From NCBI GenBank assembly GCA_965214095.1, contig OZ243938.1, positions 3,424,001 through 3,488,000 of the forward strand: DNA of 64,000 nucleotides, in the 5' to 3' direction. The notes under the pieces are model-generated. The model saw only the letters and a list, made by a program, of their open reading frames with translations. It made no database searches and was not told where the DNA came from. Below, piece after piece: positions 1 through 64,000 of this stretch. The DNA is from Candidatus Poribacteria bacterium (GTDB lineage: Bacteria; Poribacteria; WGA-4E; WGA-3G). Every line of letters starts with the position of its first letter. The first letter of the stretch is position 1. A program made the position numbers and the translations under genes.

Positions 1-301
1 GATTGGTGCCATCTAAACCTTCCCATGTGATTTCAAAGCCGAGGTTTTCACATCGTTTTGCTGCTTCTCGTAGATTTGGTACACGGACACCGATATGCAA
101 ATAGTCTAACATGCCGCCGATATGTTTGGGACGGTCAGGACCGTTGTGTTGGAATACACGAAAGTTGTGATAACCGTCGGTTAGATCGTAACAACCGTTC
201 TTCGTTGATGCGACTGTTAAACCGAGTGCATCGCGCCAGAAACGGATGCTTTTTTCTAAGTTAGTTGTGCGGACACCTATATGTACAAGTGTTGTTGCCA
301 T
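1..301 (-). CDS. VOC/glyoxalase family protein (3' end outside window)
   Basis: Translated by hand from ATG at 301: MATTLVHIGVRTTNLEKSIRFWRDALGL...YLHIGVRVPNLREAAKRCENLGF. The paired HIGVR motifs fit the VOC fold. A purine-rich RBS (GGGAGA) lies upstream. Not in the ORF track. Confidence 0.8.
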   Translation of the reverse strand, partial: MATTLVHIGVRTTNLEKSIRFWRDALGLTVASTKNGCYDLTDGYHNFRVFQHNGPDRPKHIGGMLDYLHIGVRVPNLREAAKRCENLGFEITWEGLDGTN

Positions 302-355
302 GAGAGAATCTCCCTTTCGTTAATCTATTTTGAAATTAACTATACACTTTGCATT

Positions 356-552
356 TAGAAAAACGCGTTTGTAGTCGCGCAATTCATTGCGCCTCTTACA
401 TTATATGAATAAGCAATTGGGACAATATGTTTCAATAATTGTAAGGTTTACTATAGAAAAACGCGTTTGTAGTCGCGCAATTCATTGCGCCTCGGACATT
501 ATATGAATAAGCAATTGGGACAATATGTTTCATTAATTGTCCGTTTTACCAT
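356..552. repeat. Tandem duplication of a 98-bp intergenic unit, each copy with a GTAG-REP hairpin
   Basis: TAGAAAAACGCGTTTGTAGTCGCGCAATTCATTGCGCCTC...GGGACAATATGTTTCA starts at 356 and again at 454. A related inverted copy lies at ~33995-34035. Confidence 0.9.
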
Positions 553-633
553 AAATTAGTTTGATTGAATGTTTTCTGCTTTGCCATTCATGCAAGGCAC
601 GGAGACCTTGCGCTACAATCATAAAATTGTGCA

Positions 634-1425
634 TCAGACCCATACTTCTGGTTCTCGGTCTTCAGCGCGGTGTTCAAAAAGTAGTTTGACATCATCTGGA
701 AACTTATCAAATGTTTCACCCGGTATTGTTGCGGTATTGACACCGAAGAGTTCAAGGTTTAACCACCACGGCGCATATCGAACAACAACTGCTGTGCGCC
801 TACCGTCACTGGGATTTTCTGCATTGGAATGCCAGATTCGGCTATCCATAATCAGGACACTACCTGCACTACCAACGGCTTGCATTTCGCCTTCAATGGG
901 ATTGCGGTCACCGATTCCATCCTCTTTACCGCGTGGATTTCGGAGGTCAACGTGCGACTTTGGAACGATCCATGTGCCACCGTTTTCAGTTGTGAAATCT
1001 GTAAGCATCCAGAGTGTAGTGATACCGATAACAGCGGATGGAAAAGGTTGTGTGATGTGCCATTTCTGATTTAGGTCGTAAGGAAAATCGGAGTGATATG
1101 CACGCACCAGATTGTAATGTGGTGGACGGGTCTTATACTCTGCTTGGGAAATACGCACTTGCGGTCCTAATAATTCACGTAGGACAGCAAGGAGACGTTC
1201 ATTCGCGAGATGTTCAGCAAAATGTGGCATAAAACTAATGACATTGCGTGCCCATCTGCCGTTATCTTTGCTGAATTGACCGTAGTCTGATTCTGAGGTC
1301 TCTACCTCTTGGCGGACTGAATCAACAACGTTGGTGGGGATAACATCTTCTAAAACACACCATCCTTCTTCACGCACTTGTGTGACATAAGGATTGATAG
1401 TTTCCGATAGGTTTTCTGTAGACAT
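634..1425 (-). CDS. Phytanoyl-CoA dioxygenase (PhyH) family Fe(II)/2OG dioxygenase
   Basis: EGWCVLEDV start, HSD iron motif, LTDFTTENGGTWIVPKSH, AGSVLIMDSRIWH...N.S..RR. Confidence 0.9.
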   Translation of the reverse strand: MSTENLSETINPYVTQVREEGWCVLEDVIPTNVVDSVRQEVETSESDYGQFSKDNGRWARNVISFMPHFAEHLANERLLAVLRELLGPQVRISQAEYKTRPPHYNLVRAYHSDFPYDLNQKWHITQPFPSAVIGITTLWMLTDFTTENGGTWIVPKSHVDLRNPRGKEDGIGDRNPIEGEMQAVGSAGSVLIMDSRIWHSNAENPSDGRRTAVVVRYAPWWLNLELFGVNTATIPGETFDKFPDDVKLLFEHRAEDREPEVWV

Positions 1426-1513
1426 TCTACTTCTCCTTTTGTATGTTCATATTTAGAAGGAAAATAAGCATGATACGAATTCTATAGAAATGAATTCCTT
1501 ATTGAATTAGAAT

Positions 1514-1789
1514 GTAAGTGGCGCAATAAATTGCGCCACTACGAACCGTCTAGTGGAGTGTCTACACTAAAATTACGGGTATATGATTTGGAAGAGGGCG
1601 AGGTGACCTCGCCTCTACGATCCATATTACCCTTAAAATAAAGGTAGACAAACCACTACTGGAGTGTCCATTCGGACATTGTAGGTCGGGTAGAGGAACG
1701 ACACCCGACTTTATTGATGGTAAATGGCTGCATGTCGGGTTTCGTGCCTCTACCCGACCTACAAGATTCGTGTAGACAGAACAATAGTA
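1514..1789. repeat. Cluster of REP hairpins and TIR-bounded mini-elements
   Basis: Hairpin AGTGGCGCAAT-AA-ATTGCGCCACT at ~1517-1540. Element 1551-1658 has ends TAGTGGAGTGTCTAC / GTAGACAAACCACTA around a GGCGAGGTGACCTCGCC hairpin. An inverted REP pair GTAGGTCGGGTAGAGG...CCTCTACCCGACCTAC spans 1681-1762. Confidence 0.8.
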
Positions 1790-1806
1790 TAATATGACAT
1801 CTACAA

Positions 1807-2190
1807 TTAGTTACGTTCTTTGTTATGTCGGATTGCTACCTTTATGAGCGGTGTGAGACGCATGATTTTACCGAGTGAACCTGCGATGCCGATCTCTCGT
1901 GTTGTGATCGCGCCCATCACATTGAGTTCACCTGTCCAAAATTTGTGTGCGACATCTCCTGTCATGGAGAGTTCTACATCGGGGGTGACATCAACGGAAA
2001 TATCTTGAGAAATAGTATATTCACCGTTTGCTGCAGTTAACGTTATCACACAGTCGGGCATAGTATAATGAAATCTTACACACAAAGTTAGTGTTTTTAG
2101 TGCTTCCTGTGCTTCTGGTAACGTAGCAATTTCTTCAAAAAGTTCACTGATATAACTATAAAGTTGGTCTGAAGTTTCAAATATAGGCAT
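1807..2190 (-). CDS. SCP2 sterol/lipid-binding domain protein
   Basis: PDVELSMTGDVAHKFWTGELNVMGAITTREIGIAGS matches the SCP2 C-terminal pattern; 127 aa. Confidence 0.75.
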   Translation of the reverse strand: MPIFETSDQLYSYISELFEEIATLPEAQEALKTLTLCVRFHYTMPDCVITLTAANGEYTISQDISVDVTPDVELSMTGDVAHKFWTGELNVMGAITTREIGIAGSLGKIMRLTPLIKVAIRHNKERN

Positions 2191-2238
2191 AGTTTGCGGT
2201 ATAGCATAACTTATAACACAATAGAGGTCAAATAAAAA

Positions 2239-2829
2239 ATGATGAAGTCACCACTTGAAAGGCTATCAAGTATTATTGATAAGGTAGATCCAGCAATAAA
2301 GACAGCGGTTAGAAAAGAAGTTCAACAATTAATTGGACAGACTAATTATCTGTACGAATCACCAGTTGGTTTTATAGACATAGTTCAGGTAGAAGAACAT
2401 ATTTCACGTATATCATTCTGTGACGATTCTACGTTTTTTGAGCCATCATTGACAGCAGAAACCGATTTACTGAAACAGGTAAGTAATAAATTGGATGCGT
2501 ATTTTGCTGGTGAGTCGGTGGATTTCAGAGAGATTCCAGTTGAGATAGAAAGTGGAACAGAGTTTCAGAATTCTGTATGGGATACTATCCATCAAATTCC
2601 GTACGGTGAGGTGCGAAGCTACAAATGGATAGCGGAGGAAATCGGTAGACCAAAGGCTGTGCGTGCTGTAGGCAATGCCACTGGCAGCAATCCTATTACG
2701 ATCATAAATCCGTGTCATCGTGTAGTGGGTAGCAACGGTAAGTTAGGTGGTTATGGTGGTGGACTTGAACGAAAACGTCAATTGCTTAAACTTGAGGGAT
2801 ACATAGTTGAGGGGTTAAGTGGAAAATAA
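2239..2829 (+). CDS. ogt: Methylated-DNA--protein-cysteine methyltransferase
   Basis: GTEFQ..VW...IPYGE.RSY, AVRAVG.A...NP, PCHRVV active site, LGGYGGGLERK. Confidence 0.93.
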   Translation: MMKSPLERLSSIIDKVDPAIKTAVRKEVQQLIGQTNYLYESPVGFIDIVQVEEHISRISFCDDSTFFEPSLTAETDLLKQVSNKLDAYFAGESVDFREIPVEIESGTEFQNSVWDTIHQIPYGEVRSYKWIAEEIGRPKAVRAVGNATGSNPITIINPCHRVVGSNGKLGGYGGGLERKRQLLKLEGYIVEGLSGK

Positions 2830-4045
2830 AAAGTATAAAGGAAAATCAACAGAGGCGATACATGCAGGGGAGACGTTGTCAACGGATCCTGTGGACGCGC
2901 ATGATCATCAGTCTGGAAAAACAGGTGTTCCGTTGCTTCCACCGATTTATCAAAATAGCACGTTTCAATTCCGATCAGCATCTGAATGTGCGTCTGCTTT
3001 TGATGATGAGGAGAGCGGTTATATCTATACGCGATGGGGAAATCCGACACAGAAGGCGTTGGAACAGAAAATCGCAGCACTTGAGGGTGGAGAAGCCGCA
3101 TTAGCAACTGCATCAGGTATGGGGGCAATTAGCACTGCCCTACTCACTGCTTTAGCAGATGGTGGTCATGTTGTGGCAATGGAAAATCTTTATTCTGCTA
3201 CGTTCCATCTGCTCAACGAAGATCTGACACAGATGGGTGTTGAAACGACTTTTGTGGATGCTACGGATTTAGATAAGATTGAAAGTGCGATTCGTCCAGA
3301 TACAAAGATCATCTATCTTGAAAGTCCGACGAATCCGTTGCTGAAGCTTGTTGACCTTGCTGCTTGTGCTGAAATTGCAAAGGCACACAATATTACGACA
3401 ATCATTGATAATACATTTGCAACACCTTGTGGACAGCAACCGATTGCACTCGGTATTGACATAGTGCTGCATAGCATGACAAAATACTTGAGTGGAAACG
3501 GGGCAGTGATTGCTGGCGTGATTGTTGGAGAGAAGTCATTTATTGAACGCGCACAAAAGGGTGCCTTACGTAACTTTGGTGCGGTAATCAGTCCGTTCAA
3601 TGCGTGGTTAACCTTACTCGGTATACCGACTTTACCGTTACGGTTTGAAAAGCACTGTGAGAATGCGTTATGCGTCGCAGCGTATCTTGAGGAACATCCT
3701 GCGGTTGCATGGGTTCGTTATCCGGGGTTACCGAGTCATCCGCAGCATGCCCTTGCGGAAGGTCAAATGAACGGTTTTGGCGGTATGATTACGATGGAAC
3801 TCAAAGGTGGACGTGCAGCAGGTGAAAAGTTGGTGAACCGACTGCAGATCTGTTCGTTGGCGGTGAGTTTAGGTGATGTGCGTACTTTGGTCTGTCATCC
3901 TGCATCAACGACACATTTGCTTGTGCCGGTTGAAGTTCGTCAACAGACTGGCATTACAGACGGGTTGGTTAGGTTTTCAATAGGTTTGGAGGATGTTGAG
4001 GATATTATTTCGGATCTTGAGCAGGCGTTGGGGACGCTGTTGTAA
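2819..4045 (+). CDS. PLP-dependent trans-sulfuration enzyme (cystathionine gamma-synthase / O-acylhomoserine sulfhydrylase / Met gamma-lyase family)
   Basis: YTRWGNPT, ASGMGAI, ESPTNP, IDNTFATP, HSMTKY (PLP lysine), SLGD, RFSIGLED. Confidence 0.9.
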   Translation: MENKKYKGKSTEAIHAGETLSTDPVDAHDHQSGKTGVPLLPPIYQNSTFQFRSASECASAFDDEESGYIYTRWGNPTQKALEQKIAALEGGEAALATASGMGAISTALLTALADGGHVVAMENLYSATFHLLNEDLTQMGVETTFVDATDLDKIESAIRPDTKIIYLESPTNPLLKLVDLAACAEIAKAHNITTIIDNTFATPCGQQPIALGIDIVLHSMTKYLSGNGAVIAGVIVGEKSFIERAQKGALRNFGAVISPFNAWLTLLGIPTLPLRFEKHCENALCVAAYLEEHPAVAWVRYPGLPSHPQHALAEGQMNGFGGMITMELKGGRAAGEKLVNRLQICSLAVSLGDVRTLVCHPASTTHLLVPVEVRQQTGITDGLVRFSIGLEDVEDIISDLEQALGTLL

Positions 4046-4116
4046 TTGGTGAGCCTTACAGAATATCCACAAAATAGTTTAACCTTACTCTTCTCAGGAA
4101 TCCTACTTCGTTGCAT

Positions 4117-4143
4117 CGGCGAGGTTAAGAAACCTCGCCTACC
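4117..4143 (-). repeat. GTAG-type REP hairpin between convergent genes (may also act as a terminator)
   Basis: CGGCGAGGTTAAGAAACCTCGCCTACC; same family as the hairpins at ~16665 and ~33866. Confidence 0.75.
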
Positions 4144-4164
4144 GTTTATGAGAAGTTCTCCACA

Positions 4165-5496
4165 TTAATTTTCATTGAAAGTTTCCGTCCTTAGTTTGTT
4201 GACAAAGTTCTCTGTGATTCTGCGTGAGGGGTGTGACACATTTTGATGCGGTTCAGGAAAATCTGTGATTAGCTTTTCATAAGCTTCTGCTGCTTTTTCC
4301 ATATTTTCCATACTTTCATATATCTCACCGATTTGGTATTGTGCGGAAAGGCGATGGTCATAAGTATGGTTTGGATCATCTGCAAATGCCTGGAAGATTT
4401 CAATGGCGCGGTCAGTATTATCGTTTGCGTATGCTAATTGCCCGATGTAATACTTGGCATTAATTGTGTTTTCGTTATCTGGGTAATTTTCTATAGCGAA
4501 TTCAAGTCGTGAGATTGCTTCACCATATTCTTTCGTTTTCTCAAGAGCCCATCCGATGTAGAAATGTGCATCCTTGCCGACCTGTGTATCGGGAAATAAG
4601 TCAATGACGTTTTGGTATCCGGTAATTGCTTGTTTATATTTCGCTTCTGCATCCTCATATTTTGATTTCGCTTCCTCGGTTTTACCCTCGACTTCTTTTA
4701 GTTGTGCTTCTGCTTCAATTGCTTGCCCTTCTCCAAAGTATGCTTGTGACAAGCGGAAATTTGCAATCGGTGCATGCTCTGTGTCACCAGAATCTACAAC
4801 ATTCCTGAATTCAATTTGTGCGTTCTCATAGTCCTTCTGTTCAAGGTATATGTTTCCGAGTGTGAACATAATCCGATATATAATCGGATGGCTGCGGAGT
4901 TCCAATTTGAGACTGTCAAGTTGACTTAGGGCAATGTTTACATCGCCTCTACCGTAGTAGCACATTGCAGCGGATAATTGTGCTTCTTCTTGAAGGATAC
5001 TGCCCGGATACGTTGCGATGAGTTGATTGAAGAGGGAGAGCGCTCTGTCATAGTATGCTGTGCGAGATTCAAGCGTGCCTGTTTTCCCTAATTCCTCTGC
5101 AATCCGATAGGTGGTTATGGCTATCGCATACATAGCATCATCTGTATACTCACTGTCGGGATAGTCACGTATTAATCGTCTAAAGAGCGCGAATCCTTCC
5201 TCATCAGTGCGTGGGAGGCGTGATGCTAACTGGTAAATTGCATCATCAGCCCAACGTGAATCGGGATAATTATCAAACACTTCTCGGTATGCTGCTCGGA
5301 CTTTTCGCAGTTTATTTTTATCGGGTTCATCAAATGATATCGGTGGACTGTCCAACTGTTGTGCTTCTATCCACGCTTTATCGGCATTTTCTAAATAGTG
5401 TGAATAATCGTTATAGGGTGTGGTGATTCTACCAAGCCAAAAACCGACAGCGAGGGCAATAACGATACATATTTCAATGACTATAAATTTTTTCAT
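4165..5496 (-). CDS. Membrane-anchored tetratricopeptide-repeat protein (BamD/CpoB-like TPRs)
   Basis: Probable start MKKFIVIEICIVIALAVGFWLG after an AAGGAG RBS; repeated 'YPDSxxxxxAxYxIA' TPR units. Confidence 0.8.
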   Translation of the reverse strand: MKKFIVIEICIVIALAVGFWLGRITTPYNDYSHYLENADKAWIEAQQLDSPPISFDEPDKNKLRKVRAAYREVFDNYPDSRWADDAIYQLASRLPRTDEEGFALFRRLIRDYPDSEYTDDAMYAIAITTYRIAEELGKTGTLESRTAYYDRALSLFNQLIATYPGSILQEEAQLSAAMCYYGRGDVNIALSQLDSLKLELRSHPIIYRIMFTLGNIYLEQKDYENAQIEFRNVVDSGDTEHAPIANFRLSQAYFGEGQAIEAEAQLKEVEGKTEEAKSKYEDAEAKYKQAITGYQNVIDLFPDTQVGKDAHFYIGWALEKTKEYGEAISRLEFAIENYPDNENTINAKYYIGQLAYANDNTDRAIEIFQAFADDPNHTYDHRLSAQYQIGEIYESMENMEKAAEAYEKLITDFPEPHQNVSHPSRRITENFVNKLRTETFNEN

Positions 5497-5648
5497 CAAT
5501 ATCTCCTTTTGGTCTTTCAAATACGGTGTAATAGTATGAATTTTAGCAATACTTTGTAAACATGTCAAGGGTGTATGCGGGTTATGTAGGGTTATTCAGT
5601 TTTCGGCTTTTCTTGTGTTTTTTTCACAAATGCTAAATGCCTCAAGCC

Positions 5649-5778
5649 GGTAGGTGCGGTTTCCTAACCGCACCGAATTTGTGCTAAAACCTTTCACAGT
5701 CAGTATTCTTGTAGGTTCCAGTGCGGTTAGGAAACCGCACCTACCGTGGGTGTCAACTTATATTTATAATTCACTATA
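5649..5778. repeat. Inverted REP pair (REPIN-like) ending in a TATAGT-type element end
   Basis: GGTAGGTGCGGTTTCCTAACCGCAC ... GTGCGGTTAGGAAACCGCACCTACC, followed by GTGTCAACTTATATTTATAATTCACTATA (same end as the 16624 and 33828 elements). Confidence 0.8.
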
Positions 5779-5823
5779 AGATTATCACCTAATTGGAATT
5801 TGACATACTATTCTCTTCCAAAG

Positions 5824-6010
5824 TATAAGCAATTTCTATGCCATTGAAATACCTCTAACATACTGAATTTGTGTGTCATCTATAGCAGGTGGTTGCACAT
5901 AAATGTGCATGTTTTGTTTGATATTGCACATTATGGTGCAATTTTCAAGTTTGTACACACCGTCTGTGTCTCTACTAATTTCAATGACAAATTTACTCAG
6001 AAATGCTATA
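5824..6010. mobile_element. Putative MITE with imperfect TATA...ATTTCT ends
   Basis: Ends TATAAGCAATTTCT / AGAAATGCTATA resemble those of the 9079-9194 element. Confidence 0.4.
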
Positions 6011-6039
6011 CTTGTTACAATATATTGGACACAATTAGA

Positions 6040-6270
6040 TGAGGGGTGTGCATAAATAAATTTGATTCTAAGCTTATATCGTAGGTCGGGTAGAACGCAG
6101 TGAAACCCGACACAATCGTATCCAGTCTTGCATGTCGGGTTTCGCAAGCTCTACCCGACCTACAAAATCTTGTCCTTTTTGCACTAAGAATGGTGTCCAT
6201 CCACATGAAGAAGTTTGTGACGTGTGTCACCATCTATGTTGATCCACCGATTATTTATGCACACCCCTCA
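6040..6270. mobile_element. 231-bp MITE with perfect 20-bp TIRs carrying an internal REP pair
   Basis: TGAGGGGTGTGCATAAATAA (6040-6059) and TTATTTATGCACACCCCTCA (6251-6270). Inside is GTAGGTCGGGTAGA...TCTACCCGACCTAC (6082-6163). Confidence 0.8.
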
Positions 6271-6417
6271 AAACACCTGTCGTCCTCTGGGACTGATGTT
6301 TGATACGATGCAATGTATTATTTCGGTTATGCTGTAGACTGAATGACGCGTATATATACTCATTCTGCAATCCCATCCAAATCAATGCCACATGCTCTTG
6401 GCAGAAGGTGAAGAGAG

Positions 6418-7803
6418 ATGGATCCGTTAAAAATTGACTTTGACAAAGGCACGCTCATTCTACAAAATGTTCCAGATACACTTCAATCACAGTTGTCAGA
6501 TATCCTCTGGGATGAACGGACACTAACCTTCCGCGCACCCGCATACCGTTATCGTCATATTATCTCGCAGTTACGTGCACACGATGTTGCCTATGAGGAC
6601 AGTGCACGACAATTCACAGTTAAATCCTTCACTAACCAAAAGCAGGTATCACCTTATCCTTACCAATCAGAAGCGATTGATGCGTGGCATGCGAATGGTA
6701 AACGGGGTGTTATCAGTCTACCAACAGGTGCTGGAAAAACCTTCATCGCCATTTTGCTCATTGCAGAGACACAACGTCCTACGTTGGTGCATGTTCCTAC
6801 AATAGATTTGATGCACCAATGGTATGAAGTGCTGAAAGAGCATTTTGGACAAGAAATTGGACTCTATGGTGGTGGACAACACGAACTTCAAGACCTCACT
6901 GTCACAACCTATCAATCTGCTGTTCTGCATGCCCCTCACTACGGTAATCGTTTCGGTTTAGCAATTTATGATGAGTGTCACCATTTACCGGGAGACCAAT
7001 ATCAATATGCAGCGATCAGTAGTATTGCTCCTTTCCGTTTAGGGTTGACTGCGACACCCGATCGCGTTGATGGCAAAGAGAGTAGACTTTACGCGCTTGT
7101 CGGTGAGTGTTGTTATGAAGCACAAGTGCAAGAACTTTCTGGAAAAACACTATCCGATTATCGTGTTGTCACGATTGAAGTGAATATGCAAGATACGGAA
7201 CGGGTTCAATATGAGGAAGCACGTCGCATTTATTTGAACTTCCTTAAGAAGGAAAGGATCAATATGGGACCATCTCACGGGTGGCAAACATTTTTATGGA
7301 AATCCTCACAATCCGAAGAAGGACGTACCGCCTTCAAAGCATATCTCACACAGAAACAACTGAGTTTTGCATCCGCAGCAAAGCAGGAATGGGTATGGAA
7401 ATTATTGCAACGGCATCGTGGTGATCGGATTTTGATTTTTACACAAGATAACGACACTGCATATCAGATCGGGACACGTTTCTTTCTCCCTGTGTTGACG
7501 CATCAAACTAAACTGAAAGAGCGAAACACATTTTTGAACGGATTTCGGGATGGCACTTTTTCTGTTTTGGTTACTTCAAAAGTTCTCAACGAAGGTGTAG
7601 ATGTGCCAGAAGCGAATGTTGCCATCATCGTATCGGGGAGTGGGAGTGTGCGAGAGCATGTGCAGCGGTTGGGACGTATTTTACGAAAACGGGAAGGTAA
7701 ACAGGCGGTGCTTTACGAACTCATATCAAAAAAGACCAGCGAACAGTTTGTCAACAAACGTAGAAGGCAACACGATGCTTACCAAAAATCTACTCCTATA
7801 TAA
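6418..7803 (+). CDS. XPB/Rad25-like SF2 DNA helicase
   Basis: PYQSEA Q-motif, LPTGAGKT, DECHH, LGLTATP, VLNEGVDVP, QRLGRILR; N-terminal 'WDERT...RAPA..Y' typical of XPB partners of DUF790. Confidence 0.88.
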   Translation: MDPLKIDFDKGTLILQNVPDTLQSQLSDILWDERTLTFRAPAYRYRHIISQLRAHDVAYEDSARQFTVKSFTNQKQVSPYPYQSEAIDAWHANGKRGVISLPTGAGKTFIAILLIAETQRPTLVHVPTIDLMHQWYEVLKEHFGQEIGLYGGGQHELQDLTVTTYQSAVLHAPHYGNRFGLAIYDECHHLPGDQYQYAAISSIAPFRLGLTATPDRVDGKESRLYALVGECCYEAQVQELSGKTLSDYRVVTIEVNMQDTERVQYEEARRIYLNFLKKERINMGPSHGWQTFLWKSSQSEEGRTAFKAYLTQKQLSFASAAKQEWVWKLLQRHRGDRILIFTQDNDTAYQIGTRFFLPVLTHQTKLKERNTFLNGFRDGTFSVLVTSKVLNEGVDVPEANVAIIVSGSGSVREHVQRLGRILRKREGKQAVLYELISKKTSEQFVNKRRRQHDAYQKSTPI

Positions 7804-9023
7804 AATCCGAGAAGGACAAATCTATCCTCAATTTGTGAAACCTACCGATAGTAATTTGCTGTCAGTTTCCGATCAGTTAATCTCAGTTTTTGAAGCATCA
7901 CCCAGCACGCAACGTGCAACACTTCTGGAGACCAGCAAGCATATTATTGAGAGCACAGCAGGGACTGTAATAGTCAAACGTGGACTTGAGAAATTATTGT
8001 TAGATCGTACCAAATTTGATACTGCACCGAACGAAGAACTGATTGCGTTTCGGCAAAATCTGTTCATAGAGACGAGTCGTCTACTTTCACAGGATCAGTT
8101 TACGGATTATGAGGAATATCAGGAGAAAGTACTACAGATTGCGGGTGATGAATCGCAACCAGAGAAAGGGAAGTTAGGTGAGAGACTGTATGCTGATCTA
8201 CCGAGTTGTCAACCTGTAGTGTCGTTTAAGACACTTTCTGCCGAACACTTACTCCACAGATATAACGCTGCACAAGTGCAAGGATTACTCCTCCATTGCA
8301 ATTCTCTCACCTTAAATCTCACAGATTCAATGACAGCTGAGCTTCGTCAGTTGTTTAAATATCTCAGATTCAATCAACTTCTCTCTTCCATTCGCAAGGG
8401 GAAAATTGGTACCGATGATTGCTTCCAAATTACGGTAGATGGTCCGTTAAACTTATTTTACAAAACGAAGCGGTACGGAATAAATTTAGCCCAATTCTTC
8501 ATTGCTGTATTACATCAACCGAAATGGGAAATTACAGCAGAAATCCAGTTTCGGAACAAAAAAAAGTTCTCGTCTATTTCTTGATGAATCGTGTGGAATC
8601 AAACCGATTTCACAGCGATTTCTTGCCTATATTCCTGAAGATATACAACTCTTTCAGGAGATGCTCCGTAATAAAACTGATGACTGGCAAATTCATCCAG
8701 GCAGTCAGTTTCTTCCTTTGCCGGGGGATTTCCACTGTTTTCCAGACTACCAACTCATCCATACCAGTGGAAGAGAAGTATGGATAGAATTATTCCATCC
8801 GTGGCATCAAGGACATCTTCTGGCGCGGCTGAACACACTTGCTGAACAGATAGAAACGCCTCTTATCCTTGGCGTATCAAAGGAATTGCAGAAAAAACCG
8901 ATGATCGCCGATGCACTTGAAACATCGGAGCATTTCTCAAAGTTTGGTTTTACCTTCCGTGATGTTCCGACTATGAATGCTTTGCTGCCTATTCTTAATT
9001 CATTTGTTGATAGTGATAGTTGA
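7775..9023 (+). pseudogene. DUF790 / Bax1-like endonuclease, split by a +1 frameshift in an A8 tract (8558-8565)
   Basis: Starts MLTKNLL (ATG 7775) overlapping the helicase end. Motifs LYADL, RYNAAQVQGLL, DGPLNLF..TKRYG. The C-terminal PDY...VWIEL part is in the next frame; A7 would restore one ORF. Confidence 0.8.
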
Positions 9024-9078
9024 ACCAACATAGGATTCTATCTTGATTAACCCTTTGAGATTCTGGTACAATTGATGT

Positions 9079-9194
9079 AATACCATTTCTAATTGAAAAC
9101 ACCGCATTTTTGTAGCACAAACTGCCAGTTTGTGCCGTCCTTCAAGACATTCTTAACAAATGTTAATGGGATAAACATTTATAGAAATGGTATA
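9079..9194. mobile_element. Putative MITE with internal GTAG hairpin
   Basis: Ends ATACCATTTCTA / TAGAAATGGTAT; internal GTAGCACAAACTGCCAGTTTGTGC. Confidence 0.65.
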
Positions 9195-9217
9195 AGAATG
9201 TAGATGACAAGGAAGGC

Positions 9218-10813
9218 ATGATGAGATATTTTGAAACACGTGGTCCCGTATATCCAGATAAGAATTACGTCGTTTCACGCACTGAGGAGACAGCGGATTT
9301 TATCAACCGCATCAAAGATGGAAGATATATTGTCCTGTTCGCACCGAGGCAGACAGGTAAAACTACTTTCTTCAAATCCGCATTAAATTCGCTTCTATTT
9401 AAGGTATCAGACTACTTCCCTATCCAATTGAATTTTGACACTTATGCCGATCTATCTATGACAGATTTTTATGGCTGTCTTTATGAAGACATTCGTGAGG
9501 AAATAGGCAATATATTTGATCAACGTGGTATCATACCTTCCGAGGCACTAACAAGGTTCTTAGATGATACTCAACTTACAACTGCCTTTTCAATGAGAAG
9601 GTTCTTCAGTAAATTTGGGAAATTCTTAAATAACCAAAGAGTCATTCTCATCATAGACGAGTTTGATGGAATACCTCAAGATGCTGTTAGTGGATTTCTT
9701 AATTCCCTTCGTCATATCTATCTCTCTGATAAACTCAATTGTCCACATAGCGTCGGTATCGTCGGAGTCAAGAGCATTGCGCAGTTAAACTATGATAGGT
9801 CCATCTCACCATTCAATATACAAGATGATTTCAACCTACCTAACTTTACACATGAACAAGTAGCAGAACTCTTTTCACAGTATACTGAAGAGACTGGACA
9901 ACACTTTGCCCCTGAAGTCATTGAAATGCTATATAAACAGGCTGGAGGACAACCGTTCCTTGTCAATCGGTTTGGACAGATACTTACGGAAGAGATGGAT
10001 ATACCACGAACCGAGACAATTGGGATGGAACACTTTCTGGCTGCCCATACACAAATGCTTGAAGATCAGAATACTAACATAACCCATTTGCTGACTAACA
10101 TCCGTAGAAATCCACAGTATAAGAAGGATTTGATGAGAATTACCTCGTATGAAAGCGGCATGAAATTTAGTTTGGACAATGAGATTATTAACGAACTTGC
10201 TACATACGGCGTTCTTGCGAGAGGTCCTGATGGCATGTGTGAGATTGTCAATCCGATTTATCAACATCGCATTCTTCAAGCATTTAGACCCTTGTTTAAC
10301 GGTCTTGAAAGTGATTATTTCCCAGAAGACACTTATTTTGAAGATTATTTCACGTCAGAAGGACATATTGATTTGAAGCGACTTCTTGATAATTTTCGTG
10401 ATTTCATTGCACGTGCGGGTTTTAGGATACTTCAAGTGCCTGATACACCGCAAGAGTTTGTCGGTCAAGATCTACTGTATGCATATCTTGATCAGTTTGT
10501 TAGCATAGTTCACGGCAATATGTATCTTGAAGTGCCAACTGGACGTGGGAGAATGGATCTGGTCATTATCTACAATTCGCGAAAATACATCGTAGAGACA
10601 AAGATATGGGAAGGTGAGAAACGGTATCAGGCAGGTAAAAAACAACTGATGACATATCTAAATTTAGAGCAAGCTGATGAAGGATACTATGTTGTTTTTG
10701 ATCATCGTGAGATGCCTTCTTCGCTTACGGAAACTGAATCGGAAGAAGGACTAACGATTCGTAGTTATGTAATTCCTGTTGTTCAAGAACGTCCTTCAAC
10801 CCAACAAACATAA
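9218..10813 (+). CDS. AAA-like ATPase with C-terminal PD-(D/E)XK nuclease-like domain
   Basis: Walker A APRQTGKTT, Walker B LIIDEFD, SPFNI, GQPFLVN; C-terminal E...GRGRMDLVI...IVETK...QL..YL. Confidence 0.8.
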   Translation: MMRYFETRGPVYPDKNYVVSRTEETADFINRIKDGRYIVLFAPRQTGKTTFFKSALNSLLFKVSDYFPIQLNFDTYADLSMTDFYGCLYEDIREEIGNIFDQRGIIPSEALTRFLDDTQLTTAFSMRRFFSKFGKFLNNQRVILIIDEFDGIPQDAVSGFLNSLRHIYLSDKLNCPHSVGIVGVKSIAQLNYDRSISPFNIQDDFNLPNFTHEQVAELFSQYTEETGQHFAPEVIEMLYKQAGGQPFLVNRFGQILTEEMDIPRTETIGMEHFLAAHTQMLEDQNTNITHLLTNIRRNPQYKKDLMRITSYESGMKFSLDNEIINELATYGVLARGPDGMCEIVNPIYQHRILQAFRPLFNGLESDYFPEDTYFEDYFTSEGHIDLKRLLDNFRDFIARAGFRILQVPDTPQEFVGQDLLYAYLDQFVSIVHGNMYLEVPTGRGRMDLVIIYNSRKYIVETKIWEGEKRYQAGKKQLMTYLNLEQADEGYYVVFDHREMPSSLTETESEEGLTIRSYVIPVVQERPSTQQT

Positions 10814-10840
10814 ATTAGTTTCAAAGTAAGGAATTTTACT

Positions 10841-10957
10841 ATGGAAACAATGACTACCTCGTATGCATCGCACATCACGATAGAGGGAGACAAGGATGGC
10901 GTATATAGTGTTGCATTCAGTCCTGATGGTACGGTGCGTCTGTGGGATATTGTATGA
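10841..10957 (+). pseudogene. WD40-repeat remnant (38 aa)
   Basis: ...IEGDKDGVYSVAFSPDG|TVRLWDIV*: one WD40 blade missing its central ~10 residues. Confidence 0.6.
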
Positions 10958-11081
10958 TCTGAAGGCGTTCAATTGACATGTTGACATAATTTTGGTTTTC
11001 AACTAAACTGATGTCTAACAGATAAACCTATAGGTCTATTTCACATGATAACAACATTAAGTTTTTCTATCGGAGGCAATT

Positions 11082-11729
11082 ATGTCAAAAGTTCTTGTGC
11101 TTTCTGGTGAGAACCATCGCTTCAATGCAAGTGCGAGTGTTATACACAGTTTTCTTGATGAGGATGCAGAAATATCTGCTACGCTAAGTGACGATAAGGA
11201 TATTTTGGCATCCAGTGAGTTAGATAACTACGATGCATGTGTCTTTGGCACAGGCTTCATTCGATCGGAACGTCAAGAGGATGGCACTTCCAAACGCGTC
11301 CCAGATTTGACTCCTGGACAAGAAGACGGTCTGTTTCAGTTTGTGGAGGGTGGTAAAGGATTGGTCGGCATACATGGTACCGCCTGGTGGATAGGTGGAC
11401 GCGCTGTTGATCTGATCGGTGGACATTCGAACTGGCATCCACCCGGTTCTACATTTACTGTGCATATCACAGACACAGAACATCCGACAACCCAAGGCGT
11501 TTCAGATTTTGATGTAGAAGATGAAATATACATTTCAGCTCATGAGCCCAACCTTCATGTATTAGCAACTGCGGAGTGGTTCGGCAAGGCACACCCGATG
11601 GCATGGGTAAAGACCTATGGTTCGGGTAAGGTATTTTATACGACTTTGGGACACGGACCGGGAACATTTGAAAGAAAAGGTATGCAGATATTTCTTACTC
11701 AAGCAGCGAGATGGGTGGCGACATCGTGA
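11082..11729 (+). CDS. ThuA-like (class I glutamine amidotransferase-like) domain protein
   Basis: FVEGGKGLVGIH, HP.TQGV..F...DEIY, PMAWVKTYGSGKVFYTTLGH. Confidence 0.88.
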   Translation: MSKVLVLSGENHRFNASASVIHSFLDEDAEISATLSDDKDILASSELDNYDACVFGTGFIRSERQEDGTSKRVPDLTPGQEDGLFQFVEGGKGLVGIHGTAWWIGGRAVDLIGGHSNWHPPGSTFTVHITDTEHPTTQGVSDFDVEDEIYISAHEPNLHVLATAEWFGKAHPMAWVKTYGSGKVFYTTLGHGPGTFERKGMQIFLTQAARWVATS

Positions 11730-11735
11730 GTTAGA

Positions 11736-12827
11736 ATGATGCACACCCTAAAGATCAAATCTGTAGCAACAGAAATAATTCATGTCAACCATCGCGGTAA
11801 TTGGCTTTTCGTAAAACTTCATGCGGAAGATGGCACAACCGGCATCGGTGAGGCATCTCACGGTGGGAATGATGAACAGGTTGGAAAGATAATACAAGAC
11901 CTTGAATCTGTACTCACAGGATGGAATGTGTTTGAACTTGAGGCATTTCGTCATCGGTTCTTCCGTGAAAGTGAAGGTCATGCATATCTTACTGCAATCG
12001 GCGGAATTGAACATGCGATGTGGGACTTGGTAGGCAGGACTTTAGGTGTACCGAGTTACCAACTGTTAGGTGGCAGGTGCAGAGACCGTATTAGACTATA
12101 TGCGAATATAAACCGTGCGACGACAGATCGGAGTCCAAAAGGTTTTGCACAGAATGCTGAGAAAGCAGTTTCCGATGGCTTTACTGCCATCAAATGTGCC
12201 CCTTTTGATGGTGTTTCAGCATCTAATATAACTAATGGCACGCTCACGCCAGCAATACGAGAAGGAATTGATCGGATTCGTGCAATTCGCTCAACAATAG
12301 GGACAGAAATTGATTTATTAGTTGATTGTCATAGTCGGTTTAATCCTGGTCTTATCATACAAACTGCAAAAGCATTGGACGATCTGAATCTGTTTTGGAT
12401 TGAAGACCCTGTGCCGTTGGATGACCTTGATGCGGTTGCACATGTTAGCATGTCTACCTCCATGCCAATTGCAACGGGAGAGCGGCTTCGGACACTGACT
12501 GATTTTGATAGGCTGTTAAAACACGGACGTGTTGACTATATCTTGCCGGATGTGAAACATGTCGGTGGGTTGTTGGGATTGAAAAAGATTGCGACGCTGG
12601 CAGAAACAACGAATGTAAAGATCACGCCTCATAATCCGAGCGGTCCTGTTGCTACAGCTGCGAGTGTGCAGTGTATGGCAAACGTGCCAAACTTCGGTAT
12701 CCTTGAATATGCGTGGGGAGAGGTGGATTGGCGAAGCACTCTTGTTGATCCACCTGAAAAAATAACAGACGGATTTATTGAACTTTCAACATGCCCCGGA
12801 TTAGGTATCACACTTAAACCACTGTAA
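11736..12827 (+). CDS. Mandelate racemase / galactonate dehydratase-like enolase-superfamily enzyme
   Basis: GIGEA, GIEHAMWDL.G..LGVP.YQLLGG, VDCH, WIEDP, PIATGE, PHNPSGP, LE. Confidence 0.88.
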   Translation: MMHTLKIKSVATEIIHVNHRGNWLFVKLHAEDGTTGIGEASHGGNDEQVGKIIQDLESVLTGWNVFELEAFRHRFFRESEGHAYLTAIGGIEHAMWDLVGRTLGVPSYQLLGGRCRDRIRLYANINRATTDRSPKGFAQNAEKAVSDGFTAIKCAPFDGVSASNITNGTLTPAIREGIDRIRAIRSTIGTEIDLLVDCHSRFNPGLIIQTAKALDDLNLFWIEDPVPLDDLDAVAHVSMSTSMPIATGERLRTLTDFDRLLKHGRVDYILPDVKHVGGLLGLKKIATLAETTNVKITPHNPSGPVATAASVQCMANVPNFGILEYAWGEVDWRSTLVDPPEKITDGFIELSTCPGLGITLKPL

Positions 12828-12853
12828 ACAGAACATTTTTGAGGAAATATGTT

Positions 12854-13600
12854 ATGAAACATCTGATTCTACTTAATTTCTTTCTAATCATATTTTTATT
12901 TGGTTGTCTTGGAAGCCAACAAACTGCAACACAACCAATGGAAACTGGAACAACCTCTCCTGAAGCGGATGGTCCTACTGGGCTCGCGGTTCTTGAACTT
13001 TCAACACCAATAACAACCTATTCAGCACAAGATACGATACCGGTTGAACTCCAAATCCAAAATGGCAAGTTTGATCTGCTTGTACCGTTTTCCAACGTCG
13101 CTATGCAACGTGCTTTTAAACAACTTACTGTTACAGATAGCAACGGTGTGGTAGTCAAGAGCAGAAAAATGATTCCGCTTGCTAACACACTGAAGACACT
13201 CTATAAGGATGGAAAGTCCATAAGGTGTGTTCAAGGCTTTGATATGAAAGCAGGAACAACCCAGACAGTTTTGTTGGATAATCTGCTTGAATATTACAAA
13301 CTTGTCCCTGGTAGGTACGCCGTAAAAGTTGCACTTGAATTAGAGGTATACGATGAGTTTATGCAGGATCAACATCCGCAAATTATTGAATTGGAACGTG
13401 AGATATATGATATTCAGAATAGTACTATTCCACAGTTTACACCAGAGGTAAAGAAAGAAGCGATTGGCTATACGCAAGATCAAATAAAATTAATCAAGGA
13501 AAAACATAAAGATGAATTGCTGAACATTTATCTTCCATTAAAATCGCGTCGAGGCAAAGCCTTAATTGAATCGAATACCATTGCTATTACCATTGAATAG
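12854..13600 (+). CDS. Hypothetical lipoprotein
   Basis: MKHLILLNFFLIIFLFGC lipobox; no recognised domain. Confidence 0.7.
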   Translation: MKHLILLNFFLIIFLFGCLGSQQTATQPMETGTTSPEADGPTGLAVLELSTPITTYSAQDTIPVELQIQNGKFDLLVPFSNVAMQRAFKQLTVTDSNGVVVKSRKMIPLANTLKTLYKDGKSIRCVQGFDMKAGTTQTVLLDNLLEYYKLVPGRYAVKVALELEVYDEFMQDQHPQIIELEREIYDIQNSTIPQFTPEVKKEAIGYTQDQIKLIKEKHKDELLNIYLPLKSRRGKALIESNTIAITIE

Positions 13601-14271
13601 TGGGAATTATGAAAGAATTAATAGTTCTCAGTGCCCTGCTTCTCATTTTCTGTAGTTGTATTAGTCAAACAACGCAGACTACTCAAAGTCCTGAGAATAC
13701 TTCCAACATACAAAAAGAGCGTGAGAATTTGCTTGAATCTTATGGAGAAATACGACGTAATCAAGACAAACAGACGCATGAATACGCAGTTCGGGATGAG
13801 TTGATAGGTAAATGGCAATTGGTAAGTCTTACGTTTGAGGAAGGGGATATACCGCAGCCGACATTAGCAATTAAGGTATCACTTGCTGCGACTGCCCGTC
13901 AAAACCTAACTCTTGAATTTTTCAATGAATATGCACGCTACGGTTTCCGCGGGAATAGCAGAGGTATACAAGTCGGAGGAGATTACGATATTAGAAGTCT
14001 TCTCTATGTAGAGGAACTTTATCCTATCATAACATTTTCCCGTCGTCAAGGGGAGCCAATGGATCGTTTCCTGTTTGGTGAGGCAGCCCAACGCGAGGAG
14101 AATGATACCCCTTTTTCACGAGCATTAATCCCTGGTATCAATGTATCATTTTCCGATGGTGAATCTGGTGATGAGTTGCTGCATTTGAAGCGTTACGGTA
14201 GAATGGAACTGACTCCAGATGGTTGGGGTATGACAGGACATATTCACTGTGTTTTTCGTAAGATCAAATAG
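13600..14271 (+). CDS. Hypothetical lipoprotein (possible lipocalin-like fold)
   Basis: MKELIVLSALLLIFCSC lipobox; LIGKWQLVS motif; abuts the previous gene. Confidence 0.65.
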   Translation: MGIMKELIVLSALLLIFCSCISQTTQTTQSPENTSNIQKERENLLESYGEIRRNQDKQTHEYAVRDELIGKWQLVSLTFEEGDIPQPTLAIKVSLAATARQNLTLEFFNEYARYGFRGNSRGIQVGGDYDIRSLLYVEELYPIITFSRRQGEPMDRFLFGEAAQREENDTPFSRALIPGINVSFSDGESGDELLHLKRYGRMELTPDGWGMTGHIHCVFRKIK

Positions 14272-14393
14272 ATTTATCCTTAACTCCACAATTTCTCTCG
14301 GTTGCATACTGATATTTCTAGCATTTTCAACATTTTGTGAGTTTTCAATAGGATAATAACTTGACGAAAAAGTGTTAGAATATCAAAATGAGC

Positions 14394-14468
14394 AGCCCCA
14401 GCGGGGCGAAATGTGTATAGCACATCGTGAACAAACGATTTATAGCCCCAGCGGGGCGACAGGTGTAT
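14394..14468. repeat. Direct pair of AGCCCCAGCGGGGCGA hairpin repeats
   Basis: AGCCCCAGCGGGGCGAAATGTGTAT and AGCCCCAGCGGGGCGACAGGTGTAT, ~50 bp apart. Confidence 0.7.
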
Positions 14469-14581
14469 CATTGAAGGAATAGGTATGATGACTGTGATGC
14501 TCCTTGTCCAGACTATTATTCAAGTCTATAAAAAACTGTCCAAACTATAGTAATTAAAAATATGATTTAGGAGGAATTTCA

Positions 14582-15532
14582 ATGAAAGTTATACGATTTG
14601 TAATTCTAAGTAGTATTGGTTTAATGCTATTGTGTCCTGTGTTCGGACAAGCCCCTCAAAAGTCAAAAATAGCATTTGTGTCAAATGTTGATGGTTGGGG
14701 AATTGACATTATGAACCCAGATGGACGTGAGCGCAAGAAATTAATTACACATTCCAACAATATAAACCAATTAGCTTGGTCACCTTCGGGAGAACATATA
14801 CTTTTTGGTGCCCGGAATTCTGAGGGTAATCATGACATTTATCTTGTGAATGCCGATGGATCTGACGTAGTGAAGTTGTTTGATACACCGAATTATAAAC
14901 GACAACCCGCTTGGTCACCTGATGGAGACAAGATCGCTTATATGGCGTATTCCAAAATTTGGGAGAGTTGGAGTATCTATGTTGCAACAATTGATGGTAA
15001 GTTAATCGCACCAGTAATTCGTGTTGGCAAGAACGGAGGGGATCCAGCATGGTCACCTGATGGCACTGAAATTGCCTATGTGGATGATGGTGTCTATCAA
15101 CGAAATATCTATGTATATAATATTGAAACACAGCAACAAAGAATACTTTACAAACACAATCCATCTTGGATGGCTTATCCTACTTGGTCACCTGATGGCG
15201 ACAAAATTGCCTTTTACTGGGCATTAGGAACTTTATCGGGCATTTTCTCTGTGAATAGCGATGGAACTGAAATGAAGCGAATAGTTGGAATTGAAGAAAT
15301 AGGTATACGTTCATTGACTTGGTCTCCAGGTGGCAAATCTTTTTTATATTCCCAACCTGCAGATGATAGTCTTCATCTCTTCAAAGTCAATATTTATTCA
15401 GGGAAAATCACGCAGCTGACAGATGAAGGCACAAATTTTGATGCTATTTGGTATGATCCATCGCCAATGTCTGTTTTTCCTTCAGAAGCGAAGTTGACAA
15501 CGACATGGGGAGAAATAAAAAGTGCCAATTAA
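14582..15532 (+). CDS. Secreted TolB-like PD40 beta-propeller protein with C-terminal 'KLTTTWGEIK' motif
   Basis: Signal peptide; five W-S-P-x-G repeats (e.g. PAWSPDG.KIAY); tail SVFPSEAKLTTTWGEIKSAN. Confidence 0.85.
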   Translation: MKVIRFVILSSIGLMLLCPVFGQAPQKSKIAFVSNVDGWGIDIMNPDGRERKKLITHSNNINQLAWSPSGEHILFGARNSEGNHDIYLVNADGSDVVKLFDTPNYKRQPAWSPDGDKIAYMAYSKIWESWSIYVATIDGKLIAPVIRVGKNGGDPAWSPDGTEIAYVDDGVYQRNIYVYNIETQQQRILYKHNPSWMAYPTWSPDGDKIAFYWALGTLSGIFSVNSDGTEMKRIVGIEEIGIRSLTWSPGGKSFLYSQPADDSLHLFKVNIYSGKITQLTDEGTNFDAIWYDPSPMSVFPSEAKLTTTWGEIKSAN

Positions 15533-16311
15533 ATCTTGGTATTTGGATGCCAGAGATTTTTCTCGGTAATACCCAGTTCTTCCAGAATTGGGTTAAGTAG
15601 TGCTATCTCTCCCATTTGCTGTGTGTTGTGTGCATCACTTCCGATGAGCAATTTCACATCTCTTTCTAAACACAGTTGATAGAATTCAACGAGATGTTGT
15701 TGATTATGTCGGACCATCTTTGGACTGATTTCTATCCCCAGTCCGCGTTGAGATACAATGTCAAGTTGATATATCAGCCGTTTTTGCTCAACATTACGCA
15801 TCATCTCCTGACTAAATGCTGCAATTTCCTCTTTTGAAAACTGGAAAACATCGGGTGAGAGTAGAAATGGGTGTACGATTGCATCGGTTATGGGACATGC
15901 AACCGCGGCTTCAAACATATAGATTTCGTGCAGTGCTACCCGTCGTGGATCGCTGAAACTTTTGGGTTGCGCTACACCGCGTAGATGGTAGTGATTTGGA
16001 GCCATCAGCACATAATCAAAATATGAAGCCAAACGAATATTTATTGATGTAGACTGATATTCCAGCATCTGTGACTCCACCCCAAAATGCACTCTAATTG
16101 AAGGTTCTGTTTCCTTAATTGCCTGGTGTGCGGCTTGAATTGTTTTTATTTTTGATTGATAACTGTAATCGTGATCGGTAATTCCGATTGCTTCAGTGCC
16201 GCGTATTTGCTGAAGTTTTATTATTTTTTCTACACTTAGATCATTTTCTGCACATCCAGAAAGTTGGGTATGGATATGGTAGTCACAACTAAACATTTTG
16301 TACTCCTTCAA
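15529..16311 (-). CDS. PHP-family metallophosphoesterase
   Basis: DYHIHT, GITDH, GVE, HP, GSDAH motifs. Confidence 0.88.
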   Translation of the reverse strand: MKEYKMFSCDYHIHTQLSGCAENDLSVEKIIKLQQIRGTEAIGITDHDYSYQSKIKTIQAAHQAIKETEPSIRVHFGVESQMLEYQSTSINIRLASYFDYVLMAPNHYHLRGVAQPKSFSDPRRVALHEIYMFEAAVACPITDAIVHPFLLSPDVFQFSKEEIAAFSQEMMRNVEQKRLIYQLDIVSQRGLGIEISPKMVRHNQQHLVEFYQLCLERDVKLLIGSDAHNTQQMGEIALLNPILEELGITEKNLWHPNTKI

Positions 16312-16379
16312 ACTATATCATTCCTATTAAGATTATTGCAAACTTTTGGACGTATTGCAACAAAAATTGTATGAGTGGA

Positions 16380-16496
16380 TCAATGCCAACGATAATACGA
16401 ACCAACACTCACACCCGCTTCTTCACATGCCAAACTTACAGAAGTGCACCTTAGCAACACAGCCAGATCAGCAATAACCTCTTGTGACAACCGCAT
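16380..16496 (-). pseudogene. Short helix-turn-helix remnant (38 aa)
   Basis: GGAGG RBS, then MRLSQEVIADLAVLLRCTSVSLACEEAGVSVGSYYRWH*. The 'AC..AGVS...YYRW' pattern resembles transposase or terminase-small-subunit HTHs. Confidence 0.45.
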
Positions 16497-16623
16497 TCAA
16501 CCCTCCTTTTTCGCGAAGGTTTTTATTATCATTTTTGCCAAAAACACCAAATTATAATGCAATTAATGCAAAATGTTTTTAAGGATACCCTATTTTCAAC
16601 CCAAAACACAACATAACATCCTT

Positions 16624-16726
16624 TATAGTGAATTATAAATATAAGTTGACACTTTCGACCCACGGTAGGCGAGGTTTCCTAACCTCGCCGATGCAGAGTG
16701 TTCAAGTAATTTCAAAATCTACTATA
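16624..16726 (+). mobile_element. 103-bp TATAGT...ACTATA MITE with internal REP hairpin (copy 1)
   Basis: Reverse complement of 33828-33930 with 4 mismatches; contains GTAGGCGAGGTTTCCTAACCTCGCC. Confidence 0.85.
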
Positions 16727-16919
16727 AGGTCTTCCCTTGCATTTGAAGGAACCTTTTCACGCTTTGAGTAATTTACAACCTAACTCATAAATCGTAGATG
16801 CGGTTTCAAACCACGATTTACCGGACACTCGATCAGGTGATTTCGGACAAATTGCATTTATCAGATACGCTGTTCTAACTTTTCAGATAACGGAAATACG
16901 TGAGTTGCCATTTTTTTTA

Positions 16920-16948
16920 TTGCACATATCAACTAATTAGGATATACT
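16920..16948 (+). promoter_or_regulatory. Putative sigma70 promoter of the nuo operon
   Basis: TTGCAC-17 bp-TATACT, ~65 bp upstream of nuoA. Confidence 0.55.
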
Positions 16949-17012
16949 TTAACTCAAAATACGACATAACGTAGTCGTAGCGAAACTAAGTTTCAGATAT
17001 AGGACACTATAA

Positions 17013-17411
17013 ATGCTGTTTAATTTTGCCAATGTGCTAATTTTCTTAGTTGTTGGTTGTCTGTTTGTCATCCTCAACCTCACAATTTCTCGTCTTCTAC
17101 ATACAAAGATATTTTCTGGTGAAAAGTGTATCCCTTATGAATGCGGGGAAGACCCGATTGGCGATACACGGATAAAGTTCAACACCCGATTTTATGTCAT
17201 TGCACTCATCTTCTTAATATTTGACGTTGAAGTTGTGTTTCTGTTGCCGTGGGCCGTTGTATTTAGAGATATAGGTCTTTTGGCATTTGTGGAAATGCTT
17301 GTTTTTATTGCTATTCTGTTAGTTGGACTTGCTTATGTTTGGGCAAAAGGTGACCTTGAATGGATAAAATCTACGCAGTTAGAGGTACAATCCATACAAC
17401 GGGAGGAATGA
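17013..17411 (+). CDS. nuoA: NADH-quinone oxidoreductase subunit A
   Basis: [29 protein letters not shown]. Confidence 0.96.
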
Positions 17412-17415
17412 TATA

Positions 17416-18039
17416 ATGCTTGAAGAAAAGTTAGACAAAAACGTAATTGTCACCTCAGTTGATGCAGTTGCAAACTGGGCACGTTCTTCAGCACTCTGGC
17501 CGATGACCTTCGGTTTGGCTTGTTGTGCAATTGAGTTTATGGCGGCGGCTGCGTCCAATTATGACTTAGATAGGTTCGGTGCAGGTGTGCCACGTGCAAC
17601 CCCTCGACAATCAGACTTAATGGTAATCTCAGGTACAGTTACGCTCAAGATGGCAACACGTATTAAAAGGTTGTATGAACAGATGCCTGAACCGAAGTAT
17701 GTTATCTCTATGGGTAGTTGCGCTACAAGTGGTGGTCCCTATTGGCAGCACGGATATCACGTACTTAAAGGTGTGGACAGGATTATTCCGGTTGATGTAT
17801 ATGTCCCTGGCTGTCCGCCACGTCCTGAAGCTCTCATTGAGGGGTTGCTGAAATTACAAGAAAAAATCAAAACGCAAACAGTTGCCAAACGCACCAATGC
17901 TCCATTCTTAAAGAGACTCTTTACGAAAACGGAATGGTACGAAATTGAAAAAGCAGAGAAAGCAGAAAAGGCTGAAGGTGCGGATGAGGAAGCCGAAACA
18001 ACGACACCTGAAGAAGAAAACGTTGAAAAAACTGCATAA
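17416..18039 (+). CDS. nuoB: NADH-quinone oxidoreductase subunit B
   Basis: [33 protein letters not shown]; acidic C-terminal extension. Confidence 0.97.
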
Positions 18040-18072
18040 AAATGTCGTTATCTCATCTGGAGTAGATATTAA

Positions 18073-18558
18073 GTGAACCCAGAAGAAATCCATAAAACCC
18101 TATCCGACAAGTTTGGTGAAGCAATCCTCGGTTATGACACAGAACTTGCTGGCGACCCCAATATTCAGATCGCACCTACAGCAATTCACGAAGTGTGTCA
18201 ATTCCTCGCTGAAACTGATACGTTGGCGTTTGATTCTTTAATGTGTCTTAGTGGCGTTGACATGGGTGTTAAAGAAGAGGAACTCTCTGTTATTTATCAT
18301 CTCTACGCAATGCAACATAGACATAGTGTGGTTCTAAAAACATCAGTTCCGAAAACTGAAGCACACCTTCCTACCGTTTCACATATTTGGAAAACAGCAG
18401 ACTGGCACGAACGTGAAGCTTATGACCTATACGGAATTGTCTTTGAAGGACATACCGACCTGAGGCGTATTTTACTACCTGATGATTGGGAAGGATATCC
18501 ACTCCGAAAAGATTACCAAGAGCCTGATTTCTATCGCGGCATGCGTGTTCCGTATTAG
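18073..18558 (+). CDS. nuoC: NADH-quinone oxidoreductase subunit C
   Basis: ADWHEREAYDLYGIVFEGH.DLRRILLPDDWEGYPLRKDY. Confidence 0.96.
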   Translation: MNPEEIHKTLSDKFGEAILGYDTELAGDPNIQIAPTAIHEVCQFLAETDTLAFDSLMCLSGVDMGVKEEELSVIYHLYAMQHRHSVVLKTSVPKTEAHLPTVSHIWKTADWHEREAYDLYGIVFEGHTDLRRILLPDDWEGYPLRKDYQEPDFYRGMRVPY

Positions 18559-18614
18559 ACAATACTTGAAATTAATATACATTATGGATAAAGTCTAACC
18601 CGATAATCCACATT

Positions 18615-19820
18615 ATGGAAAGCACACAACAAACAGAATCAAAGATCATAGAATTAAAGCCGTTCACTGATGAAATGATTGTCAATATGGGACCTCAGCA
18701 TCCGAGCACACACGGGGTGTTACGGTTGGAATTGAGGCTAGACGGTGAGATAGTACGTGAAGCGATTCCACATATCGGGTATCTCCACCGCTGTTTTGAG
18801 AAACACTCCGAAAACCTCTCTTACCCTCAAATCATCCCTTTTACGGATCGGATGGATTACGTTGCGGCGATGAATCAGAATTGGGGATTTTGTCTTGCTG
18901 TAGAGAAATTGCTTGAGGCGGATGAAACAAAGGATTTTGAAGTGCCGGAACGCGCAGAATATCTACGTGTATTAATCTGTGAATTAAATAGGATTGCAAG
19001 TCATTTGCTTTCTTTTGGCACTTACGGTATGGACCTCGGAGCATTTACACCGTTCCTCTATGCTTTTCGAGACCGAGAACGTCTTCTCCTACTTTTTGAA
19101 AAAGTCTGTGGGGCACGCCTTACCTATAACTATATCCGCATCGGTGGTGTCTCAGAAATCATTCCTCTTGAACCCGGTTCCATTGCAGAACAGAATTATT
19201 TGGACGAAATAGAAGGTTTTCTTGATTACTTTGAACCGAAAATTGACGAATACAACGACCTATTGACATCAAATAGTATTTTCTCGGAACGGACTATGGG
19301 TGTTGCTGTTATGTCCGAGGAGATGGCTCTTAGTTACGGTGCTACCGGTCCGAACCTTCGTGGTTCAGGCGTTGACTGGGATTTGCGGAGAGACGAACCC
19401 TATTCTATCTATGACCGATTTGATTATGATGTGCCGGTGGCTAAGGATATCCCTGAGTTAGGTGCTGTTCTCGGAGACTGTTGGAGTCGCTACAAAATAC
19501 GTATGGATGAAATGAAAGAGTCTGTCAAGATAGTACGGCAAATTTTGGCGGAAGGACTCCCTGATGGACCTGTCATGGCTGATTTGAAAGCTGTCCGTCC
19601 ACCGGCAGGTGAAATCTATTTCCGTAGTGAAGCACCGCGAGGTGAACTCGGATTTTATATCGTGAGTGACGGCACACCGAAACCCGTGCGTGTTAAGGGA
19701 CGTTCTCCATGCTTCAGTGCGTTGAGTGCACTACAGGAATTGAGCCGTGGTTTGATGGTTGCAGATATTATCGCAATTATCGGCAGCATTGATATTGTTA
19801 TGGGAGAAGTTGATCGATAG
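18615..19820 (+). CDS. nuoD: NADH-quinone oxidoreductase subunit D
   Basis: NMGPQHPSTHGVLRL, IGYLHR, DRMDY, EAPRGELG, DIVMGEVDR. Confidence 0.97.
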   Translation: MESTQQTESKIIELKPFTDEMIVNMGPQHPSTHGVLRLELRLDGEIVREAIPHIGYLHRCFEKHSENLSYPQIIPFTDRMDYVAAMNQNWGFCLAVEKLLEADETKDFEVPERAEYLRVLICELNRIASHLLSFGTYGMDLGAFTPFLYAFRDRERLLLLFEKVCGARLTYNYIRIGGVSEIIPLEPGSIAEQNYLDEIEGFLDYFEPKIDEYNDLLTSNSIFSERTMGVAVMSEEMALSYGATGPNLRGSGVDWDLRRDEPYSIYDRFDYDVPVAKDIPELGAVLGDCWSRYKIRMDEMKESVKIVRQILAEGLPDGPVMADLKAVRPPAGEIYFRSEAPRGELGFYIVSDGTPKPVRVKGRSPCFSALSALQELSRGLMVADIIAIIGSIDIVMGEVDR

Positions 19821-19851
19821 ATCATTATTGACGGTCGGTGTAGGAGATTAG

Positions 19852-21093
19852 ATGCCAGAAATATTTTCAGAGAGTTTCTTTCCAAAAATAAACTTGCAAG
19901 AAAGTTCCAATTGGGCAACGGATTTCGTGCAGGAAGCGATTATACCACTATTGCCAGAAGCACTTAGGGGCGATTTCCCAGTAGAATTAGGAACAATTCT
20001 CGTGATGTTTGCCTTGGCAGGTATTTTCGTTGCTCTAGTTCCCTTGCTTCCATTAGTATTAGTGCTTGCAGAACGGAAAGTTGCCGCACGTTTTCAGAAT
20101 AGAACTGGTCCCATGCGTGTTGGTCCTTGGGGGACCTTACAAACACTGGCAGATGGCGTGAAACTGATCTTCAAAGAGGATTATATTCCACCACAAGGAG
20201 ACAAAATCCTTTTCATGCTTGCACCCTATGTCATTTTTGCTTGTTCTTTCGCTGTTTTCGCGGCTATCCCTTTTGGACAAAGTATCTTAGTGAGCGATTT
20301 TAATATCGGTATCTTCTATATCATGGCAATTTCTTCAGTAATTGTCATGGGTGTAATTATGGCGGGATGGTCATCAAATAGTAAATGGTCCCTGTTAGGT
20401 TCACTTCGCTCTGCTGCACAGATTGTCAGTTATGAAATCCCCCTCGGTCTCTCTATATTGACTATTGTAATGCTCGTAGGAAGTTTGAGCATGAGAGATA
20501 TAGTGGCAAGTCAGGATGGTGGTATTTTTACTTGGCTGATATTTCGGTCTCCTTTTACTTTTCTTGCATTCTTTATCTTCTTTATATCTGCTATTGCTGA
20601 GGTTAACCGAACACCATTTGATCTCCCTGAAGCAGAATCCGAGATTGTTGCGGGTTTCCATACCGAATATAGCGGCATGCGGTTTGCACTTTTCTTCATT
20701 GCCGAATACGCAAATATGTTCGCTGTGAGTGCAATCGCTGTGACGCTCTTCCTCGGTGGGTATGAAGGTGTTTTACCGGGGTACGATTTTCTCGGTGGAT
20801 TACCAGGATTTGTTCTAAAAACATTGAGTCTTGTCTTCCTAATGATGTGGTTGAGATGGACACTACCACGGCTACGCGTTGATCAACTCATGAATCTGTG
20901 CTGGAAATACTTTATACCGATTTCATTCTTTAATATATTTGGCACAGGAATATGGGGGCTGATTTTTGAAACAGATGATGTATGGAGTATCGGCATCAGT
21001 TGTGCTATCATCTATGTTGGTCTAATCAGTGCTTATGCGATTGCTGGAAGGAATCTTGCGCGAAAGCCTGAACCACAACCGAGTTCTGCTTAA
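19852..21093 (+). CDS. nuoH: NADH-quinone oxidoreductase subunit H
   Basis: ERKV.A..QNR.GP, ADGVKLIFKE, SAAQIVSYE, RTPFDLPEAESE, PRLRVDQLM. Confidence 0.96.
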   Translation: MPEIFSESFFPKINLQESSNWATDFVQEAIIPLLPEALRGDFPVELGTILVMFALAGIFVALVPLLPLVLVLAERKVAARFQNRTGPMRVGPWGTLQTLADGVKLIFKEDYIPPQGDKILFMLAPYVIFACSFAVFAAIPFGQSILVSDFNIGIFYIMAISSVIVMGVIMAGWSSNSKWSLLGSLRSAAQIVSYEIPLGLSILTIVMLVGSLSMRDIVASQDGGIFTWLIFRSPFTFLAFFIFFISAIAEVNRTPFDLPEAESEIVAGFHTEYSGMRFALFFIAEYANMFAVSAIAVTLFLGGYEGVLPGYDFLGGLPGFVLKTLSLVFLMMWLRWTLPRLRVDQLMNLCWKYFIPISFFNIFGTGIWGLIFETDDVWSIGISCAIIYVGLISAYAIAGRNLARKPEPQPSSA

Positions 21094-21104
21094 TTGGGGG
21101 AATT

Positions 21105-21392
21105 ATGAACACGATGACAGACATTTTGGTGAGAGCGAAACATAAGATTATTTATCACTTAGGCCATATAGGATTATCAATGCTAATTATTGGATGGATA
21201 ATCCTGGAATATGGTAATTTGATAGGGTGGACACTGAGTTCACGGGGTTTAATCGGAGCTGTGTTGATCTGTATCGGCTGCTACTGCTGGACATGGGCAA
21301 CAAAGAATAACAAGTTACTTTTGTTTTTTAGCGGTTTTGTTAGTGCCCTCCTATTAATCCTTGTGCTTACTAAATTGAAAGGTTTCTGGTAA
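21105..21392 (+). CDS. Small three-TM hypothetical membrane protein inside the nuo operon
   Basis: 95 aa, three hydrophobic stretches, GGGGA RBS; lies between nuoH and nuoI. Confidence 0.65.
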   Translation: MNTMTDILVRAKHKIIYHLGHIGLSMLIIGWIILEYGNLIGWTLSSRGLIGAVLICIGCYCWTWATKNNKLLLFFSGFVSALLLILVLTKLKGFW

Positions 21393-21438
21393 ACCGACTT
21401 GAGTGTGAAAACTATAGACCTACAAAGGAACATTCGTT

Positions 21439-22158
21439 ATGGACAAATACATACGCAACATATACAAGGGTGTTTACACCGTTCTCGTAGGCATGCGGAT
21501 TACGATTCGGCAGTTCTTTGAACCGAATGTGACGCACCAATACCCTTACGAACACGATTTTGAAAAGAAGCAGAATGTTCGAGAAATTCCAAAAGGATAT
21601 CGCGGTCAACTCTATAATCGGATTGAGGATTGCATCGGGTGCAAGAAGTGTGAGATGATCTGTCCTGTGGATTGTATTACAATTGAAGGCACAAAACTCC
21701 CAAAAGGCGAACAACTGTGGGATAGCATGAACGTTGTGCATCTCAAAGATGGTCGTGAAATCATCGGTCTCATTGAAGGCAGCGACAAGAAGTTAAATCT
21801 TGATGAACCAATCACGCTTACGAATATCAGCTCTCGCCAAGGGGCGCAGGAAGTCGTTGACCGCTTAGAAGAATCGGGAGATGAAAACCGAACCCAAACA
21901 ATTTCTGGCGAAGAGGTCTCTCGTGTTGTAACACGAAACCCCGTGGTTTTCTATCTGGATCAGTTTGATATTGACATGTCCCTTTGTATGTATTGTGGAC
22001 TTTGCACAGAGGTTTGTCCGACTGAGTGTCTTACTATGAAGGATACACTTGAGGGGATTGAATACTCAAGTTTTGACCGCAACGACTTAATATTTGAATT
22101 TGATAAACAAGAGATGTATGATAAAGATGACAACGAGGTTGTTGAAGCTGCTGATTAG
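21439..22158 (+). CDS. nuoI: NADH-quinone oxidoreductase subunit I with large internal insertion
   Basis: T.QYP, CIGCKKCEMICP and CMYCGLCTEVCP; 106 aa lie between the two motifs. Confidence 0.92.
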   Translation: MDKYIRNIYKGVYTVLVGMRITIRQFFEPNVTHQYPYEHDFEKKQNVREIPKGYRGQLYNRIEDCIGCKKCEMICPVDCITIEGTKLPKGEQLWDSMNVVHLKDGREIIGLIEGSDKKLNLDEPITLTNISSRQGAQEVVDRLEESGDENRTQTISGEEVSRVVTRNPVVFYLDQFDIDMSLCMYCGLCTEVCPTECLTMKDTLEGIEYSSFDRNDLIFEFDKQEMYDKDDNEVVEAAD

Positions 22159-22182
22159 AAATTTTGTAGGATAGTTGTATAG

Positions 22183-22701
22183 ATGGAATTTACACTCAAG
22201 ATGTTTGTTTTTTACGGTTTTGCACTGCTAACAATTGGTTCAGCACTGGCGGTGGTAACCCTTCGTAACATTGTTCACACGGCGTTTGCACTAATGGTCA
22301 CACTGTTCGGTGTCGCAGGATTATATGTCTTTTTACAAGCAGATTTCCTTGCAGCAACACAAGTAATTGTCTATGTCGGTGGGATTCTGGTACTTATCCT
22401 CTTCGGTGTTATGATGACAAGTGGACGGTTAGAGATGCGTATCCATATTGAACGCGGGCAACTGTTATTAGGTGCTGGAATTTCTATTGCGCTGTTGATG
22501 CTCCTCTTGACTGTCATTGCGAATATGCCTATTTGGAAAAATCTTACAGATGATGGAGCACCACTTGAACCGACAACTAAACAGATCGGTGAGATGATTT
22601 TGCAAGATAAGTTTTTACTCCCATTTGAGGTAGTTTCCGTTCTATTGTTGGTAGCGTTAATTGGTGCTGCCCTTATTTCACGTAAGGAGGTACGGGATTA
22701 A
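22183..22701 (+). CDS. nuoJ: NADH-quinone oxidoreductase subunit J
   Basis: ADFLAATQVIVYVGGILVLILFGVMM, FLLPFEVVS.LLLVALIGA. Confidence 0.95.
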   Translation: MEFTLKMFVFYGFALLTIGSALAVVTLRNIVHTAFALMVTLFGVAGLYVFLQADFLAATQVIVYVGGILVLILFGVMMTSGRLEMRIHIERGQLLLGAGISIALLMLLLTVIANMPIWKNLTDDGAPLEPTTKQIGEMILQDKFLLPFEVVSVLLLVALIGAALISRKEVRD

Positions 22702-22725
22702 CCCCGTAGTGCCTTAAGGACAATA

Positions 22726-23058
22726 ATGAGTCTACAACACTATTTGGTAATCAGTTCAATTCTATTCACACTCGGTATTTTCGCAGTGCTAACTCGGAAG
22801 AATGCAATCAGTATTCTAATGGGTATTGAACTAATTCTTAACTCCTGTAATCTGAATTTCGTAGCGTTTTCTCGGTTTGTTGAACCTGCTGAAAACATAG
22901 TTGGTAGGAGTGCCTATCTCCTTGATGGTCAGATAATCGCTATCTTTGGTATTGTGCTTGCTGCCGCAGAAGCAGCTGTTTTTCTCGCTATTATTCTCGC
23001 AATCTACCGTGAATTCGGTAGCATACGTCCAGACGAAGTGGATACGTTAAAAGGTTAA
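22726..23058 (+). CDS. nuoK: NADH-quinone oxidoreductase subunit K
   Basis: RKNAI.ILMGIELILN, AAAEAAV.LAI. Confidence 0.95.
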   Translation: MSLQHYLVISSILFTLGIFAVLTRKNAISILMGIELILNSCNLNFVAFSRFVEPAENIVGRSAYLLDGQIIAIFGIVLAAAEAAVFLAIILAIYREFGSIRPDEVDTLKG

Positions 23059-23071
23059 AAGTAAAGTAAAT

Positions 23072-25258
23072 ATGGTTGTTCCCTTAATAAGTATCATCTT
23101 ACTTGCTCCGCTTGCTGCCTTTGCAATTTTTGCTCTATTCGGTTTAGCAAAACGGAGTTTCCCACGACAAGATATTTTGTCAACCGCTGCGATGCTTGTC
23201 GCGCTCGGTTGTTCTCTTTATCTCTTGAGTGAGACATCCGATCCGAAACCGCTTACTGTTGAGTGGCTTTCACTGGGTAGTATTACCTTGTCCATGGGGT
23301 TTTATCTTGACAGCGTTACGGTGATAATGTTGATTGTCGTCACGTTGGTGAGTAGTCTCGTCCATATCTTCTCTATAGGCTACATGCACGGTGATCCACG
23401 GTATCCAAGGTTTTTTGCATTTCTATCGCTTTTCTCATTTTCCATGCTGTTTTTGGTGGTATCGGATAACCTACTCGGTATCTATATCGGTTGGGAACTT
23501 GTCGGTCTCTGCTCATATCTGCTTATCGGTTTCTGGTTTGAAAAGGACTCCGCTGCGAATGCATGTAAGAAAGCGTTTCTAACAACCCGTGTCGGTGATG
23601 TCGGAATGTTCATCGGCATGATGATGTTGTTCAAAGAATTTGGCACTCTTTCCCTATATGGAACTGATGGCATTTTTGAAGCAGTGAGAACATTAGAAGC
23701 AGGACAAATAGCATGGCTTTCGGTAGCTGGTGTTCTTATCTTCTGTGGTGCTGTAGGTAAATCTGCACAAGTGCCGTTGCACACATGGCTACCCGATGCA
23801 ATGGAAGGACCTACACCTGTCAGTGCATTAATCCACGCTGCTACAATGGTTGCCGCTGGTGTCTATCTCGTGGCACGGATGTTCCCTATTTTGACACCGA
23901 GCTCATCTCTGGTAATCGCTTATGTGGGTGGTATTACTGCAATCGTTGCAGCAACAATAGCGATTGTTCGATTTGACATCAAGCGCGTTTTGGCATACTC
24001 TACCGTGAGTCAATTAGGATTTATGATGTTAGCACTTGGTGCTGGTAGTTATGTTGCAGGACTATTCCACCTGACCACGCATGCATTTTTCAAAGCGTTG
24101 CTGTTCCTCGGTTCTGGAAGCGTCATCCACGCCTTCCACGCAATGCACGCACATCATGACGAAGAGCATGCAGATGATAACGAACATGAACACGATGATC
24201 ACGGTTTAGTTCACGAACACGGTTCTGAAATCCCACCTGACCAAGATATGCGAAACATGGGTGGACTCCGCCGAAAGATGCCGCTGACATTTGGCACAAT
24301 GCTCATCGCAACGTTGTCTATCTCTGGAGTGCCTTTTGTTTTTTCAGGTTTTTGGAGTAAAGACAAGATTTTAGCAGGTGTGCTTGGACGGGCGATGGAA
24401 TGGAATTCTATACATCACTACATCCTGTTTGGTGTGGCTCTACTTGCAGCAGGAATTACAGCGTTCTATATGTTCCGTCTAATATTCATGACCTTTTTCG
24501 GTGAACCACGCAATCAGGAAATGCACGCTATGGCACACGAATCTCCATGGGTGATGGTGGTACCGCTAATGATATTGGCAGCCTTGAGTTTCCCTGTCGT
24601 CAACCACCTCTGGTTTAACAAAGACAATTTTAAACCACCTGTCCAACACCATATACATGCACCGCAACATGCCTACATTTCACCTGATACAAAAACAGGA
24701 GATGTGAATTTTGGACTTTCAATCTTTGGCATTTCCGAAGCACATGCAGCTGACGACGAAGGTGTCCATGCTGATGATGCACATCATGTACACGAGGTCG
24801 CACATAATATTGCAATGGCCTTGTCTATCATCGTTGCAGGTTTAGGAATACTGCTTTCTTGGCTATTCTATCATAAACGAAGGTTCTCTGCGGAATCTGT
24901 CGCTACTACTTTCCGACCAGTCTATACCTTATTTTGGAACAAATACTACTTTGACGAATTCTATAACGGTGTGTTAGTCGCACTTACGGTATGGAAATCA
25001 CGACTTTTCGCCAAATTTGACCTTTCTATCATTGATGGCATCGTCAACGGTGTTGCTACGATAACACGTGCAATCTTTGCCGCATCTATAGGCTTTTTTG
25101 ATAACCGTGTCATTGATGGTATTGTCAACCGTGTGGCAAAAATAATATGGTCTGTCGGTGGCAGAGTCCGAAGAATTCAAACAGGAGCAATACAAACCTA
25201 TCTCTTTGTCGTTCTTGGTGGGATAGTTTTGATTATTTTGATATTCCGGGTATTGTAA
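23072..25258 (+). CDS. nuoL: NADH-quinone oxidoreductase subunit L with His-rich loops
   Basis: GWELVGLCSYLLIGFW, GKSAQ.PLHTWLPDAMEGPTPVSALIHAATMV, THAFFKALLFL. Confidence 0.96.
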   Translation: MVVPLISIILLAPLAAFAIFALFGLAKRSFPRQDILSTAAMLVALGCSLYLLSETSDPKPLTVEWLSLGSITLSMGFYLDSVTVIMLIVVTLVSSLVHIFSIGYMHGDPRYPRFFAFLSLFSFSMLFLVVSDNLLGIYIGWELVGLCSYLLIGFWFEKDSAANACKKAFLTTRVGDVGMFIGMMMLFKEFGTLSLYGTDGIFEAVRTLEAGQIAWLSVAGVLIFCGAVGKSAQVPLHTWLPDAMEGPTPVSALIHAATMVAAGVYLVARMFPILTPSSSLVIAYVGGITAIVAATIAIVRFDIKRVLAYSTVSQLGFMMLALGAGSYVAGLFHLTTHAFFKALLFLGSGSVIHAFHAMHAHHDEEHADDNEHEHDDHGLVHEHGSEIPPDQDMRNMGGLRRKMPLTFGTMLIATLSISGVPFVFSGFWSKDKILAGVLGRAMEWNSIHHYILFGVALLAAGITAFYMFRLIFMTFFGEPRNQEMHAMAHESPWVMVVPLMILAALSFPVVNHLWFNKDNFKPPVQHHIHAPQHAYISPDTKTGDVNFGLSIFGISEAHAADDEGVHADDAHHVHEVAHNIAMALSIIVAGLGILLSWLFYHKRRFSAESVATTFRPVYTLFWNKYYFDEFYNGVLVALTVWKSRLFAKFDLSIIDGIVNGVATITRAIFAASIGFFDNRVIDGIVNRVAKIIWSVGGRVRRIQTGAIQTYLFVVLGGIVLIILIFRVL

Positions 25259-25276
25259 TAAACTACCCGTGATGGG

Positions 25277-26833
25277 ATGAGGAGGATCCCTACGAGAATG
25301 GATCAGATATTGTTATCTCTAATGATTTTTGTCCCGTTGCTTGGGATGGTTGTTGTTTTTCTTTTACCTAATGATAGGGAAGAATTAATAAAACGCGTTG
25401 CACTTGCTTTTACACTTATACCACTGATACTTGCTGTCTATCTGTTTATTACCTACAACAAATTAAGTGCAGATACACAGTACTTTGTTAGCGTACCTTG
25501 GATTGATACTTTTCATATTAATTATCACGTTGGTATTGACGGTTTAAGTGTTACACTTCTGCTCCTCACTGCCCTTTTAGGACCAATCTGTGTCCTTGCC
25601 TCTTGGCGCAATATTGAAAAAGGTCTTAAGGCATACATGGCACTGTTCTTGTTGCTTGAGACCGGTATGTTAGGTTTCTTTGCTTCGTTAGACTTGTTCC
25701 TTTTCTTTGTTTTCTTTGAACTGACACTCCTCCCGATGTATTTCCTGATTGGTGTGTGGGGTGGACCGCGCCGAGAATACGCTGCTATTAAATTCTTCCT
25801 CTATACATTATTCGGCAGTGTGCTGATGCTGGTCGCAATCATTGCAGTCTATCTCAATAGCAATCTCGTCAATGGTGTCGTAGAAGGTGTGCGGACATTT
25901 GATATTCCAGAACTGATTCGGAGGGCGACCACCGTTGAAGGACATGCCCTTGGTGATTCCACGTTCCAAAAGTGGGTATTTCTCGGTTTCTTTATCGGTT
26001 TTGCAGTTAAAGTGCCGATCTTCCCATTCCATACATGGCTTCCCGATGCACACGTTGAAGCACCTACAGCGATTAGCGTTATACTTGCAGGTGTCTTACT
26101 GAAAATGGGAACTTATGGATTTGTGCGCATTAACATGGCGATGTTCCCTGAAGGTTTAGACTATTTCACAAATGGTGTAGGTTTTATGGGGCATAGTCTG
26201 GCACTACTCGGATTCATTAATATTGTATACGGATCCTTCTGTGCATTAGCACAAACCGACTTCAAAAAGTTAGTCGCATATTCCAGTATCGGACACATGG
26301 GATTTGTTATTTTAGGACTTGCAGCAAGAAACGCCGAAGGCATTAACGGAGCTGTTCTACAGATGTTTAATCACGGTGTCATCAGTGCAATGCTATTCCT
26401 ACTTGTCGGTGTTCTCTATGACCGAGCACATCATCGTGAGATAAACGGCTTTGGTGGTTTAGGAAACAGAATGCCTATTTATACAGGTATTACAACGCTT
26501 GCGTTTATGGCATCATTGGGATTACCCGGTTTGAGTGGATTTATCGGAGAAGCTCTATCATTATTCGGTGCATTCCAAGAATTCCCATTGCTAACTATCC
26601 TCTCTACGATAGGCATTGTCGTTGGTGCAGCATACTTCCTCTGGACACTCCAAAGAGTTTTCTTAGGTGCACTCAATCCTAAGTATGAAGAACTCCCAGA
26701 AATCAATCGTCGGGAAATCTTAACATTAGTGCCACTCGGAATACTGACCATTGTCCTCGGTATTTGGCCCAACATCGCAATTGATATGTTCAGCGAATCT
26801 GTGACCAATCTCGTAAACATAATTACGATATAG
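25277..26833 (+). CDS. nuoM: NADH-quinone oxidoreductase subunit M
   Basis: GIDGLS, PMYFLIG.WG, HTWLPDAHVEAPT, LLKMGTYG, AYSSIGHMG; true start may be ATG 25298. Confidence 0.96.
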   Translation: MRRIPTRMDQILLSLMIFVPLLGMVVVFLLPNDREELIKRVALAFTLIPLILAVYLFITYNKLSADTQYFVSVPWIDTFHINYHVGIDGLSVTLLLLTALLGPICVLASWRNIEKGLKAYMALFLLLETGMLGFFASLDLFLFFVFFELTLLPMYFLIGVWGGPRREYAAIKFFLYTLFGSVLMLVAIIAVYLNSNLVNGVVEGVRTFDIPELIRRATTVEGHALGDSTFQKWVFLGFFIGFAVKVPIFPFHTWLPDAHVEAPTAISVILAGVLLKMGTYGFVRINMAMFPEGLDYFTNGVGFMGHSLALLGFINIVYGSFCALAQTDFKKLVAYSSIGHMGFVILGLAARNAEGINGAVLQMFNHGVISAMLFLLVGVLYDRAHHREINGFGGLGNRMPIYTGITTLAFMASLGLPGLSGFIGEALSLFGAFQEFPLLTILSTIGIVVGAAYFLWTLQRVFLGALNPKYEELPEINRREILTLVPLGILTIVLGIWPNIAIDMFSESVTNLVNIITI

Positions 26834-26842
26834 GAGAACTGT

Positions 26843-28318
26843 GTGAAACCTTTAGAGAATATAGAGAGTCTTGCCTATATCAGTCCAGAGATTGTCCTTG
26901 TAGTGTTCGCTGCAGTAGTGATTATCTTTGATCTCTTTGTCAAAGATCGTGAAAGTGATTGGGTCGCATATCTATCACTCATTGGACTTGGATGTTCACT
27001 AATTGCAATCTTCATCACAAATTCGCTTGTTAACACAAATGAGCCAATATCCCTATTCTTAGGGATGATACGGTTGGATGGATTCGCGATATTTTTCAAA
27101 ATCCTGCTGTTACTGGCGACAGCTGCAACTATCCTTTTCTCCCTCCGTTCTGAAGAACTTGATGTCAGATTAAAAGGCGAATACCACGCCTTGTTGTTAG
27201 CCATTACATTTGGCATGTTTCTGATGGCATCTTCAACGAATCTTCTGATGATTTTCATCTCATTGGAGACGGTAAGTCTTACATCGTATATTCTTGCGGG
27301 ATTTTTGACCCACAGTCCCCGTTCAAGTGAAGCAGCGTTCAAATATATCACTTATGGCGCAGTAGCATCCGGAACGATGTTATTCGGGTTATCACTCTTA
27401 TTTGGTATGGCAGGAACAGGAGACATTACACAGATTAGTTCACAGATTGCAACTGTGCTGGAATCTGGAGATGTGTCTGCTCTCGGTGTGCTTATTTCTA
27501 TCACTTTCATTCTGGCGGGTATAGGTTATAAAATCGCTTCCGTTCCATTCCACATGTGGTCACCCGATGTCTACGAAGGTGCACCTATACCAATAACTGC
27601 ATTCTTATCAGTTGCATCAAAAGCCGCAGGTTTCGCGCTGTTTCTCAGATTTTTCTACACAGGATTTAACACTCCTGAAATCATACAATCGATTGACTGG
27701 GCTCTGTTATTAGCAATTGTTTCAGCACTCACGATGACTGTAGGAAACCTCGCTGCTCTTCCACAACAGAACGTCAAACGTTTATTAGCATATTCAAGCA
27801 TCGCTCACGGTGGGTATCTATTGATGGGTGCAGTATTGTTGACATCTGAAGGACTTGGTGCCATTATCTTCTACCTCATTGTATATCTCTTCATGAACTT
27901 AGGTGCATTTTATGTTGTCGTCCTTATAGCGAATGAATCTGGTAGTGAGATGATTGAAGGTTTTCGTGGACTTTCCTCACGTGCGCCTTATGTTGCAGGC
28001 GCAATGGCAATCTTCCTATTTTCACTCACTGGTATTCCACCCTTCGCGGGTTTCTTTGGGAAATGGCTCTTATTCAACGCTGTTATCAGTAAAGGCTTGT
28101 ATTGGTTAGCGTTCATAGGATTGTTAAATAGTGTCGTATCTCTTTATTACTATGCCCGCATCATAAAAGCGATGTATCTTGAATCTGCTGAAGATACAGA
28201 TATTTTCTCCTTTTCTAAGAGCACCTTTGCACTCTTAGGTGTTTTTGTTATTCCCACAATTCTCATCGGATTTTTAAATATCTTTTATTCCCTCTCTGAA
28301 AAGATAACCCTACAGTAA
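26843..28318 (+). CDS. nuoN: NADH-quinone oxidoreductase subunit N
   Basis: SSEAAFKY, PFHMWSPDVYEGAP, KRLLAYSSIAH, GIPPFAGFFGK. Confidence 0.96.
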   Translation: MKPLENIESLAYISPEIVLVVFAAVVIIFDLFVKDRESDWVAYLSLIGLGCSLIAIFITNSLVNTNEPISLFLGMIRLDGFAIFFKILLLLATAATILFSLRSEELDVRLKGEYHALLLAITFGMFLMASSTNLLMIFISLETVSLTSYILAGFLTHSPRSSEAAFKYITYGAVASGTMLFGLSLLFGMAGTGDITQISSQIATVLESGDVSALGVLISITFILAGIGYKIASVPFHMWSPDVYEGAPIPITAFLSVASKAAGFALFLRFFYTGFNTPEIIQSIDWALLLAIVSALTMTVGNLAALPQQNVKRLLAYSSIAHGGYLLMGAVLLTSEGLGAIIFYLIVYLFMNLGAFYVVVLIANESGSEMIEGFRGLSSRAPYVAGAMAIFLFSLTGIPPFAGFFGKWLLFNAVISKGLYWLAFIGLLNSVVSLYYYARIIKAMYLESAEDTDIFSFSKSTFALLGVFVIPTILIGFLNIFYSLSEKITLQ

Positions 28319-28339
28319 ATATGACTATCCGCAAATAGA

Positions 28340-28369
28340 TTGACAGGGCAGCATGCTTTAAGGTATACT
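28340..28369 (+). promoter_or_regulatory. sigma70-type promoter for tRNA-Gln
   Basis: TTGACA-18 bp-TATACT, 15 bp upstream of the tRNA. Confidence 0.7.
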
Positions 28370-28384
28370 TAAACTGAAAGTCAA

Positions 28385-28456
28385 TGCCCGGTCGTCTAAT
28401 CGGCAGGACGCATGGCTCTGGACCATGTAGTGAAGGTTCGAGTCCTTCCCGGGCAG
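28385..28456 (+). tRNA. tRNA-Gln (CTG)
   Basis: Acceptor TGCCCGG/CCGGGCA; D arm GTC..GAC; anticodon arm CATGG-CT CTG GA-CCATG; T arm GAAGG-TTCGAGT-CCTTC; CCA not encoded. Confidence 0.95.
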
Positions 28457-28507
28457 TCATTTATCACTGTTTCTGTCGTGTCGTCTTACAAATAAAGAGG
28501 AGATGAA

Positions 28508-28942
28508 ATGGAACGGGTTGACACTTCACCTGAAGATTATATCGCAAGCCAAGAACCTGAAATTCAGTCAGTCTTAGACAAACTTCACACACTCATTAGA
28601 ACTGCATTACCGGATCAGGACATGTGTATGTGGGAAGGGGTTTTCTGGGGTGGTAGTGAACAACGGATTATCGGATACGGCAACTTTTCCTATGTTCGTT
28701 CAGATAAGAAGAAAGTTGAGTGGTTCTTGATTGGATTGACAAAACAGAAGAATTACTTTAGTATCTATGTGAATGCGGTTGAAGGGAAGCAATACTTGGC
28801 AGAAATCTATAACTCTAGACTCGGCAAAGTCAAAACAGGTAAAAGCAGCATTAGTTTTCGTAACCTTGATGACATAAATCTTGATGTGTTACGTGAAATG
28901 ATTGAGCATGCTGATAGACTAACAACTGAAAACGACTCGTAA
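28508..28942 (+). CDS. DUF1801 (YdhG-like) protein
   Basis: EDYIAS...LHTLIR..LP, IIGYG...Y, QKNYFSIYV, LGKVKTGKSSISF. Confidence 0.8.
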   Translation: MERVDTSPEDYIASQEPEIQSVLDKLHTLIRTALPDQDMCMWEGVFWGGSEQRIIGYGNFSYVRSDKKKVEWFLIGLTKQKNYFSIYVNAVEGKQYLAEIYNSRLGKVKTGKSSISFRNLDDINLDVLREMIEHADRLTTENDS

Positions 28943-28997
28943 ATTACACAAAGTACAACTTTTATAGGAATTCCATCCGAATAAAAATAACTTTTGT

Positions 28998-29065
28998 GCC
29001 GCTATCATCGGTTAGGACAGATGGTTCTCAGCCATCAAACCGGGGTTCGATTCCCCGTAGCGGTA
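28998..29065 (+). tRNA. tRNA-Glu (CTC) with defective D arm (68 nt; pseudo-tRNA or sequence error)
   Basis: Acceptor GCCGCTA/TAGCGGT; anticodon arm GATGG-TT CTC AG-CCATC; T arm CGGGG-TTCGATT-CCCCG; the 5' strand of the D stem appears missing. Confidence 0.85.
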
Positions 29066-29078
29066 TTACTTTTCATTT

Positions 29079-29109
29079 ATGGACGGGACCAATACCCGTC
29101 CATTGTCTT
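29079..29109 (+). terminator. Possible intrinsic terminator after tRNA-Glu
   Basis: ATGGACGGG-ACCAATA-CCCGTCCAT hairpin with a weak T tail. Confidence 0.45.
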
Positions 29110-29159
29110 AAGGCGTGAAACCATTTAACACTGACTGCCATACACTGGAGAATGCATAC

Positions 29160-31229
29160 ATGCAGGATACCCCTAAACACACCAACCGACTAATTCACGA
29201 AACAAGTCCTTACCTACTCCAACACGCGCACAATCCCGTTGACTGGTATCCGTGGGGTGAAGACGCATTGGAGCTTTCAAAACGCGAACAGAAACCGATT
29301 CTGTTGAGTATCGGTTATTCCGCATGCCACTGGTGTCACGTGATGGAACGCGAGTCCTTTGAAAACGAGGATATCGCTTCAATTATGAACGATCTGTTCG
29401 TGAACATTAAAGTAGACAGAGAGGAACGTCCCGATTTAGATGAGATATATATGAGTGCTGTCCAAGTTATGACACGTCACGGTGGATGGCCTATGACTGT
29501 GTTCCTAACACCAGACCTGAAACCGTTTTACGGTGGTACTTATTATCCACCTGAAGATAGATACGGTAGACCAGGATTTCCAAAAGTGATGCAAGCCGTA
29601 TCAGAAGCATTCAATGAAAAAAACGAGCAGGTATTGGAACAAGCAGATCAGATCACTACGCAGCTCAATCAGATGAGCAATCTTGTGGATCCTCATGAAC
29701 ATGAACTCACTGAAGAACTTATGGATAAAGCATTCCAACATTATCGTTCCACGTTTGATTCGCAATACGGTGGATTTGGGAATGCCCCCAAATTTCCACC
29801 CAGCATGGGACTCCCCTTTCTACTCCGTTACTGGCATCACAGTGGCAACGAATATGCATTAGAAATGGTTGAACTTACATTACAAAAGATGGCACGCGGT
29901 GGCTTGTATGACCAACTCGGAGGCGGTTTCCATCGATATTCTACGGATGAACGTTGGCTCGTGCCACATTTTGAAAAAATGCTATATGACAACGCGCAAC
30001 TTGTTGTCGCATATTTTGAAGCATACCAAGCTACACAAAATACTTTCTATCTTGATATTGCTACAGAGACATTAGACTATGTGCTACGTGAGATGTATGA
30101 CTCTGAAAATGGTGGGTTCTATTCTACACAAGACGCTGATAGTGAAGGTGTAGAAGGTAAATTCTTTGTTTGGGAACCTAACGATGTAGAAGATATTATC
30201 GGTGAAGAGAACGTTGAAATATTCTGTGAATATTACGACATCACACCCCAAGGTAATTTTGAAGGAGAGAACATCCTCCATGTTCAAACACCTATTGATA
30301 TCTTTGCACGAAAGATAGGAATGGATCTTGAACAACTTGAAGCACTCCTTGCAGATTGTAGACAGAAACTTTTTGATGAGAGAGAAAAACGCATCAAACC
30401 GGGATTGGATGACAAGATCCTGACCAGTTGGAACGGCATCATGATCCGTGGTATGGCGATGGGATATCAGTTGACAGGAAAACCAGAATACCTTACTGCA
30501 TGCGAAAAATCTGCTGAGTTTGTCCTAACAACACTTTCCCAAGAAAATGGACTCCTTTTACGCACATATCGTGCTGGCAAAAGTCACCTCAACGCATATC
30601 TTGAAGATTACTCTTATTTCATAGCAGGTTTGATCACTTTATACGAAGCAAGTTTTGAACCTAAGTGGTTGACTGAAGCGGAACGTCTTGCCAACATTAT
30701 GATTGACCAATTTGGTGATCCGTCAAATGAGGGATTCTTCTTCACAGGGAAATCGCACGAAACCCTCATCGTGCAATCAAAGTCTGCTTATGACGGTGCA
30801 ACACCTTCTGGCGCATCAATGGCTATCCATAGTCTATTGCGACTTGCCAAGCATTTGGACAAACCCGAATTTCATGACAAGGCTGTAGAGACGTTGAAAC
30901 TCTATTTTCATCAGATGGATGTGATGCCATCAGGTTCTGGACAGTTGTTGTGTGAGTTAGCGTTTTTATTGTCTACACCGAAAGAGATCGCTATAATTGG
31001 TGAAAAAGAGGGAACGCAAACCAAAGCGATGTTGGATGCATTACACAACATTTACCTTCCCAATAGAGTTATCGCATTGAGTGATTCTAAAGATGGTAAC
31101 ACCTTGCCGCTCCTCGTAAATAGGTCGCAGATAGATAACACTACCACTGCTTATGTGTGTGAAGATTATGTCTGCCAAACACCGACAACTGATGTTGACG
31201 TATTCTTGCAGTTGTTATCAGTAGAATAA
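29160..31229 (+). CDS. YyaL/SPATA20-like thioredoxin-domain plus alpha/alpha-barrel protein (DUF255)
   Basis: [61 protein letters not shown]...C. Confidence 0.92.
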
Positions 31230-31313
31230 GTGAATGTAAATACAACTATCGTCAAGAAAAGAAGATAATCTTATAAGATACATCTTGTTCGTAGGATATA
31301 GGGAGGAAAAGAA

Positions 31314-32579
31314 TTGAAGTATATTGCATGTTTCCACGTATTTCTCATACTCTTAGTTGGTTTTCTAATCGGATGCGGAGAAAGTGAAGAACGAGAACCG
31401 ATTATCCCAGTTGTGACGTTAGAATTCTTGGGTTACTCAGATACTGACAATGTCCAGTTCTCAATAACTGTGAAGCCGAATACTCTAGAGTTACCGGTAT
31501 TGGTTGTATTCACCTCAGAGGGAAAAGAACCTTTTCATGTATGGAATGTTCACAAAAGAGGTCCAATAACACAGATTTTTTCGGAGCGACTTGATACCTC
31601 TGTCACTTGGGAAGTTTCTATTGTTGCATATTCGGAGGAAATTACTAAGGAGTATCCTTTGGGACTTTCAGGCATCTCCGTAGAAGCTCTAAGCGAATAT
31701 GTGTTAGGTGAAGTTTCACGAGTTACAACAACTCCGTTAGAGATATCTGTTGAGAATGAGATTGTTATCCCAGAAGGTATGGTGTTGATTCCAGAAGGTG
31801 AATTTCGAATGGGTAGCGATGCAGTAGAAGCAGGAGATAATGAAAACCCGGTGCATACAGTCTATGTAGATGCCTTTTATATAGATATACACGAAGTGAC
31901 TGTAGGAGAGTATAGTAAGTTTGTCAGAGAAACAGACAACAATGCGTTACCGCCGGGATTGGATGAACGGTCTCCTACCAATGAACATCCCGTCATAGGT
32001 GTAAGTTGGCATGATGCGATGGCTTATGCGGCATGGGCAAATAAACGTTTGCCTACAGAAGCAGAATGGGAAAAAGCGGCGCGCGGTGGATTAAATGACA
32101 TAAAATATCCGTGGGGAAACACTGATCCAGATGGGACACAGTGTAATTATGCCGATAAGAATACTGTTGATTTAATATGGAGTTTTGACGGTGGAGAACA
32201 ACGAATTACTTGGGCAGACGAGGATGTTGATGATGGGTATAGATTCAACGCACCTGTCGGGAGTTTCCTACCTAACCCTTACGGTCTCTATGACATGTCA
32301 GGCAACGTGTGGGAATGGTGTCTTGATGAATATATAGAGGATTTCTATGCTAACTCTCCGAGTGAGAATCCGATTGCAGGCATGGATATAGTTGATATAA
32401 TAGATAAATCAACGTCAATTACTTCACCACGAGTAACTCGTGGCGGTTCGTATGCATCGGCTTCAACTGAAATGCGTTCTGCTCAACGAAATGGAACTTA
32501 CCCACGGAGAGAGTATAACAATGTCGGCTTCAGATGTGTAAAACCACTCAAAATAGAACTCAAGAAAGCAGGACAGTAA
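31314..32579 (+). CDS. Formylglycine-generating enzyme (SUMF1/FGE-sulfatase) domain lipoprotein
   Basis: Lipobox FLIGC; MVLIPEGEFRMGS, RLPTEAEWEKAARGG, NPYGLYDMSGNVWEWC, GFRC. Confidence 0.9.
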   Translation: MKYIACFHVFLILLVGFLIGCGESEEREPIIPVVTLEFLGYSDTDNVQFSITVKPNTLELPVLVVFTSEGKEPFHVWNVHKRGPITQIFSERLDTSVTWEVSIVAYSEEITKEYPLGLSGISVEALSEYVLGEVSRVTTTPLEISVENEIVIPEGMVLIPEGEFRMGSDAVEAGDNENPVHTVYVDAFYIDIHEVTVGEYSKFVRETDNNALPPGLDERSPTNEHPVIGVSWHDAMAYAAWANKRLPTEAEWEKAARGGLNDIKYPWGNTDPDGTQCNYADKNTVDLIWSFDGGEQRITWADEDVDDGYRFNAPVGSFLPNPYGLYDMSGNVWEWCLDEYIEDFYANSPSENPIAGMDIVDIIDKSTSITSPRVTRGGSYASASTEMRSAQRNGTYPRREYNNVGFRCVKPLKIELKKAGQ

Positions 32580-32602
32580 AGGGATGGTCGTAGGGTGGTG
32601 GT

Positions 32603-33144
32603 ATGAGTTTGACAGTAAAATTGAAAACATCGGTATTATAAAACAGGCAGAATTTTCACTGGGTCATTTGACAATCATCTGCGGTGAGAATAACACTGGT
32701 AAGACGTATATTTCATACACACTTTACGGTTTTTTACACTCGTGGAACAACTTTTTTCAATTTCCTATTAGTGATGACCAAGTCAATAGTTTGATAGCAA
32801 CAGGTTCCCTTGAGATTGAGACGCAACGAACAGCTGAACAGATACTAAAAGAAACATGTTCCAAATATTCTAAACATCTGAGTAATATTTTTGCTGCGAA
32901 TGAAGAATCATTTCTTAATAGTGAATTCCATCTCTTCTCAGACTATTTTGGTAGTCAATCCAGACTATCCGGATTTAGGAAAGGTTTTCAAGGACATTTC
33001 ATTTCTGCAAGTTTAAGACGGAAAGGAGATGGTAAACTCAGTTTTAATACCTATATAGATAAGAAACCAGGAAGACAGATTGATCAAAAGCTTGTAAGAG
33101 ACGCTATAAAGTTTCGTATCGCCGAGCGTCTTCTAACCAACTGA
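32603..33144 (+). pseudogene. N-terminal fragment of an ABC/AAA_15-21-type ATPase (early frameshift, 3' truncated)
   Basis: MSLTVK/IENIGIIKQAEFSLGHLTIICGENNTGKT (Walker A). One A is missing at 32617-32620 relative to an in-frame ATG at 32603. No Walker B half follows. Confidence 0.7.
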
Positions 33145-33815
33145 AAAATCGTTCTACTTTGAAACGACGCTTATATCGTCGTCCACGACGACCATCCTGC
33201 GTAGCCGGTTTCGGACGATTCTTTTCATGCGGCAATACCATTTCAGTACCGCGACACTTCAAAGCCACATCTAATGGATCAGAGTATATGCTTTGTCTCC
33301 TATCAACACCGCAAGGGATTCAGATATCCAATAAGCATCCAAAGCTGGTTCAACCAGACGCACTTCATGACAGGAAGCCCTTGTGATAAAAACACTCACG
33401 GGACTGCCGCGTTTTTCTATAATCACTACCAGTTCTGACCCTTTACCACACTTTGTCCTATCTACACAGATACCACTTTTCTTCGCTGGAATAAACTTCA
33501 CATCAATACAACACTCACTCATATTTATTTGTATTCGTTTTTCAAGCTTTTCTATGGGTGGCTAGTTGCACTTTTTCAAGTGATCCATCCATAGACCATT
33601 GCTTGAAACGCCGATGACACGTTTGATAGGGTGGATACTTTTCTGGTAAATCCCGCCAAAGTACTATTGTTCGCAACACCCAGAGTATTGCATCTAACAC
33701 TTCTCTATGACTACCCCAAGGTCTACCGGGTTGACCTGATGGAAGTTCAGGTAACAAAGGCATAATAACATTCCATTGTTTATCATTTAATTCTATTCAG
33801 ATCATCTCCTAACTC
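33122..33815 (-). mobile_element. Degenerate IS5-family transposase remnant
   Basis: ELNDKQW.VIMPLLP...GRP...VLDAILWVLRT...WRDLPEKYPPYQTCHRRF..W (DUF4096-type N-terminus), then CIDVKF, LIGDKAY and [14 protein letters not shown] across broken frames. Confidence 0.85.
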
Positions 33816-33827
33816 ATAGTAGAAATA

Positions 33828-33930
33828 TATAGTAGATTTTGAAATTACTTGAACACTCTGCATTGGCGAGGTTAGGAAACCTCGTCTACCGTGGGACGAA
33901 AGTGTCAACTTATATTCATAATTCACTATA
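33828..33930 (-). mobile_element. 103-bp TATAGT...ACTATA MITE with internal REP hairpin (copy 2)
   Basis: 99/103 identical to 16624-16726 in inverted orientation (counted by hand). Confidence 0.85.
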
Positions 33931-33994
33931 AATAGTTTAAAAGAAAAAACACACCAACCAATATTTATGAGATACGCTGTAGGTTTTGTGAATG

Positions 33995-34174
33995 TCCGAG
34001 GCGCAATGAATTGCACGACTACAAACGAGATATTTCTTCATAGTGAAATCAAAAAATATGTGCACATTCCCAGTAGATGCAGTTTCCTAACCCATCTATG
34101 TGACTGAACCAACACCGGTTCGGTTAGGAAACCGAACCTACCGTAGTGTGTAAATAATTATGGTTTTTACTATA
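33995..34174. repeat. Further REP hairpins and a CATAGTG...ACTATA-bounded element (34039-34174)
   Basis: GAGGCGCAATGAATTGCACGACTAC; GGTTCGGTTAGGAAACCGAACCTAC; element ends of the same type as the 103-bp MITE. Confidence 0.65.
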
Positions 34175-34392
34175 AGTGAAGTTTAGGTGGAATTAGGTTT
34201 ATTTTGTGGTGTTTTGCGTGTTTAAAACACAGATTATTGGGTTAAGTCTTCTGCAATCGGTTGAGAAACCCTCCTACAATGAAATTGGTGACAATTCATA
34301 GTCTATAGGTGGCAATTTTTGTTATATGTTAGACAAGAAATGATGAATATTGCCATAATTCTTACAAATTATGCATTTTCTTTCTAAAATAG

Positions 34393-34422
34393 TTGATTTA
34401 ACATACTAAAATGTGGTATAGT
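34393..34422 (+). promoter_or_regulatory. Putative promoter in the very AT-rich leader of the giant-protein locus
   Basis: TTGATT-18 bp-TATAGT with an extended -10 TG; the surrounding 34300-34620 region is strongly AT-rich. Confidence 0.4.
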
Positions 34423-34755
34423 AGTTATAAGTCAATTATAATATATTGTATTTTATTATATATGACTTTTTATTACTTTTTTTTGCTTAAAATAGTAAAG
34501 TGTATTACTATTGTGAATTTACAATTCACTTGAGTTTTGAATTCATGAAGTTGATTCAAAGAAAACATAAGAAAAAAGGATTTTAACAACAATAGATTTA
34601 AGAACTAATTTGACACTTTGAACAGACGAACTTCGGAGATCTCGCCTACCCAGCGAATGTCCGAGGCGCAATAAATTGCGACTACGAATACCTTAAACTC
34701 ACTACCAAAAATGCATATTAATGGAATAACTACGATTTAAGGGATATTTGAAATA

Positions 34756-37700
34756 TTGAATTCAAATAAAAAACATATCGCATCCATTTTCGTGACAATG
34801 TTAATAATTTTGGGAACAGTTCTTACAGGTTATGCAGACATTACCCCTGTGAGTGACCGCACACCGCAGATCCGTGATGCAATTGTGGCTGAGGTTCCGG
34901 GTGTGGATTCTGCTGACGATGTGACGGAAGCACACCTCGCTGGTATTGTTCGGTTGTCTATGTCTAGTGAGAATATCACAGCACTGAAAGAAGGCGACTT
35001 TGATGGACTGACTTCAATGACTTGGCTTGAGATGGGTAACAACCAGATTAGTAGTCTACCTGCGGACGTGTTCGCAGGTTTGACATCCCTCACACACTTG
35101 ATTATGCCAAGGAACCAGATTAGTAGTCTACCTGCAGGTATATTTTCAGATTTGACTTCGATTAATCTTATTATTTTACGGGATAATCAAGTGGCGACTC
35201 TTCCTGCAGGTCTATTTAAAGGTCTGTCTTCGCTGACAGAGATATACCTTAAATATAACCAGATTAGTAGTCTACCTACGGACGTATTCTCAGGTTTGTC
35301 TTCGTTGACAAAGTTAGACCTTTCTAGTAACGAGATTAGTAGTCTGCCTGCGGACGTATTCTCAGGCTTGTCCTCACTTACAACGATCGAACTTGAATGG
35401 AATCAACTGAATAATCTATCTGCAGGACTATTTGCAGGTTTGTCCTCACTTACAACGATTAAACTCGGTGGTAACCAACTGACTACTCTTCCTACAGGTC
35501 TATTCTCAGGTTTATCTTCGCTGGATTCGATTTCCCTTTATCGGAATCAATTGAGTAGTCTTCCGATGGGTATATTCTCAGGTTTGTCTTCACTCACTGA
35601 GTTGATCCTGTTCAATAACGCAGCTGAGTTATCTTTAATAATTGAACTGCAGCAGGTTGGCGTGAATCAGTTTAAGGCAGTTATGGCTACCGGTGCGCCA
35701 TTTACTATTGTGGTGCCGATCAATGTTACGAATGGGAGTATTATGGGTGGTGCAACGACTGCTACTATTCCCATCGGTAGTGTAGAAAGCACACCTTTCA
35801 CGGTGATCCCGACCCCTGGCACATCTGATGCTGTGTCCTTGCTATTAGGGACTTTACCGGATCTACCCTCAGATCATAGAGGTTATAGACTCGCGCCCTT
35901 TAATTTTCCCCCAGAATTCGTTGAGGGTCCGAGCACGATACGCACAGTCGCTGAGGATATACATACTGGTGGAGATGTCGGCACCACAGTCAGTGCTACT
36001 GATCCGTATAACGACCCATTGACCTACACACTGAGCGGGACAGATGCTAGTTCATTTACAATTGATGCTACGACTGGGCAGTTAAGAACCAGTATACGAC
36101 TTGACTACGAAACCCAATCCACCTACATGGTAACTGTTAATGTTACGGATGGCACTTTAAATGATTCAATAGCGGTAACTATCAATGTTACCAATGTAGA
36201 ACCGGAGGTTTTGAATGCTGGTGAACCGCGCACCGTGAGGCTTTTCTATTTCTTACCGAATGATCGTCCATATCGCCAAGAAGTTGTTGACGCGATGAAA
36301 ACTGGGATATTGGAGGTTCAGAGTTTCTATGCCGAGCAGATGGCGGCACATGGACACGGGAACACGACATTTAATATTGAAGCCGATGCACAAGGAGAAC
36401 CAATTGTTCATCGTATTAACGGAGACAACAGCGACAGCCGATACGCGAGTAGTGGGTATACTGACGGTGAAATCATCCGAGCATTTGATACTTCCACCAT
36501 GATTTCAGCCATCGTCATGGATGTTAGCCATCATAGTGTAAGAGGACGAGGTACGGGGAATAAAAGTAATGGATGGTTAATAATATATGAAGATTGGGAT
36601 TGGTTTACTGCAGCTCATGAACTGGCACACGCCTTCGGGTTGCATCACGATTATCGTGATAATTCGTATGTTTTGTCATACGGAACAACGGATCGTTCAA
36701 CTGCAACATTATCGGCTGCTGCCGCCGAGTTTTTATCGGTGCATCCTTACTTTAATACCAGTATCCCCCTTGAAATTGGAACAGGACCTACCGTAGAACT
36801 GGTGTCACCGACAACTTATCCTGCTGGATCAGAAAGCGTCAATATCCGAGTAAGGGTTCGCGACGATACTGGACTTCATCAGGCAATGCTTTTTGTTCGC
36901 CCCAACAATCCCTTTCGTGGTACCACTCCGGAACTCAAAATGTGGCAGAAGTTGGATGGTGAAACAGATACTACTGTTGTATTCAATTTCGACGGTAGAG
37001 TTCCATCCGATGGTGATGATCCAGATATGACACTCGCCAATACGGATCAATACGAAATCAGTGTGATGGCGGTGGATACGGAGGGAAACTGGTATAGATC
37101 TAATTTTATTACACTTGAGGCAGGGGAAGCTCAGGAGATTGTTCCGGTCAGCGACCGCACACCGCAGGTGCGCGATGCGATTGTGGCTATAGTACCAGGT
37201 GTCAATTTTGCCAGGGGTGTAACCGCAGCACATCTTGCTAATATAGTTTACTTAGATCTGCGTAATAAGAACATCAAGTCACTGAAACAAGGTGACTTTT
37301 CTGGCTTGTCAGCGTTAGATAATCTCGATTTGTCTAACAATAAGTTGTCATCTCTTCCTGCTGGGGTTTTTGATGGCTTGTCAGCACTAAAGATTTTGAA
37401 CCTGTATTACAATGAGTTGTCGTCCCTTCCTATTGGAGTTTTCCATGGCTTGTCAGCACTCACACGTCTTACGCTGTTTGTCAATGAGCTGACAACACTA
37501 CCTGCTGGGGTTTTTGATGGCTTGTCAGCACTAAGCCATTTGAATTTGTCTAACAATGAGTTGTCATCTCTTCCTGCAGGTATCTTTTCTGGGTTATCGT
37601 CGCTGACAACACTTAACTTGAAGGGTAACGCTGTCTACCCGATGCCCCTTACAGTGTCGCTGGTAAAAGTTGGAGCAGATCAGTTCAAGGTGGATGTGCC

Positions 37701-40700
37701 TACCGGTGCGCCATCTGACATGGACATACCACTTATTGTTGTGAATGGAACTATTAATGGCGGCGTAGAACGTGTCACGATCCCTACAGGCAGTGTGAGA
37801 AGCGATGTCCTTACCGTTACCCGTACGCCCGGTACAACAGCTGCAGTCATTGTAGACCTTGAGAGGACAGTGCCGAGTCCTACCGGGGCCGACTACGTTT
37901 TCTACAAATCATTCCCTCATTTGGAAATCTTCAGTCCTTTGGCAGGAGCACCCACCCCTGTGAGCGAACGCACACCGCAAGTGCTTGATGCTATCGTAGC
38001 TGCAGTACCAGAGATAGATCATATCCACCATGATAGAGACATACGCTACCTGATAGGTGGACAGTTTGTAGACAAGAAATATAACATGGGACACTATGTG
38101 TCTGAGGCATACCTCGCGGCAATTACGAATCTGGATGTGTTCGGTGTGTCTGGCGGTGCTGACTTAAGCCTCAGCGGTAATTGGTTTAGTCTGCATGGCA
38201 ACGCTACAGAACTGAAACTCGGTGATTTTGATGGCATGACGAATTTAGCAAAACTCCGCCTTGATGGCAACGAGTTGAGTTCATTGCCAGGGGATCTCTT
38301 TGACAATCTCACCAACCTGACTACGCTCAACCTTAGCAGCAACGAGTTGAGTTCATTGCCAGAGGATCTCTTTGACAATCTCACCAATCTGACTACGCTC
38401 AACCTAGACAGCAACGAGTTGAGTTCATTACCAGCGGGTCTCTTTGACAATCTCTCCAACCTGACATATCTCAATCTATTGGACAATCCGTTGGGTCCAC
38501 TGTCAGAAGGTTATTTTGACAACCTGACCAAACTAACAACGTTACACCTACCAGCCTCTGTCACGCCACCGACAACGCCGGAAGATAGCAAGGTTACCCC
38601 GGTCGCTGACCGGACACCACAGGTGCGCGACGCTATTGTAGCTGCAGCCGGTGTCAATTCTGCCGCCGATGTGACCGCAGCACATCTCGCTGCAATTACG
38701 GAATTGGATCTGCAGGAAGAGAATATTGCAGCACTAAAACAAGGAGATTTTGACAATCTTCACGGTTTGGATTTACTTGTACTAAACGGCACGTTCAGTT
38801 CATTGCCAAGTGGCATCTTTGACCAATTGGTCAACTTGAGAATACTCGGCATAGCAGGCAGCCAGTTGAATTCTTTGTCAAGCGACATCTTCGACAATCT
38901 TACCAATCTGAAATCACTCGGCATAGTCAACACCCAGTTGCGTTTATTACCTGATGGCATCTTTGACAATCTTACCAACGTGCCATTCATCACCCTAAGC
39001 AATAACCAGTTGAGTTCATTACCTGATGGCATCTTTGACAAAACTACAATGTCACTCGACTTAAGCAACAACCAGTTGAGTTCATTACCTGATGGCATCT
39101 TTGAGGGCATTTTTAGCGAACCACCCGATCTTACAGGGTTTGAGGTGCTTGGTGTTCCGCTGGGTCAAGTACTGGAGGAAACTCTTGCTGGCACAGACTA
39201 CACAACTGTTAACCTGACCGGTAACCTTGTCAACCCGATGCCCCTTACTGTATCATTGGAGAAGGTTGCGGATGGTCAGTTCAAGGCAGTGACACCCGCG
39301 GGAGCACCGTTTAAACTTGTGCTGCCTATCAGAGTTGTAAACGGCAGCATCAACGGGGGTGTAGAGAGTATCACGATCCCCGTAGGCAGCGTGGAAAGCG
39401 ATATCTTCACCGTGACCCGCACATCAGGGACAACCTATGCTACCACAGTAAATATCGGCACATTACCTCAACTACCCAAACAGCATAGTGGTTATACCCT
39501 TGTCAAATCCGATGCCCTTCCGCTGGTGTTCTCAGAACTGGGTGGAAGCATATTAACCCCGGTTAACCAACGATCACCACAGGTGCGCGATGCGATTGTG
39601 GCGGCAGTGCCGGGTGTGAATTCCGCTGACGACGTGACCGCAGCACATCTCGCCGCAATTACAAGCCTGTCTTTTGGACTTAGTAATCCTACGAAGGTAG
39701 GCGATTTTGATGGACTCACCGGTCTGACAAGAATTGGAATGGGTACAGATCTAACCTCCATTCCGGAAGGTTTTTTCAATGAATTCAGCAACTTAACGTT
39801 TTTGGATTGGGAAGATTTACAATTAAGTTCACTGCCAGCCGGAATATTTGACAATCTCACTAATCTTACAAGCATGAGTCTTGGTTTTGGGCAGTTGAGT
39901 TCTTTGCCCGATGGTATCTTTGACAATCTCACTAATCTTACAGCAATGAGTCTTGGTTTTGGGCAATTGAGTTCTTTGCCCGTTGGTATCTTTGACAATC
40001 TTACTAATCTTACAGCAATGAGTCTTGGTTTTGGGCAATTGAGTTCTTTCCCCGATGGTATATTTGACAATCTCACCAACCTGACAAGGCTCAGAATAAC
40101 CAACACACAAATGTTAGCATTGCCTGATGGACTGTTATCTGGGGTATCGTCATTAACAAGCCTCAGTTTTTTTAGTAATGCAGCTGACCCGATGCCTTTT
40201 ACCGTGTCATTAGAGAAGATTGGAGCGGGACAATTCAAGGCAGTGGCACCCACAGGCGCACCTTTTGATATTGTATTGCCTATTCGTCTCACAAATGGAC
40301 GTATTGATGGTGGGGCGAGCAGCATTACTATTCCCGCTGGCAGTGTGGAAAGCACCACTCTTACTGTGACACGCACCCCCGGTGCCACCTATGCTACCAC
40401 AATAAATATCGGTACATTACCAAGTCTACCCCAAAATCATACCGGCTATTCACTTGTTAAATCCGTTGGTCTTCCGCTCGCGTTCCCAGAACTGGGTGGA
40501 CAGGTATTCACCTCAGTCGGCAGTCGTACACCACAGGTAGCAGAGGCGATCCTCGGCGTTGTCCGTCTAAATGATCCGAACGTCTCCAGCTTCGCAGAGA
40601 TCACGAATAGTCACCTTACTGGAATTACTGCCTTATATTTGAACGGTAGAAATATCACATCTCTAAAGTCAGGTGATTTTGAGGGACTCAGCAGTTTGGA

Positions 40701-43700
40701 AGAGCTGCGTCTCCATAGTAATCAACTTACGAGTCTGCCAGAAGACATCTTTAGCGGACTCACTGCACTAACAACACTCACCCTATATGGTAATCAGTTA
40801 ACCACGCTACCGCCAGGGATATTTAATGGATTATCGTCACTCTCAACGCTCCGTTTCGGTCTCAATCAGTTGACGACGTTACCAGCGGGTCTATTTGACG
40901 GACTTAATTCGTTGACAGATTTGCGTATGATTGGTAATCAGTTGTCCGAATTACCGGAAGGTATATTTGTAGGATTGACAGGACTGACAACGCTCAGTTT
41001 AGGCAGTAATGCGGTTGATCCTTTACTTCTTACTGTCTCATTGGAAAAGGTTGGCAATGGGCAGTTCAAGGCAGTTGCACCGACGGGCGCGCCTTTTGAT
41101 ATGGTGCTGCCGATAACCGTTACCGATGGCAGCATTAGCGGTGGTGCAACAACTCTTACAATACCCGCAGGCAGCGTGGAAAGCGAAGTGCTTACCGTTA
41201 CCCGCACACCCGGTGCGACCTATGCTACCACAGTCAATATCGGCACATTACGAAGTCAACCTGGAAATCATACCGGTTATTCCCTTGTCAAATCCGTTGA
41301 CCTGCCGCTTGCATTCCCAGAACTGGGTGGTAGGGTATTTGTTCTTGTGAGTGACCGCACGCCACAGGTGCGCGATGTTATCGTCGCAGCAGTACCAGGG
41401 GTGAATTCTCCCAACGATGTAACCGAGGCGCATCTAGCTGCCATTACACGCCTTAACTTTTGGTTTGGTGTATCTCAACTGAAAATAGGTGATTTTGATG
41501 GTCTCTCATCGCTGACGAGTATCTCTATCGATGTATCTGAAGGTTCGGTTATTTCTGAGGATGCGATTACTAATCTACCCACTTTGAATAATATCTTTAT
41601 TGATAGATCTCCAGGTTTGATTATCTCTGAGGGTGCCATTACTAATCTACCCGCTTTGAATAATATCTCTATTAATAGATCTCCAGGTTTGACTATCTCT
41701 GAGGGTGCGTTTACTAATCTACCTGCTTTCACATTAATCTGGATTGAGAGAAGTAGCGACTTGGCTATCTCTAAAGGAACATTTTCTAATCTACCGGCTC
41801 TCACAACTATCAGGATTGAAACATGCAGAGACTTAACTATCCCCGAAGGAGTATTTTCTAATCTGCCCGCACTAACAGACATAAGGTTATCCCAAAACAA
41901 TTTGACTACATTGCCTGAAAATATCTTTGACAATCTCACTACACTGGAATATCTCGACCTATCAAGCAACAATTTGACAGCACTGCCCGATGGGCTTTTT
42001 GAAGGGCTTACATCGCTGACAACGCTCCGTTTAAATGGTAACGCAGTTAATCCAATGCCCCTTAGTGTGACACTGGAAACAGTGGCAGAAGGTCAATTCA
42101 AAGCAGTCGCACCAACGGGGGCACCTTTTGATATTGTGCTGCCGATCAGTGTTTCCAATGGAAGCATAAGCGGCGGAGCAACGAGTCTCACGATCCCCAC
42201 AGGCAGTGTGGAAAGCGATGTGCTTACCGTCACCCGCACACCCAGTGTGACATTTGCCGTGAGTGCGGATATTGGAACGCTGCCGGGGGTACCTACCAAT
42301 CATACCGGTTATACCCTTGTCAAATCGGCAAATCTGCCTATAGAGGTTATCAGTGAGGTAATCCCCATTGTTCTCGTTGACAAGGGTGTTTGTAAGGTAG
42401 GTGATATTCTCACTCCCGGTGAAAGCTGCACTTACCCAGACACTGATGCGGTTTTCTCTGTGATCGCTGATGGTAAGTCTCAATGGAACATCCCAGGATT
42501 ACCGGATTGGCTTGCATCGTTTGTAAATAGAATATCTATTAATGATTCAATGAGTATTATTTCAACTGTCAACGGAAAGACCTATCGATTCGAGGCAAGA
42601 GCCGTTGAGAACAATTCTTGGCAGATAGAACAGATCGGAGACAGAACGCAAGAATCAATAGCCTCAGGTATCAATATTCCTGATGCTAATCTCCGCACCA
42701 AAATAGAAGATGCCCTCAATAAATCATCGAGTGACACAATTACCATTACAGAAATGGAAACGCTAACATCGCTCAACGGCCAGGATTCCTCTATTAGTGA
42801 TCTAACAGGTCTTGAGACGGCTACCAACCTAACAACGTTGAAACTTGGCAACAATGCAATAGTTGACATCTCGGCACTTGCGAACTTGACAAAACTCACC
42901 GAGTTACAACTCTGGGACAACCAGATTACGACACTGTCCGACTTATCCGGATTAACCAACCTAACAACGTTATACCTGTGGGGAAACACTGTCTCAGATA
43001 TCTCTGACTTATCTGGATTGACAAGTCTGATGCAGCTGCGACTCGGTGAAAACAGTATCACAAATATAGGTACAGTTTCAAACTTAACAAACCTGACGCA
43101 GTTATATCTGAATGAAAACACTATAACCGATATTTCAGCGGTAGCGGGATTAACAAACCTCACAGAACTACGCATCGGCGACAACACTATATCAGATATA
43201 ACACCTGTTCAGAATCTAACAAACCTTGAATGGTTAGATATACCGAATAACAGCATTTCGGATATATCCGCAGTCCAAAATCTAACGTCACTGGTAGAGT
43301 TATACTTTCAAAATAACAGTGTCTCCGATCTATCGCCTTTGGTAGCAAATACTGGTTTTGGAGAGTTCACCGAACTTGATGCCCAAGGTAATCCGTTGAG
43401 TTATCCATCTATCTACACGTATATACCTGCTCTGCAAGCGAAGGATGTGTATATTGACTTTGACAACCGAGTGGCGACCGTACCTGTGAAAATATCGGGA
43501 GATACACAACAAGATAAAACCGGCGCACTACTTACACTGCCATTTATCGTTGAAGTGAAAGATGCAGATAGTGTCATTTTTGCGGGAGTGCCTGTCACTT
43601 TTGCTATTACAGCAGGTGGTGGTACACTTAGTTCAACAAGCACCACAACCGATGTGAACGGCAGGGCACAAAGCACATTGACACTTGGCGATGCCGCTGG

Positions 43701-46700
43701 CACAAATACCGTTAGCGTCAGTGTGGCGGCTGTCACGCAGACGATTACATTTACTGCGACAGCAACCGCACCGGTAGTTGTTTACATTACCCCTGTTGGT
43801 GACCGAACATCACAAGTAGCACAGGCAATCCTCGGTGTCGTCCGTTTAGACTATCCGACCGTCTCCAACTACGCGGAGATTACTGCTACACACATTGCTT
43901 CACCGACAACATTATATCTGAATAACAGGAACATTACGACTCTGAAATCAGGTGATTTTGATGGACTTACCGGTTTGGAAGACCTCCGTCTCAATAATAA
44001 CCAGCTAACTTCTCTACCATCAAACATTTTTTCCGGACTAACCGCACTCTCAAATCTCAATCTGTTTAACAACCAGTTAAGTAGTTTGCCAAATGGCATA
44101 TTTGAAGGATTGACATCGCTGACAAAAATCCGGTTGGCAGGCAATGCAGTTGATCCACTTCCTGTTACCGTATCATTGGAAAAGGTCGCAGAAGGTCAGT
44201 TCAAAGCGGTTGCCCCCACGGGTGCCCCGTTCACTATTGTGTTGCCGATTAACGTTGCTAACGGAAGTATCACGGGGAGTGCAACAACGCTCACAATTCC
44301 GCAAGGTAGTTTGGAAAGCGATACCCTCAACGTAACACGCACCGCTGGCACAACCGCGGATGTCACCATTGATATTGGGACCTTACCGAGTCTACCGCGC
44401 AACCACTTCGGTTACGCACTGGTGAAACCTGATGACCTACCGTTAGCAGTTATCACAAGTATCAACACTGCTCCCGTATTTACGGATGGCACCGCAATCA
44501 CGCGCACTGTAACAGAAAACACTGTTGCTACCACCAACATCGGCACACCGATTGCTGCCACAGACACCGAAAACGATACCTTGACCTACACACTCAGTGG
44601 CACGGATGCAAGTGCGTTTGATATTGATAACAGCACCGGACAACTAAAAACGAAGACAACTCTTGACTATGAAACAAAGAACACTTATACCGTTACAATT
44701 ACAGTTTCGGATGGCAGTCTCACGGATACAATCACGGTTACCATTAACATTACCGATATAGACGAAGCCGTAGTAGTTGATCCACCAACGACAAACGTCG
44801 CACCAACATTTACAGATGGTGAAAGCACGACCCGTGTTGTCTCCGAAAATACAGCTGCTGGCACTAACATCGGAAATCCCGTGAACGCAACGGACGCAAA
44901 TAACGATACGTTGACATATTCGCTCGGTGGTATAGATGCCACCTCGTTTGATATTGATAGCACAACAGGTCAACTCAAAACAGAAGCATCGCTTGACTAT
45001 GAAAACAAACGCGTCTATTCAGTCACTATCACCGCCACCGATGATGAACTATCGGATACGATCACAGTGATTATCAGTGTAATTGATGTGAACGATACTG
45101 TCCTGAGTATAGGATTTGTGCCTGTTGCGGATCGCACGTCACAGGTGCGAGATGCAATCGTTGCTGCCGTGCCGAACGTGGCAGATGCTGCTTCTGTTAC
45201 CGAATCACAGGTCGCTGCTATTACAAGTCTCAATCTACGCAGCAAAGGTATTTCATCTCTCAAAACAGGTGATTTCTCTGGGATGACTGCACTGACAACC
45301 CTCAATTTGTTTAGAAACCAACTCTCCGAACTACCACCAGGGATATTTGATGGATTAACAGCATTGTCAACCCTGCGATTAGGGGACAACGTTGTTGACC
45401 CACTACCGCTTTTCGTATCCCTCCAAAGTGTCGGCACAGGTCAGTTCAAGGCAGTGATTACGACAGGGGCACCGTTTAGTATGGTGTTGCCGATCACTGT
45501 CACGGACGGAAGTATTAGTAGCGGCATAACGAGCGTTACGATTCCACAAGGGAGGGCAGAAAGCACCTCATTTACAGTGATAGGCACTGCCGCTAAAGTG
45601 TCTTTCGGGACATTTCCCAGTATACCACAAGGTCATTTCGGCTATACGCTTACACAATTCACAGTTTGTAACCGCACTACCGAAGTGGCAGATGCGATTG
45701 CGGCGGCGGTTGGCGTGAGCGACTGCAGCGATGTTACAGAGGTTGACCTCGCTACCATTACACGACTTGACCTGTCAGGTTCCGCAATTACATCCTTGCA
45801 AACTGGTGATTTTGATGGCATGGTCTCCCTCAGAACGCTTTACCTGGAGAACAACGATCTCACCAGTCTACCCAACGGCATTTTTGACGACTTGGTATCA
45901 CTGACTTTCTTATCACTCAATGAAAACAAGTTGACGACTTTGTCAAGTGGTATCTTTAGCAAATTAACCTCACTGACACACCTGGATATATTTGACAACG
46001 ATATGAGTTCGTTACCGAGCAGTGTTTTTACCGGGTTGTCCGCGCTTACTTCATTATCTCTGAAAAACAACGAACTGACATACCTACCGGGAGATATATT
46101 CAGTGGATTGTCATCGCTAACTTCGCTTTCGTTATCAAACAACAAACTAACATCATTAACAGCTGGGATTTTTGAAGGTCTGACGCAGCTAAGTCAGCTC
46201 CATCTGAGTTTGAACCCAAACGCAAATACACTGTTGACGTTAAGAATATCGCTTCAGAAGGTAGGAACAAACAGTGTTAAAGCTGTTGTCCCCAGTGGGG
46301 CACCATTTACGATGACAATCCCAGTCCAGATTGAGAATGGCGTTTTAGCAGGTGGGGCAACGACTATGACGATTCCGATAGGCGCGGTTGAAAGCCAACC
46401 ATTGACAATAACGCGCACGGCAGGAGCCGTCGCTGCTGTTACAGCGGATGTCGGTACTGCATTGCCGCGGCTACCTTCAAATCACAACGGATATAATATT
46501 CTCAAATCTCGTACCTTGCCGTTAGAAGTGCTGCCGCCATTAAACTCACCACCGGTATTCACAGAAGGTGCAAGCACAACCCGCACAATCTTAGAGAATA
46601 CAGCAACAGGCATAAATATCGGTGATGCAATTACCGCAACCGATGTCAATACAGCTGACACCTTGACATATACGTTGCGTGGGACGGATGCAGCAGCGTT

Positions 46701-48852
46701 TGATATTGATAGCACAACCGGACAATTAAAAACAAAGGCAGTTCTTGACTTTGAAACCAAAAACACTTATTCGGTTACGTTGACTGTCTCTGATAGTATT
46801 GCGATGGATACGATTGCTGTTACAATCAATATCTTAAATGTCAACGAAGCACCGGAATTTGCTGCAGGCAGTCCAACAACGCATACTGTGGCAGAGAATA
46901 CAGCGGCGGGTGAAAATATCGGCACAGCATACAGTGCTACCGATGTGGATGGCGACACGTTAACCTATAGTCTCAGTGGACAAGATGCTGCAGCATTCGG
47001 TATTGATACCGCAACCGGACAGTTGAAAACAAGTGCTGCACTTGACTATGAAACTAAAACCATCTATTCGGTAACAATCACTGTTTCTGATGGGAAACTC
47101 AATACATCCATCACTGTTACGATCAATGTTACCGATGTAGATGAATTGCCTACAGATCCACAGGAAGTTGAAGATGTTTCTGCAAACAACGCGCCTGTGT
47201 TCACAGACGGAGAAACTGCAACACGCACAGTCGTTGAAAATACATCCTCCGGTGTAGTCATCGGTTTGGCAGTGTCCGCCACAGATGCGGATAACGATAC
47301 GTTGACTTATACCCTCGATGGCACGGATGCAAGTGCATTTGATATTGATGGTTTAACCGGACAACTAAAAACAAAAGCAGCACTTGACTACGAAACCAAA
47401 ACCACTTATACGGTTACAATTACTGCCTCAGACGGTAGTCTTACTGCTACGATAGAAGTTACCATCAACGTCACAGATGTTGCCGAAGTTGTTACAGGTG
47501 AAGATGGAACGTCAACAGATACTGATACCGATGAAAATGGTGAAAGCGTCACCGACACTGTAACAGATACTGATACCGATGAAAATGGTGAAAGCGTCAC
47601 CGACACTGACACGAACAATGAACCCGCCTCTACTGTTAGATTTACACCAGTGAGTGAACGTACATCGGTAATTCGCGATATTATAGTGAGAGCAGCAGGA
47701 GTAGAATCTGCCGGAGATGTGACCGAAACACATCTTGCAAGCATTAAGTCTTTGTCTTATAGCGGTCATTCGCAGCCGTCCCTCAGCACCCTGAAAATTG
47801 GTGATTTTGATGGACTCACAGGACTCACGAAGCTCTCTATGGCTGACCACAGTTTGAGTTCATTGCCAGATGGTATATTCGACGATCTTACTTCGCTGAC
47901 AACACTTACACTGAGGGGATTTCGGTCCAATACCCCTTTGAGTTCATTGCCTGCGGGTATCTTTGACAATCTCACCAAACTAACATATCTCAATATATCC
48001 GAGAACAGTTTGAGTTCATTGCCTACGGGTGTCTTTGACAATCTCACCAAACTAACATATCTCAATATAGGCTACAACAGTTTAAGTTCATTGCCAGATG
48101 GTATCTTTGACAATCTCACTGAGTTGATAGAATTTTGGATGTTTAATAATCAGGTGAGTTCATTACCAGATGGTATCTTTGACAATTGTACCTCGTTGAC
48201 AGCACTCAGGTTGGGCGGCAACGGTTTGAGTTCATTGCAGGCTGATGTCTTTGACAATCTCAGCGCGCTTTCATTTCTTACTCTGGGCAGCAACAACTTG
48301 AGTTCGTTGCCAGAGGGTATCTTTGACAATCTCAGCGCGCTGACTTCACTCTTTCTGCACGCCAACGGTATAGTGTCATTTCCTGATGGTATCTTTGATA
48401 ACCTCAGCGCACTCACATATCTTAACGTATACAACAATCCAATAGAGGATTTTGAGCAACTCCGTAGACTCAAAGCAAATAATCCGGGCATAGAGATTTT
48501 TGGTATTAGAATCCCTGAAGAGGATGATAACGGAGCACCTGCACTCCCCGCTGTTCCATCAGAAACAACTCTTTTAGCGAACTTCCCAAACCCATTCAAC
48601 CCAGAAACGTGGATACCGTATCAACTTGCTAAACCGGCTAAAGTCACCTTGACGATCTATAGCATGCGTGGTGTTGTAGTTCAACAGTTGAAGTTAGGGC
48701 AGAAGCCTGCGGGTGTCTATCTGAGTCGTTCCCGTGCTATCCATTGGGATGGCAGAAACAGTATCGGTGAGAAGGTTGCTGCAGGTGTGTATTTCTACAC
48801 ACTCACCGCAGGTGAATTTAGTACTACACGGAAGATGTTGATAAGGAAGTAG
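34756..48852 (+). CDS. Giant (4698 aa) secreted LRR / cadherin / Ig-like / metzincin protein with FlgD-Ig (T9SS-CTD-like) tail
   Basis: Signal peptide. 11 LRR blocks each opened by a 'PVxDRTPQVRDAIV' cap, 9 of them followed by a 'QFKAVAPTGAPF' domain. One internalin-type LRR block, a Big_1-like domain, 6 cadherin repeats (LDYE/LDFE), HELAHAFGLHH, and the tail NFPNPFNPETWIPY...RKMLIRK. Confidence 0.92.
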   Translation: MNSNKKHIASIFVTMLIILGTVLTGYADITPVSDRTPQIRDAIVAEVPGVDSADDVTEAHLAGIVRLSMSSENITALKEGDFDGLTSMTWLEMGNNQISSLPADVFAGLTSLTHLIMPRNQISSLPAGIFSDLTSINLIILRDNQVATLPAGLFKGLSSLTEIYLKYNQISSLPTDVFSGLSSLTKLDLSSNEISSLPADVFSGLSSLTTIELEWNQLNNLSAGLFAGLSSLTTIKLGGNQLTTLPTGLFSGLSSLDSISLYRNQLSSLPMGIFSGLSSLTELILFNNAAELSLIIELQQVGVNQFKAVMATGAPFTIVVPINVTNGSIMGGATTATIPIGSVESTPFTVIPTPGTSDAVSLLLGTLPDLPSDHRGYRLAPFNFPPEFVEGPSTIRTVAEDIHTGGDVGTTVSATDPYNDPLTYTLSGTDASSFTIDATTGQLRTSIRLDYETQSTYMVTVNVTDGTLNDSIAVTINVTNVEPEVLNAGEPRTVRLFYFLPNDRPYRQEVVDAMKTGILEVQSFYAEQMAAHGHGNTTFNIEADAQGEPIVHRINGDNSDSRYASSGYTDGEIIRAFDTSTMISAIVMDVSHHSVRGRGTGNKSNGWLIIYEDWDWFTAAHELAHAFGLHHDYRDNSYVLSYGTTDRSTATLSAAAAEFLSVHPYFNTSIPLEIGTGPTVELVSPTTYPAGSESVNIRVRVRDDTGLHQAMLFVRPNNPFRGTTPELKMWQKLDGETDTTVVFNFDGRVPSDGDDPDMTLANTDQYEISVMAVDTEGNWYRSNFITLEAGEAQEIVPVSDRTPQVRDAIVAIVPGVNFARGVTAAHLANIVYLDLRNKNIKSLKQGDFSGLSALDNLDLSNNKLSSLPAGVFDGLSALKILNLYYNELSSLPIGVFHGLSALTRLTLFVNELTTLPAGVFDGLSALSHLNLSNNELSSLPAGIFSGLSSLTTLNLKGNAVYPMPLTVSLVKVGADQFKVDVPTGAPSDMDIPLIVVNGTINGGVERVTIPTGSVRSDVLTVTRTPGTTAAVIVDLERTVPSPTGADYVFYKSFPHLEIFSPLAGAPTPVSERTPQVLDAIVAAVPEIDHIHHDRDIRYLIGGQFVDKKYNMGHYVSEAYLAAITNLDVFGVSGGADLSLSGNWFSLHGNATELKLGDFDGMTNLAKLRLDGNELSSLPGDLFDNLTNLTTLNLSSNELSSLPEDLFDNLTNLTTLNLDSNELSSLPAGLFDNLSNLTYLNLLDNPLGPLSEGYFDNLTKLTTLHLPASVTPPTTPEDSKVTPVADRTPQVRDAIVAAAGVNSAADVTAAHLAAITELDLQEENIAALKQGDFDNLHGLDLLVLNGTFSSLPSGIFDQLVNLRILGIAGSQLNSLSSDIFDNLTNLKSLGIVNTQLRLLPDGIFDNLTNVPFITLSNNQLSSLPDGIFDKTTMSLDLSNNQLSSLPDGIFEGIFSEPPDLTGFEVLGVPLGQVLEETLAGTDYTTVNLTGNLVNPMPLTVSLEKVADGQFKAVTPAGAPFKLVLPIRVVNGSINGGVESITIPVGSVESDIFTVTRTSGTTYATTVNIGTLPQLPKQHSGYTLVKSDALPLVFSELGGSILTPVNQRSPQVRDAIVAAVPGVNSADDVTAAHLAAITSLSFGLSNPTKVGDFDGLTGLTRIGMGTDLTSIPEGFFNEFSNLTFLDWEDLQLSSLPAGIFDNLTNLTSMSLGFGQLSSLPDGIFDNLTNLTAMSLGFGQLSSLPVGIFDNLTNLTAMSLGFGQLSSFPDGIFDNLTNLTRLRITNTQMLALPDGLLSGVSSLTSLSFFSNAADPMPFTVSLEKIGAGQFKAVAPTGAPFDIVLPIRLTNGRIDGGASSITIPAGSVESTTLTVTRTPGATYATTINIGTLPSLPQNHTGYSLVKSVGLPLAFPELGGQVFTSVGSRTPQVAEAILGVVRLNDPNVSSFAEITNSHLTGITALYLNGRNITSLKSGDFEGLSSLEELRLHSNQLTSLPEDIFSGLTALTTLTLYGNQLTTLPPGIFNGLSSLSTLRFGLNQLTTLPAGLFDGLNSLTDLRMIGNQLSELPEGIFVGLTGLTTLSLGSNAVDPLLLTVSLEKVGNGQFKAVAPTGAPFDMVLPITVTDGSISGGATTLTIPAGSVESEVLTVTRTPGATYATTVNIGTLRSQPGNHTGYSLVKSVDLPLAFPELGGRVFVLVSDRTPQVRDVIVAAVPGVNSPNDVTEAHLAAITRLNFWFGVSQLKIGDFDGLSSLTSISIDVSEGSVISEDAITNLPTLNNIFIDRSPGLIISEGAITNLPALNNISINRSPGLTISEGAFTNLPAFTLIWIERSSDLAISKGTFSNLPALTTIRIETCRDLTIPEGVFSNLPALTDIRLSQNNLTTLPENIFDNLTTLEYLDLSSNNLTALPDGLFEGLTSLTTLRLNGNAVNPMPLSVTLETVAEGQFKAVAPTGAPFDIVLPISVSNGSISGGATSLTIPTGSVESDVLTVTRTPSVTFAVSADIGTLPGVPTNHTGYTLVKSANLPIEVISEVIPIVLVDKGVCKVGDILTPGESCTYPDTDAVFSVIADGKSQWNIPGLPDWLASFVNRISINDSMSIISTVNGKTYRFEARAVENNSWQIEQIGDRTQESIASGINIPDANLRTKIEDALNKSSSDTITITEMETLTSLNGQDSSISDLTGLETATNLTTLKLGNNAIVDISALANLTKLTELQLWDNQITTLSDLSGLTNLTTLYLWGNTVSDISDLSGLTSLMQLRLGENSITNIGTVSNLTNLTQLYLNENTITDISAVAGLTNLTELRIGDNTISDITPVQNLTNLEWLDIPNNSISDISAVQNLTSLVELYFQNNSVSDLSPLVANTGFGEFTELDAQGNPLSYPSIYTYIPALQAKDVYIDFDNRVATVPVKISGDTQQDKTGALLTLPFIVEVKDADSVIFAGVPVTFAITAGGGTLSSTSTTTDVNGRAQSTLTLGDAAGTNTVSVSVAAVTQTITFTATATAPVVVYITPVGDRTSQVAQAILGVVRLDYPTVSNYAEITATHIASPTTLYLNNRNITTLKSGDFDGLTGLEDLRLNNNQLTSLPSNIFSGLTALSNLNLFNNQLSSLPNGIFEGLTSLTKIRLAGNAVDPLPVTVSLEKVAEGQFKAVAPTGAPFTIVLPINVANGSITGSATTLTIPQGSLESDTLNVTRTAGTTADVTIDIGTLPSLPRNHFGYALVKPDDLPLAVITSINTAPVFTDGTAITRTVTENTVATTNIGTPIAATDTENDTLTYTLSGTDASAFDIDNSTGQLKTKTTLDYETKNTYTVTITVSDGSLTDTITVTINITDIDEAVVVDPPTTNVAPTFTDGESTTRVVSENTAAGTNIGNPVNATDANNDTLTYSLGGIDATSFDIDSTTGQLKTEASLDYENKRVYSVTITATDDELSDTITVIISVIDVNDTVLSIGFVPVADRTSQVRDAIVAAVPNVADAASVTESQVAAITSLNLRSKGISSLKTGDFSGMTALTTLNLFRNQLSELPPGIFDGLTALSTLRLGDNVVDPLPLFVSLQSVGTGQFKAVITTGAPFSMVLPITVTDGSISSGITSVTIPQGRAESTSFTVIGTAAKVSFGTFPSIPQGHFGYTLTQFTVCNRTTEVADAIAAAVGVSDCSDVTEVDLATITRLDLSGSAITSLQTGDFDGMVSLRTLYLENNDLTSLPNGIFDDLVSLTFLSLNENKLTTLSSGIFSKLTSLTHLDIFDNDMSSLPSSVFTGLSALTSLSLKNNELTYLPGDIFSGLSSLTSLSLSNNKLTSLTAGIFEGLTQLSQLHLSLNPNANTLLTLRISLQKVGTNSVKAVVPSGAPFTMTIPVQIENGVLAGGATTMTIPIGAVESQPLTITRTAGAVAAVTADVGTALPRLPSNHNGYNILKSRTLPLEVLPPLNSPPVFTEGASTTRTILENTATGINIGDAITATDVNTADTLTYTLRGTDAAAFDIDSTTGQLKTKAVLDFETKNTYSVTLTVSDSIAMDTIAVTINILNVNEAPEFAAGSPTTHTVAENTAAGENIGTAYSATDVDGDTLTYSLSGQDAAAFGIDTATGQLKTSAALDYETKTIYSVTITVSDGKLNTSITVTINVTDVDELPTDPQEVEDVSANNAPVFTDGETATRTVVENTSSGVVIGLAVSATDADNDTLTYTLDGTDASAFDIDGLTGQLKTKAALDYETKTTYTVTITASDGSLTATIEVTINVTDVAEVVTGEDGTSTDTDTDENGESVTDTVTDTDTDENGESVTDTDTNNEPASTVRFTPVSERTSVIRDIIVRAAGVESAGDVTETHLASIKSLSYSGHSQPSLSTLKIGDFDGLTGLTKLSMADHSLSSLPDGIFDDLTSLTTLTLRGFRSNTPLSSLPAGIFDNLTKLTYLNISENSLSSLPTGVFDNLTKLTYLNIGYNSLSSLPDGIFDNLTELIEFWMFNNQVSSLPDGIFDNCTSLTALRLGGNGLSSLQADVFDNLSALSFLTLGSNNLSSLPEGIFDNLSALTSLFLHANGIVSFPDGIFDNLSALTYLNVYNNPIEDFEQLRRLKANNPGIEIFGIRIPEEDDNGAPALPAVPSETTLLANFPNPFNPETWIPYQLAKPAKVTLTIYSMRGVVVQQLKLGQKPAGVYLSRSRAIHWDGRNSIGEKVAAGVYFYTLTAGEFSTTRKMLIRK
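47515..47610 (+). repeat. 48-bp in-frame tandem duplication encoding an acidic linker (TDTDTDENGESVTD)
   Basis: ACAGATACTGATACCGATGAAAATGGTGAAAGCGTCACCGACACTG twice. Confidence 0.85.
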
Positions 48853-48954
48853 CATTTTGAACCCACCCTAAACCGTGCTTACAAGCTCACTATAGGGTGG
48901 ATGCATGATTATCACATACGATTGCACTTTGCAGTCAAAAAATACAAGGAATAT

Positions 48955-51900
48955 ATGATGAATATGTTAAAAGAAAAACGAAATATAATTGTGTTACTTA
49001 TCGTAGTCATGTTCTTAATAAATGGTGTACAAGGTATGAGTTATGGACAGGATGATGCTCTGACTGTTACCCCCGGTGAAACCAACACATCCATTAGTGT
49101 CAGATTTACAGATTTTCTCTTCGTTTATGATGAAAACGCATACCAAGTTCAGTTGCGTCGAAAAACACCGCAAGGAGAGTGGATAACAAAATGCGTGATT
49201 ATTTCGCTCAGCTATGGTCTCCATAATCTCGAATCCAGACCTCCCGGAAATTACGTAGGCAGTGTCATCTTCACAGACCTTGAGCCTGGTACTACATACC
49301 AAGCACGTTACCGAGATACAAACTTGTCAGAATGTCATGACAATCCCCCCGCTCCAAATCCGTGGTCTGCAATCGTAGAAGCGACAACACACTTAGTTAC
49401 ACCCCCACGTGTTGAATTTGTTGATGCTAATTTAGCGACATTAGTACGCAGGGCACTGGATCTTGATACTGGAGATGGAGTTGACCTCCTCAAAATCCCC
49501 AAAGAGAAACTGACAAAATTAAGAGGTGTATATGATAGGGTAGGAAAGATAAGGGACCTGACTGGTTTGGAACATGCGACTGAGCTTACGAAGTTAGATC
49601 TCTTTCTCCATCAAGTCATTGACATTACGCCACTTGCAGGACTCACGGAACTCACGGAGATAGATCTCGGAGGCAATGAAATCATTGATATTACGCCACT
49701 TGCAGGACTCACGGAACTCACGGAGTTATATCTTGGAGGTAATGAAATCAGAGATATAACTCCGCTTACCCAACTCACACAACTCACGGAGTTAGATCTC
49801 TCAGACAATTATATCATTGACATTAGTCCGCTTGCAGGGTTGACGCAGCTAACGATATTATATCTCAGTTATAATCAAATACAGGACATCACACCGCTTT
49901 CAACACTAACACAACTGACATCGTTACGTCTTCTTACTAATCAAATCAGTGACCTTACTCCTCTCGCACAACTCACACGATTGGTTAGGTTACACCTAAA
50001 GAAAAATGAAATCACCGATGTCACACCGCTCACACAACTCACTAACTTAGAATATATAAATTTAGAAGACAACAATATCACTGATATCACACCCTTGGCA
50101 CAACTCTCGGATCAGACACAGATAGATACTGATTCTTTTGGGAAAGGATTGCTGCCAAGTCAAATTGAACTTTTGACAGTCTCGTCCTCAGAACCGTTGT
50201 TAGAAGCAACACTGAACGGAAGTCCGGTGACACTCACACTGCTACCGAGTGGTGCGGCTTATGATACATCAATTGAAAATATCAGAAACGCCTTGACATT
50301 AACCGGTATTGAGGGCATGACTGTATCTGATGTGATACGCGTAAGTGATACAGAACTAAAAGTGTCGTTTGAATTTACGGGTAATTTGGAAAACACTACC
50401 CTGTTGACCATTTCACTTGGCGCGGAGGCAGTTACTGGTTACGAAGGTCGCACACTCACGGGTGAAATTCCTGTTTACCCTGACATAGAATTAACTGTAT
50501 CATCCAGCGATCCGTTGACAGCTGCCACCCTGCATGGAAGTGTTGTAACGCTAAGTAAGGGGCGGTTTAGTTCCAATTATTATGTTAAGCGTGGTACCTG
50601 GCTATCTGGCGTTACCGGCGTCACTATTGATAGCCAGACAGATATAGAAAGGGTCAGTGCTACCGAGGTGAAAATTACACTTACTTATGATGGCAGCGGC
50701 AGCATTGACGAGGATACGATCCTGACCTTCACCCTTAGACCGTATGCAATATCAAATTACAGTGGTCCCTCACTTACCGCTGAGATACCTGTTTCCCCAT
50801 CAACCGAAATAGAAGTAAATAGAGATTTAGTAGCATCAACAGCATTTCCGTTGACGAAGGAAACCTTGAATCGAAGTTTAGTGCTACTGACGCTGCAAAA
50901 TGATTCCTATTCCTTTTTACAAGGCTCTGTACTTACTGTGACGCTATCGGGAATTGATGGGGTCTCTAACAGAGGATTTGGTCTTGATGTAAATCACATA
51001 AATAGCAAGGAAATCGTTGTTAGGATTAACTTTCGAGGAGACTTTGATACCGATGCTACTCTAATCTTATCAGTTCCCTCAAAGGGAATAGAAAACTACA
51101 AAGGCCCACCGCTCTCAGGGGCGTTACCTGTCACTGTGAAATCGGGAAGGCAGGTGCTTGTACCAGAATCCCAGCGACCTTCAATGTTTTGGATCAACAC
51201 GGATACTGACAAGATTGAGTCACTTGACCGTTTTGATGCGATTACGAATCATGTCGCAAGTCTAACTGTAGATGCAGCAGGTGGCAAGATTTACTGGGCT
51301 GAGCACGGTAGCAGTCGCGGGATAATCAAAAGTGCCAATCTTGACGGGACAAACGTTGAGGTGTTGACAACCGAACCAATCACTGCTAACAGCCTTACCG
51401 TTGACACTGCGGATAGCAAACTCTATTGGATAGATTCAACGCAAGATAAAATCCTAAGTGTTAATCTCAATGGCGAAAATATCCGCACCATCATCGAAAC
51501 TGGTAATAATATTTTGAATTTCGCTGTAGATGCAGCAGGCGGCAAACTCTATTGGACGGATAAATTTAGCATTTGGCGTGTGAACCTTGATGGGACAAAT
51601 AACGAAAAAATATTGACTAATTCAGGATTATACCCATTAATAGGGGGCATTGTTGTAACAGATGGTAAAATCTATTGGTCAGAACGACGGTCATCTGTAA
51701 GTGGCAACATCCGTCGTGCTAACCTCAACGGTACAGACATTGAAACGCTCGCTACACCACTGGGTAACCCTACCGACATTGCCGTTGACACTGTAGATGG
51801 CAAGATATATTGGCTAAACTCGTTTGGTGGAATCCAGCGGATGGACATCAACGGTGGAGAGATTGAGAATGTTGTTTACGGTATAGATGCAACGGGAGGT

Positions 51901-52977
51901 TTTGCGGTAGGTCTAGTCTCAACGCAACCGACAACACCAACCACGCCTGAAACACCAACCACCGATGCCATCGTGAGCATTGCACCTATCTCTATAGCAT
52001 CCCCTGCTGTCGGGGAGCAGTTAGCAGTGAGTCTAAACATTACAGGGGGCGAAGCGGTTGCAGGCTATCAGGCAACTGTCCAGTTTGATGACACTGCCCT
52101 TCGGTTTGTCTCAGGTGCGAATGGTGATTTTCTACCCACGGGTGCATTCTTTGTGCAACCTATAGTGGAAGGAAATCTTGTAAAACTGACTGCTGCATCT
52201 CTTGCCGGAGAAAGCGATGGGGACGGAACACTCGCGACACTCACCTTTCAGGTCATCGCTGTGAAGGCATCCACTCTGACGTTATCTGATGTGCTGCTTA
52301 CCGATACTGAAGGTATCGCTTATGTTCCCAGTGTTGAAAACGCAGAGATAACTGAACCAAGCGGGCTCAAAGGGGATGTGAATGGAGATGGCATCGTGAA
52401 CATCCAAGACCTTGTGCTAGTCGCATCCAATCTCGGTAAGACAGGGCAAAACGCGGCAGATGTCAATGGTGATGGTGTTGTCAATATTCAAGACCTTGTC
52501 CTTGTTGCAGGTGCGTTGGGCACGAGTGCTGCAGCACCCTCTCTGCATCTCCAATCTCATGATACGCTCACGGCATCTGAAGTCAAAAAATGGCTATCCG
52601 AAGCACAGCAGTTAAACCTCACGGATGCAACGTCATTACAGGGCATTCTGTTCTTACAACAGCTTCTTGAGGCGTTGACACCGAAAGAGACTGCACTTTT
52701 GCACAACTACCCGAATCCGTTTAACCCAGAGACGTGGATTCCATATCACTTGTCAAAGGATACAGATGTCACACTGCATATCTATGCTGTGAATGGGACA
52801 TTGGTGCGGACGTTGTCGCTTGGACAGCAAGCGGCGGGTATCTATCAAAGTCGTTCACGTGCTGCGTATTGGGATGGTAAGAATGAGTTCGGTGAAAAAG
52901 TCGCAAGTGGCTTGTATTTCTATACGCTCACCGCTGGCGATTACTCTGCTACGCGTAAGATGCTGATACGGAAGTAG
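48955..52977 (+). CDS. Secreted FN3 - internalin LRR - repeat domains - YWTD propeller - cohesin - dockerin - FlgD-Ig CTD protein
   Basis: Signal peptide after an AAGGA RBS; LEPGTTYQARYR (FN3); 22-aa 'N.I.DITPLAGLT.L' repeats; KIYW/KLYWTD repeats; 'VAGYQATVQFD...GDGTLATLTF' (cohesin); twin DVNGDG.VNIQDLVLVA (dockerin); NYPNPFNPETWIPY...RKMLIRK. Confidence 0.9.
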   Translation: MMNMLKEKRNIIVLLIVVMFLINGVQGMSYGQDDALTVTPGETNTSISVRFTDFLFVYDENAYQVQLRRKTPQGEWITKCVIISLSYGLHNLESRPPGNYVGSVIFTDLEPGTTYQARYRDTNLSECHDNPPAPNPWSAIVEATTHLVTPPRVEFVDANLATLVRRALDLDTGDGVDLLKIPKEKLTKLRGVYDRVGKIRDLTGLEHATELTKLDLFLHQVIDITPLAGLTELTEIDLGGNEIIDITPLAGLTELTELYLGGNEIRDITPLTQLTQLTELDLSDNYIIDISPLAGLTQLTILYLSYNQIQDITPLSTLTQLTSLRLLTNQISDLTPLAQLTRLVRLHLKKNEITDVTPLTQLTNLEYINLEDNNITDITPLAQLSDQTQIDTDSFGKGLLPSQIELLTVSSSEPLLEATLNGSPVTLTLLPSGAAYDTSIENIRNALTLTGIEGMTVSDVIRVSDTELKVSFEFTGNLENTTLLTISLGAEAVTGYEGRTLTGEIPVYPDIELTVSSSDPLTAATLHGSVVTLSKGRFSSNYYVKRGTWLSGVTGVTIDSQTDIERVSATEVKITLTYDGSGSIDEDTILTFTLRPYAISNYSGPSLTAEIPVSPSTEIEVNRDLVASTAFPLTKETLNRSLVLLTLQNDSYSFLQGSVLTVTLSGIDGVSNRGFGLDVNHINSKEIVVRINFRGDFDTDATLILSVPSKGIENYKGPPLSGALPVTVKSGRQVLVPESQRPSMFWINTDTDKIESLDRFDAITNHVASLTVDAAGGKIYWAEHGSSRGIIKSANLDGTNVEVLTTEPITANSLTVDTADSKLYWIDSTQDKILSVNLNGENIRTIIETGNNILNFAVDAAGGKLYWTDKFSIWRVNLDGTNNEKILTNSGLYPLIGGIVVTDGKIYWSERRSSVSGNIRRANLNGTDIETLATPLGNPTDIAVDTVDGKIYWLNSFGGIQRMDINGGEIENVVYGIDATGGFAVGLVSTQPTTPTTPETPTTDAIVSIAPISIASPAVGEQLAVSLNITGGEAVAGYQATVQFDDTALRFVSGANGDFLPTGAFFVQPIVEGNLVKLTAASLAGESDGDGTLATLTFQVIAVKASTLTLSDVLLTDTEGIAYVPSVENAEITEPSGLKGDVNGDGIVNIQDLVLVASNLGKTGQNAADVNGDGVVNIQDLVLVAGALGTSAAAPSLHLQSHDTLTASEVKKWLSEAQQLNLTDATSLQGILFLQQLLEALTPKETALLHNYPNPFNPETWIPYHLSKDTDVTLHIYAVNGTLVRTLSLGQQAAGIYQSRSRAAYWDGKNEFGEKVASGLYFYTLTAGDYSATRKMLIRK

Positions 52978-52987
52978 AATTGAAAAT

Positions 52988-53738
52988 ATGGAAGATTGGA
53001 AAAATCGATGGCACTTCATACTTATCCCAAATGACCGAGAACCTCAGCCTGACATAGACACAAAATTGGATAGGTTAGTAAAAGAACTCCAACAATTTTA
53101 CGCTGATCAGATGGAATTTCATGCGTTTGAAAGAAAAACATTTAGATTTGAGGCAGATGATGCCGGAAATGTCATTGTGCATCACGTCAACGGAAATTTT
53201 GACGAAGCATATTATCAGAATCCAGAAACTACATCTTGGATTGTATGGAGGGAAATTGAAGCACAGTTTGACATGTCAAAGAATATCTATCTTCTTGTGT
53301 TAGATACCGATAGTAATATGATTAAAACGAAAGAATCCGGATGTAAAAATATATATTTCCGATAAAAATGGTCGCACCAAGGTACTACCTGTCACTCTAT
53401 CCCATTTCCAAGCAGAACACACCAACACAGGTGTTCTCCTCAAATGGACAACAGAATCCGAAGTAGATAACGCAGGATTTTACGTATACCGTAGCGAAAC
53501 AAAAGATGGTGATTACAAGGTTGTCAACCCGACAATGATTCAAGGTGCTGGTACAACAGGTGAACGCAACGGGTACACATGGACAGATGCCACTGCTAAA
53601 CCGAATACTGTCTACTATTATCGGATAGAGGATGTGTCGCATGCTGGGGAACGGGAACAGTTAGCAACGGTGCGGTTGAGAGGGTTAATCTCCGCAAGTG
53701 GAAAACTGACGATCCGTTGGGCAGATTTGAAAATTTAG
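52988..53738 (+). pseudogene. Chimeric remnant: start of a peptidase domain joined to an 'LPVTL...GKLTIRWADLK' C-terminal domain
   Basis: 52988-53365 resembles the giant protein's pre-HExxH segment (PNDR...QQFYADQME.H...TF..E.D..G...VH.VNG) but lacks HExxH and a signal peptide. After a frame change near 53330 it reads NPDVKIYISDKNGRTKVLPVTLSHF...WTTESEVDNAGF...GKLTIRWADLKI*. Confidence 0.7.
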
Positions 53739-53862
53739 GTTAAGTTGGGTTCGCTAAGATTCTACACAACCTAATGTTGATACGGAAATAGCAGTTTGCA
53801 ATTGGGTGTTTTGCGAAACTAAACCTGACCTACAAACACAAAGAAATTATGGAGTTATGACA

Positions 53863-56800
53863 ATGAAGAATATGTTAGTCAATAAAAAAATTATATCGTT
53901 GATACTACTCACAATTTTCTTAATTTGTATTATTCAAAGTCCAAGCCACGGTGGTTTCCTTGATAATATACTAGGTATCTTTACTGCAATCATAGATCTT
54001 ATTATTGATATTGCTGAGGGTGTCGTCAAAATTGCTGAGGGTGTCGCTAATCTCTCTATTCGGATTGTTGGCACCGTGTTTTGGGACACGGGGAGTCTCA
54101 CAAATATCACTCCTGCCTATCACGATGGTGGGATATTTGGTGTAATTGTTTCAAACAATATTCATCTATGGGACGCATTAACACATCAAACTCTGAACAC
54201 GTTCACATACACATCTAACCTCACAGATATCGTCTTCAGTTTAGATGGATTGCTGATTGCCAGCGGAAGCGATGATAATACAGTTCAATTGTGGGACCCA
54301 AATACATTACAACTGAAAACGAAACTCATCGGACATACGGACAGTGTGCTCAGTGTGTCCTTCAGTCCGGATGGATCCATGCTCGCCTCGGCAGGTGCAG
54401 ATGGGTTTGTGAAATTGTGGAATCCAGAGACTTTTCAAAACTTAGGTAGTTTCGGTGGACACACCGACACCGTGCGAAGCATCAAATTCAGTCCGAATGG
54501 TTCTATTCTCGCCTCCGCTGACAACGACCATAGTATCCGGTTTTGGAATCCACAAACGCAAACACTCCAAACGACATTGGTCGGACATACTGCGGCTATT
54601 TTGAGTCTTGCTTTCAGTGCAGATGGGGCAATGCTTGCCAGTGCAAGTGAAGATGGCACCGTCCGTGTATGGGACACGCAAAATAATCAAGAACTTGCAC
54701 GAGTCTTCTGTTTACAGTGTAGACTTTAGTCCGGGAGGGAAAGTGATCGTAACAGGCACAGAGGACGGTGTAGCACGGTTGTGGGATCCAGAGAATAAAA
54801 CAGTGTTAGCTACCCTTGGGCATGAGTCACCTGTGAAAAACGTCGCATTTGCCAAATCAGGTTCCATGCTCATTACGGGTAGTGCTGATAACAAAATGCG
54901 TCTATGGGATATCTCGGAGGAAACAGAAGAAAGCGAAGACTTAATCAGCAACCGCACGCTGCAGATGCGTACGACTATACTTTCCTTACTCCGTTCAGAA
55001 GATCCAACCATTTCCGGTCATTCTGACATCACTGCCGCACACCTTGCTAACATTACTACCTTAAATCTAAACAACAAAAACATCACATCCCTGAAAGTCG
55101 ACGATTTTGATGGACTCACCAATTTGCAGACACTACGTCTTAATTTTAATCGACTGACATCGTTGCCAGTAGGTATTTTTGACGACAATACATCGCTCAG
55201 TAATCTCAATCTTTATAGAAACCAATTGAGTAGTTTACCAGATGGCATCTTTGAAGGCAAAACATCGTTAACGACGCTCCGCCTTGGTCGCAATGCAGTT
55301 GACCCACTTCCAATCTTTGTTTCATTAGAAAAGGTCGCAGAAGGTCAGTTCAAAGCTGTGGCACCGACTGGTGCAACGTTTAATTATGTTTTGCCTATCA
55401 CCGTTACCAACGGTAGCGTCAACGGTGGGATAACGACACTCATGATCCCGCATGGTAGTGTGGAAAGTATTATCCTCAGGGTAACGCGCACAGCAGGTAC
55501 TATTGCTAATGTTACCGTCAATATTGGGACACTACCGAACCTGCCGCGCAACCATTACGGCTATGCACTGGTGAAATCTGATGCACAACCTTTAGCGGTT
55601 ATCAGTGCAACCAATACACAGCAGGTAGGTGTCAACATCCCCGATGCCAATCTACGTGCGAAAATTGAATCTGCACTCCGCAAAACATCTGGTGCAACAA
55701 TTTCCGCTATGGAGATGACGACATTAACTACACTTAATGCACAAGACGCAAGTATTACCAACTTGACTGGACTTGAAACAGCGACAAACATTACAACACT
55801 CAAACTTGGAAATAACACAATATCGAATATATCCGCACTATCTGGATTGACAAGTTTGACAGAGTTGCAGCTATGGGACAACCAAATCACGAATTTATCA
55901 TCACTTAGGGGATTAAATAGCCTGACGAAGTTATACCTGTGGGGGAACAACATTTCAGATATATCGCACATATCAGGATTAACAAATCTCACGCATCTAC
56001 GTCTCGGTGAAAACAGTATCTCAAATATAGGTGCAGTGTCAAGATTGACGAACCTGACGGAGCTGTATCTGAATGAGAATACTATAACAGATATTTCCGC
56101 GGTATCTGGATTAACAAACCTCACAGCACTTCGTATCGGAAACAATACAATATCGGATATAACACCTGTTCAGAACCTAACGAACCTTGAATGGTTGGAC
56201 ATGCCGAACAACAGCATTTTGGATATATCCGCAGTCCAAAATCTAACGTCACTGGTAGAGTTATATTTTGCAAATAATGCTGTCTCCGATCTATCACCTT
56301 TAGTGGCAAATACCGGATTTGGAGAGTTCTCCGAAATTGATGCCCAGGGTAATCCGTTGAGTTATCCTTCAATCTATACGCACATTCCTGCACTACAGGC
56401 GAAAGATGTGTATATTGACTTTGACAGCCGAGTAGCAACTGCACTGGTGAAAATATCGGGGGATACACAGCAAGGGAACACCGGTACCGCACTTACACAG
56501 CCGTTTATCGTGGCGGTACGAGATGGAAGCAGTGTCGTTTTTGCGGGAGTGCCGGTAACCTTTGCAGTTACAGCAGGCGGTGGCACACTTAGTGCAACAA
56601 ACACCACAACCGATCTCAACGGTAGGGCACAAACCACGTTGACACTCGGTAATACCGTTGGCACAAACACCGTGCGCGTCAGTGTTACGGGTATCACGCA
56701 GACGATTATATTTACTGCTACAGCGATAACAGCACCAATCGTTACAGTATCTCCTATAGCCAACCGTACTCCACAAGTACGAGATGCAATCGTCGTTGCA

Positions 56801-59800
56801 CTCCCCGGTATTAACAGTGCCAACGATGTAACCGAAGCACATCTCCGAACAATTACACACTTAAATCTGAAAAACAAAAACATTTCAACTTTAAAGGAAG
56901 GTGATTTTGACGGGTTGTCGGCACTTACCGAACTCCAACTACAACAGAACCGATTAACAACACTTCCTGCTAATATCTTTTCCGGATTGTCGGCTCTGAG
57001 GACGCTCTATCTGAGTAGCAATCAACTTGCAAGCTTACCGATGTCTGTGTTTTCAGGTTTATCGTCGTTGTCTAACCTATACCTGAATAATAACAAGCTT
57101 ACCAATTTACCCGAAACAGTTTTCTCCGGACTGACCTCACTGAGACAGATAAACATGCACACAAACCAGCTGACAACACTCCACGTCAATGTGTTCTCGG
57201 GGTTATCGTCACTGAACCAAATAAGTGTCAACGACAACAGATTGACAAGTTTACCAGAAAATGTGTTCTCTGGACGGACAGGTCTGGTATACCTCTATTT
57301 GGATGGTAACCGACTAACGAACCTACCAGCAAACTTGTTTTCTGGCTTGTCGGCATTACAGCAGCTCAAGTTTAATAACAATCGACTGAGTGCTTTACCT
57401 GCAGGTTTATTTAGTGGGTTGTCATCATTATCATGGCTCCTGATCCATAATAACACAGTAAACCCGTTCCCCTTTACCGTCTCATTAGAAAAGGTTGGTA
57501 CAAATCAGTTCAAAGCGACCGCGCCTGTGGGTGCCCCATTCACTTTGACAATACCGGTCAGTATCGTTAACGGTAGCATCAGCGGCGGTGCTTCTACCCT
57601 AACAATACCAGCAGGTAACGTCGAATCACAAGTGCTCACCATTACACGCACACTCGGCACAACGGGTGCTGTTACCGTGGATATCGACACATTGCCGGGG
57701 TTACCGACGCAACATCAAGGTTACGTACTTGTCAAGTCATCGACTTTGCCGTTAACAATCATCAATGCGCTCAATAATAACGCACCAATATTCACGGAAG
57801 GCACAAGCACGACGCGTGCAATTGCAGAAAACACGTCATCAGGTGTCAACATCGGCAGTGCTGTATCCGCAACGGATATTGAAAACGACACATTAACTTA
57901 TAGTCTCAGTGGCACAGATGCATCAGCATTCAATATAGATACAACGAACGGGCAGCTGCAAACGTTGGCAGCACTCGACTACGAAACAAAATCGTCCTAC
58001 ACGGTGACAGTCACAGTCTCCGATGGCAACCTCACAGATACAATCACTGTCACTGTAAATATTACCGACATTGATGAATTACCGACAGATTCAAACGTTT
58101 GTATGGTTGGAGACATCCTCGCCCCCGGTGAGAGTTGCACGTATCCAGACTCAGATGCTGTTTTCTCTGTGCTTGCCAATGGACATTCACAATGGAATAT
58201 TCCAAATTTACCGTCGTGGCTTCAGTGGATTAACCAAGTCGCAATTGGCGGATCAATGCGAATCACTGCAACAGTTAATAATACGACTTACCACTTCGTG
58301 GCAGAGTCTGTCAGCAATAAGTCTTGGGAAATAAAGGAGATCGGAGATGATACAAGCCAGCAGCCTGTTACACCTGATTCTACTGAAAACCCAGAAACAG
58401 CACCAACACTAACTACATCAACTGCAGCACCACTCACAGAGTCAGCACTGCATGGGGGTATCATCACACTTAACCTCAGCGGTGGCACTTTTGAGCACTC
58501 CAAGTTCACAATCAGAGATGCGATAACGTTGACCGGAATTTCTGGTGTTACCGTTGACACATTCGGTGTTGATCGGGTGAGTGATACGCAGGTCACTGTT
58601 GAACTGGAATTTGATGGGAATATGACAAGTGACAGCAACCTGACCATCTCTTTGGGGGCAGATGCAATTAAGGATTATGATAGTTCGGCACTGACTGCGC
58701 AAATATCAGTCTCTGCAGTCAATGAATCGGTCACCGCTTCGCCATCCACATTGACCGAGGCGACACTTGATGGCACAGAAGTTACCCTCACGCTCAGTGG
58801 ACGGAAATTTGAACGATCTATTCTTGACATCAGAGATGCTGTGTCAGTCTCAGGCATATCGGGTGTAACATTCCCGTGGCACGACCCGGATAAGGAGAGT
58901 GATACCGAACTCACTGTGAAACTGGAATTTGATGGAGATATGACAAGTAATGGCACACTTACGTTTACCGTAAGTGCGGATGCTATCGCAGGATATAATG
59001 GTCCTGTCCTTACCGCGCAAATCTCTGTCTCTGCCACAGGTACAACAACCCCATCAAACCGTGCGCCAATATTTACTGAAGGTAGCAGTGCCACACGCTC
59101 GGTAGCAGAAAACACGGCATCAGGTGTAAATATAGGCAATCCTGTATCTGCTACAGATGCGGATGGAAATACGCTCACTTATAGTCTTGGTGGCACAAAT
59201 GCATCAGCCTTTAGCATTGTCAGCAGTTCAGGGCAGCTGCAAACGAAAGCATCGCTTGACTACGAAACGAAGACATCCTACTCGGTCACCGTCTCTGTCT
59301 CTGATGGAAATGGCGGGCGTGATAGCATCACCGTGACAATCAACATAACTGACATAAACGAAAATATTCCAAACCGCGCGCCAGTATTTACTGAAGGTAG
59401 CAGCACCACGCGCTCGGTAGCAGAAAACACGGCATCAGGTGTAAATATAGGCAATCCTGTATCTGCTACAGATGCGGATGGAAATACGCTCACCTATAGT
59501 CTTGGTGGCACAAATGCATCAGCCTTTAGCATTGTCAGCAGTTCAGGGCAGCTGCAAACGAAAGCATCGCTTGACTACGAAACGAAGACATCCTACTCCG
59601 TCACCGTCTCTGTCTCTGATGGAAATGGTGGAAGTGATAGCATTTCCACCACTATTAATATTACTGATGTGACTGAGACAGAAACAACTACAAATGGCAC
59701 ACCATCCATCAGTGTCTCTGCTGATACCACATTGACAGAAGCAACACTTGATGGCACAGAGGTTACCCTCACGCTCACAGGTGGCACTTACGAAAGCTTA

Positions 59801-60631
59801 TTCTGGAATTATCAAAAGGTATCTGCCTCTGGGATCACAGGTGTGACTTTTGATGATTTTTTTGATGTTGACCGCGAAAGTAGCACAGAACTCACCGTTG
59901 AACTGACATTTGATGGGAATATGACCACCGATGGCACACTCACCTTTACCGTTGATTCGGATGCTATCGTGGATTATGATGGTTCGGCACTGACTGCGCA
60001 AATATCAGTCTCTGCAGTCAGTGAATCGGTCACCGCTTCACCATCCACATTGACCGAGGTAACACTTGATGGCACAGAGGTTACCCTCACACTCAGTGGA
60101 CGGAAATTTGAGCGATCAATTTTTGACATTAGAGATGCTGTGTCAGTCTCAGGTATATCGGGTGTAACATTCCCGTGGCACGACCCGGATAAGGAGAGTG
60201 ATACCGAACTCACTGTGAAACTGGACTTTGATGGAGATATCACAACTAATGGCACGCTTACCTTTACCGTCGGTGCGGATGCTATCGCAGGCTATAATGG
60301 TTCCGCACTTACTGCACAAGTGTCTGTCACTGCAAACCAAGAGAACGTTCTCGGGGCAAACTTCCCAAATCCATTTAACCCAGAAACATGGATACCGTAT
60401 AAGCTGGCGAAATCCACAGATGTAACTATCACTATCTATGCTGTGAACGGCATATTGGTCAGGACGTTGATCCTCGGACATCAAGCTGCAGGTATGTATC
60501 AAAGTCGTTCCCGTGCCGCGTATTGGGATGGTAAAAACGAGTTCGGTGAAAAAGTAGCGAGTGGCTTGTATTTCTATACACTCATAGCAAGCGATTTTAA
60601 TGCTACGCGCAAGATGTTGATACGGAAGTAA
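53863..60631 (+). pseudogene. Secreted WD40 - LRR - Big_1 - cadherin - repeat domain - FlgD-Ig CTD protein (~2250 aa), frameshifted at ~54699
   Basis: Signal peptide and WD40 blades (GHTDSV.SV.FSPDG..LAS....VKLW) up to NQELA. The sequence continues in another frame as HESSVYSVDFSPGG through LRR and cadherin modules to RKMLIRK. Confidence 0.8.
59056..59670 (+). repeat. Near-identical tandem cadherin-encoding repeats (~312 bp x2)
   Basis: NRAP.FTEGSS.TRSVAENTASGVNIGNPVSATDADGNTLTYSLGGTNASAFSIVSSSGQLQTKASLDYETK twice, almost identical in DNA. Confidence 0.9.
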
Positions 60632-60837
60632 AATTGAAAATATGGAAGATTGGAAAGTCGGAGATAAACGTTTCTATTTTCTAATTTCCCAGCTAAAATC
60701 AATAAAGTGGCTTTACCATGCAACCACTACCTGCAGCACGGATCGTTGGAGAATCGCTAATATATCCAAGTTTATACACGAACCTACAAAGCAAGGGACC
60801 GGAACCGCCAAACAGGTTATGTTTCTGAATTTAATTT

Positions 60838-61392
60838 ATGAAAACAATAGAACTTCTTCTACCGCATCGCCACCCTTTTCTGATGGTTGAATCAATTGTT
60901 GAGTACATTGGCAGTGATGTACCTATTCTCAATGCAGAGCGGACCATTCGTCGTTCTGAACCCATGTTTTACGGTGCTGAACCACCGTTTTACTGGCCAT
61001 CAGTGTACATCATTGAAGGTTTGGGACAATGCTGTATTCTCTTGACTCTCATTTGGGCATGTGAACGTAGACGTGAGGCGGATGGATTAGGCGCGGAAAA
61101 TGTGAGTGTTCTTTTCACAAGTACAGAAGGTGTTGATAACGACTATACTTTGACGCAATTTTTGGAGATTTTGTCAGACAAAACAGTGAATGACGTATCC
61201 AGAAATGGCATGTTAGCTTCGGTAGATGTTGAGATTGTTAGTAATGTTCAAGCGGGTAAGTTACTTCAATATAGGGTAGAACTGACACGTGTATTTGGAA
61301 GATTTGTCAGTTTTGGGGTGAAAGCGTTTGTTGAAGGACAGACAGTTGCCCACGGCACGATGGTGGGGGCACAATTGGAGAATATTATATGA
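60838..61392 (+). CDS. FabA/FabZ-like hot-dog fold (3-hydroxyacyl-ACP dehydratase-like) protein
   Basis: IELLLPHRHPFLMVE.I, P.VYIIEGLGQ, V.AG..L...V.L, A.VEGQTVA.G; the usual catalytic His (GHFP) is not evident. Confidence 0.75.
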   Translation: MKTIELLLPHRHPFLMVESIVEYIGSDVPILNAERTIRRSEPMFYGAEPPFYWPSVYIIEGLGQCCILLTLIWACERRREADGLGAENVSVLFTSTEGVDNDYTLTQFLEILSDKTVNDVSRNGMLASVDVEIVSNVQAGKLLQYRVELTRVFGRFVSFGVKAFVEGQTVAHGTMVGAQLENII

Positions 61393-62933
61393 CGTGCTAT
61401 TCCGATGTAGTGATCGTTGGCGGAGGTCTGGCAGGATTGACTTTAGCACTTCAACTGCGACAAACACTTCCAATACTCAGTGTGACTGTACTTGAGAAAC
61501 ACCGATACCCTGTGCCTGAAACAACTTTTAAGGTAGGCGAATCAATGGTAGAGGTATCCTCTTGGTATCTCAGGGAAATACTGGGATTAGGTGATCACTT
61601 GATGGAATCCCATTTACCAAAGTTTGGACTGCGCTTTTTTATGAGTGAACACGACAACAGTGATTTGGGATGCCGACCAGAGTTCGGACCATTGAGTAGT
61701 TCAGAAAACATACCGAATAAACCCATGAAGCATCTCCCCGGAATCCACCTTCCGACATACAACGTTGATCGTGGACGTTTAGAGAACCATCTCTTGGAAT
61801 GCTGTCGTGAGACCGATATAGAGGTCTTAGAAGCCTGCAAAGTTAAGAGTTTAAACCTCGGTAATCCCCACGAACTTGTCGCAGACGTAAGCACGGCCGA
61901 TTTGAAAATCAACTCGCGATGGGTTATTGATGCAACCGGTCGTGCGGGGTTCCTCGCACGACGTTTGAAACTCAGACAGACGCAAGGACATGAGGTCAAT
62001 GCCGCATGGTTTCGGCTTGCTGGGCGAATCGATCCAGACGATTGGACAGACAGTGCAGCGTATCACTCTAGAACACGGCCAGGGCTGCGTTGGCTTAGCA
62101 CGAACCATCTAATGGGAGAAGGCTACTGGATATGGCTGATTCCGCTCCCAAGTGGCGCGACAAGTGTCGGGATTATGACAGACCCTAACCTACACGCCTT
62201 GGAACAATTCAACCGATTTGAAAAGGTGTTGACGTGGCTCACACCACGGGAACCGCAACTAACTGAAGTTGTTTCGTCTTTTGAACATCTTGACTTCCAC
62301 GTTATGAAAGCAAAATCTTATCTCAGTCGACGCACTTTCTCAGCGGATCGTTGGGCACTCTGTGGAGAATCCGCATTTTTTTTAGATGCACTCTATTCAC
62401 CAGGAGGGGATTTTATCGCTGTGGGAAACACCTTAATAACACAAATGATTGAAGCAGATTTCGCATCAGACCGGCTCCAACTGTCAATTTGTGCCAAATT
62501 TGGTGAAGAGTTGTTAAATGGTATGTTCCGACATTATTTGGGGTTGTATCACGGGAACTACGCGTTGATGGGAAAACCAGGTGCCATGCTACAGAAAGTC
62601 GTCTGGGATACCGCTGTTTACTTCGCCTATAATGTCCTACTTTTCTGTAACGATCGCTTTTGTGATGTTAAGTTTCATCGTATGATTAAAAAGGAAAACG
62701 CGTTATTGGAGAGCCTACAACAGCGTATGATACACCGTTTCAAAAGGTATGAAGCACGGAGATGTTCTTACGCAGGGCACTTTATTGACCAAGCGCGCGT
62801 TGAGCAGGTTCAATCGCTCTATTTGTCCAGTAAAGACCGTTTAAAAGATGCTGGTATTCTCAAAGACCGATTGTCCGAAAACCTTAAAATCTTGGAGTCC
62901 TTTAGCAACAGGATAGAGGACCTTGTGAAATGA
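61389..62933 (+). CDS. Flavin-dependent halogenase (xanthomonadin/aryl-polyene-type)
   Basis: GGGLAG FAD motif, FKVGES, K in PKFGLRFF, DRGRLEN, WIWLIP (WxWxIP), FLDALYSPGGDF. By recollection it resembles the Xanthomonas xanthomonadin halogenase; not verified. Confidence 0.8.
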   Translation: MTCYSDVVIVGGGLAGLTLALQLRQTLPILSVTVLEKHRYPVPETTFKVGESMVEVSSWYLREILGLGDHLMESHLPKFGLRFFMSEHDNSDLGCRPEFGPLSSSENIPNKPMKHLPGIHLPTYNVDRGRLENHLLECCRETDIEVLEACKVKSLNLGNPHELVADVSTADLKINSRWVIDATGRAGFLARRLKLRQTQGHEVNAAWFRLAGRIDPDDWTDSAAYHSRTRPGLRWLSTNHLMGEGYWIWLIPLPSGATSVGIMTDPNLHALEQFNRFEKVLTWLTPREPQLTEVVSSFEHLDFHVMKAKSYLSRRTFSADRWALCGESAFFLDALYSPGGDFIAVGNTLITQMIEADFASDRLQLSICAKFGEELLNGMFRHYLGLYHGNYALMGKPGAMLQKVVWDTAVYFAYNVLLFCNDRFCDVKFHRMIKKENALLESLQQRMIHRFKRYEARRCSYAGHFIDQARVEQVQSLYLSSKDRLKDAGILKDRLSENLKILESFSNRIEDLVK

Positions 62934-63709
62934 ACACGCACACTGACCGAATTAGGAACCGATTGTCGCGATTACTATCCGACATGCAACCGCCTTCAGT
63001 TGCAGATGCACATCCAAAAATCTGTGAGCGGGTGTCGAACGCGCGGGCAGCTTTTTTGCAGGGGGTGCATCATGCACTAAAGGCTTCACCAGAGATGCTT
63101 CCTAAACTTTTACAAGATGAACCGTTCGAAAAACGTGGTTTTGCTCTTGAAGGTGCAGCGATGGCACTTACCTTAATGGATGAATTCAGCCCTGCACCTC
63201 AAAACCAGTTGAATGTATTCCTTAATGGACGATCTATTGAAGAACATATTCTAAGTGCAATTGGGGTTGGATGGGCAAGCGCACGTCTAGGAAAACCTTT
63301 TGACTGGTCACCGACAGCGTTAGACTCAAACTTTATAGCCGCAGTTGTAGATGGATACGGCTTTCACCAAGGATTCTTCCATCCTCAGCGGTTCACATGC
63401 AGGGGATTTCCTATGAGAGAGAGCGAATTAAGCACTTTCTATGATATTGGTCTCGGACGCGCATTGTGGTTTGTTCATGTCGGTCACATTGAAACTATTG
63501 TCCGCACTATTGACAGATTTTTACCGAAACGACGTAAGCAACTTTGGCATGGTGTCGGCACCGCTTGTGCCTTTACAGGTAGCACAGAATATGCCGCGAC
63601 ACAAATGAGGACTGCTGCGTCAAAATTTGAAAATAACTTCCAAGCAGGGGTAGATACCGGCACACAATTGCTGTGTTATCTTTCCCAACAAAAGGAGAAA
63701 ATACTATGA
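62930..63709 (+). CDS. DUF1702 family protein (enediyne cassette E3/UnbL-like)
   Basis: RGFALEGAAM, GVGWA.ARL, DGYGFHQGFF, D.GLGRALWF, LW.GVG.A..F.G; ATGA-coupled to both neighbours. Confidence 0.78.
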   Translation: MNTHTDRIRNRLSRLLSDMQPPSVADAHPKICERVSNARAAFLQGVHHALKASPEMLPKLLQDEPFEKRGFALEGAAMALTLMDEFSPAPQNQLNVFLNGRSIEEHILSAIGVGWASARLGKPFDWSPTALDSNFIAAVVDGYGFHQGFFHPQRFTCRGFPMRESELSTFYDIGLGRALWFVHVGHIETIVRTIDRFLPKRRKQLWHGVGTACAFTGSTEYAATQMRTAASKFENNFQAGVDTGTQLLCYLSQQKEKIL

Positions 63710-64000
63710 AACGAAGAGATTTTTTAATTGGCAGTATGGGGGCATTAGCTACAGGTGTTACTGGCTGCGCGGGTATCGGTCAGGTTATTGCTCCAGATTG
63801 GCAAAATATCACACCTTTGCAGATGGATCGTTTTTTGACAAGTCTCGATGGTGCGATGAATCAAATCACAGAGAACCCAGAAGGAGGACGTTTTATTAGT
63901 GAGCTACATCAAAAACCGATCAATGAAAAAGGTGCACGTTTGTTCTGTCAAGGGATGCGCACTCTCTTACTCGCTGGCAATTTCGGTGATCTATCGGTAA
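63706..64000 (+). CDS. Tat-signal lipoprotein, hypothetical (runs off window)
   Basis: MKRRDFLIGSMGALATGVTGC (twin-arginine motif plus lipobox) after an AGGAG RBS; open to the window end; not in the ORF track. Confidence 0.8.
   Translation, partial: MKRRDFLIGSMGALATGVTGCAGIGQVIAPDWQNITPLQMDRFLTSLDGAMNQITENPEGGRFISELHQKPINEKGARLFCQGMRTLLLAGNFGDLSV

Follow-up and report, generated by a model that had tools for sequence, protein, structure and literature searches.

Giant LRR proteins of a Poribacteria-type sponge symbiont: repeat-unit turnover, paralog exchange and selection on the concave face

Does a bacterial locus whose LRRs belong to the class used by jawless-fish VLRs, and whose repeats combine a shared DNA framework with a variable concave face, also diversify in the manner of VLRs? 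The locus in question lies at 34756..60631 of a 64,000-nucleotide stretch of a Candidatus Poribacteria genome (assembly GCA_965214095.1, contig OZ243938.1; this whole stretch is called the window below), and an earlier note made from its letters had proposed a symbiont surface system that reshuffles binding specificities by recombination or gene conversion between repeats. The analysis reported here leads to a plainer answer. We suggest that in this sponge symbiont of the Poribacteria type the genes probably encode giant multivalent binding proteins, exposed at the surface or secreted, which evolve by ordinary repeat dynamics with no dedicated diversifier. According to this proposal, 72-nt units would be gained, lost or overwritten within an array by slippage or unequal recombination, fresh duplicate units would diverge by positive selection at solvent-exposed concave positions, longer tracts would pass between paralogs by gene conversion, genes or gene parts would move between co-occurring species, and genes would fuse, split and decay.

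Gene A (34756..48852, plus strand), as delimited from the window's ORF list and its translation, is an open reading frame of 4698 aa that carries a hydrophobic leader, eleven modules composed of a helical cap and 24-residue LRRs, and a C-terminal T9SS type A sorting domain (48511..48849, plus strand; TIGR04183 at 39.4 bits, cut-off 23). The modules were defined by the LRR unit list, cap and sandwich motifs, and a module alignment, and a beta-sandwich domain stands directly after nine of the eleven. The working unit of these proteins is this supermodule, in which a helical cap precedes 2-10 eukaryote-type 24-residue LRRs and a beta-sandwich closes the series; neither its cap nor its sandwich is matched by any Pfam or NCBIfam model, and such modules line up in proteins that reach about 6500 residues. 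Its units have a DNA period of 72, and the 56 full 24-residue units listed in register satisfy the consensus LxxLxLxxNxLxxLPxxxFxxL; 22-residue units occur only in separate blocks of genes A, B and C (residues 2689-2866 in gene A). Four arrays, all on the plus strand, recur below: module A3 (38236..38523, FDNLTNLT sub-type) and module A4 (38755..39108, FDN sub-type), both placed by the unit list; module A5 (39784..40215), which includes a tandem repeat at 39847-40076 with 94% matches; and module A12 (47815..48474, FDN sub-type, placed by the unit list and per-unit alignment), after which the sorting domain comes without an intervening beta-sandwich. Gene A also contains a 22-residue LRR block with a Big_1 domain, six cadherin stretches and a metallopeptidase-like region, and Pfam finds LRR_8 in 39 stretches and Cadherin in 6. 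The metallopeptidase-like region (36196..37150, plus strand) has an HExxH motif (HELAHAFGLHHD), a Pfam Reprolysin_5 match (E 2.8e-5, 24.9 bits) that falls under the 27-bit cut-off, and no NCBIfam match. It served as the gene-specific probe for orthologs of gene A, being 77% identical in the related genome G020 and matched in 38 of the 41 genomes searched.

An AlphaFold model of module A6 (pLDDT 95, pTM 0.88) predicts a pair of helices, then six LRR strands, then a beta domain of nine strands; the best structural matches of this model are extracellular 24-residue LRR proteins, namely VLRA (Z 21.3), LRRTM2 (Z 21.2) and Slit2 (Z 18.5). The likeness to VLR-class LRRs that had been recognized in the sequence is thus borne out by the predicted fold, on which the VLRA chain aligns at rmsd 2.9 over 172 residues, VLR chains score Z 18-21, and hagfish and lamprey VLRs superpose at rmsd 1.0-1.5 over ~130 residues with 40-44% identity. 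LRR class, curvature and concave-strand variability are as in VLRs; the ends differ, since VLRs have cysteine-rich LRRNT/LRRCT caps, whereas here a two-helix N-cap without conserved cysteines and a C-side beta-sandwich are present. In Listeria internalins (InlA, InlB, InlF), too, an LRR solenoid follows a helical cap and has a beta-sandwich packed against its end, the order of elements that the A6 model predicts, and their presumed host-surface binding role may be supposed here as well. InlB and InlF match the A6 model with Z 18.1 over what would be the cap and LRR part; the Foldseek match to the InlB LRR-IR covers ~310 columns of the predicted structure, and the full-length alignment (rmsd 11-13) is too loose to settle the likeness of the sandwiches. 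In contrast to the present proteins, internalins have 22-residue LRRs rather than 24-residue units of the eukaryotic extracellular type, one module per protein rather than many, and LPXTG or GW-module anchoring rather than a T9SS-type tail (TIGR04183).

Two further genes follow on the plus strand. Gene B (48901..52977, 1358 aa), characterized with Pfam and NCBIfam, combines 22-residue LRRs, a YWTD/LDL-receptor class B propeller, cohesin, dockerin and a T9SS sorting domain. Gene C (53806..60631) is a WD40, LRR and cadherin gene that now occupies two frames (53806-54729 and 54608-60631). Comparison with paralog C' and with the ortholog in G020, both intact (open frames of 1772 and 2321 aa), places the cause near 54692-54697, where a net 11 nt are deleted; because gene C is broken, part of the family may be decaying. 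The earlier description of three clustered paralogous giant genes is accordingly a loose one: what B has in common is chiefly the C-terminal sorting domain, together with 22-residue LRRs and some of the domain repeats, and what had been taken for a third giant is really the 3' part of the broken WD40-LRR gene at 53806-60631. The C-terminal type A sorting domain of T9SS cargo is present in all three genes, with TIGR04183 at 35.7 bits in B and 29.8 bits in C. Three ORFs match the PorU sortase model NF033707 at 252-284 bits, under the 420-bit cut-off, with other matches confined to the tail part of the model, and PMC3909097 reports a failure to find structural genes of Por secretion; on both grounds, a type IX export route for the sorting-domain proteins is a prediction. 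Genome-wide, about 170 cap-LRR modules (170 matches) are spread over at least 23 open frames. A unit HMM recovered 200 full units in 21 ORFs only, and because irregular units escape it, genome-wide unit counts rest on a subset. Among 8000 candidate proteins scored, at least 2063 belong to the module family at E <= 0.001.

The case for shuffling had started from a near-constant DNA framework shared by repeats up to 10 kb apart. A 41-nt framework pattern indeed occurs nine times at three or fewer mismatches (starts at 38275, 38347, 38419, 39895, 39967, 40039, 47938, 48010 and 48082), against 0 matches in 100 dinucleotide shuffles, and 15 times at six or fewer (additionally at 38866, 38938, 39823, 41902, 48226 and 48298). 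Over the whole genome the stricter threshold returns ten matches, nine in gene A and one in its paralog A'. One of the sites named at the outset, about 39010-39110, is unmatched even at six mismatches, the nearest places being 38866 and 38938. Certain synonymous codon choices are common to A3, A4, A5 and A12 (S15 AGT, S16 TCA/TCT, L14 TTG, D23 GAC), and D23 GAC is kept though the three genes favour GAT 344:161. The sharing is therefore genuine, but the near-constancy is not: units of different modules are at most 53/72 nt identical, and their non-concave codons have a pS of 0.59 versus ~0.8 for unrelated unit pairs. Framework likeness between modules is shared descent and not near-constancy, and as a component of our preferred explanation we think it probable that the "constant DNA framework" reflects whole units having descended recently from common ancestors, together with constraint on the amino acids.

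Amino-acid entropy per position is highest at unit positions 6, 8, 10 and 11, in agreement with the expected variability, and the differences quoted between neighbouring units (YLNISEN vs YLNIGYN; TLNLSSN vs TLNLDSN) are real. Neighbours do change at the concave xLxx positions, but not "mainly" there, as had been claimed: the five most similar unit pairs have 3-6 changed codons each, 1-3 of them at the concave face or position 13, and position 19, on the convex side (LPxG), differs in four of the five. At conserved codons of 106 adjacent unit pairs the synonymous difference is 0.44 in the variable strand segment versus 0.47 in the framework. This equality indicates that whole units share one age, that segments have not been swapped apart from their own frameworks, and that the contrast between framework and variable positions stems from selection at the amino-acid level, not from cassette copying.

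Unit number and content, on the other hand, vary among close genomes and paralogs, and do so by exact 24-residue units, which is what a cross-genome comparison had been proposed to look for. A MAFFT global alignment of the gene A protein with its ortholog in genome G041 contains three exact 24-residue indels (in A1, A3 and A4) over the first 2186 residues, A3 having one 72-nt unit more and A4 one unit fewer than the ortholog. A 72-nt LRR unit of gene A (47938..48009, plus strand; residues 4395-4418) is missing from A', where it leaves a 24-residue alignment gap between flanks that are otherwise 96-99% identical. Also missing from A' is a 48-nt tandem duplication (47515..47562, plus strand; TDTDTDENGESVTDTV), which forms part of a tandem repeat at 47514-47608 (2 copies, 100%) and corresponds to a 16-residue gap. 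Every indel against these relatives measures an exact multiple of 72 or 48 nt and leaves the reading frame unchanged. Within arrays, the A3 units at 38308 and 38380 are identical at 65/72 nt, and the middle units of A5 (39856, 39928 and 40000) at 65-68/72 nt, units 3 and 4 sharing 67 and 65/72 nt with their own unit 2. The middle units of A5 match G041 unit 2 at 62-65/72 nt, and the later two match their positional orthologs at 56 and 54/72 nt; since they are closer to G041 unit 2 than to those positional orthologs, they were homogenised in the present lineage.

The anticipated excess of variability on the concave face is found, with 79 of 195 concave residues changed versus 70 of 389 convex ones (Fisher p = 1e-8). 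Ortholog dN/dS is 1.10 at concave positions (bootstrap 0.76-1.63), 0.39 at convex, 0.16 at core and 0.27 at non-LRR positions. A value of 1.1, with an interval that spans 1, is also the expectation under neutral drift; concave positions change at about three times the convex rate. Among recent duplicates within genes, 22 independent pairs give a concave dN/dS of 2.33 (1.35-3.72) and 0.34 for the remainder. These are pooled NG86 estimates from a minimum-spanning-tree analysis, based on 22 short pairs picked by overall identity. With each of three identity thresholds the concave interval stays above 1 (1.35-3.72, 1.36-2.52 and 1.16-1.88). Codon changes in 48 unit pairs number 68 non-synonymous to 14 synonymous at concave positions and 78 to 123 in the remainder (p = 7e-12). 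Because 41 of the 68 concave changes alter two or more nucleotides, very short conversion patches could mimic a within-gene dN/dS above 1. Between paralogous genes, concave dN/dS is 0.23 (0.12-0.40), indicating purifying selection, and A versus A' alone shows no significant concave excess (7/110 vs 14/418, p = 0.17). A dN/dS pooled across every unit pair of the window was set aside in favour of the ortholog and minimum-spanning-tree analyses, because synonymous sites are saturated between modules and because pairs of very different age enter into its within-module concave value (0.86).

Longer tracts have a mosaic history as well. The 3' 6.8 kb of gene A (42011..48852, plus strand) is collinear at 90.6-93.2% identity with A', which lies in the same genome 450 kb away (G000:C1:3010068-3016789, minus strand). 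Synonymous differences between the two are over-dispersed (index of dispersion 4.4 vs 0.89 expected, a value reached in 0 of 5000 permutations); at 43125-43500, gene C is as close to gene A as A' or closer (85-89% vs 83-87%); and three-taxon site patterns switch over 4.5 kb (chi-square 352, 44 df, p = 1e-49). Mosaic synonymous divergence combined with switching topology is what gene conversion between paralogs leaves behind; the recombination check thus returns mosaic tracts among family members. Compared with its counterpart in G041, which is another species, gene A has a pS of 0.23 overall, with 60-codon bins reaching 0.00-0.05; it is thus much less diverged than the five non-repeat genes just upstream in the window, which have a pS of 0.53-0.72 in the same comparison, and gene A and the G041 copy share no flanks. 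These comparisons are consistent with lateral exchange of genes or gene parts between co-occurring species, which, as part of the joint explanation, we consider likely to have taken place.

Might the arrays nevertheless be rebuilt within a population at high frequency, by a program that copies cassettes through the shared framework, as in jawless-fish VLR assembly or in bacterial antigenic variation from donor copies? We regard this as very unlikely, although the LRRs are of the VLR class, the ~170 related modules are possible donors, conversion between paralogs and unit-level overwriting did occur, the multi-nucleotide nature of 41/68 concave codon changes would fit it, and, of the 38 unit pairs in which 41/45 or more framework nt agree, 14 agree at no more than 18/27 strand-segment nt. 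The equal synonymous divergence of strand segment and framework speaks against it, as does the conservation of concave residues between paralogs (0.23). Pairs with like segments in unlike frameworks (4 to 9 of 32) were rejected as evidence of shuffling because the units concerned are first units, close to the consensus, that occupy corresponding places in different genes. VLRs vary between cells and are built from an incomplete germline gene with flanking cassette banks, whereas here the diversity is on evolutionary time, the contigs show no within-population variants, and neither in the window nor in the paralogous locus did a silent cassette bank turn up. All LRR arrays inspected in these two places lie within long open frames, complete genes begin with a hydrophobic leader and end with a sorting domain, and the intergenic DNA of the locus holds REP-like repeats and an IS remnant without LRR cassettes. 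With antigenic variation by gene conversion the locus shares the mosaic tracts but not the silent donor cassettes feeding one expressed gene; no promoter-less silent donor was found among the paralogs examined, each being a complete gene that has a leader and a sorting tail of its own. Diversity-generating retroelements need a reverse transcriptase, and the absence of one, noted before for the window, extends to the ~94.5%-complete genome, in which PF00078 has 0 matches (the control found it in 3 of 14 named genomes); the window's sole transposase-like piece is the broken IS remnant. Contigs, which drop rare variants, are identical over A3, A4 and A6 in three samples of one study. Contig joints that might have been recombinant forms each appear in a single contig per run, the shorter side measuring 20-47 nt; the genome contains none of the seven joined forms tested, and six of the seven have one or both flanks matching A' or other paralogs at 87-98%; we read them as paralog cross-mapping. 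Reshuffling of binding specificities therefore stands on evolutionary time, through unit indels, overwriting and conversion, and lacks support as a dedicated combinatorial system that uses the framework.

Neutral repeat turnover, with unconstrained concave positions drifting, indels and conversion as non-adaptive by-products and a family in partial erosion, would accommodate the ortholog concave interval that spans 1, the non-significant concave excess of A versus A', the 11-nt deletion that broke gene C, and the short module-bearing frames of 163, 315 and 553 aa found elsewhere in the genome. It is unlikely in the face of a within-gene concave dN/dS whose interval excludes 1 at all three identity thresholds, concave residues conserved between paralogs (0.12-0.40), purifying selection on the remainder of the protein (0.16-0.39), and open frames of 4698, 3855 and 6570 residues that stay intact. 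An assembly artefact, in which the repeat structure arose wholly or partly from collapsed or chimeric assembly of paralogs, seems extremely improbable. Public contigs do break at repeat boundaries (39033-39075, 39960-40020 and 41147-41271), and reads of A' stack on 42.3-48.3 kb, about doubling the depth there; half-depth "alleles" at 43.1-46.6 kb were rejected as variants because the 90.6%-identical A' passes the 90% threshold. Yet contigs of three public runs agree with the window at 0 differences over 34840-37386, 37505-39033 (including A3), 39075-39960, 40020-41147, 41271-42840, 48561-49653 and 49696-52815 (the last being 49696-52794 in run X7), seven stretches that take in the greater part of gene B and of the first 8 kb of gene A, the indels against relatives are in-frame multiples of 72 or 48 nt, and the same module grammar recurs in orthologs of two other genomes. 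Most of the locus is accordingly not misassembled; the public contigs break within the near-identical A5 units (39960-40020), where the unit count is the assembly's alone. A further run, X2, labelled as a sponge metagenome, has 92-94% identical contigs on 35266-37372 and 43275-47543 and leaves 37.7-43.0 kb almost uncovered; it was set aside because the uncovered part proves nothing.

Read as giant binding proteins under ordinary repeat dynamics, the locus represents a striking but otherwise ordinary family of sponge-symbiont repeat proteins, of a kind already described. The eukaryote-like repeat proteins known from Poribacteria comprise LRR, WD40, cadherin and Ig-like types that carry Por C-terminal sorting domains (PMC3909097, PMC8163846). 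In their main texts, PMC3909097 records LRR, cadherin and Por sorting domains from Poribacteria, and PMC8163846 records LRR enrichment and lateral transfer of repeat-protein genes in sponge symbionts; the organism group, domain repertoire and sorting tail are the same as here, where Pfam finds LRR/cadherin/WD40 proteins with predicted export signals. Those main texts give Pfam domain counts per genome, and a full-text literature search, limited to main texts, found no paper on the supermodule, arrays of up to eleven, unit indels, conversion mosaics or concave selection.

The abundance of repeat proteins in sponge symbionts is known, their evolution and ligands largely not, and the locus gives a concrete and testable picture. 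New binding faces would come about by unit duplication followed by selection at five concave positions, and whole tracts appear to move between paralogs as well as between species that are synonymously saturated elsewhere. The proteins would be displayed at the surface and bind host or other ligands, making the genes likely determinants of host or partner specificity, and single modules are tractable for binding and structure work. A VLR-like look, with the same repeat class, a conserved framework and a variable face, can thus arise through ordinary repeat evolution. Plant resistance-gene clusters are made up of LRR receptors that undergo birth-and-death, unequal crossing-over and diversifying selection on solvent-exposed residues. 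The present locus likewise has clustered paralogs, changes in unit and gene copy number, exchange between paralogs and dN/dS >1 confined to xLxx; it differs in being bacterial, in encoding extracellular multi-module giants rather than single-array receptors, and in exchange that also seems to cross species. A bolder idea, which we hold to be quite unlikely, is that the ~170 modules and those of co-resident symbiont species form one shared donor pool, from which frequent conversion and overwriting would produce strain-specific, perhaps cell-lineage-specific, binding surfaces at a pace that counts within one host. If true, it would constitute a bacterial surface-variation system on VLR-class repeats, the variants of which the contigs would have missed, since these hide rare forms and end wherever an array is most repetitive.

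On its left the locus is bordered by the remnant of an IS4/IS5-family transposase in three frames (33107..33796, minus strand), with a PF13340 DUF4096 match at 33545-33796 (E 8e-27) and no Pfam match to its two downstream pieces. Upstream of gene A, genome self-comparison places a high-copy REP-like element, without assigned strand, at 34024..34196: the region 33001-61000 has 267 high-identity matches to the genome (85% or more over at least 60 nt), most of them starting at 34024-34041. In each of the four runs, contig depth over this element exceeds that of the bins beside it 40- to 300-fold.

The evolutionary dynamics of this locus of giant repeat-protein genes are unusually clear. Gene A (34756-48852; 4698 residues) and gene B (48901-52977; 1358 residues) are open frames, while gene C is one gene in two frames, with WD40 repeats at 53806-54729 and the second frame at 54608-60631. 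Pfam models mark 39 LRR_8 stretches and six cadherin stretches in gene A; 22-residue LRRs, an LDL-receptor class B propeller, cohesin and dockerin in gene B; and WD40, LRR and cadherin in gene C. Relative to its intact paralog C' elsewhere in the same genome (G000:C1:2998145-3003463) and to the ortholog in the genus-level relative G020, gene C in the assembly is without 9 + 2 nt near 54692-54697, an 11-nt net deletion that shifts the frame, and it appears to be a broken gene. The cluster is syntenic in G020, where the WD40-LRR gene is unbroken and two genes (1920 and 4209 residues) take the place of gene A. At their 3' ends, genes A, B and C all encode a type IX secretion type A sorting domain (TIGR04183; 39.4, 35.7 and 29.8 bits, respectively; cut-off 23). 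The model for PorU, the T9SS sortase, gave 252-284 bits, under its 420-bit cut-off, for three ORFs of 1752-2161 residues in the genome (G000:C1:2636952-2642495, 2779835-2784961 and 3093005-3097372), and about 45 additional ORFs matched it in the tail part only. We infer that these proteins are displayed at the surface and that they bind ligands.

Gene A is a series of supermodules, each with a conserved cap (approximate consensus PVSDRTPQVRDAIVAAVPGV..DVT.AHLA.IT.L.L), then 2-10 LRRs of 24 residues (LxxLxLxxNxLxxLPxGxFxx), then, in 9 of 11 modules, a further conserved domain, about 100 residues long (NAVDP.PLTVSLEKV..GQFKAV.PTGAPF...GY.LVKS). The cap and the ~100-residue domain both lack a model in Pfam and in NCBIfam. 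An AlphaFold model of module A6, built from an alignment of 11 modules from the window, has pLDDT 95 and pTM 0.88 and comprises a pair of helices, six LRR strands and a beta domain. Structurally it is closest to extracellular 24-residue LRR proteins, namely lamprey VLRA (Z 21.3), LRRTM2 (Z 21.2) and Slit2 (Z 18.5); internalins B and F follow at Z 18.1 and have the same overall plan of cap, LRRs and sandwich. Hagfish and lamprey VLRs align over about 130 residues at 40-44% identity and an rmsd of 1.0-1.5. Since VLRs and other extracellular 24-residue LRR proteins are the best matches, the earlier note was correct in assigning the repeats to the VLR class.

Selection on the concave face (positions 5, 6, 8, 10 and 11 of each 24-residue, 72-nt unit) was measured against the closest ortholog of gene A, in the related genome G041. 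Concave positions gave a dN/dS of 1.10 (bootstrap 0.76-1.63), against 0.39 for convex and loop positions, 0.16 for the hydrophobic core and 0.27 outside the LRRs, and amino-acid changes fell in 79 of 195 concave codons versus 70 of 389 convex ones (p = 1e-8). A genome-wide set of 200 full units from 21 ORFs, had its close pairs reduced to independent minimum-spanning-tree edges: over 48 edges, non-synonymous and synonymous changes stood at 68:14 in concave codons and 78:123 in the others (p = 7e-12). Among recent duplicates within one gene (at least 58 of 72 nt identical) the concave dN/dS was 2.33 (1.35-3.72), and it exceeded 1 at two looser identity thresholds too, whereas for the same units of different genes it was 0.23 (0.12-0.40). 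New units would therefore diverge fast on the binding face and be conserved later. Between gene A and its paralog A' alone the concave excess is weak and non-significant (7 of 110 versus 14 of 418).

The G041 ortholog is a single gene of 6540 residues (G041:C5:1059037-1078749, stitched from loci L089-L094). It corresponds to window 35009-47144 followed by 58418-60638, gene A being joined to the tail of gene C. Additional modules are present in it, its 22-residue LRR block is duplicated, and its genomic surroundings differ from those of gene A. Within the first 2186 residues, where the alignment is clean and indels were scored, there are three indels of exactly 24 residues, in modules A1, A3 and A4. 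Module A5 has equal unit numbers in both genomes, and its three middle units are near-identical to each other in the genome studied here but differ in G041, mainly at codons 5-13. The later two of these units match unit 2 at 67 and 65 of 72 nt and their positional orthologs at just 56 and 54, so one unit overwrote its neighbours in the lineage of the genome studied here.

About 450 kb away the family has a second cluster, in inverted orientation (G000:C1:2995001-3055000), with open frames of 4310, 888, 2439, 3855 (A'), 302, 533, 1068 and 1772 (C') residues; with 89-93% identity to the window locus over parts of its length, it is a segmental duplication. A', on the opposite strand, is 90.6-93.2% identical to the 3' 6.8 kb of gene A (42011-48852), and the 5' halves differ in module content. 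The collinear part has only two gaps, one an exact 24-residue LRR unit (47938-48009) and the other a 16-residue tandem copy (47515-47562). The pair has an overall dS of 0.19 and dN/dS of 0.24, and the synonymous differences are strongly clumped: pS ranges from 0.00 to 0.58 across 60-codon bins, identical tracts reach 233 nt, and the dispersion index is 4.4 versus 0.89 expected, a value reached in none of 5000 permutations. At 43125-43500 the identity of gene A to gene C (85-89%) equals or exceeds that to A' (83-87%), and in the flanking windows gene A is 99-100% identical to A'. In a three-taxon comparison of A, A' and the G041 gene, site patterns switch along 4.5 kb (chi-square 352, 44 df, p = 1e-49), with counts per 200 nt of, for example, 53:1:0, then 11:18:0, then 5:4:15. 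The five non-repeat genes directly upstream in the window differ from their G041 counterparts at pS 0.53-0.72 (dS 0.9-2.5), and gene A shows pS 0.23 overall, with many 60-codon bins at 0.00-0.05. The flanks of the two gene A copies have no sequence in common, and in G041 the counterparts of those upstream genes are some 290 kb away from the gene A copy on the same contig. Gene A or large parts of it were exchanged between the two lineages long after their split.

The earlier note had described a near-constant DNA framework of the repeats and proposed a VLR-like system that reshuffles binding specificities by recombination or gene conversion between repeats. The recurrent 41-nt pattern is real, with nine matches at up to three mismatches in the window and none in 100 shuffled sequences, but it is not near-constant across modules. 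All nine places lie in gene A (modules A3, A5 and A12), and the whole genome adds a tenth, in a paralog of A. Synonymous codon choices are common to the four FDNLT-type modules, one example being GAC for Asp23, while genes A, B and C overall favour GAT 344:161; synonymous difference at non-concave codons is 0.59 among these modules versus about 0.8 for unrelated units. Between modules, whole units agree at no more than 53 of 72 nt, and the genuinely similar pairs (62-68 of 72 nt) are neighbours within one array. If strand segments were copied in or hypermutated, the synonymous difference of their conserved codons should be higher than that of the framework. It was 0.44 versus 0.47 over 106 adjacent pairs and 0.16 versus 0.13 over 45 pairs with near-identical frameworks, so whole units are of one age, which speaks against strand-segment cassettes being swapped on their own. 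What sets constant framework and variable face apart arises at the amino-acid level.

Four sequencing runs were compared over 33000-52999, three samples of one study (91-96% of sampled words) and one labelled sponge metagenome. Contigs of the three runs covered 34840-37386, 37505-39033, 39075-39960, 40020-41147, 41271-42840, 48561-49653 and 49696-52815 (49696-52794 in run X7) with no difference, and no alternative arrays were seen across these stretches at the contig level, which is blind to rare variants. Half-depth variants at 43.1-46.6 kb were rejected as alleles, being paralog A', and contig joints were rejected as recombinant forms, as their sides are short and their flanks match paralogs too. 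A search of the 94.5%-complete genome found no reverse transcriptase. The reshuffling claim thus stands in part: recombination, unit turnover and concave-face selection are demonstrable, by sequence comparison, on evolutionary time, but no result indicates a dedicated VLR-like or antigenic-variation-like machine, and several argue against it.

Searching the genome with one module gave 170 matches, spread over about seven regions and at least 23 open frames (up to 4310 residues). In a public protein collection, 2063 proteins, nearly all unnamed, matched at E <= 0.001 among the 8000 candidates scored, and a one-genome-per-species scan gave 77 loci, by record title Poribacteria 61, Latescibacterota 8, Gemmatimonadota 1, gammaproteobacterial 4 and 'uncultured bacterium' 3. 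Genomes with the titles Latescibacterota, Gemmatimonadota and Gammaproteobacteria have the module at 38-67% identity (loci L015, L016, L019, L026, L029, L034, L041, L067, L069, L071-L073 and L081 are those in non-Poribacteria-titled genomes), which suggests spread across phyla. Among public runs, one partial match carries the label sponge metagenome. LRR, WD40, cadherin and Ig-like proteins with Por sorting domains are described as abundant in Poribacteria in passages of PMC3909097, and LRR enrichment and lateral transfer of repeat-protein genes in sponge symbionts in passages of PMC8163846. The locus is a well-resolved case of these already known eukaryote-like repeat proteins, and its supermodule architecture is undescribed within that kind.

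At the left border of the locus, a broken IS4/IS5-family transposase (33107-33796, minus strand; DUF4096, E 8e-27, then two further frames) directly follows a truncated AAA_15-like ORF (32584-33144). Upstream of gene A lies a high-copy REP-like element of about 140 nt (34024-34196, also 33860-33900); the stretch 33001-61000 has 267 matches in the genome (at least 85% identity and 60 nt), most beginning at 34024-34041, and contig depth at the element exceeds that of neighbouring bins 40- to 300-fold in each of the four runs. Contig C2 of the assembly (32066 nt) has 64% G+C versus 41% in the main contig, and may be a foreign or mis-binned piece.
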